A DNA stretch of 64,000 bases from Paragordius varius (Eukaryota > Animalia > Nematomorpha). Of the stretch, positions 1 through 64,000 are shown piece after piece (position 1 is the stretch's first letter; each line of letters opens with the position of its first letter). The stretch spans positions 7,316,001 to 7,380,000 of the forward strand of contig OZ176053.1 of NCBI GenBank assembly GCA_964247055.1, read 5' to 3'. A program made the translations under genes and the position numbers. The notes beneath the pieces were generated by a model. It worked only from the letters and a program-made list of their open reading frames with translations, did no database searches and was not told the DNA's origin.

Positions 1-649
1 TACTTAATTGTGCAATAAGGATTAATGCATCCTATAAATTACTTTAAATTTAAACAAGATTGATGCGACAGTCTCTATGTTGATCAATCTTTTATTTTTT
101 CTTCAAGAAGTTAGCAATATTATTGAAATCATTTTTATTGGTTAAGTTATTTAAGATTACCGGATGTTAAAAGCTTTAACAAAAAAATTATGGTCGAACC
201 TTGACCTAAAAAGTGGGCATAAAAAATAGGCTAAAAATAAAAAGTATATTAAGATTCTTTAATATAAGTTAGAGCTGCATGTAAAATAAAAATATGTTTT
301 AAAATTATATAATAGTGTTAAAAAATCGAATTTGACTTATATGGGAATATTTTTGAGCCATATATAAAGTGTCACATATTTGGAGTTTACCAATTTTATA
401 TAAAAACAATCGTTGCTTTTTTCACAAAATTTTGGAAAAATAATGTAAATATAGACAATTAAATTTTTTAACGAGATCAATTATATACCAAAACATATTT
501 ATAACCAAATCAGTATAAGATGGTAAAAAGAACAAATTTAAATAAATTAATTAAAATTCAACTAAAACTCCTTTTTCCCGTTTTCTTAAAAACGTTCGCT
601 TAAAATTTAGCAAAAATTAATATTATCTTCTAATAAACTAATATAATAC

Positions 650-1207
650 CAGGTTTTTTTTCTTCATCTTCTATTTTGGGGTCACTGAAAATTTTTTTTC
701 GTTTTTTATCAATTTTATTAGTGTTGTTTAAGGCTTTAGGAATAACCCATTTATTAGCAGTGGTATCCCATTCATATATAACATTATGTGTTTCAGGATC
801 TCTGTATATATAGCATCGCTTTTCAAAATCGAATTCCATATTCTTATCCATATTAGTCACGGATGTATTTATATTAGGAATTAAATTATCTGTGCCTTCA
901 ATGCACCATTGTTTCAGTTCAGAGTTATATTTTAGCTTTTGTTTGGATATTGGATCAGTGTAAAGATATGATCCGTCATTAGATTGAGATACTCCATAAC
1001 TAGCCTGATAAAATGCTAAATCATTTTCATCAATCTAAATAAATTATAATATACCTTTGGAAAATAGGCTTTTTTGCTATCATCCCAAATATATAAAATT
1101 CCGTCTGAATCTCGATATGATTTGGTATCTTTTTCAAGCTTTCCAGATTTTTCCAATTCCTCAAGTTTTAGCTGGTGTTTAAAATCGGTGTTTTCCGAAT
1201 CAACCAT
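650..1207 (-). CDS. HTATSF1: HIV Tat-specific factor 1 (Tat-SF1/Cus2-like U2 snRNP factor) homologue, 5' part; exons 1207-1055 and 1034-650; the RRM/UHM exons presumably lie left of the window
   Basis: Removing the 20-nt GT-AG intron 1035-1054 joins ORFs 1016-1273 and 630-860 into MVDSENTDFKHQLKLEEL...YIWDDSKKAYFPK|IDENDLAFYQASYG, matching the HTATSF1 N-terminus pattern EFxEQLRxQEL...YEWDxDKKAWFPKIxEDFIAxYQANYG. A phase-1 donor follows KKP at 649. No RRM exon was found in 1-600. Confidence 0.8.
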
Positions 1208-2516
1208 ATGGTTAGCGATAAGGTTATACCGTGTGTTGTAACAGAATGTATTTATATTCAATTTTTGAACCACATCACAACTGAAAAAATCAAAATATTT
1301 TAAATATTATAATAGTGATTTTTTACCCTATGGATTAAATCTTTTTAAAAGAGCTAAAATTGAAATTCGTAGCTTTAACCGATTGGCAAGATTTTTATAT
1401 ATATATATTTTTTTAATAAGCAATTCATTAGTAAATAAATGTATATTAGGGAATTATATAATTTGCTTTAAAAAACCTTAAAATTATATCATGCCTTAAG
1501 GTTTAATATCACAGAGCTGAATTTCTTGAAAATAATTCTAGCAATTTCAGTTAAAAGTTAATCATCAATTGTTCCTATGTATTAAAAAGTTTATTTTTAC
1601 ATTGTGTCTTCTGGTGTGAGTAATCTAAAATTGAGATATTTTAAAATTTAATCAAATGAGATTTAATTGAAATACCATTTTTTGCTGGTAAAATGCAGCC
1701 TTAAAGCTTTAAATGATAATAATTACGTTTTTCAACCATATTATACATTTAATTGTTGCATTAGCGATTTAATCCAATAAATTTAGGGTTTGAGATCCAA
1801 GATTTAAAATTTGTATCTTAAAATGTATATAAGGTATCAGGCCAAATATAAAAATATGCTTTAGCCTTTAAAGTGAATTATACAAAATCACTTTAAAAAA
1901 ATATAAAATTGTAAAAAACCCTCAACTATTTTGCATAACACAAGTCTAAAAATTTATTTTTCGTTTCCCACAATGTCCATTTCTTTTTAATAATTATTTT
2001 TTATTTTATATAAAAGTATAAGGGCACCATTTTGAAATTAGCTCTAAGTTCAGGCTTCCCACAAAAATTGGGCTTTAATATATATAGAGCATTAAACATT
2101 TTTTAACAAATCTTGTGGGCGCTTTCGAGTTTAATTATTTGCATGCTGTAGAAAATTGGTAATTTAAAAAAATCGTGATATATATATATGACACAGTTTA
2201 TGTACACAAACGGATTTTTCGATTGTTATTTAAACAGAAGTGGTATAATATTCTAAAACTCGTATGTTTAAAAATGAAAATCCCGATTCATTATTCCATC
2301 TAATATTTGAAAGTTTAGTGCGTAATTTATAAATAAAAATTGGTATTAGTCATACCAAATATGTAAGGAGGGAACTTCTAACATTTCTAATAATTAATAA
2401 AATTAACCATAAAATAAAAGTAGTAACTAAATTATATTTATAAAATAAGTGTAAATAACCCCAAAAGCATAAAAATTTGGGTATTGCACCATTCGTATTG
2501 TCATATCGTTCACCCG

Positions 2517-5500
2517 ATGGATTCATCAACTTTTACTGGTATATAAATTTTAAAAATTTAATAGATGATAGCGAAAACGAAAGTTATAGCACCGATTCCA
2601 ATGCGAATTCGCAGAAAAAACGCTTTGCTCATACAATGTCGGAAAAGCGGCGCAGGGATGCTATGAAAGTAATATTCCTTTTATTTTTAGAAAGGTTATG
2701 ATGATTTAACCGATTTAATGGCATCTGCAGACAGCTTTGAGAAATCCTTATTTAATAATCTAAGTAATTTGCTAACAAATAACATATATTATAAAAAGAT
2801 GAGCAAAGCATCGTTATTGCAAAAAAGTAATTGATATATAATTTTCAGCTAAAGATAATATATTGCAATTACAAAAAATTAAATCTGAACATGCGGATGA
2901 AATTGCCAGACTTAATAAAGAAATAGAAGCTTTGGAAATTATGAAAACAAATTATCACAATATTATTGAGAGTTCCCAGAATAAAATAACTGAATTACAT
3001 TTGTCGAGTACCCTTTCTCCCGATCAACTTCAGGCCTATAACAAGAATAACGAAATTAAATCTCAAGTAACATTTATTGCTTTCTGTTTTTATAATACAT
3101 CATATAGAGTAATTTAAGCAAATGATTTCCCTTTGGAGCATATATAATATTCGTTTAAAATAGGATTTGTTTTCGTTTCAATTTTAATTCTAAGCAATTA
3201 GGATTCGAAACATTTGAATTGATTCTCCGAATAATTTATATTCATTTTTTCCCGAATCGGTATCCTAGATAAGCCATATGCGATATCGATATTCAATATT
3301 AAAAAAGGTGAGCTAGGCCCATCAAATCCATTACTGGTGACTTTCCACAAGTTTTTTTATTCCTTCTTTAGATTGTTAAAAAGCCATAAACTAAAATCAT
3401 TAAACATCCGTTCGTTATAATAATGATATGAGAAATCAATTTTAATGAGTAAATTGAAAATAAAATTTTTCGTCTAAAAATGATAGTATATTTTTGTAAA
3501 ATTAAAATTTTAGTTTTTATATTAACACTTTTCTTATTATTAGTGTATAAAAACCGTGTAATCTCCTATTTTTAGTGGCAAATTTTAAAGGTTATAGTTT
3601 AATATTAAAAAACATTTCATCGAAATCCTATCAAAATTTTTTCCCGAAATTTATGATATGTTTTAAATACTTTCCAAATATATGCATATTTATTAACTGC
3701 AAATACTCTTGACAAAATGTTCTGGTCTCTCCCAGATGAATAAAGGGATTTTACCCTGGTTTTCCAGTCTCGCCAAAAAAATATCTGGCTTTCCTGGCTG
3801 ACTAGTGATACGTCTGACGATATTTTTATAAAACATTTCGCATCGCCAAGTTTTAAGGATTCCCAACTGTTGTCACGGCTTTATAGTCTTCACCTAAACC
3901 ATTAGATTTGGGATGGTAAGAAAAAATAAATGCTTATTTTCAAGCAATATTCCTCAAATTTTGACGAAGAAAATTGTGATCCGTTACTAGATACTTAAAA
4001 AATAGGCATCCAAAATTGACCAAAAATTATGTTTAAGCTATCAATAACAATTGTAGATGTAACTTTGTTTTAAAATACAATTCTACACCATACGAATGCA
4101 TTTGTTAAAACTGGCCAGTATTTTTCGTCAAGTAGACCTGTTATATCGATATAAATTTGCTCTGGAAGGGATTAGTAGATTTTATATTCTTCTCAGTAAA
4201 TAAATTATATATGTATCTTGTCGCCATCTTAGATAATATAGATTATTTTGATATTAAAATACAACATAATAATAACAATGGTAATTAAAATGTTTATACC
4301 ATTTTTAAACATGGAATGAAATAATATAAAAATGTTCATATCTAACGCAAGATTATAAGATTCGACATAAAAATATTGCTGTTATAACCAATTGTTATTT
4401 ATAACAATCTACAGAATAAAATGCTTAGATTGATGAGTGAAGTTACGACAAATGATAGTATTGAGTATATTATAAAACACTAATATAATAGTTTTTGGAA
4501 GAGATGGTCATGATGCATAGAGAATAAAGATAAGAAATTTAATAGTGGATATTGAATTGGTCGAAGAACTCCTCTGAAAAAGATTTGAGAATAATGTGAA
4601 TTATAATGTTATTGAATTTGAGTATACATGATTAAGAGATTCTAAAGGTGAAATTTGTTGAACGACCACTTTTAATTAATTAAGGTATATGTATTTTAAA
4701 ATATTTTGCCATAATACATATATATATTAATTGATATTAGTTTATTTTTCCCAGCTTTTAATAGTTTATGACATTTCATCAATGATATTCCCTAAGAGAT
4801 TTTAATGACTATTCCCCTGCTTTTCCTAGCAGCAGTAGGAATAGCCCTAAAAGATTTGGATGATTTAAAAAAGGTTGCTTCTCCACACAACCAGATTTCT
4901 TTTTTCTTTATTGTAAACTGCACTTTAATAGTGTTTATCTTAATAAAATACACATCCACTCATTAGATCAGTGGTTACCCCCAAAAATTTTAAACGTGCA
5001 AAATACATTTTTCTTGTCCCGAGGGCGGACCGTATTATATCGATAAATGTTCATAGCTGTTTGAGAATTTGCAGATTTTTATTCCATAAACAAGTAAATT
5101 TAAGGTTTAATAAATGATTCAGGGCTATGGGGGCTTTGGTTTTAGTACCACTGCTTTACATGATTGATCCATACAAACAAATAATGTTAGGGAATTTAAA
5201 TTTTTTGTAAGACTTTTAAAATCAAAATCACTAAAATCTTTCTGTGTTACTTCTATGCTTAATATTTATTGTATATAACTCTGCTAAAATAATATAATCT
5301 ATTCCTTCATAAGCATAAATCAACTATCTAGGATTTCGATGAAATGTTTTTTAATATTAAACTATAACCTTTAAAATTTGCCACTAAAAATAGGAGATTA
5401 CACGGTTTTTATACACTAATAATAAGAAAAGCGTGAATATAAAAACTAAAATTTTAATTTTCCACAAAATATTATACTATTTTTAGATGTATTTTTAATT

Positions 5501-6730
5501 TACCGATTAAATTTATATTATAACGAACGGATGTTTAATGATTTTAGTTAAATGGCTTTTTAACAATCTAAAGAAGGAATAATAAATTTAACTTGTATAC
5601 TTATAATCATTTCGTCCCAAGCTTTTCGCTGATTTGTGAAATGTCAAAAAAATATTAAAAGCTTTTTAATATTTTTTATATATAATCCCACGAATTTTAA
5701 TTATTCCCTAGGATTTTACCTCATTGTTTAAATAGTTTTATCCAAAAATGGAACAGCTGTTTGGTACATTTCGGTTTACATTTATTACTATCATATGCGT
5801 TTCAACTTCGATTTTCTTGGAATGCCGCCAAATCTAAAACAGCTATTTTCTTAAAAAATACAAAATCGGTAAAATATATGGCTCTCTGTTTTATATTAAC
5901 CATCTAACATTAGATATTGACATATTTTGACTCGCTGATTTTAATTAGTCATTATATTTTAAATTACCATACATCAATCTATTCTTTATTTAATTCTTTA
6001 GAGCTAAAATATGCATTGATGATCATTTTACAGAATTTTAACTCCAAGATAATTGTTATGAAAAATACATGTTCACAATTTTTTATATTTGTTCTTTGGT
6101 AAGATTAATATTCATTTTAATTGGGCGATGGGTTTATTAGTCTTATTAAAAAAGTGATTAGATCATTCAAAAATTATTTTCAGTTTTGTTTGTCTTTGAC
6201 AATGTATTAAAGTTTTGATCAAAGAATTAAAAGTCGGCATATAAATGACAGCATTAACATGGTAGGAATTATATATAAAAATAAAGTTTTTTGTTTAATT
6301 TGAGTATCTCTTTTTATTTTCATTTTTAAACGGGTAAATGAAATAAGTTCAGAGCAACTTTAAAAATATTGATACCTGGAAAATCGTTTATAACTGTAAA
6401 ACACATTTTGTCCTTTTATTATATCCATGACAAAAGTTTTACACAAGGCCACTCCAAATTTTATAGAACTCCTTTGTGTCGGCTCTAAAAAATTATATTG
6501 CTCTATTATATTATTATTATGTGCTTTTATTATCTGTCTAGGTTTTTCACATGCTAATGGACTTCCTTTTCCTAACATTCAATACCACTTTAAACGTTTC
6601 CAATTTTCACCAACTTTCGCGTTCCATGTTAAGTTGGTTAGAAGAATTTTGCCAGTTACAAAACATAAGAGACATTGCCCTACGCGTTTTGCAACAAATT
6701 AACCCAAAATTCCGAAATCAGCAGACATGA
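2517..6730 (+). CDS. MLX: Max-like protein X (bHLH-ZIP plus C-terminal DCD); join(2517..2538,2565..2668,2691..2826,2849..3066,6542..6730), about 222 aa
   Basis: Spliced length is 669 nt with open frame. Basic region and helix 1: KKRFAHTMSEKRRRDAMK|KGYDDL. Helix 2: MSKASLLQKT|KDNI. Zipper: EIARLNKEIEALEIMKTNYHNII. Last exon VFHMLMDFLFLTFNTTLNVSNFHQLSRSMLSWLEEFCQLQNIRDIALRVLQQI matches the MLX DCD (VFQGIMDSLFQSFN...VFSWIEEHCKPQTLREIV). All introns are GT-AG and phase-compatible. Confidence 0.92.
3347..5596. mobile_element. About 2.25-kb element bounded by about 270-280-bp inverted repeats (foldback/MULE-like, non-autonomous), inside MLX intron 4
   Basis: 3347-3630 is the reverse complement of 5329-5596; the inner about 130 bp (TTTTCTTATTATTAGTGTATAAAAACCGTGTAATCTCC...CGAAATCCTA) are near-identical. 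No transposase or TSD was recognised. Confidence 0.6.
4969..5153. mobile_element. Small hAT-like MITE nested in the inverted-repeat element
   Basis: Termini CAGTGGT...ACCACTG; flanking 8-mers CATTAGAT and CTTTACAT match at 6/8, consistent with a decayed 8-bp TSD. Confidence 0.5.
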
Positions 6731-9126
6731 TTATATCTTAGATTTTTTGGGAATGAATTATTGAATTAAAGTTTATATTTAGAGTGGTATAATAATTTAT
6801 AATTATATAACAACCTTAGAATAAATTATATCATATTACTTTTTTATTTATGCCATATATTTTACCCAATTATACATAAAATTTTATCCAAGCCAAATTA
6901 AAATATTTTTTTTCACAATATCGATCTCTGCAAAAAAGCATATACTGCCAAAAATAATGGTGGTGTTATATAATATAAGTTTTATGTCTTATAAATTTAT
7001 ATTTATTTAAAACAAGTAAAATGTTAATGTGTTTCTACGGTAATGATTTAATGTTTTTGTTCGCGCGAGAATTTGCATTGCTAAAAAAACTAAATCAACC
7101 AAATGTGGCAAAGACATAGACCAGATTTTAAAGTGGTATTTTTAAAACATAAATATCTGATAATTTTAATTAAAAAAAGTAATGGTGAACAGGCTTAAAA
7201 ACTATGTAGGTATGTATAAGAAATATTTTCATCCATAAGGTATCAAATGAGGCCAAAAATTTGTGAAACTTGCATACATTTTTAAAATATATATTTAATT
7301 AAAAAAATCTATGCGACAAAGTTTTGCCTTTTTTCCGCTACAATATGTTTTTTTAATCCATAAATGCTTTTATCCTTATTAAAATTCATGTTTGGAAAAT
7401 CTTTTCTTGTAATTACAAAATTAAATATGTTAATTAATTTAGGAGATAACACGATACGCAACATTCTTCAAACTGTAATAGTATTCAATGTATGTATTTA
7501 GGATTAATTATTATCAAATTTAAGCTTTCCCTTGAGAATATCTGGATTTTGGGAGTTTTTTGCCTTAATGAACATATTTAATTATAAAAAAAATATTTAA
7601 AATATTATAAAAAACCGTATTTGTCTGATTTTACAAAAATATAATTTGTGTTTGTAGTGAAAATAAAGGTATGGTCTGTTCGAGATATATGACATAAATA
7701 ACATTAGGATATCTATCCAAAACTTGTTAAGTAAAACCAAACAAAGTATGAGCAGCGCAACAAAATTATTTATATTTAAACTTCTGCATTGAATATAATT
7801 TTTTTATAATTTCATTAATTATCAACTAGCCAGCAGCATATTGGATGTGCCTCTCGAGTTTCCATCTCCCTTTCGGACTTTATATCATACATTGATGTTA
7901 TTGCAGTAAAAGTTAAAATTATAAAAACAAAAGGATAAATATTTTTATTAAAGAAACAGCCATACTTTTTAAACTTTAATTTTTAAAAACAATCGTTTTG
8001 GTTTTGTTTCGCAAAATAGGCGATAAAAAGGTAGCGATTATCCATATGCTTCATAATTATAGATAGATATCAAAGTTTAAAATGGGTGTCTTTTTACATT
8101 TTGTCAAAAATTTTTTAATTTTTACTGTAAATATTTATATAGGTCCAGCAAATCTTAAGTTTTGAACAAACTCAACACTAATTAACCAAATATTTTAAGA
8201 ACCGAAAATAAATTAAATGTAAATTTATTAATTGGTAACTTTATTGGGATAACATAATATCATTACAATAATTTTTAAAAAATCCATATATGGTTTATAA
8301 TATGATTTGCCATAGTTACCTCCTTGTTGGGAGAAAAAAACCCTTAAAGGTTGATATTGTTAAAAAATGTGTTGGATTAGTTACAATCTTAATTTTCTAT
8401 GATTTAGAAACCAATTGATTTAAAGGAATGTTGTTTTAGTTTCATGTGTATAAAATATAAATTTAAATAGAGGAAGAAAACCAGTTTTTTTATCAATTAA
8501 ATGACAAACTGAATTTATAAAATTTAGATGCACAAAAGCATAATTTTTTATATATGATTAGCAAACAACTGATTAGGCTAGTGGGTATTTCATCCCAGGG
8601 CGATTTGAAATTTGAATATTTTAAAAAATATTTTATGTAAGTTAAAGACAAAATATGCTTTTTTTTAGGCGTAATACACTGCGTCCGATCGGGGAAGGGG
8701 GTAAAAATAACCTGATTAATATAAATATTCTGATAGGAAAATGCATTAAGATTATTGCGCTTTTAATGTGGCGGGTAAGTGTGATATAAGAAAGTTATAT
8801 ACACTTTTCTGGTAAGTGCTCCATATCAGAAAATGGCAAGATTTGAGCACAATTTTTTGAATAAAATTTTTTTGGTGAAAGCTAAAGGCTTCATTTCAAA
8901 TATAATTAATTTTTTAATCTACTTAAAAAACGGTATTTTTAAAAAAATTTAATTTTTAGATGTTGGCAGTCCCTAATCTTTTCGCTCTTCTAAAATGGGT
9001 TGGTTCTTTTAAATGAACGCAAAAATGCCGGGATCGCATGATAAAAAATTTTATAATACAAAAAAAAATATTAAAATGCATGTATTTTTTACGAATAGCG
9101 AAATTTTGTTGAAGCGTACTTTATAG

Positions 9127-9701
9127 TATACCGTTTGCACTTTAAGAGTGTCCTTGAACACTTCAAGTTGGTCCTTGATTTCAAGTTGGTCCTTGAACAC
9201 TCCAAGTTGGTCCTTTGACTTATTTGCGTAAATAATTTATTATCGTTTCGATTTTCTATTATTTAACATAAATTTTAAATCAATATCAACTCATAATCTT
9301 TGAGAAACCGTATATCTTTATTAATTTCTTAAATAACTTTGGATATTTTTAAGATTTTAACACGATGAAAAAAGCAATATGTTTTCTAAGTTATTAGTTA
9401 CAATTTTTCATTAAATACATTTAAAGGTTAATCATTTTGATCAATTGAAAAAAAAAGTTTGAAACAAAAAAGTGGTTTTTCAATAAAATTTTTAGAATGA
9501 ATAAATATATATAATAAATAAAGAAAATTAGGTTAATAAAAAATAAAATAAATGCGAAAATTATGGTTAAATCCAAATTTACAAATTTAAGGACCAATTT
9601 GAAGTGTTCAATGACCAACTTGAAATGTTCAAGGACCAACTTGAAGTGTTCAAGGACACTCTTGAAGTGTTCAAGGACACTCTTGAAGTGAAAATGGTAT
9701 A
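9127..9701. mobile_element. MITE with TATACC(A/G)TTT termini and inverted subterminal arrays of a 21-bp unit (TTCAAGTTGGTCCTTGAACAC)
   Basis: The left array (about 9143-9217) and right array (about 9588-9690) are reverse complements; termini TATACCGTTTGCACTT / AAGTGAAAATGGTATA. ORFs 9421-9639 and 9604-9828 simply translate the repeat. Confidence 0.75.
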
Positions 9702-9705
9702 TTTT

Positions 9706-9956
9706 AGGAATGATGGAAACGGTATAAAAATGTTTTTAGACATTATAAATACACTTTTTCTTTTTAATGAGGCTGGACATTTATATCATTTGAGAATCTT
9801 AATCCAAATATTCGTCGAAATTTTATAGAAACATAATTACATATATTTGAAGCTGATCAAATTTAATTAAAATCTGAAGTGAATGATCATTAAATTTTAT
9901 AGAAAAAGTGTTTGAATAATTTAATAAAACGTTTTTATACCGTTTCCATCATGCCT
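9706..9956. mobile_element. About 250-bp MITE abutting the previous element
   Basis: Inverted repeat ATGATGGAAACGGTATAAAAA (about 9710-9730) versus TTTTTATACCGTTTCCATCAT (about 9932-9952). Confidence 0.6.
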
Positions 9957-10074
9957 CCAACTGAAGTACGTACGCTTCAACAAAGTTTTGTTAAAAATTA
10001 TATTTTTTGAAAAAAGTATGCATTTAAAAAACATATTTACTTAATATCAAAATTTAGCATATATTTAAAACGAT

Positions 10075-10700
10075 TATCGGGCAATCCTGAGCGTTTATTT
10101 TAAGATAACCAGCCCATATTGGAATAGCCGAAAAATTTGGAATTTCGGAGTCCACATCTAAAAAAAGAGTTTTTAAAAATATTGTTTTGCCTTTTATAAT
10201 TAATTTATGATATATTTTAGTGGTATCTTTTGGAATAAATTTAGCTTTCAACAAGAAAAATTTATCTAAAAAAATGTCCGCAAATTTTTTCATATTCCAA
10301 TATGGAACAATTACATAAAAGTGTGCATAGCACTCTATATCACTCATAAATACCGAAACCCCCATCATAATATTGATACATTTTCCTATCAAAATATATT
10401 TTCAGCAGGTTAATGTGGGCACAGTGTTATAGGCAATTTTTTTATAAAAATGTAAGAACATTTTCAATTCATTTGCCGTCTTATTCTATAATTTTTTTAA
10501 ACTCCAATGCAACAGGCAATATGTATATTATAGTTAAAATAAGTAAATAATCAACTAAGATTTTAGGCTGCATTTTACCGGCAAAACTGATATTTCACTC
10601 AAAATTAGCTGTTCGTTTCAAGGTTGTTTTGGTGATGTTACAATTTTAGACTCTAAAAGTCACAAATCTGTACAAAATATCATTTTTATCTCATACATGA
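10075..10700 (+). pseudogene. Possible highly decayed PIF/Harbinger (DDE_Tnp_4-type) transposase fragment
   Basis: The + frame reads IAEKFGISESTSKKRVF, resembling the HTH motif xAxxFGISxSTVSR, followed by multiple stops. One weak motif only. Confidence 0.3.
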
Positions 10701-11112
10701 GATCATTGTAACCTTCATAGTAATAGTTGATTTCCTAATTTAGCTCTAGGATATAAAAATACCGCAATACTGGAACAAAAATGAAGAGGTCATGTAGTGT
10801 TAAACAATTATATTTTATCTGCCATTTATCTAAAAACAATTTATTTGTCTTGTGGTCAAATATGATTTGCACCCTAACATATATACAGAAAACTTTTATA
10901 TCATATTCCCATAAAAAATTTTTGAATATATAAATGTGTGAATACATAATAAAAATATAAATTTAAAATATTGTTAAGTAGAAATATGACTAGATGTTAT
11001 GTAATCTATATACAATACTGATAATAAATTTTGCGTTCATCATTCGCAATACTCGTTGACTATGATATTCCAAATGGAGACTAGATTAAAATTTCTTTTC
11101 TTTTTACTAAAC

Positions 11113-12960
11113 TTAAAGGGATACTTTATTGTTAATACTATATGATACATTATTATATATTATCGGTTCGGAAAAGTGAAAAGCCGTTATATTATTAATA
11201 CAATTTAAGTTTTGATTATTATTGTTGTTAGTAGTTTGTAATTTGGATCTATAAAATTCAATCGATTTCCTAATATAGTCGTTGTGTGAATTCATAAACA
11301 TTGCAAACCAACTGGGATTAAATAGAGGAGATCCAAATATGTTTGGTTGTAATTTATTTAACAAAAATAAATTATGATAATTCCAATTCGATTCATTTGG
11401 TGCAGGCCATAGTGGTTTCGAATCATTTGAAATCTCCAACGACGAACACTTTTTTCCGTTCGTTATTGGTTCTAAATTATTTAACCCATTAGGTGTAGCT
11501 GTTGGTTTGGGAAGTATGTTATTCATCGCCATATTGAGATCAGAGTTATGGATTTTAGTTTTTAAACCATTTTTCGTGAATCCCCCCACTTGTCCATCAA
11601 AATATGGAAATATAGATTTGCTATTTGCAAACGGAGATAGGCCATAGCCTGGCCAATTAAAGGCGCCACTCAATGTAAAAGGGTTTTCGTATTTATTAGA
11701 GTCACAATGTTGCGACGTTTTGGTATATGTTTTGCAGGTTTCCTTTCTTTCTTGATATGTCTTTCCCAAAACAGAGGTAGAACCGTTTCCATAATTAATG
11801 CCATTTGATTGATTTAATTTGCGGGGTCGTCCTCTTTTTTTACCTGATTGGGCATTAACAGACCTCTTGAGACATGGCAATTTACTTTCATGATCAATGT
11901 ACCCTTTAAGCGAGTGAAACGTTTGTCCACAAAGTTGACATTGTAATGTAACGCCATTTCTTAATTTTTCGAGCAACTGTTTACGATGACTAGTATAGTT
12001 ATTGTGTTTCGTAAAACGACCACACTTATCGCGCTCTAATCTCCAATCATTGAAAAATTGAATTTTACTACCACGCTTTTTGGTTGGTTTTTCACTTTGG
12101 GAACCATCTCCACCTGAACTGGATTTTCGAAAACTACTGCAAAAACTGTTATGATTAGTGCTATAAAATTCTACATTAGTTTTTAAAGGGGACTCATTTA
12201 TAATATTCTTGGAGAAGGAGTTAGATTTTAACCAATCATATTTGAAGTTTAGAGGATCAAAATTAAATAGGGTTTGTTTACTATTAGTTGGGTTCGGACC
12301 ATTTAATCGTTCATTGAGAAAAACGTTAAAGTTTTGATCAAAATTTGAGGGTAAAGAAGGTAGGGAGAAATTATTAATATCCTTAATATTGTTAATTGGA
12401 TAATTATATAAAGGGTATTTTAACCCATTTGATATGGTGATAGGAGTAACTAATGTTTGACCCGTTCCACATGAGGTATCAAATAATTGAGGTTTGTTTT
12501 TACAGATCTCGGAATCTGATATATTACATTGAGAATAGAGCGAAGTGTAACTCACAGTGTTTAGAGGTAATGTTAAGGTGTCAGGTTTATAATTATTGTT
12601 TTGAGAACTTTCATTTAATATGCTAATAATGCTATGTTTAAAGTCATTTGGGGTTGTTTTGCACAAGTTAGTTTCTAATCTATCCAAATTTGTAAATTGG
12701 TTGTCAATTACCTTATAATTAGCATTGCATTTGTTTTCAAATAATTTTGAAACTTTAGCATCTTGCCGATTATTGAAATAATCTATTTCATCATCATTAA
12801 AATTGTAAATAGATTCTCTAGGAACATCAAGGTCTGATTGGATTACCTAAAAAAATAAATGTTAAATTAGAACTCGATATTTTTTTAAAATGTAAGTTTG
12901 CCCATCAAAGGCGATTTCAGGTTGATAAGTAAACGTTACTTGTTTGGTGTCATAGCAAAA
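11113..12960 (-). CDS. Asn-rich nuclear protein with one C-x2-C-x12-H-x5-C zinc finger and an AT-hook; 5' end unresolved
   Basis: The 524-codon ORF extends in frame without a stop to an acceptor at 12846. It contains CQLCGQTFHSLKGYIDHESKLPC and KKRGRPRK. A candidate 27-nt intron 12847-12873 keeps the frame open to about 12960. The ORF-track start is TTG and there is no nearby in-frame ATG. Confidence 0.75.
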
Positions 12961-13102
12961 GAAAATTTATCGATTTGGCCCATTTATTTGTTAATACTAT
13001 AAAATCTAACTTATAAATTTAAATATCCTACTTAAATTGTTTAATCAAAAAAAATATTCAAAAGAGTTTAATAAAATCTCTCAAAACCTTTCTATATTTC
13101 TA

Positions 13103-14281
13103 CCAGCTGTAGACATAAATTATAACCGTTTTAACTAAGAGAAGACGTCAGAGAAAAGTACGTAGACGAATAATTTGATACAGACTCCATTTCGTTCATC
13201 TGACATTAAACGACAAAAACGCACAATTTAAGTTCGCCAAAAGCTATCGTTTTGTTTTTATCATTTAGTAATTTTGTCGAATTTTTGTCCTAAAAAGAAA
13301 ATTTGGGGTCGCATTGGGATCAGAAAAAAGAGGCTGTTGAAAGTTATCGTTTGCTAATATAACATATAGTGATGCTTCATCAATTAACACATGTGATATA
13401 TGGTTTAGAAAAATAAGAGTTGTAATTGATTGTAAAAGAGTGCGGTGTGCTCTGATAGACCACACTACTGTGAAGGCGCCTAAATTCAAGAGTTATTGAA
13501 TAATGAGCCAACTGAAACAATAAAAATAATCAGACGATTATGTCTATCGCAAAAAGCAATCAATAGATGTCTACAAGCTATGGGAAAAACCGATAACTTC
13601 AGTAAATGTGTCCATAAAACCTCTAAACGAAAATCGCCAAGTGACTTGCGAATTCCTGATTTAACGGCAGGAAAGGAAATCATTTTCGCATCGAATAGAA
13701 ACCGGCGATAAAACATGGCTTAGTTTTGTATACAAAAGCGGAAAAATCGTGACTTACCCATTGCCAAGCCGGTATCCATGAGCTAATGTCAAATCGCTTC
13801 GGCAAGAAGCCATTGCGCTGTTTCTCATGGAGGCAGATAGATATTGTTTTATGACCGGGTGAAATCATTTTTACTCAACTCTTGCGCAACAAATGAAATT
13901 CTAGTCATGTATTAACCACAGAACGACCGGACTTGGCCAGAAACTAAGTGATTTTGCTATACTACAATGTCCACACTAAGAACCAAAGAAAAACCTTAAA
14001 ATAGCATAAAAAATCTTATCCGCTAAACTCTTCTTAGATGTGGTTATACAACTTCGCGTTTAGACACACCCTGGCAAAGCAGCATTTCAATATTTCGATA
14101 TGTCGCCGGACAAATGGTTTTCCGCAAAAGACAATCAGTTTTTTCTGACACGGGTATAGATTGAATTGAGAGAACATAATTATTAGATAAAGATGTAAAA
14201 TATTTGAATAAAATAAATGATTGAATTCCTAAATACTTGTTTTCTCACCAAAAACTGGTAAAAACTTATGAATCTGCTACA
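13103..14281 (+). mobile_element. Decayed Mos1-like (mauritiana-type) mariner transposon; transposase remnant about 13274-14211
   Basis: Frameshifted pieces match Mos1 in order: SNFCPKK, KKEAVESYRLL, TCDIWFRK, IQELLNNEPTET, AMGKT, RKSFSHRIETGDKTW, NRFGKK, PGE, ERP...VILL, HTLAKQHF, DKWFSAKDNQFF, KIFE*. Left end TA|CCAGCTGTAGAC...; a degenerate right TIR at 14251-14280 runs into (TA)n. Confidence 0.92.
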
Positions 14282-17200
14282 TATATATATATATATATAT
14301 CGAATTTCTTCCATCATTAGGCCGTCTTCTTTCCTGAAAATAGAAATTTATCACACTTAAAATATATTAACGAAAAAATAATAAGGTTGCTACAATGTTA
14401 CTCAGTGCGGGTCCAAAGTTTCCGCCCGATTCCTAGCTTATTTGTTCAAAAGTAAAAATTGAAAAATTTTTATATACAATATTTTTATTGCTGTTTTTTC
14501 AATTTTCCTTAATAATGATCTTACAAACATTACGACCAAACTAAAGTCTAAAAGATAATATATTGTAGTGTTGTTTCATAAAAAAGTTATTCCAGCCAAA
14601 CGCAGGTAAGAATATAATGTGTAAAACTACTCGATAAAGAGTTTATTTTGTAAAATTAAGAAAAAATCATAGAACAAACATTATATTAAGCAATTGTTTA
14701 ACGGTTAACCAATTAAAGGTCCTTTAAGGAAACTTTCGTGCTTTTTACTGTATGTAATTTCATGCGGAGAGAGTATACTTTGCGTTTATATTACATATAT
14801 TAATGGGTAAAATTTCTAAAAATACACACTTGTGCATAAATTATTTTAAAAATGAAATGTTTTAATTAAAAATGAAAAAAAGATGAACGAATTTTTTTGA
14901 TAAAATTAATTTTTGCTGTTTTAAGCATGCATATTCGTTTCCAACATCAAATTCATTGATTGTGGTGATGTATTAATTTTTGACACTTTTTATTTCATTA
15001 TATATTGTTCCAATAAAAATCCTAAAAAGCAGAGAGCAGACAGGGCGCTTAATTAATTTTACTTGTCACCTAAAAAAAACCTTGCAGCAGCTCCATTTAT
15101 TTTTTATAGTTATGGTTTTGGTTAGATATAATTTTTTGTTTAATAATACATGTCCCTTTTTTATATCGCTACTAGCTAGCCTATACAACATAATATTCAT
15201 AAATTCAAAATAAAAGCCATGACAATTTAATTAAAAAATGTGGAAAATGCGAAATGTGGAATAGAATTTTGTCACAAATTGTGCTTTTCATTAATTAATG
15301 TGTCATGGCAAGTGTGGTGCCTGCCTTTTTTAATAACACACACATGAAATTTTAGAGCTAAAGGCTTGTAATAATTTTAACTTGTGTATCTTTTATAACG
15401 CTAAACTTTTTGATTATTAGCTTTTGTAAATTCATTTAAGTTGAAAGCCTACTTCTTCAAAACATTGTGACTTATAGCAAATAGCGGTATAAACATAAAG
15501 GTTTATTAAAAACAGTAAAAAAAACTGTTGAAATATTGTTGAGGGCAGGACAAATGGTATTTTAGTAAAATCTTGGTTCAAATATTCGTTTTTAATCAAT
15601 TAAAGTTAATTAAAATAGTATCTATACACTATTAATAAATAATTAATATCCTATATGAAATATTAACTACTACAAGTTAAAATTAAAAAAAAATCTTAAC
15701 ACAAGGCTGAAAAGAAACGTTAACAATTTATTTATATGTGTATGAAATTTGTTGAAAAGTGTTTTGAGTTAAAACTAAAAATGTATTTATATATACACTG
15801 TTACTGGTCCAACAAAAAGTTAATGGACTTAAAAGTTAAATGTATATAAATATTTATACATAAATAAAATTAAGTAATTATGTTTAAACGAAGTTGATAC
15901 TGATAAACTCTGTTATAAATTTTAATTGTAATTACTACCTGTGAATATTGTGTACCTACCTTACAACGTCAAAAATAATCAATTTTGTATGGATTATATA
16001 AAATAGTATCACTGTTTGTTATATAATTGTTATGTGTATATGATAAAAAAATATATATTTTTGGTTCTGGAAACCATCAATTTTATAACTTTATGTAATT
16101 GCAAAAAATTCAATATTGTACAATACTTGTTAGAAAGAGTTTTCGATTTTCAGGGCGTAAAATTTTGTGATGATAACTACTTATTATTTTTATAATTGTT
16201 TTTTCATCCTGATCATTTATCAATGAGGGGATTCGAAAAAGGGAACTGTTTTTGAGAATAATTAGCTTTTATTTATTAAAAAAAGAAATGTTTTAAGAAA
16301 CCCAAAAGCGACTCTAACGACTCTAAAAAGATTTCATATTTATTTTCATTATCCATTTTTCATTACAATGTTAACCTTATTTTTAGCATGTATTTTATTT
16401 AAATCATTATTATTAAGACATATATTTTAGGATATTTAAAAAAAATAAGTTTATATGTTTTTGTTGGACACATATAAAGGCTATCTATAAAATAAAAAAT
16501 GAAACATAATCACAACCATTTAACAAATCAATAGAAGCGGAACCAAAAACAGTTCCAAACCCTGATTTTGAGTTAAAAAATCATTATTTGATATTTTGTC
16601 AGTGATGGCAATAACTTGTTTACATTTTCTTTCGGATACCTAACGATAATTTTTTCTAAATGTTTTGTCGTATTTTATCTATTTAATGAGCATATTGAAT
16701 TATGAATTTATAAAACATAAAAACAGAATAAAACCCAAATATATACAATTTTAAATCTTAAATGTAGCTTATATTTTATTAAAATTTATACTTATCATAA
16801 ACATCTATGGTAAACGTTACACCAGTAGTTGCAATCATTTTTTGCCCACGACCCCCTTAACATCAAAATTTGATATTGCGCCCGTGTAAAAATTCTTAAT
16901 CCTTTACTATATTAATGATTTGTGAAACGGTTTACTATTTAGCTAATAAAAATCATTATTCAATTTGGTTTTCAAATAGTAAAACATACAGTTTCTAGCA
17001 TATTCAAAAATGTAAAAATGATTTTTTACAGGCCCTATTTTAATTTTTTCTACCCCCTCCGGTTTGGGAACCGAAGCCTTGAATATCTTTAACACTCCCG
17101 TAACGAGCACTAAAAAACGATCAAACAAACCTTAACTAAATTAATAGACTACAACACATTAATTTTTTGAATTGAACAGCCTTTAAGCATTCTTCATCAC

Positions 17201-19035
17201 CATCGATCAAGCGGTATCTTAATTTATTAGATAATTTTGGTCTTTATGGTAAAAACAATTGGTTATTCTGTCCTTTTATAATATCTCATTTCTCATACCT
17301 AAACAACATATAAAAGATCTGATACGATCTAATCTAATGCATATCAAAATAAACTTGACAATAATAAATTACTTAGTTAAGAGAGAGAAAAGCTAAAAGA
17401 TAACAAACAGCCAACCAAATAACAACGTTGCAGACACATATGGTAATGTTTTCTTGGACATAATCCATAAAATTTTATATCTGGTCTGGTGTTCTATAGA
17501 GAATTTAACGTACATTTTTATAAACAATATATTTCTGTTTTTTTCTTTTGTTTTGCTATGCGTTCGTTCGATTTGATTAGCCATATCGTATGTTATGACT
17601 GCTTAAAACAATATAATTCATATTTTCGATATTATGTCTTATAACGTTTTTGTTGGCTAAATAAATAACTTTTCGACCAATTGCCTTTTTCTCTTTTTAT
17701 TTTTGGCTCAAAAATTAGGTATCTTATAATCTTATCGTTGGCTCTCCATGATATAAATTAAACGAGAATAGTTTCATACGTTATTATTGTATATGTAACA
17801 AATATGTCTGTCAGTTATATATTTATATTCAAGGTCATTTAATAATAATTTAACAAACGAAAAAAAACTACTGAAAAAAATATTTAATATATATAAAAAA
17901 AACCAACCATATATATATGTTTTTAGTCGTACACAGCACAGTATCAAAAATAATTATTTTGAAATTGGATCTAAGCCTATATTTCTCTATATGAGACATG
18001 ACCGTAATTAAATTTAAATTGATTTTAAAATAGTTTGTGTTTAATATAATTAGTATGAGTCAAAAATACAGTAGTAATAATCCATTATATATATATATAT
18101 ATATATATACAGTTTCTAGCAGGGCCATAAAAAAGCTTTCACAATATCATTTAATTATTTTTTAATTAAGTTTTAATTTATATATTAAAGTATTATATTT
18201 AAATTAAAGTCTCGAAACAATTTGATATAGCTAATCAAAAAGGAATGAATTCAAAGCTTTAAATGGTTTTTATTCTGAAATCCAAACTAACCAAAATAAT
18301 GTTAAATATATTAAAAATTTGAAACTTTAATTGTATTTTCTTCCTTTACAATATCTTAACAATTTTAATTTCTACTCATTGTCATGGTATATTTTAATAA
18401 TATATAAAATAATTCAGTCTCATGCATAAATTTAGCCTTCCTCATTAACCATAAATATGTGTTCCATTTTATTATTGTGGTTTTTTTGTCATTCATAAAA
18501 CATGTCGTAATATGTATATAATGGCTTTTGCGAAAAAAAACTTATTGCACACTTTACATTTCACATTATATCGTTAAGGATTTGAGCAATATATATATGC
18601 ATGTATATACCTATTTACATAATAAAATTATTAAATTATTTAATATATCCTGCTGCCTGTATAAAAAAGGTACAGTTTTTACCAAATATGATTGTAGGAG
18701 ACAATAATATTATTTTTTTCTAAAATAAATTTATCAATTCAGAAATAGTATAAATTAGTCCAAATAAATTTAAATTAAGGATTTTTTAATGTTAAATATT
18801 AGATTAGTCAGACAATTCCTCAACATATCGTTATATGAGCGCCCTTCACTAAATACGCCCATAAAAACATTAAGTTTAAACTTTAACAATGTCAATTCAG
18901 CGCTTTCTAGTTTTGATGTATGGGGCATAATTTTTACCCTTGTCATCCCCTATTTATTACGCCACAGAATTTATGAATATTTTGTAATAAAATCTAAGGA
19001 GTAAAAATAGTAAACATAATTCGATTGGTATCTGA

Positions 19036-19302
19036 TATACCATTTACAATTTAAATCACCCTTGAAAAATTCAAAGTCACCCTAAAAATAAAATGTTTTT
19101 TCGAATATAATTCATTATTAATATGAAATAAATCTTTATGGCTAAGTTTATTAGTCTTTCAGTATTATTTTGATTACAAACAAAATTTCAATTTTTTAAA
19201 AATATTAAAAAATATAGGTATTATTTAATCTTAAAAAGCACATAATTTATTTTAGGGTGAATTTGATTTGTTCAAGGGTGAATATGAAGTGAAATGGTTA
19301 TA
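19036..19302. mobile_element. About 265-bp MITE related to the 9127 element
   Basis: Termini TATACCATTTACAATT / AAGTGAAATGGTTATA, with inverted subterminal TCACCCTTGAA / TTCAAGGGTGA and TCACCCTAAAA / TTTTAGGGTGA. Confidence 0.65.
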
Positions 19303-22300
19303 AAATATAAAGGGATATGCACACCTTGTAAAAGTCGATATATTTTTAACAAGCCTTATGTTCTACCACTATTCTTAAACTGATAAAAAGCGCCCCTTTG
19401 GCCAAAAAGCTGATCTTAAAACGTTATTTTAAATAATAATTCTGGTTTGTGGGACATAGCATTAGTTTCGGTTAATTCGTAACGAGTTTCAGATGGTTAT
19501 TTTAAAATATGAAGGTTAATTCGTTATATTTATGATCAATGATTAAAAATAATGTCAAAAACTAGTATTAGATTAGTTATTTGAGTATTCATTTGGCTTC
19601 GAATAATATAATTTATTTGCATATGAGAATGATATGTTCATTGTTTGCTGCACAGTTTCAATTTAACATATTATAAGAAACTTTATATCAAAATTTTGGG
19701 TTTTCTGCCAGACTTTATACCAGAAGTTTTTTTCGTAAAATCTTTTAACCTTATGCTTAAAAATTATGTTTTACAGGTGGAGTCATGCAAAATTTAAATA
19801 GCAACCAATAAAAAAAACAGCCGATATTATATACAAATTTAAATAATTTACAACACTTTATACTGACATTATATATAAAGAATATATTTGGGCCATTCAG
19901 AAGTCTAAACTAATTATAAAAATATATAATAAACGGTAATTTAGCCTAAACCTTCGTTACTGTTTTTAAATTTTTTTAGTGTATAATTGGGATAATTATT
20001 AAAGCCAATTGAAACAAACAGCGGGCTTTAAATATATATTAACGTAATTTGTTATCAAAACGTAATAAATGCATTTAAAGTCAAAAAATTTTATTAATCA
20101 TGATATGTTTTATATATGCCAGTTTCTTTAAGCGATTCAACAAATTTTTGAATTTTTTTTTGTAAAAAATGAATTAGCCCTTAAAAAGCCTGATACACAT
20201 TTATTCGGCCCAACATTCAGGATATATTATAATACATTTAGAATTAAAATCGCTTTGGGTATTAAAACTACTCATAAAAGGTAATAGTTGGTAAAAAATA
20301 AACCATATTTTTACATGGCAACAAATAAAAAATACATGGCGCAAAAAGGTTAAGAGAACTTTATTTTACCAAAGAGTTCCTATTCTTTTTTAAGATAAAA
20401 TTTGAACCGTTTTTTAGAAAAATACCCTATAGGGTCTAAAGTGTTTATAAGTTTAAAATTATTGTATTTTGTAAGCAACAACAAAAAACTTCTGCGCAAC
20501 CAATAATTTATTTAACTAAGTTAAGTAAAAATCTAATGTTAAGTAACTTCCCAATAAACATCAATCTTTAGTCTAAAATAAATAATTTGATTGTAAATCA
20601 TGTAAAAAACGTTTTTAGTATTGATTATATATTCAAAAGTGTTAAATTCTTTCTTTATTTATGATTGATTTCTTTAAGGCAAAGTTAAATTAAAATGTTG
20701 TTAAATAAAAAATATTCATCTTGTCACTCATACATATATGCCCAAATAATAATTTATATTAATAAATAAAATTTGTTTTATTGCTTCAATAACTAACTAT
20801 GCGTTTGAGTATCAGAATATTATTTTCTTATACTTTACCATCAAAGATAAATTTAGCGATCATTTAATCTGTAAAATAAAACAAGGGCTATTTTTATTTG
20901 AGTGTTAGGATGATAGATTTTGAAAACATATACTTAAATATATATGGGGTTAATTAAGTTCAAATTTTTGAAGGGTATTTAATTTCTCTACATTGGCGTT
21001 TGTTTTTAAATTTTGATATGTTGGCAAAAAAGATTTTCAATTAATTTTACCAATATTATGATCTATCTAAAAACTAATATGATAAAAAATACTTGAAGCT
21101 TATCAACTATCACTATTATGTATGGTTTTGATTATTTATAGCCAAAAAGACTTGCAATTTATTCCTTAATTCTCTTAAATAAAAATGAAGTTTATTATAT
21201 ATTTGTACCCAACCTAATTTCATTCTAAGGATTATAATCAAGATTATAATTTTGACAATATACGTGTGCGTCATCTAAATTGGAGTTTGATATATTTATA
21301 AACAAAATTTAACCATTTTAGTATTAAATTTTAAAATCAATATTTTATGTATCCAAAAATATATCATATATATCTATATGTAAGGGCATTCAATTATCCC
21401 TTAAGGAATTTGTACTGGAAAACACCTTTTATCTAATGCGCTTGTGTGTGGTGTTGAAAGACAGACAACAACCATGAAAAAAACACTTTTTATTGAGCCT
21501 TTACCAGGGTAACTCAAAAAATATTGCATAATATACAGATATAGTTCATATGAAATATTAATTATTAATTATATGCCTTACGAACATAAAAAATGAAATA
21601 AAACATTATTACATTAAAAATGATGAGAAAAATTATATATATTTTTAGTTTGGCTCATCATGTTTTATATATATATACGAAATTTGCAACAAGGCAATTT
21701 TGTATTTGCGTGGATAAAAAATTGTAAGATGGATGTTTTTTTAGACGCAAAATATACATACAATAGAGTATTTATATTTTAAAAAATGATTATGGTAATT
21801 TTATCAGTTATTAAGATCAAGCTTGCAAGGTATAATTTTAAACTTTTGGCCAATGTCTATCAAATAAACCTAAATTTTTTTAGTTGAAATCATTATTAAT
21901 AATGAAATTTTTGAATATTAAAAATATTATAAATTAAAATCGTATTCCAAGCCAATAAATAATATATGGTTATGGGGGTTTATTAATTATAAATTTATTT
22001 CAAAATTATTATATTTATTCGGTTGTGATAATTAATTATTGCTAATTATTTTTGAATGTTAGGGTGCACATTATATGTTAGGGTGTAATAGATATATAAA
22101 TATGTTAGGGTGCAATTAAATTACTTTTTTCTCCTGGATATCCATGCCAGCAGAATATTTTAATTTTATACGAATAAAAAATATAATTGAAAATAATTAC
22201 ATAAAACTATTTTATATTTATAATTTAATCTCTATGGTCTGTGTACAAAAAATAGTTGTTTTTGTGGTATAGCTGAAAAAAATGTTAAAAACAAAATGCA

Positions 22301-23664
22301 TATAAAAATATAGTATTAAGACTAGTATTAACATACACAATACAATACATGATATCCACAACAAAATTTTAAATAGTGATGGGAGGAAATATAGCAGTGT
22401 ATAAAAATACTTGATATATAAAATGTACTTGGTAGATGGATGCATACATATTCATTAATATATTTTAAATTTAACATTCTAAAATTTTAAGATGTGAAAA
22501 ATTGTTCCTACTTTGCATAATAGTAAAATAATAATTAATAGTAAATTTGAATTATAATGTTATCGATAATTGGTTTCGTGACCAAATTCTGATTTGATTG
22601 ATTTGCCGGATGATGATTATGTTTTTTAATTGTCCAATTTTTTCTTAATTTGATTTTGTGGGAGCTTAGTTACTCTCCTGTGAGTAATAAAAGAAAAATA
22701 ACGTAACATGCAGACACGTGGAATGGAAAATGAATAAAAAGGACTTGTCATTACTGTATTTTATAACGATTGCAATAACAAGCGCTCTTGAGATCCAAAA
22801 AACCACAACAAATCCTAATTTCAGTTTTTATGGTAAATCGATAATTTTATCTTGTCATCCTAACAAGGGATAAGCAACATAATATTACATTGCTATTTTA
22901 CGTTAATATTCAATATAGGCTAATAGAATTATTGGTATGGATGAAAAATATTAAATGAAAAAGAAAGTCTGAAGACATATTAAATTACGTAGCTGTTTTT
23001 GACATTGGGTCTCTAACCCTCCTAGAATTTTTTTTCCACGGGCGTAAAATTCGGAAATTCCTAATTTGCAAAAATATACGAAATTCTGGTAACATTTTTA
23101 CTAAAAAATTTCTTTAAAAAAATCTCTTCAAGTAGAAAAAAATTCCTATAATGTGCTTGAATTTTACTGTCCTATGTGGGAAATCTATGAAACAATTGAT
23201 GAAAGATTATATATATTTAAGCAGCTCGCGGGTTTTTTTAGGGGTAAAAATGCGGCCCGCCATATTTGTATTACCTGGGTTAAACAATTCTTTACTATTG
23301 AGTGAATTATTCATTGAACCCCAATAATGGTGCCTATGTATTACCCCAAATTAAATGATTTAATTATTCAAATACTTGCTAGGCTACTCAATACATTTGA
23401 TCTTAACTTCTGAATTCCCACTCACCAACGTGAATTAGCCAAATACGATAATTAAAATAGAATTAATTAAATGCTAATTCACAATATGGAATAATTAGAT
23501 ACAGATTAAATGAGTAATATAGACGGCTACAAAAATTATCTTGACGAAATATATCTAATGAAATGTATCAAGACTCTGGTATTGACACCTACAAGTAATT
23601 ATAAAAGATATAACTTTTGTGGCATTTAAAAGACGCAGAATCTTGGCTTTTTGTTTTTATTTTA

Positions 23665-23950
23665 AAACTAGCCCGTTTTAGAGGGGTCAAAAAATCTGTA
23701 ACTTTTGGAGCCCACATTCACAAATTAAAATTATGAATATTGATTTGCTTATTAATAATTTATTGTAACCTAGATTTTACCAAAAAAATTTTCTTGCATA
23801 ATGCAAGCTAATTTTTTAGATTTTTTAATATGGAGTAATTATCACGAAATTGTAGATATTTTTCTTAAGGACTCGAAAAGCCCAAAAGCAAAGGCACATA
23901 GATCATGAATTAATCTATCAATGTATATTATCACGATATATTCAACACCT
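23665..23950 (+). repeat. Dispersed repeat; second copy at about 48085-48330
   Basis: Shared blocks AAAACTAGCCC(G/A)TTTTAGAGG(G/A)GT...ACTTTTGGA and CCAAAAGCAAA(G/A)GCAC. Confidence 0.55.
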
Positions 23951-24767
23951 CACTATTTTATCACTCCGCATGAAAACTCCTATTTAGTTTATCATTTTCT
24001 TGTTAAATCAAACTAATATTTTATATAGCTTACGAAATTTCGTATAACTAAAACCATAAAGCCTTTATTTAAAGATTCGATTTTTATAGACTCGTTATTC
24101 TTTAACACTGGCTTAAATTTGACGATTGTTAGCTGTGTAAATCAAAAACTCCATAACTGATTTCGATTAACTTCCATTTAGCTTCTTGTCTGTGCCTTAC
24201 GAAATCACCCTATGGCGCCGAACCTAGAAATCAACTCAAAAGAGATCGGTTAAGCTTAATGAGTTTTTCATAACCAATTTTTTCTATCTGTAATTGAAAA
24301 TATATATTTAATTATCTAATTCAAAAATTTTTGTTTATAATAAACCTTATTTTATATTTTTATAAATGGATGATGATTTTAATGTGATCCATATATAAAA
24401 TATTGGAATATTAAAAGGAGACTGGCAAAAAATTTACGTTTTCATCAAATATAATGCAATTAAAACATTGCTAGTTTTTAATTATTAGATTTAGAGTAAA
24501 AAGAAATTTGGGTGTTATTAGAGACTTATATAATATATGTATTTTTACTTTTTCCTTTTTTAACCAATAAAATTTCTGTTTAATGTCAACTCTGCGAATA
24601 TTTAATGTAAAACGAGCGAAGCCTTACCCAGGTCAATATTTTGATTTATAAAGCTTTAGAGTTTTTTTCTTCAGTAAACTTTCAGTTTATGTAATAACTC
24701 ACTCTCAAAAAATGAATATATTATATTTTAATAATCGGTAACAATAAGGCCATCCCTTTTAATGTTT

Positions 24768-25142
24768 AGAACTTGCGAACAAATCATGTACTTAATACTG
24801 ATTGGTATGTTGACGACCCCATACCTTTTATATTAAATAAACATAAAATGAATTCATTTCAAAAGTTTGCACATATAACCATTCAAAATATAGATGTTTC
24901 TTATTTATATTCTAGCTTGATGACAAAAACTAAGGCGACATCGAACGAATTTAAATTTTGACTCAAACCAAAAATAGAGGCGAAAAAGTTTAATTTTCAA
25001 AACTAAATATTTTAGCTTATTAATAATAATTTGGACAAGATAAAAACTAAATTTAAATTGGTACCGCCCTTTGTAGTAATATAATAATAACTAATTAAAT
25101 TGGACTGAGTGAACCAGATACCTCCATTTAGATCAAAGTGAA
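24768..25142 (+). mobile_element. Diverged, internally deleted copy of the TTAA-flanked MITE family (see 31547)
   Basis: Partial matches GACCCC...AAAAGTTTGCACATATAAC and AGATACCTCCATTTAGATCAAAGTG. Confidence 0.4.
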
Positions 25143-27734
25143 ATTAGATTTTATCCTATTAATCGATGTTATAATTTGTCTTATTAATAATATTCGTATA
25201 GTTTTTTAGTATTTGTTTCCCCTAATTTGGTGATAAATTTTGAAAATAGGCATACTTTATATTGCCATAATATATTTTTTGAAGGTAAGATGTTCAAAAT
25301 TGATTGCTAGAGTTATCATTTGACGGATAGGCGGGCTATCTATTAAATCATTAAAAATATTTTATTGAATTATTGTAGTATTCAGTTGATTTATGGTTAT
25401 AATAGTCCCAATTTATTAATATATATTAATTTGTTAGTTATTCAGATTGTCAAAAGTTTTTTTTGGGATGTTATGTTAAGCGTAGGATAGAGTGGATAAG
25501 GCACCAAACTTTGTTCCCTATTTATATTATATTTTTTCCAAATTTATTTATTGATACTTCTTCTGGCTTTTATTGGGAGTTTATGTAAAAATTTGAAATT
25601 TAATTCCCTTTTCCAAAAAATTGAATAAAGTAATTTCCTTTATATTTTGGATTAATTATTTTCGACCATATAATCAAAAACCTATGTTTATCATTATTAT
25701 TAATTTTATTTATTTGTTAACAGTTTGACAACCTAATTATGTTCATGATTGTTTTATTCAATTTCGGTATATTTTGATAAGAAAACAAATAATATCATTC
25801 CATGATGTATTCGAGCTAAATAAATGGCTTTAAATTATTTGATTTTGTGGGCACATAAATATCCTAATAACATCTAAGGTACCAAAATTATATTATGTCC
25901 GCCATCATTCATTTTAATATACCAATAGATTTTTCTCCAGAAAAATAATCACACCATTTTTATAGACCTGGATAACAGAAGGGTCTTACGGATGTCAACC
26001 TGAGTTGGCTCTCTTCTCTCGTGCGGGTAACTGTCATTGCCTGCCAAAAAAGGACATTTGATACTATCAAAATCAGATAACTTTACTTGATACGAGTTTT
26101 AAAATTTAATCACTTTATTTTCATTTTCTCCAAAAGCAATTTTATTGGCTAATACAGTTTATGCTTCTGTTTGTGGTATTAGACTCGCTAATACCGATAA
26201 AACATTTATACAACCACCTATTATCATTTAATAATAGATCTAACCCATTAATAAATTAATGTCGTTTATAAACATATGGAAATATTTTGGAATAAGGGCC
26301 CTGACCCCGAAGTTATTTCAGATATATGTTTATTATTAAGCTTAACTGAATCGTACAATCATGTTGAATATGATTTTTGTTGTTTCTTGTATCTATTATT
26401 GTACCTTTGATTATGACCAAATATTTGAGGGTTTAAATACATATATTTTAATTCAAATATCACGAAAGATATTTAATGTGTATTTGAACTCCCAAAGTCG
26501 GTTATAATAGACAGTAATTGACGAAATTATATTGGAACGCATTTGCTTTATTAACAAAATTATGGTAAACGATTAAAAAATAATATCAAGTACCATCTTT
26601 TTACATAATTGCTATTTTTAATTTAAATGTTTCATTGATAATTGACCTAAAATTATAAGCTAACAGAGTTTTATCATTACAGTGATTAATTGTAATGATA
26701 AACCATTATATATAATACACAGTCCAAAAATAATGCATCAAAATTCTCATCATGCTTTTGGGTCTTACGATTGATTTAAGAAAGTTAATATCACTTTTGT
26801 GTGATTTCTTAATGTGGAATAATCGAAAAATTTGTGCAAATTATCATAAATTTTTTTCCGGAAAATAAATGTCCTTTCCAAAAAAACATTACTAAAACAT
26901 ATCATATATATACAAATAGTAACACAATATGTAAAATTAATTTTTACACACGTGGGCACCGAAAAATTTTGTGGCTCTCTCTAAAATTGGCTTACTTATT
27001 AACACAAAATTGTCGAGATTTTTTGACAAGATTTTTTTATGGTTGATTATGACGAAAAAAATATTTTGGATAAAAATTTTACCTTGGTTTAATAGTTTGA
27101 TTTTTAAAAACATTTTGATGAGCCATATTTTATGATATTTCGGAGCATGGAAAACTGTAGAAAAACATTTTGATATATTATAAAACACCTTTCTATATTC
27201 AATAATGCTCAACATTTTTATCACCTCATTTTAATTAAATTCTGTTCGTCTTCAAATTTAATTAAAATACATTGTGTTTCTCACAAAAAAATCTTCTAAA
27301 ATTTGAGGCGAACAAAACTTTTAATTAAAATTCTAAGATGATATAAATGTTAAGCATAATTGAATTACATAGAATAATTGTGTTTTATAATATTTTAAAG
27401 TGTTTTTCCGTTTTCACCATCCCCCAATATACTATAAAATACGGTCATCAAAATTTTGCCAATTAAATCTATAAAAATATACCTTTCTTTTAAAAATATT
27501 TTTTTTGGATGCCGCAATCTACCTATATTAAAAAATCACCTCAATCTCGAAATTTTGGCGTAGAAGCATAAAAGTTATCTAAAAAGTAATAACATAGTGT
27601 TTTTATTTGATTATATTTTTACTATTAATCATTTATATCAAAATGATTAGGCCATTAAAAATGGAACCGAAATTAAACATCCTTTCTTATGCAATAAATT
27701 ATTTGGATTAAATCCTTTAAATTGCGACCCAACC

Positions 27735-27850
27735 ACAAAAATTTATTTGAAATCAGAATCTGACCCATTTGGTGGTCCATAAACAATGTATGGAACCACC
27801 AAAAGTTATACCAAATCCACTGGCTTTAATTTGATTTATGTCTTAGGAAA
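27735..27850 (-). pseudogene. Fragment of a Tc1/mariner (DD37D/maT-like) transposase catalytic region
   Basis: RHKSN*SQWIWYNF followed by GPPNGSDSD...FVVG resembles AH(K/T)SxKTQxWLxxNF...WPPNSPDLNPLDYxVWG; short and degenerate. Confidence 0.4.
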
Positions 27851-30800
27851 AGATTTATTCTATTATTATTTATAGTTGATATCGAATTTGATTGATTAAT
27901 TAATTTATTTTTTGTTATGTTTTTTGAAAAGAAATATAAAATATACCATATTTATATGCCTAAAGTTTTAAAACAATTTTAATGCCTCACGTTTATTGAA
28001 AAATTGGGTGTTTCCTCATTACTATAGCCATGGGCAGACGCGTGTTAAAATTTCAAGAGTATTTAAAATTTAAGTCCTAGAAAATGAAACTATAAACTGA
28101 TATTTTTAAAGGGTAATTTTAATTATTAATTTATTTGACGCGGGTAATTTTTATATAATAAAAGGATAAAAAAGTGGTGATTTTGTATGAAATGAGTTGT
28201 TGATTTAAAAAATTTGAGGGTTAAATAACTGTTTAGCTGAATTCAAAAGGGAATGCGTATCCTTTGCTTCTTTTTTAAGGATTTCTGTGCGTGTGGCAAG
28301 TAAAGATTATACCAAAGTATAAATTATTTTAGAACTTAGCAACTATTTGGTGGACTTTCTTTAGTTGCCGTTAAAACTTGGTTATCATTTATTGTATGTC
28401 TAATTTGATTTTTTTATTAAAAGATTATAAAGATTCAGTGTAAACCAATGCTTGGTTATTGGATGTTAACTAAAATATCAAAAGCAACTATTTTTCTGAC
28501 AAATATGGCATATGGAGGTTAAGAATGAAACATTAACGCTAAATTTTATATTTTAAGAAGTATAAAAAATTTTAGTGAGCGAGAAGGCGAAAAAATTTTT
28601 AAAAAAATTGAGGCGCTAAATATCTTCATCGGTATATTTAGACGTAACCAATTTAACTTCCGATATGATGCGATTTTCCTTGACAAAATTTGAATAACTA
28701 ATTTTTAAAATTGAGCATTTATAAACGCGAACCTTGGATTTTTTAGGTGATATATTTAAACAAGTCGCAAAGTTAAAATTCGCTATTTTAAAATATCCTT
28801 TATATATATTTACAAAATATTTAAGTTTTTTTAACCAATTAGCTTTTAAAATTATTAAATATGAACGGGATAATTTTTAGCAAAGGAAGTGATATAAATG
28901 TCAAAATATAAATTTACATTCATAATCGCAAAGCCAAAAGGTTTTATTATAAATTAGAATCTTTCAGCTACTACCATTTTAAGAGATTATTAGCTTAGTA
29001 AAGTATAATTTGATTCGTAATGATGTTAAATGTAAACAATATTATATATATATATGCACATTAATGCTGGTTTCATATAGTGTATGTCAATTCGTAATAC
29101 AGCGAAGTATATTATAAAACCAATTTTGACCATAATTAAATATACAAAGTAATGTGCGAATGGTATTAATAAAATTTTGTTGTTTTTCATACACTACTGT
29201 GTTGCCAAACCAAGTATATGGGAATAAGCCAGCATTGCATATTGTATTATGAGAACTAATTGAAAATTTACCAGTAAAATAATTAGCATACTTAACTATA
29301 TGCTTTTGATCTGATAGATTAAGTCGGATTAAATAGTTTAAAGTGAGCCAAATCATAGTTTTTACCAAAAGTATTTGTTGAACCAAAGTAATTTTTAAAT
29401 AATTAATAAACGAAACAATTGAAAAAATAATTAGACGGTTTTTTATGATGTCTTTTTCCGTGCATAAAGGGCACCGAACAAATAATATTTATAAATTATG
29501 GCTGAAAATTTTAGCGCCTAAAATTACATGGTTGAACAAGTTTAATATATTGATAATTAATAATTTAATTATTATAATCTGCCTTTACGAATTCCGGCCT
29601 AAATAATGTAAAATATTTTGTTAATATGTTAAGGAATTGAAGCATGAATCGCTTTGAACACAATTTTAAATAATATAATTATTTATTTTTATATTTTTCT
29701 TTTATATAATATATTTTATTGATTAAAATTTCTAATAAAATAAAAAAATTTTAAGGATCGTAAAGTAAAAATATTTGAAAAAAAAGTATAAAAAAGAGAC
29801 GAAACAAATTATCTTTAATTTTTGGATAAAAACAACCACATATACTGACTGCACAGACATAAACTGCAAAAACACCATATTAACATAATCCCGCCTAAAT
29901 AATAAAAAATATCATTTTCTTTCTTATTAATTTTTTAATATTACATATTCTATAAAAAACCAAAATATTGTATCATTAAAATAAAATGATATATGAGCAA
30001 AGTACAAATGCAAAAAGATATTTTTTACAATATAGCCAGAGAAGCATATAGATGTGAACTCTAAAATGTGTTCACCTTACAATGTTCAAAGTATTATATA
30101 TTTTATAAAAAAAATATTCTTTTGATAAGCTTTTTATGTTTAACCATGAGCATAAATTTTTATGATATATATATAATGTATATTTCCTATATCACATCTT
30201 CCATAAGATTATTTTTTATTTCTTTAACAAATTTTATTTTGGGACCCATATAAGCAAGGCTTATTTTCGGATCATAAAACATGGATGAAAAATATTGAAC
30301 TACCATTAAAAATTATTTTTGACCTTTGTGTTTATCTCATCATATCCATTTGTACCTTCACAGGCATATTATTTTAGGAGCGAACAATGATACATATTTT
30401 AAGTATTTTTTTCAAGATTTCAACATTAAAGATATATTAAATTTTAATAGAAATTTTGGTAGATATTGATTGAATCAATTGCGTTATATTCATAAAAAGT
30501 CGATTGGTTTTAGGCAAGTTGACATAAACATATGATGTGATATAAGTTAAGGCACCAAAAATTGATAAAAATATTTTATAAGCCTTAATGGTATTAGAAT
30601 CAAACTGATATAGATTTATATATCTTTCTGTGACCACTAAACCTTTTCTGTTAGTGTCATAGACTTAGTTAAATTAAACAGCGTTTCTTAATAATAAAAA
30701 TTTTTATTGCTAGTTTATGGCTGTAAATTTAAACCAGCAGAAAATTTAAATTATCTTCAGTCATCATAAATATTTTGTGTAATTATTAAATACATAGTAA

Positions 30801-31546
30801 AATGGATAACAATAGGATAGCTTAAAACTTTATTAAAAATGGTAATAAAATGTTATCTCGTTCCCAATGTACTGAAAATTTATTGAGTATGGAGTGTAGT
30901 AATGTAAGTAAAATAATGTTATACCTTGGGAAATACCCAGAGTTAATTTTCCATATGATAAAAACATATTATGTATTTTTCTACCAAATAGAGAGGTAAA
31001 TGTTTTTTGCCAAAAACAATCAACTCTGCTTATATAGGAAAGATAATTTTTTCAAAAAAATATAACCAACCACATAAGTTAAATAATATCTATCAAGATG
31101 TACTCTAGCGATAAAAATTCATTTATAAAATATATACATATGCATTAAATATAATAAATTTATTTTAAAGTTGTAAAATATTTAGTCCATGATGTAATTT
31201 AAGCTATGAATATTTGTTAAATTTACATGTGTACACTTACAAACGATAAGATAATAAAAATCTAATTTATCATGAAAATTATAATTAGAGGATGAGAAGC
31301 CCATGTATTATTATTAACATTATTTTATAGGATATTCAACAATTTTTATCTAGTCGTCTACTCTACCTTTAAATATCAAAACTATGTGTAAAAAATAAAA
31401 TTCGCATTTATGTAACTCGAATGAGACAATATTTTTGACGTTGTACAGAATGCACCAGAGTTTATGTAAATATTCTAGTCCGATCCGTTGTTCTTATAGA
31501 GTGTTTGCCAAATTAATATCTTGGATTTTTTTAACTTTAAAGCAAA

Positions 31547-32108
31547 TTAACACTTGGATACAACACATTTATTTCAGTCCTTCGATTGTTATTGAGGTAG
31601 TTGGATACCCCAGGCCTCTTTAAAATTATATACTTTAAAAAATATTTAAGGAATTGAAACCATGGCAAAAGCTTGCAATTATATAACATTAATAAACAGA
31701 AATTTTAAAAAATACACATTCAATAATACTTAATATTACTTATTTTGAGGTAAAACCCAAAGTTATAAATTTAGTCAACTTAACATGTGTGCATTAGCTA
31801 AATATAAAAATAATTTAAAATAAGCCATTTTTTCTGTTTCTATCAATGTTAGATGTAATTAAAATAAAAAAATTAGCTTTAATTTTAGCTTTAAATTGCA
31901 AAATTTTGCAAAATTAAAATGGCGTCGAAACAGCTTGCTATGGAAATTTTTATTCACATTCAAATTTTGAGATATTTTGGCTTATTTATACAATTTTTTG
32001 AGGATAGAAGCATGATATTGGGACCGTTTCTTTCAGTAGTTTTTTAAAAACATCGAATCGAATATTGCCTGGGGTACTTAGATACACCAATTTGAATTGA
32101 AGTGTTAA
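31547..32108. mobile_element. About 555-bp non-autonomous element, TTAA|CACTT...AAGTG|TTAA (piggyBac-like MITE), copy 1
   Basis: TTAA on both sides, short TIR, subterminal inverted GATACCCCAGG / CCTGGGGTAC; collinear with 47262-47800 and 51685-52234. Confidence 0.8.
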
Positions 32109-33521
32109 ATAACTTTTTTTATAAAATTTTTAATAGTATAGGCGAAACTATATATTTCATTTTCAAAACATTATAAAAATTTTTGCATGGCTGCAAAGAT
32201 AATTTAAAAATTCTTGTGTTTCATAACCTTTAATAGCTCTCATTAGTTCTATTAAGTCAGTTGTACTCACCAAAAAAAAATTAAATGGCTGCAAAAATAT
32301 TCTTGTCTCAGGGGCTGTGTGCAACCTATTATACCGATTAAAATTTTATGGCTGTTTGACACATAATTATATTCAAAATAAATTCATCAAAAAAAAATTC
32401 AGGACCATAGCACTTCTAGGGTCGCATGCAGTCGATCCGTAGTTTGGGTACCGCTGAGTTAAATATTGACATCGCTCAATATTTAATGACCTTTTGGGCT
32501 TGTTTTATCACACAAGGCCTTTTATAATTTAAATATTTAAAAAAATATTTTTCATTAGTCCAAATTTAAAAATATTCTTTTTTAGCATTTAGGCGCATGA
32601 TACATTTTATTAAATCGTAAAAAAATCTCATCTGAAACTTTCCGCCATTATCTTTTCTTTAATTTATTGTACAGAACAGGCAGAATGTATAATAAAAACA
32701 AAATTTGGAAAGCTTAATTAAATTATCAACAAATGTTTATAATTATTGATATCATCATTAAATTGTGTTTTAAAGCTAATTAATTCAGATCTAGAGTTAA
32801 ACTGTAATTTTTTAAATTTTATAACTATTACAGGTAAATAGGGATTGATAATTTAATTTTCCGAAATTCAAAACAATAAATTGTTTAATAATTAAGTTCT
32901 GAGGCAGAAAACCATCGCGTACAAAAAAATGAAAATGCAATTAAGTGTCAATATACTTAATACCAATCATGCCTTTATCGGTTTTGTATCCTTGTCTTTT
33001 TAAAATGACTTTGTACTGTTTGAATAAATTTGGATAAGTTATGTAACACTTGCATAAAATTTTTAAAAATTAATTTAAAAATTTCAAAATTTTTATGATT
33101 TAAAATATTTATAGTATAAATTAATATTAATAGAGTTAAACATGTTTCCTTCATTTTTAATTACCAAAGGTTTCTAACATGATCGGGGTAAAGGGTTTGA
33201 TTAAATTATAAAAATAAGAAATTAGCTCATTTATAAAAGCTTAAAAGTCCATTTAGGAGTGATAGAAATGGCTTGGATAGTCCAAGAGGCATCAAGTTGT
33301 AACATGATTATATTTATAATAATGATAATCTCATCACATTTTGATTGTATATAAATAATGAAAAAGGCTTGGTTTTTAAAAATAATAAAAACTTATGATT
33401 AAAGATAAATAGCAGTTGTTGATGTATAATAATATTAATCATTATTTTCTAATAGAAAGTTTAATTTTTGCTTTTAAGCAGTTGTCTTAAGGACCTATGA
33501 AAACTTTAATATTCGCCTGTT

Positions 33522-33536
33522 GGGGGGGGGGGGGGG
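33522..33536 (+). repeat. G15 homopolymer
   Basis: Directly visible. Confidence 0.9.
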
Positions 33537-36500
33537 TTGATGGGGATCAAAAAAAATAGAAAATATGCAATAAGTCTAAATCTAAAACTATAAACAAGTT
33601 ATATCTACCCTACAACACTTGTTCTAATATAAAATTATTTTTTTAAAAAGCACGAATTACAACTTTACAGTGCCCGGGCAGGTGAATAAATATCTGTTAA
33701 GTCCTATAAAAATAGAATTCTTGATTAACAAATATTAGAAAAAAAACAGGCCATAAACCAGTGAAATATCATCGGAACGGTACTTTTTACCAAAAATTGC
33801 GGGGGCCGCTGCCCTTTTGCTATCCGAAAATTGGGTGTTTTTTTAGATTATTTAAAAAACGTTTACAATCCAAACAATAAAAATAAATTTTGTTTAACAA
33901 CACTAGAAAAGATCTAGATATATGAAAAAGAAGATGAAATACGAATGATTCGGTTCAATGTTAAAGGAATAATCTAAATCTAACTTGGAAACATTTTCCG
34001 GAAAAAGGTTTTATTTAAACATAGTTATTATTTTTATAGCAGCAAGCATGATCGAACCACTTTTTTGAATTTCCGTTCAAACCCGTATTTTCACAAAAAT
34101 CAAATTCCAATTAAAGATTTTTCCATATATATTAAATATCATTAATTCTTTAGGTTTTATTTTATAAATATAGAGATTATGAGTGAACACTTTTTACAAA
34201 TAGTTATTGGATTAAGGGTCATTTATAGATAGGTTACATATTATACTTTTGTTTAGTGGTTCCGGCCCATCCCATGTTAAATATTTTCATTCACAAAAAA
34301 ACACTTTTTTTCGAAATGCCCATATATTTATAAAAATGTCAATAGATGTTGGGTTCTAAGCGGATGAGATTATAATGATCCGTATATTATGGTCGGCGTC
34401 CTTTTTGAAACGCATCACAGACCCTCTCTCTAGTAAATAATCCTTTCATAACCTTTAAAACGATCATTTCTATTTATTCGACATCTGCAGAAAAAAGCTT
34501 TAAAATGTATCGCTTGCAAAACACAGATTAGTGTATTTTATATTCTGCTATATTAATATATAAATGAATATTTATTATTTTATGTCTATTTTTTATTAGG
34601 ATATCTAGCTACACCTATATAAACTCGGCTATCTGTCGCATTCATTAATGGAAAAAGGTTGTTATTAAAAAATATATAAAGCTAATTGTTTTTGTGGCTA
34701 CACTTTTTCTTGTCTTGTATACATTGTAACAAATATTTCTACTGACTGGAAAAGCCAAATTGTTTCATCTCAAACAGTAAATTTTTTCATGCTCTATACT
34801 TTATTGCTTTTTGGTTTTGTTTTTGTCACACATACAATACAATATTTTTCTTAGTTAAATATTTATTTATATTTATGGTTTTTTTCGCAATATTACATAG
34901 CATTAAGCAAAAAAGAAAGTAATAAAAATTCGTTTTTTCCATTTGTCGTGTAAAAAATTTATGTAATCGTGTCTCCAAGGAAAACTTTAAAGTTCTTATT
35001 AGGCCCATGTCACAAATCATTTTCTTTCTTTTCCTTTCACGCAATAGATAGACATAGAATTGGAATGTTATACGCTACCGTGGTCGCCATAAACAATACT
35101 CCACAATATTGAAAAAACCAACTACACAACACTTTTTTTGTAAAAATAATACTGTAATTCTAAACTATCTATAAGTTTTTACATTTGTATAGTATATATT
35201 CAATTTTCACAGAGAATGTCCGCATACAATTGTAAACATTATAAATATTTATGGAACCTATTATCCTTATTTATTACATTTTTTGAGCCTAATTTGATAA
35301 TTTTTAAAGATAAAAAACGAACAGCAAATAATAAATAAGATCAAAGGACATGTTCCGAAGGTCTTTTGAAGCGACATATTTCATTGAATGGACAAATAAG
35401 TCATAAAATTCATTGGCAGAACATCAAAGCTCTGCCTACATTTTCTAGATTCATCTACTTCATATTGGATTCAAACAATTGTTAAGATATTGTAATGGTA
35501 AAGATATGTTTAAGCCACAAAATAATAAAATTTATTAATTATAATATCTCATTTAATTAAACACGATAATTTAATATATGGGTAGTTTATGAAAAATTAA
35601 AAAATGTATGTAATAGCATCTAACAATAATTTTTATTTTAGATAGAAATCAAAAGACAATTATATTATAAAAAACAGGAATATTAGGTTATGAATCAATT
35701 AAATATTTTCCATCAGATAAAAATTGTGTGTAGGATATTATACGGATAGATTTGGGTTCATGATCAATAAATAAATACTTTTGTTTTAATTTTATAAATC
35801 AGCCATAACAATTGTGAAAATAATCGGTATTGAACCCTTATTCAATAGTATTTTGTAATTGTATTTAGTCAAGTCATCATATGCTTTATATACAAATGAG
35901 TATTTTTCCGTCATCTAATCCAATGCGCATAAAATGAAATTCAAAAATATTTTTTTAAATGAGCCATAGATAGCAAAAGCACTCTTATATACGGTATCAT
36001 CATTAATGTTGGTCAATTCTTATTTTTTTTGGCCAATTGACAATACAATAGCACATGGGTAAAAAACATCAAATGGTTGAAATAACATTTTTTTTCATCC
36101 TACAATACCTTAAATATGGATAAAATTTGTTTTATATCGTATGCTGTTGTATTACCAATTGGCCAACAATAATTTGAATCGACCAATATTCATATGCAAA
36201 CTGTAATTTGTAAACTAAGCAAATTATTTTAATTACATTTTTAAGTGTTTATCTTACAAATCCCAAATCTATATCGGTAAATTAAGCCAGTTAAGTAGAA
36301 AATTATTGGTTTTATTTGAATTTGTAATATATATATATATATATATATATATGTTTTTCGCTACCCAAACATATATATCATAATCAATTTTAAACATTCT
36401 GTAACTGTGTTATATTTCCAACAAAATAAATGAAAAATAGGCTACAAACAATATGTAATAATGGTGTTACTAATTTAAAATATTGATTTTTGTTCAATTT

Positions 36501-37318
36501 TAATATATAAGCCTTTTTATGACGTTAGATAGTTGCATAGTATCATAAAAATTTAATTACATACCATTATATATTATGCGAAAAAAAAAATAGTTTTTTT
36601 GTAATTAAATTATAAATCACCTTTTTACAGTTATTTAGCATTACTAATATATCAAATAAATGTTACACATCCGATTCCATTTTAACTCTCATAAATAATC
36701 TAATTTATTTCCCAAATATCCATTTATTTTAAAAACTTAACTGTTTCCATTATCATTGTTATGGTTCTTTTGTAAAGATTTCGTGTTAAAATGCATTTTT
36801 TTCATAGTTTTTTTTTCGTATGTTTAATGTGGTTAAATTAATGTTGCAAACTTTTTTGTCGCATTAATCAATCAATTCAATTGATTTCAGTTTTTAAATT
36901 ATATATTTAATGAAAAAATGCAACAAAAACAATGTAGTTTCAATAAAAAATCACGAATTTTGGAATTATCTGTTATACTACAATTTTATTTTGGTTTGTT
37001 TTGTTACGAGTTGGGAACAATAAATTATTATTATTATGGTTGGGGTTATTAAGCCTCATAAATATTTATAGGATTTTCACCTACCTCTTTTACCATTCAT
37101 TCTTTTACATCATAATGCTGGATTATTAATTTTTGCAGGAAAAGTATTTAACCTCTTTTTTTTAGTTTATAAAAATCCAAAATGCCGATTTAAGTCACAT
37201 AATCTGTAAAGAGGTTTCGTTTATAATGGTCAAAAACTTTGAACACACTACTCTTAATACCAAATAATTTTATATATATAAAAAAGGTGTAGTAAAATTA
37301 TTTGTATAAGAATAAACT

Positions 37319-40300
37319 TTATTTACGAACTAAATAAAGTAAAAATATTCCAGCATTAGCATCTTCAAATCGATACTTTTTTGACACCAAAAAGTTACGA
37401 ACGACATAATTCAGACGAGAATGTTGACTTTTTTTAGATTTGCCACGTCCCGTAATTATTGTTAATTTATGGAATTTATCGGAATCTGGCCTATGTATGA
37501 AAGCAATCAATAAAATTATAATTACAAGTCAATATCGTTAAAAATGGAATAATAATAAGAGGAATGAATATATCAACACTATTAATCATTGGTACGGTAG
37601 ATAAGAAATTGAAATTATATAGATAAAACGTAAAATCTATAAGACAAATATATCCATAATTTTTTTAAACTTGATTTTACTACATGAAATATCACAACAA
37701 TTTTGTGCAAATAACGACCCCAAAACAATGAGTTTATTACAATAATGTTAGTTCATACGATTTGCCTTAATAATTGAATGTTTACTGTAATTATTTTCTC
37801 AAGGTATAAAACAATCGGTTTTTTAGCAAAAGACAAAGATGTACTTTTTTTCAGACTTGAATTTTAAAATTTAATAAATCTATTAGTTATATTTTTGAGT
37901 AATTTATCTAATTGAAAAAGGTAGGACAAAAAATGTAATCAAAATACAGTTTAAAAATGCGCATAAACATTAATATATGTGATTTCTTTTACAGAACAAA
38001 GAAGTATGGCTATTTTAGAATTTAATTTACCAAAAAAATTTAACCAATCTAGGTATGCAAATTTATATGTATTATCATATACCATATTGTGTTTTATTCT
38101 GTACTTTTTCCATTCAAGAAAATGAGAAAAAAAGTTTATAACACTTACACATGATCAATTATTTTTTGTTGACACCAAGTTATGTATTCTTTGACAACCC
38201 CTAGGACTTCGGAAACGTGTAAACCATGGAGATCAATAGTGTTGGGAGGCAATCCATAGTTATTAACATTTAAAATTAATATTAAGGCTTTAAAGGTTTC
38301 ACAAGTATATTTGTGTTCCACTTCCCTAGCCTTTAAGTCGATAAAATAAATATTACAAACCAAATTTAAGGTAAAACATATTAAGAGTTTAATAAAATAT
38401 CGATAGTGACAAACCCCATTTACACTTCATTCACCCTTTATTTAAATTTAATTCCTAAGCTTTAAAAATTTATCCTTCAGCAGAACAAACTCACCCTATT
38501 ACCTATATACCTTAAAAATTAACATTTAAAACAAATGTTTTTGGGTTTTAATTTGATTTAATTTATGATGTAAATTTTAAGTGAATATTTCAAACATTGT
38601 CAAAAAATATACGTAAATCCAATGATGACCTATCTAATAGAATATAAATAAACTGGATACAAACAAAAAAATGATAAACTGCGCCAAAAGTCTTTTAAGA
38701 TTGGAAGTAAATTTAGGCTATTTTTCAATTTTATTTCGATAAGTGAATTTGAAATGAGTAAAAGTAAATTTAAAGTGTATGCAACAGACACTTTCTTATT
38801 ATAGCCGATAATTAGGATCAAATGTACGGAGAACAATTAGCTTTTTCATGCAAAAAAGTTGAATAATCTCTATTAATTTTATAACTCTGTTTAGTTAGAA
38901 GGAAAGAAAAGATTAAAACATAATTATAAACTATTATTGTCAAAATAAACAATACCGTTTGACGATAATATTCAGCTATACCAGCACGGAAAGCTAAATT
39001 CGAACGCCGAGATGTTTCATAAGCCTTGGTCATGTAGCCACGTTTTACGCTTTGTAGTTCAAAAGCATACCCCCTTATCGCAGTATAAACCAAATTTCTA
39101 TGATAATTTTTTTCGTAATTATTATCGGCTCCGTCTTTAGGATTAGACCCCAGTTTTGATGATGAATTGTTAAGGGAAGAATTGAAAATATTATTATTGG
39201 GGAGTTGTCCGGATGGGTTAGATAAATTTTTATTAACGTAAGATAAGCTTGTTTGAGAAACATTTATGGCACTCAAATCAGGTTTCTATTATGCAAAAAA
39301 ACTAATTTTTATGAAATAATTGGTCGAAAACGTTGCAAAACAAAAATTAGTTAGTAATTAATTATATTTAATTTTAAAAAATTTAAGTTCACCAATTTTA
39401 AACAAAAAAAACCTTGTTACATCCAATTTCTACTATGGTATTTAAATTTGTTAATAATGCTAATTTGATTTGACTAACATATTATCATGTGTTGGACAAC
39501 ATTGCTATAGGAAACAATTATTGTAACGGTCATAATAAACTGAACCCAAACCTTATTGTAAATTGATTCAAAATCATATTCCTCATTCATTTCGGTTTCG
39601 CTAATTTCGTCCTCTTCATAAAAATTTTCATTCAAAGAATTTTTAGCAATCTCTTCATTGTTAGTTATTGGGTTATCATCATTTAAAAGATTATTAATTA
39701 TATTTGTATTGTTATTGTTCAAGACGGAGGATAATTCTTGCTTAGTGGTCGGCGCTTTATTCAAAATATGAGAAAAACGAGGTTTTTCGCCTAAATAATA
39801 ATAAAGCTAATTTAATGAATAATTAAGAGAGATCGGATCAAATAATGTATTAAAGTTTTTCAAAAACCATATAAGCAAAATTAACTTATTATGAGAAAGA
39901 TGTTACTAAAAAATCAAAAAAAAAACTAAAATATACTAGCTTTCTTAGGATCATTTTGAAAAGCAGGCAGAGTGTTATCAAAAGCAACAAACTGTTTTTG
40001 TATAAATTGGGTGGTGGTATCCAAATCGAAACTGTCAAATATATTAATTAATACTTTCATAATTTATAACAAGAACCTTGACGTAACTTTGCGCAAAAAA
40101 GGAACGCTTCGACTTTTGGATTATAATGGATATATGGGCGCAAATGTATGCAAGATAAAATAAGATTTTGATCAATAAAGAAAAAATAACTATAAACATT
40201 CAATAAGTACAGCTTGTTACTATATAAAATTTAATTGAATACATAATTAAAGGTTTTTACTTAAATCCCAAAAATAATTCGTAGAGGAGAGCGGGATCTA

Positions 40301-43300
40301 TTGTGGGAAATTTGGCTTCTAACACGTTGCGATTCAACATGTTTGATATATTGAGATGAGGGGATTCTCGTGCCCAAGGAGGTAGAAAAGTATCTTAAAA
40401 ATTATATAAAATATAACAATTATATTATTAATAAATTTATGTGACATACATCAAATTATATAAGATATATCTGGTGGAAAACCCATACTTATTATAAATG
40501 AAAGATATACACGCTTTGCATATATAAAGTAAAAAATTTGCATCAAGATTTTATCGGGAAGTAGGTGATGTCAGGCTATTAAGATATTAGATCGGATTCG
40601 AAAAAAAGTATACAAAAAATATTATTTACAAACCAATTTTGGTGTCGCTATAAATAAACTAAAATCACAATTTTTATGTACATGGGGTATATTTTTTAAT
40701 ATAAAAAACTGGTGTGAAAAACTGTATATATAGTAAACAATGTTTATTAATAAATCTTACATTGGTGTTTGGAAATGGTTATTTATATAATTTAATATTA
40801 AAATTTAGGATTACATCGATAAAACATCAAAAACGTGATCATTTAATAAATTGAAATTTTCATCCTTAAGTGTTACAGATATGAAGTTTGAGTTAATTTG
40901 AAAATACCTTAAGAAGGTGCTAATGTAATAATACCATAATAATTATTTTTGCAAAAAATGTTATCAGAATATTTAACAATTTCTTAATGATTTTTGTTGG
41001 TAAGTTAAAATATTAAACATTTGCTATGTTGGATTAATTATAGAATAATTAAACATATTTAACACTAGTAGACAAATTTGGACATTTTTAAGCACCACCA
41101 CTCAAACTTTTTAAATTATGACTAATTTCAGTGTTTTAAAACCGAATTTGAAAAAAATTTTGATCCCGCCAATCACAATTTTGAAATTTTATAGGTTTTT
41201 CAATTTTTCAAAAACAAGTGAAAATCGAGAGAAAATTAAATATAACTTTATAATAAAATGTTATTATATTATAAACTTAATATCATTTAATAAAGCGTTT
41301 TAAACTCTATCTTTTAAATATAAATATGTCAAATATCAGAGAGAAAAAAATAGTACGGACTTAAACGTCAAAATTTAGTCTTTTTTTTTTCAAGTGAATT
41401 TTTAACACATATAAAATTTTTTTAAAAAAATACTAAAAAAGGCATTCTATGGTTTAAACTTTCGGCTTTCAGATAGGCTATATTTTTTTTGTTAGTTTTC
41501 GTTCTTTCGACTTATTAGACTTTTTCTCTTGAGTTGATTCTTATAAAAAATCCTTTATTTATACCTAGTGGATATACCTTATTTTTTTAAAATTATTGGT
41601 TTTTTTGTATTTTGAATTTCAGATGGATGTTGTGTAGCCACTTTTAGTAGAATTTACTGTTATGGGGTTGGACCATTTGTATTTACCTAATTTATATTCA
41701 ATTTAATTGTAAAATTTATCTAACTGTATTCTGTAAATTGGTTAATTTGACATGTCAATTTGCCTGGATTGCTTGCAAGTCTCTCTTATCGGACTTTACG
41801 ATTACTTATTGTTATCTTTGCCACATCTGGCATAATTATAGGATCGCTAGGGGGATATGCAGAGCTTGTGCAGCCGCCCGGATCTATCACACTATACTAA
41901 GCCCTTTTCGATTTTTAATACTTTGGCTCTTAGCTTGTTTAGTATCTTATTTAATGTCTAGAATTTGTTATCCATGCATGAAAAATTACTTGTATCGACT
42001 TGCTTGTTTGAATATTTAAACATAGGTACACGAGGAATGATTGTTATTTTTGAATTAAATACAAATTTAAAAATTAAATTTTGGAAAAATCCTATTGGTG
42101 GCCTCAATTTTCTTTTTTGTTTTGGCCTATCCATGCCATTAGGTATCAGAAAATGCAAAAATAATGGGGTGGTGTTGAGCAGTGTAATTAACTTAAAATT
42201 AATTTAAAATAAGGCCATTTTATAATAATACCTAAAATCAATTGTGAAAACAATATTAGAGATTAAGAATGACATATTTTGCAGTAATATACAATTTTGA
42301 AAATAACATGATTACAGCTCTAACATTTTTCTGATATAAACTTTCAGAACAATTTGCCATTCTTTGATATAATCTTTTCATTCTAAACCATGGGGGGTAT
42401 CCAACACGCGGGCCTCCAAAATGTTTTTGCAGCCCGCAAGAAACCTTAGTTTAAAACTTTAGGTGAATCAACTAAAATTATTTTTTCAAACATATTTACC
42501 GATTAATTCTGAATTTTGGTAATATGCGGTCTGCGAAGTTATTTGTTTAGATATCCCTGTTCTAGACAAAAGCACATATTTAATTATTTTGCGATAGGAT
42601 TCTAGATAGATATATAATTTTTCAAAAACATATCTCGTTTCCCTTGAATACTATAAATAATCCATGGATTTATGAAGACATCAAGAAAATCATTTAAACA
42701 TAAATGGCATGTCATATGCTATAAAAAATGATTAAAGTGGTACGGTTATAACCCATCTAATTCTACTTTTTATTTGTACCATATGGCCGAAAGACTATTT
42801 TAACGGGGAATCGAAATTCAACATGAGAAGCGTTTTATATTTCAATTATACAATTAAATGAAAAACCAAACAATTTCATGTGCGCAATAATACCATTTGC
42901 ATTTGAGGTCGAATTTCCTCCATAAATTGTAGGATTTGTGTTCAAAGGGTTAAAAGTATTGTCACTGTAATGAGTATTAAAATAGTTGTCTTGATTATCT
43001 TCTTGCTGTCTCACCCACTTAAAGTATAAGGTTTGCGCCATGGATTGATTAATTTGCACGGAACGATCGAAAAAAGCCAAATCATCTATAAAACCAACAA
43101 AATTAACGGTTATACAATTTGGGTAGATCCAAATAAATAAACTAAATATAGCAAAAAACCTCGGTTAAATGGTTTTGATGGGATTTGATATATCGATTGC
43201 ATTTGAATTAAAAATTCTGGGTCTAAGACAATCGTAGTATCTGAAGGTATAGTCATCGCATTTGCAACTTGGTTTATATTACAATTGAGCATATTTGTGT

Positions 43301-46300
43301 CAAAATTATGGGTGTATGGATATATATTATCAAAATTATATACAAAATTTGGCGTTTGAGCATTGTTAAAATTGATGTTATTTAAATTCATATTATTATT
43401 ATTATTATAATTAATTGCAAAATTATTTGCATTTTTACAGTTATTATACATAAAATTAGTATTGGGAAGTGATAAGCTAAAATTAATGTTATTTAGAGAC
43501 GGAGCTGTAGAAGTAGAAAGTAAGCCTGTTAGCTGAGAGGTATTGAAAGTTGTAGGGTAAAATGGTTTAATATGATCGATCTGAGTTATCATTTCGTGTA
43601 GTGGACGCATTGAATATTTGGGTTTGGGTTCTAAAATGTTAGGCTGCATCCAAAAGATAAAATGCAAATTATAAAATATGAGAATACTAATAAGTTACGA
43701 TATTTATAAATAGAAAATCATAAAACTTCTATTTATTTTAAAATATATAAATTGGAAAAATAATTACCTTAGTTGTTTTTTCCGAATTTTCAGATACTGT
43801 AACATTGTTTTCTATATATATATATATATATATAAATTAATTTGAGGAATTGTTGTTAAAAAAGTATTAGAAAATTAATAATTGTTTCGACAGTGTCAAA
43901 GAAGACATAAAAATAATGCCATAGATCCGCCAACAATTACTTCATTCAACATATATGATTGCCTGTTTATAGCAGACTCGCCCCAAATAATAGGTTAAAA
44001 ATTGGAATTTTACATGATAAACCAATATTTATTTTGCTATTAAAACTTATATTAAGATTTTTAAAAAGAAATATTTGATGCATATGTTTATATTTATTTT
44101 ATTTGTTTTTCAAGATCATCAAAAAGCCGATCCCCAGTTAAATCCTACGTATGTCTTTTGCTATTTCATTAATTATCATCATGAACACTAAAAGGTTCAG
44201 AAAAGAACCTTGTTACACTAGGTGTATATTTATTGGTTCAGAAAGATGATTGAAGGCTTTATATGGAATTTGGAGCCGGAGCTCAAATATTTTGAATGCG
44301 TATTCCAAGATTCTAATAAGACGGAATGAGTCAGGCAGAAGTGAATATCTACTTTTCCCTTAAATATAGGAATGATAAAGTGCCAGTCTGGGATATTTTT
44401 TGTTTATATTCTATGATATTTCTGAACCAATCGGTATACACTCACTAAGGTTATATGACTCCTTTCCGTTTATAATGATGATTAATGAGATTACAATGGA
44501 CATAGGGTTTATTTTAAAAGCTACTTTTTGTTGATGACTTTAATTTAACGGATTCATCTAAGGACGGCCTACTTCAAGTTGGAATATAAAAAATTGCTTG
44601 AAAAATTATGGCTTAAGGTAAATCCAGGTTCGATAAAATATGATAAAAAACCGATCAAGTACCCATGTAAAATTTGAAATCTAGCTGTGAAGGCATACTC
44701 TGTATTGTGTAGTAAATGTAATTTTGACTATTTAAAAATGAGGAAACCTATTATCACCATTATAATTAACTTCATTTGCTCAAAGTGTATCAAAACTTAT
44801 CACTAGCAAAACTCACCTTAAATAACTTCAATTATGTAACTTCAACCCACTTCACATACTTAGTCGACGTTATTTCCGCCAAAGGAGGTATAAGTCATAG
44901 CCTTAAAGACAGGTCTGAAGCATAGAAAAAATAAAAAAAACACATTAATAACATCATTAAACTTAAAACAAAATCACAGTTATATTCTTCCATCATCCGT
45001 CCTTCGCGGACTATGGCGCTGAATGTTGGAAAATGACTAAGTCAAATCTTAATACTCATGATTCTCTACAGCAGGGATGGCCAACCTTTATTTCTCGGGG
45101 GCTACCGTTTTGGCCAAGTAAGTTAAGTATATCACTTTAACAATGCAATATATCTTTATTTGCGGTATGGGGTGACTAGCACAGACCATTTTAAAATAAA
45201 TATTAGGAATGAAGTAAAAATAGGCACCACGGACACACAAGTACATTTATCATTATAAAAAATATTTTTTCCCCATTTATATCTATAACGATGTATTTTA
45301 GCATTTTTCTGGCTTGAATTTTAATCACATTAAAATAAAAGTGTAAGGGATACCTGCTTATGTTATTTTGCTAAATTTAAACAATGACGGATTGATTATG
45401 TTTTGTAATAACAGTTGTAAAATCCGTAATATAATGATAATTGATATTTAATAGAAAATTAATTGAAAGATAATTATAAACAGAACTTATAAAAAGTTCG
45501 AATAAAATACATATGATTAATTAAATATATTAATATAATAAATCTTAGTTAAATATAAATTTTTTAGGCAGTAAATTTTTTCACAAAAAAATAAATGAAA
45601 ATTAAATGATAAGTATATAATACTATATACATTTTATCCTAATTAAAATCAGACATCAAATTTAATATTGAATTATTTAACGAATTATTGGACATATACT
45701 TATATAATAAGATGTCGAAAGATTAATTATACCGTGTTATTTAATAAACGGGAGCAAATAAATTTTTATCAGAATTAAATAAATTCATCAATGAGTTGAG
45801 ATATATACTTCTGGGAAAAAGTTGTGCAATTTGAATAAAATTTTTAAAAGCCACCAATACAATACCTCTTTCACTCAACAAAATATCTATCGTTGCATTA
45901 AGATCTTGATTGTGTTCAGTAAGTAAGGAACATGCGTTAATTTCAGATAGGTGTGGAAATAAATTTTTCAAAATTTGGAAATTAGTTGAATCTTTTAGTT
46001 CATATATATCCATTTTAGTTGTGGAATGGACAATGGAACTTTTGGTTTCAGTAGAGGAGATATGTAATTTTTCCGTTATTAAATTATTTTGATTTTCAGT
46101 GTGGTGGAGTTGCGTTTGAGTACCAATACAATTCTGATTGCAATTTACTGTATTAGAGGTCTGCATAATTGATGAGGCAGGTTTCGCTGTTTTTATTTTT
46201 AATCGGTGTAATCCGTGATAAAAACCTGAATTAATTTTGTCCAGAACAGAAAAATCGCCTTTGATAGTTTGTGTATGGGCAGTTTTTTGGACTATTGTAT

Positions 46301-47154
46301 GTAATTTTCTTAAATTTTCAACCAACGGTTCTGAAACTTTTGCGTGACTATTTTGTTTGATCAGATCTAAATCAAAAGCAATGACATTCTCTGTCAATGC
46401 TGGAAAAGTTAATGCTCTTTTATTAACTTTATCTAATGATATTTTATTTAAAAATGGATAAGATTTTGATTTAAGTTTAGGTGGTGTAAATAATTGAGGA
46501 ATTTGCACGTCTTTTAGGGGACTCATTTTTTTTAAAGCAATATTCTTGGGATAATATTTATCTATGTCTTCCTGAGTTATGCGCTCAAATCTTGATGACA
46601 TGTTATTTAAAACGTACTTGTCTACATTGTGACTATTCAATCTAAATTTAGAAAAAATTAAACTTGGCCAAATATGGTATTTTATATTTCCACCATGTAT
46701 TAGGCTCTAACAATAAAATTTCATAACGATTATAACGTGCCTTTGATAATTAATTTATAAACTAATTTAATGTAAGGATCCATTTCCCACAATGATAAAT
46801 TCGTGTTGTCAATAAAAACTAAATTAATTTTTTCTTCTTCCATTGCATTTTTTACTTTATATGAAAATCACAAAATACCTCTTTCAAAATTCCATTTGTG
46901 TGCAATATCCAATTCCTGTCCAATAAAAATATATTTTCCGTTTTGCATAAAATATTCATCAGTCGAAAATATTTTGCCGAAACCTAAAGTTTCAGTTATA
47001 TGCCTTAAAATAAAAAATAAATTAACTTCGCTAATGTTGTTTTTCCGCTACCTGGTAACCCTCGGAGTATGCATAATATATGTTTATTTTCCGCGATGCT
47101 TTTATTAAATTTTTCAAGCAAAATTTCGTCCGCTACTGGTAGCCTATTTATCAT
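37319..47154 (-). CDS. N4BP2: NEDD4-binding protein 2-like (polynucleotide kinase, CUE-like, DUF1771, Smr); exons 47154-47027, 47003-46879, 46854-46763, 46740-46664, 46641-45866, 43811-43768, 43643-43160, 43085-42894, 39790-39552, 39285-38956, 38330-38149, 37490-37319; about 946 aa
   Basis: PNK motifs: ILRGLPGSGKTTLAK, STDEYF, AHKWNFER, IDNTNLSLWEMDPY, EPNTWWK. CUE-like: FQILKNLFPHLSEINACSLLTEHNQDLNATIDILL. DUF1771-like: YTAIRGYAFELQSVKRGYMTKAYE. Smr: IDLHGLHVSE and ITGRG. All junctions are GT-AG and phase-compatible, total 2841 nt. The donor at 42893 has a same-phase alternative, so that boundary is uncertain. Confidence 0.92.
41063..42184. mobile_element. About 1.1-kb non-autonomous DNA element (CACTAG start, TAA/TAA flanks) in an N4BP2 intron; second copy at 54560-55740
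   Basis: Collinear blocks AATTTGGAC...AGCACCACC, TTTATACCTAGTGGATAT, TTTGAATTTCAGATGGATGTTG, AAAAATCCTATTGG and AATGGGGTG are shared with the second copy. This copy carries an extra GC-richer insert of about 180 bp at about 41732-41910. Confidence 0.7.
42389..42559. mobile_element. hAT/Charlie-like MITE
   Basis: Imperfect TIRs CATGGGGGGTATCCAAC / GTTTAGATATCCCTG and 8-bp TSD TTCTAAAC / TTCTAGAC, matching the NTCTAGAN preference of Charlie elements. Confidence 0.7.
44190..44725 (+). pseudogene. Decayed RTE-clade non-LTR retrotransposon reverse-transcriptase fragment, antisense within N4BP2 intron 5
   Basis: Motifs in the expected order across frameshifts: LYMEF...RIPR, FIMMINEIT, LLFVDDFNL (YADD), LLEKLWLKVN, KYPCKI*NLAVKAYSVLCSKC. 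Confidence 0.7.
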
Positions 47155-47261
47155 AGATTGAGCATCACATGTGTTATCAAAAAAGATATAAAAGATTTAT
47201 GTCCTATTTTATTTATTTTTTGTAATTAATATATAAAGGTGAACTAAAAAATAGAATTATA

Positions 47262-47800
47262 ATAAGACTTGGATATAACACGTTCCTATCAGTCCTTCGA
47301 TTTGAATTGATGTTTTTAGATAACCCAGCTTGTTTAAAATTAAATTTTTCTAAAAATGTAGTGAATTGAAATCATTGCGAAAGGTTTGCACTTATCAATG
47401 AACCAAAATATTATACAAAATTTATAAAAATACTTGATATCACCTATTCAGGTAAAACCCAAATGTAAAATCTAGCCAGCATGACATGTGTGCACAAGAA
47501 TAAAAAATAAATTAAAATATACCACTTTTCTGTTTTTATGTTTAATGTGATTTTAATAAATAAAGTTAATTAGGCTTAAAATCAAATAAACACTATATTT
47601 TGCAAAAATTTTATAAAAATGGCGTCCATAGTGACTTTTTTCCAAGATTTAATTTTAATAAGATATTTTGGCTTAATTATATTTGTAGAATAATAACATA
47701 AATTTATATTGAAACCGCTTTCTGCAGTAGTTTTTTATAAAAAATCTACTTAAATTTTGCCTGGAGTATTTGGATAATCCAATTTATATCAAAGTGTTAA
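47262..47800. mobile_element. TTAA-family MITE copy 2, about 110 bp upstream of the N4BP2 ATG
   Basis: Collinear with 31547-32108; right end AAAGTG|TTAA, left terminus mutated. Confidence 0.75.
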
Positions 47801-48463
47801 ATTTGTGTTTTACAAAAATACAACAAAATTTTAAAGCAAAAGTTTAACATTATAATTCTGTGGTGATAAAAATGTTTTAAATCATATAGACTAAATGTTT
47901 TTCAATGTCTTAAAGCGTTTTTATACTATTACATAATGCCACAAAATAGTATAAAGTTAGCTTTAAAAATATTTTCCAAATAAAATTTGAAAAATAATAT
48001 GAATTTTTTCAAAAATTTTAGTTGATACAAAATTTAGCATATATTTAAAATATATAAGTTCTGCATTACTGCGCTTTATTTAAAAAAACTAGCCCATTTT
48101 AGAGGAGTAAAAAGCGCAACTTTTGGATCCCAATCTAAATTTTTTTATAAAATATTATTTTGGTTTTATATGTAGATTATGATATATTTATACAAAAAAA
48201 CTTATTTAAAATGTGCGCAACATTTTCTGATATGGAGCACTTGCCACAAAAGTGTTAATAACTTTCTTACACTTGACCAAAAGCAAAAGCACCAAATTCT
48301 TGACATATTCTATCAGAATATATTTATTTCCTCTAGATAATTTTTAAAGCCCCAATTTTGCACATTGTGTTAGATAAAAAAGCTTATATTTTTATAGCTT
48401 TATGACTCTAGTTGGGACAGCCTCAAAAACAATTGAAATGAACATTAGATACTAAAATCATAA

Positions 48464-49518
48464 CACTAGACAACAATTTTTTCTGCCTCACTCCCCCGAG
48501 GTTTTTGCATTTTGTGATATCTCTCATTTTAGAAGCTAATCTGAAAAAATTATAATTCCATTTAAGAATTTTTTATAATTTGATTTTTTGTGTATATGCG
48601 CCCTCTTTATCAAAATTTACTAAAAAAATGTTTTTCGTTGAAATATATTACAAACGCCCATTTGTAATATATCATTCAAAAAAGTTATAGAAACTCTACA
48701 TACTAAGATGTTTTACATTAGTTAATATTGGACTCAGAAAGCGACAAACCCGCGAAGCGAGAGCGTTTTTCTTATTAATATATTTTTAAAACTAATAAAA
48801 ATAGCTCAATGTGTAGATGGCTATGAATGACCAAAAAAGATAAACAAGAAAATTTTTTGATCTAATCCATTTATCTTTTATTTTATTCAAAATTTTTAAG
48901 TTTTTTTGTTTTTAAAAAAATTGCCATAAATATTAATTTATTATCTTTAGAAAGCTTATAAATTTAATTTAAATAAAAATATAGGTTAAGGTATTGATCT
49001 TTTATAACCATTAGGTAATAAATTTACAGTTATAACTATGCATTTAAGTATCAACTAGGTAAAATAATTTTGATTAAAACAATCATTATTAAAAAACAAA
49101 CCAATAGTTTTTTCAAAGATTTTTTAAATTTTATAATAATGTAACTCGATAATTATATTAAAATAAAATATATGATTATTAAAATAGTTTGTTTGTGAAA
49201 ATGTTTGACTTATTTAAGTGTTGAAAATTTTGACTATATACCAAATAAATTTTACATCAGATCGTTTTAAATGACTAACTATTATTCGAAAGATACAGTT
49301 TTTTGCGCTCTTTCGAATGAAATATAATACATGGCTCTATATCTAAAACTGTTAATTTTCCAAACGAGTTTAATTTTGAATCGGGGCCAAAAATTTTGAT
49401 ATACTCTAATAAAATAAATTATTAAGTGGGCCAATTTTTTTAGATTATTTATGTACTTTAATGAAATTTTTAAATTTATAAGAATGGCAATTAAAAAAAG
49501 CAAATTTGTTGTCTAGTG
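48464..49518. mobile_element. About 1.05-kb non-autonomous CMC-superfamily (CACTA/Chapaev3-like) element, copy 1
   Basis: 13-bp perfect TIR CACTAGACAACAA / TTGTTGTCTAGTG with 3-bp TSD TAA/TAA. Confidence 0.8.
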
Positions 49519-49939
49519 TAATATATTAAGTTTTTGCTGGTTTAGCCTGAAAGTATTTACATCTTATAACCATAATACATTATTTTCCTGTTGCTATAGC
49601 GATTATATGGCCGCAAAAAAGTAATAAGATGAGGATTTTCTTACAATTTTGCATTAAAAATTTTGCAATACGCTAAAAGGCTATTAAAAAATATTTACAT
49701 ACGGTTTAAATATTTAAGATATTCAAACTTTAAATCGCTCTGCGATATAAATAATTGTTTATTAATGATACCTCAATTTTGATTAAAAGATTTTTATATT
49801 TTCCATAAATTAATTTAATACACATTTTATATAAAACTAGATACAGATCTTACCATATTACACCCCTTTTTATTAATTTTTCGTTAGAAGGATAGTTTTT
49901 GGACTATTTTAAACTTGTAAAATACTAAAAAAATTCACC

Positions 49940-50070
49940 CTTACACTTCTATTAATAATAAATTTTAACTCATTACTCTTTCGAATGATATATTACAAAT
50001 GGGCATTTATTGTATATTTTCAAAACAAAAAATTTTTAATTAAATTTGATAAAGAGGGCGCTAAATAATA
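49940..50070 (-). repeat. Inverted internal fragment of the same CACTA-like family
   Basis: ATGATATATTACAAATGGGC and TTTGATAAAGAGGGCGC are reverse complements of blocks at about 48598-48680. Confidence 0.55.
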
Positions 50071-50396
50071 ATAAATTAAATTATATAAATTCTTAGGTGA
50101 AATTATTATTTTTAGATTTATTGTTAAAATGATTAAAAAGAAAATGTAAAAAACTGTAACAGAAAGATTTGTTGTCTCGTGTACTGGTAATTAATGTATA
50201 TTTTATCCGTTAAGTATATTGAAAGGCATACAGGATAAGAATGATTTTACCAATTATCATCTTTTCAAAATCAATTTTTCCATTGCATTAGCTGTTATAG
50301 TGTATACTTGAATTGTATATCGCAAAACCATTTTACTATTTTGGGGCACTCAATACCTTATAAAGGTCAACGAACACCCTTTTACCTGATATATTA

Positions 50397-51470
50397 CACT
50401 GGACAGCCAATTTTTCTGCCACCCGAGTTTTTTGCATTTTCTGTCATTTACCATCAATTTGACAGTAAATCTGAAATAAATATTACTTCACCTAAGAATT
50501 TCGTATAAATTGATTGTTTTGCACCCTGTTTATCAAAATTTTACTAAAAAATGTTTTTCTTAAAAAAATATGCAAGAAATTCCCAGTTATAATATATCAT
50601 TCGAAAGAGTAAAAAATCTCTATAATGAGCATAATATGTTTTACATTGATTATTAATATTGGGCATAGAAAGCGACAAACGCGCGAAACGAGAACGTTTT
50701 TTGTTATTTAGTATATTTTTAAAACTAATGGATGTAAATAGCTTAAACTTTGTCTAAATGGTGATGATTGTCCAAAAAAAACATAAGAAAGTTTTATTGA
50801 TTTAAACATTTTTTTATTGCTTTTTATGTCAATCAAAGCAGCCAATTTAAGTGTTTTGTTTTTTAAAAAATTACCATCTCATCAATTATTTTCTTTAAAA
50901 AGCTTATAATAAATTTTTAAAACATGAACAAAGTTAAAAGGTAGTTTGGATCTTTTATGGCCATTATGCAATAAATTTACATAACTATGCATTTTAGTAT
51001 CCACCAAGTAAATTATTTATGATAATAATAATTTTTTTTAATAAAGCAAACCAAAAGCTTTCCTAAAGACTTTTTTTAATTAAATATTAATATAACCTTA
51101 ATAAAAATAATATTAAAATAATTTATATGATTTTAAAATTAATTTGTCTGTGAAAATTTTTGACTTGTTTAGAGGGCTAGAAATTCCGACCATATATCCA
51201 AATAACTTTTACATCCGATTGATTTAAATGATTTACTACCATTTGAAAGATAGTTTTTCACGCTCTTTCGAATGATATAAAATACATGGATCTAAAACTT
51301 TTAATTTTTGAAATTTCGAGTTTAATGTTGAATCGGCGCCAAAAATTATCGATAAACTATAATAGGTGTTAGATCAATATCTTTTCAAATATATTATTTA
51401 TGTACTTTAATAAAATAAATTTTAAATTACAAAAATGGCAGTTAAAAAAGTCAAAATTTGTTGTCTAGTG
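50397..51470. mobile_element. CACTA/Chapaev3-like element, copy 2
   Basis: Collinear with 48464-49518; termini CACTGGACAGC...TTGTTGTCTAGTG; TSD TTA/TTA. Confidence 0.8.
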
Positions 51471-51684
51471 TTATCAATCTTAAATCGGTTATTTATGCCA
51501 TTCATACGAAGAATCTGATCACGGTAATTTCATATCAATAGTTATATATCTCACTGCAGGATATCAATATTTAAAATATATTTATACATATCAAATTTTA
51601 TCTTTCCATTTTTTCTAGTTTAAATTCAGCTCGACATGGCTCTAATAATAGGTTTGACTTGATCCGATTTAAGCTAAAATTATA

Positions 51685-52234
51685 TTAACACTTGGATACA
51701 ATACATTCATTATAGTCCTTCGATTCGAATTGGAATAGTTAAATACCCCAGGCCTGTTTAAAATTAAATTCTTTAAATAATATGGAAGGATTCCAAACCA
51801 TGGCAAAATTTTGCACTTATATAACATTAAACCGAAATATATATTCTATTCAAAAATACTTGATATTACTTATTTTAAGCTAAAACTGCAAGGTAAAAAT
51901 TTAGTCAACGTGATATGTGAAATAAAACAAAATAAACCGCTTTTTCTATTTCTATCAATGTTAGTAATTTAAATAAAAAATTAGCTTTGATTTTACCCTC
52001 AAAATTAAATGAAGACGATGTGTTGCAAAAATTTTGCAAAATAAAAATGGCATCGTAGTAGTTTGACATGAAACTTTTTTTTCAAAACATTTAGATATTT
52101 TAACATATTTATATAATTTTTATTTGGATAGAAGCATAAATTTAAATTGGGATTGTTTCCATCAGTATTTTTTTAAAAATCCTAACTCAATAGTCTGGGG
52201 TATTTAGATACCCCAATTTAAATCGAAGCGTTAA
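51685..52234. mobile_element. TTAA-family MITE copy 3
   Basis: TTAA|CACTTGGATAC...GAAGCG|TTAA, collinear with copies 1 and 2. Confidence 0.8.
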
Positions 52235-52759
52235 CATAATACATATTGATCTTGGGTTTATTTATATAGAAGATTTTAATTATAATATTATTTAAGTTTA
52301 TAAATCATTTTTATCAAGAGGGCATAATAAATAACCAAAAACGAATTCCTATACGACTTTTGGGTTTATAAATGTTTTTGATGAAAAATAATAAATAAAT
52401 TTAAAAAATACATAAAATCAGAAATTTTAAACCCCAACTAGTGTGATACATAGCAACCTTAAAAAAAAGTATCTCGTTAGTAAAATTTTATTCATCTCAT
52501 GTTTGTATTAATTACTTTCCACATAGTTAATACCAGATGGTATTTGAAAAATTGTTTTATTTACTGTAAATCTTATTTTATAGTTAACACTAGGTAGCAA
52601 ATGCAATAATATTAAATTAATCGAAACCAATTAAATACTACCTATTTTTGCATCTTGATTTTATTTAACCGACTCTATATAAAAATGGTGCCAAAAATTA
52701 TTTTTAAGTTTATTTATGAGATCATTTTCATTGAAAATTCATTTCATTGTCGCTAAGTT

Positions 52760-52935
52760 TTTCGAAAATTTGTGCGCATAATGATTCGATAAAAATTTTT
52801 AATTAAATCGTTATTTATGTTTTTGAATTTTGTATGCTCGAAACGGCAACGCAATTATTTGTGAAAAATTATACACTGTGTACAAATAAGAAACAGACTT
52901 TACTGTAATTATCAATGATGAGCAAACCCTCTAAT
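52760..52935 (+). repeat. Dispersed repeat; second copy at about 63465-63655
   Basis: Shared GTGCGCATAATGATTC, AACGGCAACGCAATTA, TTTACTGTAAT and AACCCTCT. Confidence 0.6.
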
Positions 52936-52984
52936 GGAGTTGGAAGTATTTAACAAATAAAACAATTATTCGATACTATAATCA

Positions 52985-55900
52985 AACATGTGTGTGTAAT
53001 CTCACAATAGAATAACTATCTTGCTTGAAGATTCAATTGACAATATTAACTACGTGCATCATAAAGTGTTAGAAGCGCTTATATGGTGCGTTTGTGTCGA
53101 AAGTAGGATTTAATTTAACATCACTCTTTTCCTGAAACTGATATATCCCTTTCTTTCACCTCCCTCCCTTGATATTAATTGATCGGCGTGTTTTCGGATG
53201 ATTTTGTTACCATCTTGTATTTCGTATGAGAGTAATTATTCAAAATCCTTCTCGCCAACCATTCACAAGTTCATTATTTATATATATTTTTTCGTTTTCA
53301 TGGTATTGGTGTTTCGGTTGTGCATTGTCTAATAAGTCTGTTTGTTTATATTCTAGCATGTGATTGGTTTGGGGGGTGTGCGTTTTAATAAAAGTTGTGG
53401 GGACAGGTATTTTAGCACTGTGGATGTTAATGCGGAGTCCCTAAAGCATGTTATTTATTTTTGATTGTGGATCACAGTCTTCTGCTGACCGGTAATGATT
53501 TTTGAGGGTATATACTACTCTTTCTACCATTCTGTTCGGTTTTGGATGATAAGAAACTAATGTTACATGTTTAATGTTTCCCGATTCCATGAATTGTTTA
53601 AACTACTGAGATGGAAAGTAAGACGCGTTTATCGGTTACTATTATTCTAGGACATCCAAATCGACTGAAACATTTGTCTAGGAAATTTAAGATATTTTTG
53701 ATCGATATCAAGTTTAACTTCGACCCATCGAGATTAACTGTCAATAAAAACTATTCAATAAAAATTGATCGGGCCTTATATCTAGATGGAATCTCACCAA
53801 TATTGCTGTATTAATGTTCCAATTGTATGGAAATTCAGTTTTGCGCATCGGACGGTTTTCTTGACATTTTTCACACGTATCTACCCTTTTTATGCCTCCA
53901 TGTTATGCTAAAAGACTATTTGTCTTGCTTGTTCGTACATTGCTTTGGACCCCGAGTGTCCGACGTGTAAATATTTACTTCCTGAGATTCAGGAATTATT
54001 ATTCTATCATGCCAATAAGTATTTTCAACATTTCTAAAACTTTGGAATGGGTGTAATATTTTATTGAACCAGTTGTTTGGTCTTAGTGCAATTATTACGT
54101 TTGGGTTGGTTTCGTTTGGCTTCTAATATGGTCACGATTTATGTTGAATAGACTACTATTGTCACTTGCATGTTCTGCTGTTTCAAGACCTTCATTGTCT
54201 TAGTGTTGTGATTCGTCAGCATGCGGGACAATGGATCTGCAATGTTTTTGTGGATTTTAATGCACCGTAGATTGTATATATCCAACGTAGTAGCTTGGAA
54301 TGATTATTTGGTCTAGTTTACGATTATTTCCAAACAGCTTTATTAGTGGTTTGTGATCAGTACACAGTTCAAACATCTTCCCCGTAATAATCGTTTTATT
54401 CAAAAGCGAAAAGTATGGCTGTGCTTCCTTTTTATCACTGAATATTTTTCTTCGGGTTTAGACCACTTTCTTGATGCGTAGGCAATAGGTTTATTTATGC
54501 CCTCCTGCGTGGAGCAAGAGAGTTCTGTTTTAGTCGAGACATCTGTTACAAAGTCCATTAATTTGGACTTTTTTGAGCACCACCAATCAAAATTATAAAT
54601 TTTAATTGATTTCAGCGTTCTAAAACCGAATCTGAAAAAAATTTGATCCCCCCAATCAGGATATTGCAGGTTTTTCAATTATTGAACAAGAAGAAATTGA
54701 CAGAAAATCAAATTTAGCTTTATAAAAAAAGCTATATATTAAATAATTGGTATCATTTAATAAGTTTTAAACTTCATCTTTTAAAAAATATGTCATTTAA
54801 ATACCAGGGAGATTTTTTTAAAGCTAATTTTAAATACGTACTAAAAGCGGTGTTTTGTAGTTTCATCTTTCAGCTTTTACAGAGGCTTTATTTAATTTGT
54901 TAGTTTTGGTTATTTTCAGTATTTATTAGGGTTTTTTTCGTCGGTTGATTCTTACTAAAAATCCTGATATTTATACCTAGTGGATATTATTTATTTTGAA
55001 AATGATTGGATGCGGTATAATTTGAATTTCAGATGGATGTTGGGGGTTACTTTTATTACCAGAATGATAGATTTTCTACCATATTGAAATACAATATGAC
55101 CACTTGAACTTATCTAATCTTCTTATCTAATTTAATGGTCAAAATTGTCTAACTCTATTCTGTGAATTTAGATTTTTAATATTTTTGATTTTTAATAATT
55201 TGGCTCTTAGCTTTAATTCTATATATTCGTATCTTTTATTTAATAAATAGAATTTTAATTATATTCAATAAATTGAATATTTATTTATTGTATGTCTATT
55301 TCTATCAAATAACAAGCCCGCTCGATAAGACGTAGTGCGTCAAAGAAATAACAAACCTACAGCAGCAATTAAGCATTTTATATTTTTTAATATAAAGATC
55401 GCTGACATTTTTAGATAAAATTTTATTATATGGATCATCAATAACATTTTTTGTAGAGTCTTCGTTAATAAATATCTTCTGTGGTTTAGTATATTGGGTC
55501 TGTTATATTTGAATCATTTTTGCATTTTTATTATAAAATTATAATGAAAATACCTGGCTCTGAAATACCACTTGTATTGACTTGCTCGTTTAAATATTGA
55601 AATATATGTACACGATGAATAATTGTTTTTATTAATTAAATAAAAATTAAAAAATCCTATTGGCATCCTCATTTTTTTTGTTGTAGCCTTTCCATGATAT
55701 TAGGTAACAGAAAATACGAAGAAATGGGGTGCTGTGAAACCTTATTTCGCAGTATTATAGAAACACTTGAACCTGTGTCCATAATCATGCGTATTGGCTT
55801 ACAATTAATTATTAATGTTATCTTAGGGGTGGCTTCACATTCGATGTGCTGAACATTGCAATAATTTTTTTCTTACAGTGTAGTTGGAGGTCATTCCAGT

Positions 55901-56555
55901 CATGACCTAAACGGCAGAATCGATACTTGTTCTGATATTTCCCAGCTTTTGTCTGAAACATGTTGCCATCGATTAGTACTAATTGAGGTGCCTATTCATA
56001 ATTGAGAGCAATGTCTATCACTTGTTTTAGGGTTAGGGTTCGTTTTCCCACATGTTCCCTCTACGAAGCTTGAAGTTGTATTTAACGTAGCTTTGACTCG
56101 TAAAAAAATTTAATGTTACATTCTCTTTCGATGAAGTTTTACGAAATCAAATCTGGCCTGGGATATATTCGTCCCATTCGATTCGTAATTTTTTGCCAGC
56201 TTCAATGATATCGGGTCAGATGATATTGTCGCGCGAATTTGAAAAAAGAAGTTCTTTTTTGACCGACATTCCTGCCTAAGCGAGAAATAACGTCCTGCAA
56301 TTGTTGTCGCTTGTCCTCATGTCTTTTGCAGCTAAAATTCGCTGAATGTATAAAACATATCGGCCAAAATTTTTATTTTAATTAAGGCTGTCTAGAGAAA
56401 TTTCTTCCTATACATGTTTGTATAATATCACAATACTTGAATTATTATTAACTATTTTTCTTGAAAATACAATTAACAGTATTAACTAGGTGTATTATAA
56501 AGTGTTTTGTAAGTGTACGTGCGTTTGTGTCCACGAAAAATTGATCTAATTTTTG
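52985..56555 (-). mobile_element. Decayed Ty3/Gypsy LTR retrotransposon: 5' LTR about 56412-56555, gag, protease, RT absent, RNase H, integrase, PPT 53121-53133, 3' LTR about 52985-53120
   Basis: Protease IRMIMDTGSSVSII (DTG at 55771-55779). RNase H: FVTDVS, KPIAYASRKWSKPEEKYSVI, CTDHKPLIKLFG, NIADPLSR. Integrase: LHVGHSG, CEKCQ, SRWVEV, FSRFGCPRIIVTD, YHPKPNRMVEK. Gag: TLTLKQVIDIALNYE. The two LTR segments align (ATTAACTA(C/G)GTG(C/T)AT(C/T)ATAAAGTGTT, GTGCGTTTGTGTC), and a purine tract precedes TGTT of the 3' LTR. Confidence 0.88.
54560..55740. mobile_element. Second copy of the 1.1-kb element, occupying the position of the Gypsy RT domain
   Basis: Collinear with 41063-42184; the termini seen in copy 1 are not recognisable; it has its own AT-rich insert at about 55220-55570. 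Confidence 0.7.
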
Positions 56556-56844
56556 ACCCTCTTATATACACAATTATTTTAATTATGCTACAAAATATTT
56601 AACGTATTTAATAAAGTGAAACGTTGTACACATGTTAAATTAGTAAGTAAAATTTAATCTTCATTTATTTATAATTTGATCTATAGATTGTTTTGGTAAG
56701 GGGAGAGTATCTGCAATAAATTAAATTGTAATTTTTCTGAAGTTATTCTTTTTGTGTAACTACTGAATTATCCAAATTTGGCGGTAATTTGGATTTTTCT
56801 GTTATGAATGGCTCCATATTTGGCTGTTTAATTGCATTTCTTTT

Positions 56845-57280
56845 TTCGATTTTCCTTTGTAACAGGGAGTTAGTCAAAATGTGGCGGCATTTTAACTAAA
56901 TTAAATCCCAACTGACTCACCATATCTTTTTGTCTATAATTACTAGAATATTTGGCGGTTTGCGATTTTCCTTTGTAACCAGGGAGTTAGTCAAAATGTG
57001 GCGGCATTTTAACTAACTTAAAACCCAACTGACTCACCATATCTCTTTCTCTCTAATTACTAGAATATTTGGCGGTTTGCGATTTTCCTTTGTAACCAGG
57101 GAGTTAGTCAAAATGTGGCGGCATTTTAACTAACTTAAAACCCAACTGACTCACCATATCTTTTTCTCTCTAATTACTAGAATATTTGGCGGTTTTCGAT
57201 TTTCCTTTGTAACCAGGGAGTTAGTCAGAATGTGGCGGCATTTTAACTAACTTAAAACCCAACTGACGCACCATATCTCT
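56845..57280 (+). repeat. Tandem array of about 3.7 copies of a 117-bp unit, each containing a 14-bp-stem hairpin
   Basis: GATTTTCCTTTGT starts at 56848, 56964, 57081 and 57198; units are nearly identical. Confidence 0.95.
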
Positions 57281-58195
57281 CGGTCATTTTTAAAAGTTAC
57301 TGATGTTCCCAAGGAAAATAAGGTTTGCGAACTATCCTTATTCCAGATTCATTGTTGGAATCGGATATTGGGGTTTCCGAAACTCTATTTTTACGAACAA
57401 AACAATTTGCACATTAAAATATAATAGGAATTATTAATCATTATGCATAATTTTATCTGACAAATAAAAAAAATAGTATTTCGTGACTTTAGTAAAAAAA
57501 TTCAAAAAATATATCCTGTAAGAAACTATACATTGCTACTTTTTCATTAAGTTTCGCAAGATTGCATTTACTGTAAAAATCAATATAATATATATAACTT
57601 GTGATAAATATACTATAGGTAACATAATAAAACCTTAGATTGGTTATTTTAGCATTAGTTTAAAATTATTGGTTAGTACTGTAAAATATAAAATCTTGTG
57701 TTTATAATTATTATTTCTAATTATGGAGTTATTTAAGATATCCTTGCTTTTGTATTTATATTGTTTGAAAGGAATAGGATTACAATTTTAGGATCGGATC
57801 GTATGTTTAATAATTGAATTTGAATGGAAGTAAAAAATATATTAATAATCGTTGTTTTTTAATTGTTTTAAGGCATACATTTTTGTGTAGTCCAATTAAT
57901 TTCTTAGAAAGTATTAACTTAAGCACGACACGTTATTGTAAAATAATCAACTAAAAACTATCCTAAAAATTAAATTATCAAACTCGAAACTATTCAATAT
58001 AAATGTAAACTTTAGAGTTTTTTATAGATTTCTCACTTTATTTTTAAAATTTAATTAATTTTTATATATAAATTAAACCCAAACTCAAAAATATTTAGTA
58101 TTTCTATTACGAATACACTTAGTCTATTATATTCGGAATCGTATGATTATTTATATGAATATAAATTATATTTCTAAATTTTTGTAAGAAAATTC

Positions 58196-58984
58196 TTACG
58201 GTGAATTGAAATTTGTATCACTTGCGAATTTTTTACGCTGAAGAGACCTTGAGCGTAAAAATTCGGCCTGACCGATCTCGGATGCACTGATTACGTTTCT
58301 TAATTGGGCGATTTTTTTCTTCAAACTAATTTGTTCAAAATTAATCGGGGATATGCAATCGATTCGTTCCCTCAGGAATTCCGGTATCAGTTTCTGATAT
58401 TTCACTGGTTTTGCATTATTTGATGTCCTTGGCTTGTTGTCACTATCAATCTTATCTTCAGATGTGGTTGGAGTTGTTTCTTCTTGTAAATCATTTGTCA
58501 TTGGTGGCGTGTCATTATACAAAAATGTGGACCGTTTTAGCCGTTTTGTTGAAGGAATATTATATCTTTCTTGCCAATAGGCTATTGTTATATTTTTGAA
58601 TGCATATGATTGTAATATAATATTTCAAATTTGACAAAAATATGTGACAATTAACCAAATCTTTGTATTATGTGCTGCTGGTCCCGAGATTTTGTAAACT
58701 TTTTTAAATTTATAGTTAATTAATATTTTGAATTGAAATCTATAATTTAAGTAAAGTAATAGAGCTTAAAATCTTTTAAAAGAAATAAATAAATATCTAA
58801 TTTAATTAAAATGATAATCTTAATGAAGTTAAACCGTATAGTAATGGGTGTTTTAAAATGTTTAAATTATTTATTTATTACCTTTTTTAGCGGAATAATT
58901 TATGAATGGTTTGCCTTCGACATATCTTCCTGTGTCACTATTGGACATAGCCACTGGGCTGTCTTCTGAAGCTCTAATATTCAT
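58196..58984 (-). CDS. Unknown protein, paralogue 1 (about 162 aa); join(58984..58882, 58581..58196); C-terminal motif shared with the neighbour, IN-box-like
   Basis: ATG at 58984, a phase-1 donor (G|GTAATA) and a phase-1 acceptor (AATAG|CC) give an open 489-nt CDS. IPSTKRLKRS and the last about 70 aa align with the 59213 ORF. Confidence 0.65.
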
Positions 58985-59212
58985 ATCAACGTGTAATCAT
59001 TAATATTAATTTATAGAATATATATCTTTTACGCTTTATCTTCCACTCTGATAAAATTTTTTTGACAGTTTTAGTTAGTGTTTTAGGAATCAAAAAATGA
59101 TATTAAAGTTATATACATGTTACCAAATCTTAACAATCATTTAAAAAGCTGATAATTTAAGGCCCAAATTACTAAACAAACAGTATAGTAGGACATGATG
59201 TGTCAAAAACTC

Positions 59213-60448
59213 TTACGGAGAATTATAATTAATATTGGAAGTAAATTTTTTGGGTGGCAGTTTTGAACGTGATCGTGAAATTTCAGCGCGTCCTATGATT
59301 GAGGATTTAAGAATTAGTCGCAATTTATTAAGTTTTTTGTTTAAAAAAAAATTCTCAAAGTCTATGGGCGGCCAATCGGCTTCTTTTCTTATATAATCTG
59401 GTATCCATTTTTTTAATTTTACTGGTTTTGGATTTAATGTGGAAATCGTGTTATCACAAATCTGATTTTCAGATCTAGTCATGGTTGCATCAGGTATAAC
59501 TATTGTTGAATCACTATTTAACAAAGAAGGTTGTTTTAACCGTTTGGAAGGCATAATTGTTTTTTCGCACTCATTTGTTGTTATTATGTTTTGAACAGGC
59601 TTTGAAGGTTTTTTCGTATGCATAGTGGTTTCGAAATTGATTTTTGCTGTACAATTAGACCGTTTTAACCCTTTTTTTGAAGGCATAACTGTTACTGGGG
59701 AATTATTATAAGATGTGGCTATTATATTAGAAACAATCGTATCTAAATGTTTTTCTGCAGGCGTAAGAGTTTCGAGGATATTATTAATTGTTGCTGTACT
59801 ATTGTTTGACAAAGCAGACTGCTTTAACTCTTTTGTTGTATGTATTGTAATTTCTCGGGGTTTATTACTTACAGTAGCAGAGCTATTAATTAATTTCGAA
59901 GAATCTGTTGAAATGTTTTTGTTTAATGTCTGGGTAGGAACATTTGTTTCCGGTACTATTACTGAATCATTATCAGACTGATTTTGTGAAGGATGATCCG
60001 TTACAATTGTGAGTTTGTTGCATCTTAATCTTTTATTTGCAACATATTTTTTTAATTTTTTTCCAGTTTGCTTTTTTCTCTTAGGTGCTTTGTTTTTTGT
60101 AGTAATAGTAGTTTTAATTTTTCGTTTTTCACTGACCTTTCTACCGTTTATCGTTGTATTTCTTTTTCCTTTGTTATTTTTGGAGTTGGAACGCTTCTTT
60201 TGAGTTATAGAGTGTTTTTTCGAATTCCTTCCACCTTTTTTATTTTTCACCGTTTTAATTTTAGTGCTTTTAGTGCTCTTTTTGGGTGCTTTTCGTTTCT
60301 TGAGATGTCGCTTTTTATTTGCCAAAGGAGGTTGAGGTTGACGCTTGCACATTTTTTTCTTACTCTGCTTTTTTGTTTTGTTCTTTTTGTTTTTTGAACA
60401 ATTCATCTTTATCTTTCGCTTTTTAGCTTTCGAAATTTCGCAATTCAT
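59213..60448 (-). CDS. Unknown protein, paralogue 2 (about 411 aa): Lys/Arg-rich N-terminus, Ser/Thr/Asn-rich linker, C-terminal IN-box-like motif
   Basis: Uninterrupted ORF, first ATG at 60448. C-terminus KPVKLKKWIPDY...KKFTSNINYNSP aligns with KPVKYQKLIPEF...KKFASDTNFNSP of paralogue 1. Confidence 0.8.
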   Translation of the reverse strand: MNCEISKAKKRKIKMNCSKNKKNKTKKQSKKKMCKRQPQPPLANKKRHLKKRKAPKKSTKSTKIKTVKNKKGGRNSKKHSITQKKRSNSKNNKGKRNTTINGRKVSEKRKIKTTITTKNKAPKRKKQTGKKLKKYVANKRLRCNKLTIVTDHPSQNQSDNDSVIVPETNVPTQTLNKNISTDSSKLINSSATVSNKPREITIHTTKELKQSALSNNSTATINNILETLTPAEKHLDTIVSNIIATSYNNSPVTVMPSKKGLKRSNCTAKINFETTMHTKKPSKPVQNIITTNECEKTIMPSKRLKQPSLLNSDSTIVIPDATMTRSENQICDNTISTLNPKPVKLKKWIPDYIRKEADWPPIDFENFFLNKKLNKLRLILKSSIIGRAEISRSRSKLPPKKFTSNINYNSP

Positions 60449-60892
60449 TAATATCAAATTATGATTTTAAATATTTGTTTTAAATTTTAGATGGTGTAAC
60501 AATGAAAACGTTTAAAGTTTTGATTATTGATTACACTCATATCAATAATATTCATAGTATATATTACTAGCTGCGCACTGACGTATTGCGTGATTTAGTC
60601 AAGATTAAAAAAATTTAACCATTTGTTAATCATTGCATAAAAAACTACATAAATAAAATTTATATAAAGCACAATTTAAAGCATCCATATAGGGATATTT
60701 AAAACATCTTTCCGGGTCGCGCATTTTTGACTCAATAAACCGGCGGGCCGCATTTAAATATGTATGGGCACTCAAAAATATTTTATTCAATTTAAGTAAA
60801 AAATACAAGCACGATAAAAAAATTTTCGTTATCAATTCAATAGGCTAATTTGATAAAATGTTTAAGAAATATTAATTTTCTAAAAAATTATG

Positions 60893-61945
60893 GATTTCCG
60901 AATTTTTCGCGGGCACGCACACGGTCTCTTTGGGCCAGGATAATTATTTTTTTTCGAAATAACTTTATTTAATCTCTAGCATACATAAAAAATTTAAAGC
61001 AATCCTGGAGATTTTGCTTTTAGATTAAAAAACTTATCTATTCTAATAGAATATAACACCATGGGCTGCAATATAAATATTAATGAATTGATATATCATT
61101 CGATAGCTAAAGGTTTCAGGTTAATTAATATTAAAATGATATATGCGGTAAAAATACTAAAAAGGGTATGTATTTCTGTTAATAGCCAAAATTAAATTTT
61201 TTTTCATCTCACATTAGGTCCAATAAAATTAAATACAATAGATGAAAAAGCGTTAATTAAATTTTATTTGTTTATGTATAGAATATTAGTTACAAACGCA
61301 ATGTTATCAATTAAGATTCTTCTTTTTTTGGGAGCTCACCAAGACCAAAAATATAAGGTCAAAAATATCATTTCAGCGTAAATTTATATAAATCATAAAT
61401 TTGTTAATATACGGTAAACGATATTGATTTTTATCAAAACAATCATATATTAAATCTTAATAAAGTTATAGAGTTTCGCCAATAAGCCTCCAAAAAATTA
61501 AGCCCTATAAAAACAAAATGTTTCGATAATTTCCATCAAGGCTAAAGCTCAAATATTATATTAATCCCTTTTTCATTCGATTCGATGCAGAAAAAAGGAT
61601 CTATCGACGTTTTTTGATTTCGGGAATTTTTGTGCTCTAATGCCGCTTGATAAACAAAGTCATATTCACTTTTGTGTAAACTGCTCCATATCTGAAAATA
61701 GCAAGATTTATCATTTTGTGAAGAAAACTTTTTTTGATGAAAGCCAAAAGCTTCATTCAAAAAATATCACTAAAATGTATCGTATAATACATATAAGCAA
61801 AACACATTGGATTGTGTCTAAAAAATATCAACATCTGAGAGCATATTTTTGCAAAATATAGATTCTCGAATTTTTCGCGGGCCGCACACAATGTCTCGGA
61901 GACCGTACAAAATTTCAATTTTTTCAAAAATAACTTTGATATTCC
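60893..61945 (+). repeat. Pair of about 80-bp diverged direct repeats (60893-60975 and 61861-61945), probably transposon subterminal debris
   Basis: GATT(T/C)(C/T)CGAATTTTTCGCGGG(C)(A/C)CGCACAC...TTTT(C)(G/A)AA(A)TAACTTT in both copies. Confidence 0.55.
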
Positions 61946-64000
61946 AGATCTTAATGTTGTCAATAAACTACTGTTTTAAATTTTTTTTTGTTAATAATTG
62001 ACAAACATGGTACTGCTGTATTAGATAAAATTTATTATTTTATTTGTTCCTCCTAGAGTCTATAATTGGGAAGCTTAAAGCACGATTGAACAAAACAGCT
62101 GATTTTAATTATAAATATCAAGTTTTTGCAGGTAAAATCAAGCTGAATTGAGCATGGTGGAATGAAAAAGACTTAAAGATATTAGAAAACATCCTAAGAT
62201 AAGGGTATCCTTTCTTAGTTACATATAAAACTATTTGGAGCTTTGCCTAAAATGTGTTCTTTAGGAACGTTTGACGTAGGGGCATAGACTACTATGTATA
62301 CAATTATAAGTGACTTAGCAGTTAGTTCAATATTATACTGGTCGTATATGGTGCATAACTATTGAGATTTTTATTCGATTCGTTTTTGATTAATACTTAA
62401 ATCTCTTCTATTATTGGTTTTTTCTCCCCAATATTAAAGGTATATTTTTCGTTTTGTTTTTTCCCGCTAACTTTTTGATTAGGTACCGTTAAACCAAATA
62501 AATCCAATCTTTTAGTGTCGCTTTCAATTTTAACCTGTTTGGTTTCTGTCAACCAACTTTAAAAGAATCTTATTCGATCGTAAAAAATAGCCATACGGTC
62601 GTATGTGTTCTACATCGGGATAATACTTTCCATATGCTGGAGTTAAAGCTAGAATTCGATTTAACCACGATAGGAACATTTATTAATCGAATCGTCAAAA
62701 TAATAAACATTGTCTCTTAAACTTTTGGAATGTGCTGCAATCCCATGACTTTTATCAGTAAATATATTTCAAATTTTAATTAAAAATAATGGCGAAAATT
62801 TGAAATTAATTTTGAGATAATAAGTATTCTTCGGCATCTAATGGAAAAAGTGTTTTTGTATATTTTATGGTGATTTTTCTACCGTTTTTATATGTGTAAA
62901 GCCCAGTATGTAGTTGAAAAATTAACTTTAAAAGTTATTTCAACATACAAAAACAAATGATCAGGTAATTTGCGTTTATATTAAAGAGCCGATATTAACA
63001 GTTATTATTAAATATTTTCAAATAAGCTCATGTATGAAAATCATATCTTGAATAAATATAATTTAGGGCATGTATTGACGGAATAAACTGTTATCAAACA
63101 TGCATTTAAAAAAGGGTGTGCGATTTTCTATTAGGATAAATAGGGTTTTCTTGAATAACTTCCAAGCTCATAAACCAAAACCAATATGAGAATCACAATA
63201 CATTTTACTTTTATATGATAAAATAAACAATGAAAGGGATAAAAAGTGTACAACAGCAATCAGAAACTTTTCGACCGTCGGGTCTTTAAAACAATTTTTT
63301 TATGCGGCTGACATTATAATCTAAGTTTAAGGATGTTTAAATATTATATAATAATTACTGTGTTCGCAGAATCGATAAATCAACAGCTTCTATAAATGCA
63401 TTTTAACGTTTTTTAATCTGATATGGTTTTGATAAACAGCTAATTTCATTATCCCTAATATTTTCAAAAATTAGTGCGCATAATGATTCAGGAAATATAG
63501 ATTTTATGTCTTTATCGTGATTCATATATATTATTTTGACTTTTATGTCCGCGTCGTAACGGCAACGCAATTAATCGATGAAACACTGAGACATTCGTTA
63601 AAAATTAACAGTATTTTACTGTAATAATAATAAAAAATGGTCGAACCCTCTTACATAAGCACTACAATTATCTTTATTCTTTTTGTACTTAATATTTAAA
63701 GGATTTAACCATTTAATAAAGTGGATTGTCATATAATTGTTCAATTATTAGGTATATCTGTATATTAACATGCATATATGAGACAGTATAAAATTGTTTA
63801 ATGTTAGGGGCATTACTCGAAGGGTTACGCGGGAAAGGTCAAAATTGGAATTACTTTTTCCCATTATGTTTCTTTTAGCGCTCTCTAATTTGTTGAAATT
63901 TTAAGAGGACTAACGAAATTAAACGCTAAAAAAGGGCCGTTCCGCTTTTATAGAATTATAATGAATTACCACACCTACCAAATACAATAATTAAAATAAA

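Follow-up and report, generated by a model that had tools for sequence, protein, structure and literature searches.

Candidate introns of 20 to 26 nucleotides beside kilobase-scale introns in three predicted genes of a hairworm

Tiny introns in other lineages and in the hairworm window

Introns shorter than 30 nucleotides (nt) are already known in animals. A survey published in 2026 compared 51 animal genomes, recorded such introns in no groups other than myxobolids and dicyemids, and tied them to a parasitic life and reduced genomes (PMC13644364); Nematomorpha are absent from the main text of that survey. The median intron length is 22 nt in the myxobolids Thelohanellus kitauei and Myxobolus rasmusseni and 27 nt in Henneguya salminicola (PMC13644364, PMC4986447), with Thelohanellus introns spanning 20 to 25 nt (PMC4986447). 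Myxobolids conserve the U2 snRNA and U2AF1/2, and weak A's upstream of the AG have been proposed as their branch site (PMC13644364). Dicyemid introns have a mean length of 38 nt in Dicyema japonicum and a median of 27 nt in Dicyema sp. (PMC6736024, PMC6543705). In Trichomonas, type B introns of 23 to 28 nt occur beside type A introns of 50 to 196 nt (PMC12316389), and ciliate introns measure 15 to 16 nt in Stentor and ~25 nt in Paramecium (PMC9505925, PMC5014332); Stentor keeps its snRNAs, and its branching factors diverge (PMC9505925). A literature search confined to papers readable without a subscription found none on short introns or the spliceosome in Nematomorpha.

We analyzed a window of 64,000 nt from the hairworm Paragordius varius, in which three predicted genes are readable only if eight stretches of 20 to 26 nt are cut out as introns. 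Judged from the genomic sequence, all eight are very probably real introns. Our main reading, to which we assign a probability of roughly 0.86, is that they are genuine, ordinary U2-type introns that have shrunk to 20 to 26 nt and lie in the same genes as introns of 74 to 3475 nt. An earlier note on this DNA had proposed ultra-short spliceosomal introns in an animal genome, a claim that alignment, reading frame, and independent DNA now support. The nearest published parallel, the myxobolids (PMC13644364, PMC4986447), was absent from that note.

As in myxobolids, whose genomes are AT rich too, the hairworm segments are 20 to 27 nt long, have GT-AG ends with donors of approximately GT+A, lack a clear pyrimidine tract, include adjacent short introns, and belong to a parasitic animal. 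Unlike those of myxobolids, they occur in what is probably another phylum, in a gene-sparse, repeat-rich genome in which half of the modelled introns measure 74 to 3475 nt; each of the three genes has them at its 5' end, and they were identified here in genomic DNA. Dicyemids are likewise animals with GT-AG introns shorter than 30 nt and reduced signals, but nearly all introns of Dicyema (67.5 Mb, 36.7% GC) are short, whereas the window has 26% GC and many kilobase-scale introns. Trichomonas shares the presence of two size classes in one genome, its short class being T rich with looser donors. It is, however, a protist with very few introns whose conserved branch motif adjoins the AG, whereas the hairworm segments show no branch consensus and there are several introns per gene. 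Ciliates also have very short, AT-rich GT-AG introns and splice them with a spliceosome that contains all snRNAs. Nearly all ciliate introns are tiny, however, whereas one spliceosome in the hairworm would have to handle introns of both 20 nt and 3.5 kb.

Eight segments in three gene models

Read on the coding strand, the eight main segments and a ninth, candidate segment all have GT at the start and AG at the finish (9/9 at the positions given below) and measure, in window order, 20, 26, 22, 22, 27 (the candidate), 22, 22, 24, and 23 nt. Their donors are GTAT, GTAA, GTTA, or GTTT and their acceptors TAG, CAG, or AAG; the donor consensus of the eight is GT followed by A or T, with nothing further shared. 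The earlier note's description of relaxed donors and nearly pure A/T interiors held: G or C occupies 9 of 149 interior bases, relative to 31% of the flanking exons, and this proportion lies below that of all 20,000 equal-length random draws, whether taken from exons or from the window. The window itself is 26.4% G+C, matching the 26.9% of Gordionus montsenyensis, is ~12% coding, and is rich in transposon remains. Look-alike segments (at least 85% AT) arise by chance at ~2 per kb on each strand, and the probability that a GT..AG segment of 20 to 27 nt fits the frame within 6 bases of a random site is 5.5%. Since look-alikes are this frequent, only homology and frame count as evidence for introns.

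Retention of any single one of the eight segments leads to a stop within a few codons, whereas their removal yields intact frames of 1003 amino acids (aa) for N4BP2 and 222 aa for MLX. The coordinates, lengths, and GT..AG ends previously given for the eight were confirmed. The earlier note had overlooked that N4BP2 extends through long introns to 37319 and MLX to 6730.

The N4BP2/NONU-1 gene (37319 to 47154, minus strand) was modelled with 13 exons. Its single predicted protein combines a PNK-type P-loop kinase, a CUE domain, and a C-terminal Smr domain, and the kinase-CUE-Smr layout is that of NONU-1/N4BP2 of animals and choanoflagellates (10.1101/674358). Pfam searches of the exons returned AAA_33 (weakly), CUE (E = 3e-7), and Smr, the last split over the final two exons (positions 1 to 25, then 26 to 55). 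A profile built from 78 viral homologues of the kinase domain at the N terminus (polynucleotide kinase), all encoded without introns, was aligned to the raw DNA with any GT-AG intron of 10 to 200 nt allowed, and a smaller, 12-sequence version was also built. In 6 of 6 settings, the 78-sequence profile blindly chose exactly intron 1 (47004 to 47026, 23 nt, just after the P-loop), intron 2 (46855 to 46878, 24 nt, a multiple of 3 but with an in-frame stop inside), and intron 3 (46741 to 46762, 22 nt, which frame and stops also indicate), all on the minus strand; with the 12-sequence profile, the third intron was lost solely at the highest penalty. The spliced alignment scored 111.7 bits, versus 61.4 bits when introns of at least 30 nt were forced and 40.9 bits without introns, and the maximum over 24 other stretches of the window was 27.0 bits. 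When the 12-sequence profile was aligned free of the GT-AG rule, it still opened gaps of 26, 24, and 22 nt near the same sites. Scored singly, exons 1, 2, 3, and 5 matched profile positions 2 to 19, 24 to 59, 65 to 91, and 113 to 130, respectively, and exons 1 to 3 tile the profile without gap or overlap once unaligned ends are allowed for.

Intron 4 of N4BP2 (46642 to 46663, 22 nt, GT-AG, minus strand) is placed by frame and stops and is favored by the EPNTWWK stretch that its removal leaves intact, a form of the EPxTWWK motif that we take to be typical of animal N4BP2 proteins. A DNA pattern search for this motif matched unrelated viral proteins. Here, the aligner favored a 49-nt alternative that would delete the EPNTWWK stretch; the viral profile does not fix this intron because the viral proteins are without the short insert at that place. 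Introns 5 to 12 measure 2235, 74, 2500, 229, 146, 266, 625, and 658 nt, the middle long ones being a model fixed by frame only.

The MLX gene (Max-like bHLH-Zip; 2517 to 6730, plus strand) was modelled with five exons separated by GT-AG introns of 26, 22, and 22 nt and a fourth intron of 3475 nt. Intron 1 (2539 to 2564) is the sole GT/GC-AG option within 45 nt that joins the ATG at 2517 to the frame. Intron 2 (2669 to 2690) lies in helix 1 of the bHLH domain, and its retention would stop translation at aa 52; retention of intron 3 (2827 to 2848) would do so at aa 89. Several short introns after 3066 were tried and failed, the real last exon beginning at 6542, after intron 4 (3067 to 6541). Tool support for the identity of the gene is weak, comprising a Pfam HLH match on exon 3 (E = 0.049) and a weak match to the BMAL1 basic region in the PDB; the remainder is a motif that we assume to be that of the family. 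A 280-bp element is present in two inverted copies (86% alike) inside intron 4, at 3353 to 3630 and 5329 to 5586.

The 5' coding part of HTATSF1 (650 to 1207, minus strand) comprises exons at 1055 to 1207, with the ATG at 1207, and at 650 to 1034. Its first coding intron (1035 to 1054, 20 nt, GT-AG, phase 0) would, if retained, introduce a stop at aa 63, whereas its removal joins ...AYFPK to IDEND..., two halves of an N-terminal motif that we presume to be that of the HTATSF1 family, the search tools having given no match. HTATSF1 is itself a U2 snRNP-associated splicing factor. An intron of 20 or 23 nt from the donor at 649 gave an immediate stop, so the next intron is probably long; it likely begins at 649 and extends beyond the edge of the window. 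HTATSF1 (start at 1207, minus strand) and MLX (start at 2517, plus strand) lie back to back, 1.3 kb apart.

The ninth segment, a 27-nt GT-AG candidate (12847 to 12873, minus strand), lies upstream of a 577-codon zinc-finger/AT-hook-like frame. Its coordinates, GT..AG ends, and a credible acceptor stood up, but its status as an intron was not confirmed, there being neither an in-frame ATG upstream nor a homologue; the donor for this acceptor may lie far upstream. The 577-codon frame itself (11113 to 12846, minus strand) contains a single C2H2-like finger together with a GRPRK motif resembling an AT-hook, and a homologue search with it was blank.

Elsewhere in the window, two tandem paralogous frames with a common C-terminal motif and no Pfam match occupy 58196 to 60448 (minus strand), and a tandem array of 117-bp units (93 to 96% alike) lies at 56843 to 57280. 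Inverted arms of 21-bp repeats at 9122 to 9706 resemble a non-autonomous DNA transposon. The stretch from 53000 to 54680 (minus strand) is broken and G+C richer and by eye resembles a decayed LTR-retrotransposon pol, with an RNase H-like motif, also seen by eye, at 54403 to 54678 (minus strand). Old dispersed repeat families, 67 to 75% alike, pair 41075 to 42175 with 54560 to 55735, group 31530 to 32112 with 47252 to 47800 and 51668 to 52239, and pair 48460 to 49522 with 50393 to 51474; one copy sits within an N4BP2 intron. The ~22 kb from 15500 to 37300 hold no recognizable gene. The word CAGCTG occurs only three times in the window (5754, 13104, and 62096), each time outside the modelled exons.

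Database searches were run exon by exon, and the joined translations and the profile alignment were computed on the window only. Exon-by-exon searches of proteins, metagenomes, and the ESM Atlas and an exact look-up were blank, a search of representative proteins yielded two repetitive junk matches only, and the PDB yielded nothing beyond the BMAL1 match. Since the exon searches gave no animal homologue, the five introns other than N4BP2 introns 1 to 3 are placed by frame, avoidance of stops, and presumed family motifs.

These gene models bear on the reading that the transcripts are spliced through other, longer (at least 30 nt) GT/GC-AG pairs nearby, giving proteins with small deletions. Frame-compatible longer alternatives do exist for seven of the eight segments, and the viral profile preferred one of them at N4BP2 intron 4. 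However, a ban on introns shorter than 30 nt costs ~50 bits and loses the P-loop exon, and the longer alternatives would delete residues of bHLH helix 1 or the HTATSF1 motif, while MLX intron 1 has no alternative at all. We therefore regard splicing through longer pairs as quite unlikely.

Independent DNA and other routes of removal

DNA from other samples was compared over 600 to 6500, where the three runs used behaved as DNA. In X4, a separate sample that bears the same species label (~300-fold), a 551-base contig over 2494 to 3044 differs from the window by 8 substitutions and no gap, and all three MLX segments have the same length; a second sample (X6) covers two of them, introns 1 and 3, ungapped. 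The two listed differences in MLX exon 4 are synonymous in the predicted frame. The pieces neighboring 2494 to 3044 in X4 differ by 5 to 10% with many indels. Independent DNA is thus at hand for the three MLX segments, as colinearity with homologues is for N4BP2 introns 1 to 3.

The divergence of X4 in non-coding DNA over 600 to 6500 (5 to 10%) suggests a cryptic species or deep alleles. X6 and a third sample, X3, are labelled as other organisms and contain near-identical DNA at a depth of 2 to 7, as from a host sample or carry-over. The first copy of the 280-bp element is missing in X3 and X4 (joints from 3359 to 3633/3664), which makes it a polymorphic insertion.

We infer that the eight segments are removed from the RNA. 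Removal by a non-spliceosomal route, namely, somatic DNA excision or an RNA nuclease-ligase, would account for segments of a size that is hard to fit into a standard spliceosome and that is near that of ciliate eliminated sequences. Yet a search of the ~300-fold DNA run revealed no excision joint at any of the four segments that it covers, the segments show no obvious terminal repeats or hairpins, and the GT-AG ends and donors are common to the tiny and the long introns; we consider such a route highly improbable. Assembly errors, or frameshifting insertions into dead genes, are very hard to credit as the source of the segments. AT-rich, low-complexity DNA is error prone, but nothing directly favors this reading. 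The MLX segments are ungapped in contigs of two other samples, one of them from a diverged individual, which largely excludes assembly error for those three; GT..AG ends and fitting lengths occur in 8 of 8 segments (at a 5.5% chance each); and the genes are otherwise intact, with low divergence and synonymous changes in MLX.

Splicing signals, size classes, and significance

For the main reading, of shrunken but ordinary U2-type introns, the splicing signals are sparse. Like the class described in PMC13644364, the segments are shorter than 30 nt with GT+A/T donors, and they contain no separate pyrimidine tract. As the earlier note had also observed, no branch-point consensus is evident: an A is found at position -8 from the acceptor in five of the eight, and others at -6 to -11, which is near the expectation from base composition, and no significant branch-point motif was detected in the eight. 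Neither mark of U12-type introns, the RTATCCTT donor or the TCCTTAAC branch site, was found in any of the eight, and an Rfam search of the window for snRNAs returned none. Judged from published myxobolid and ciliate cases, such introns would most likely be recognized as units in their own right, by intron definition. A donor of no more than GT(A/T) may suffice, an A some 6 to 11 nt ahead of the AG could serve as the branch point with no distinct pyrimidine tract, and the difference in A/T content from the exons might help.

Two suggestions made previously were not supported. A modified spliceosome is not implied by introns of this size, since the U2 snRNA and U2AF1/2 are retained in myxobolids, whose median intron can be as short as 22 nt (PMC13644364). 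Nor are relaxed donors peculiar to the tiny introns: the long introns of N4BP2 (74 to 2500 nt) have the same loose GT+A/T donors, which makes donor weakness a property of these genes.

The 17 fully modelled introns of the window fall into two classes, 8 of 20 to 26 nt and 9 of 74 to 3475 nt, and no intermediate lengths occur. Tiny introns take up the first 4 of the 12 intron positions in N4BP2 and the first 3 of the 4 in MLX, and in HTATSF1 the first coding intron is tiny. The tiny-first order in N4BP2 would occur once in 495 random orders, for a pattern noticed post hoc. Selection against insertions near the promoter, or a cap that aids recognition of early introns, can be offered as speculations on its cause.

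Probably new here are the hairworm lineage, the coexistence of two size classes in a genome that is not compact, and the bias toward 5' positions. We tentatively propose, as a possibility that we hold somewhat below even odds, that a hairworm lineage is a third independent animal origin of 20- to 27-nt introns, reached without genome compaction; that one spliceosome processes a discrete tiny class and kilobase introns in a single transcript, the tiny class being concentrated at the 5' end; and that lineage-specific changes of the spliceosome allow this.

Because introns of such lengths often fall outside what standard aligners and gene finders accept, the annotation of hairworms might be affected, as might gene losses claimed on that basis. 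The clustering toward the 5' end can be tested directly. If our proposal is true, recognition of a 20-nt and a kilobase intron could be compared within one gene, and the hairworm, an ecdysozoan parasite whose repeat-rich genome also has long introns, would form a third lineage that supports the link of tiny introns to parasitism and breaks their link to compaction.
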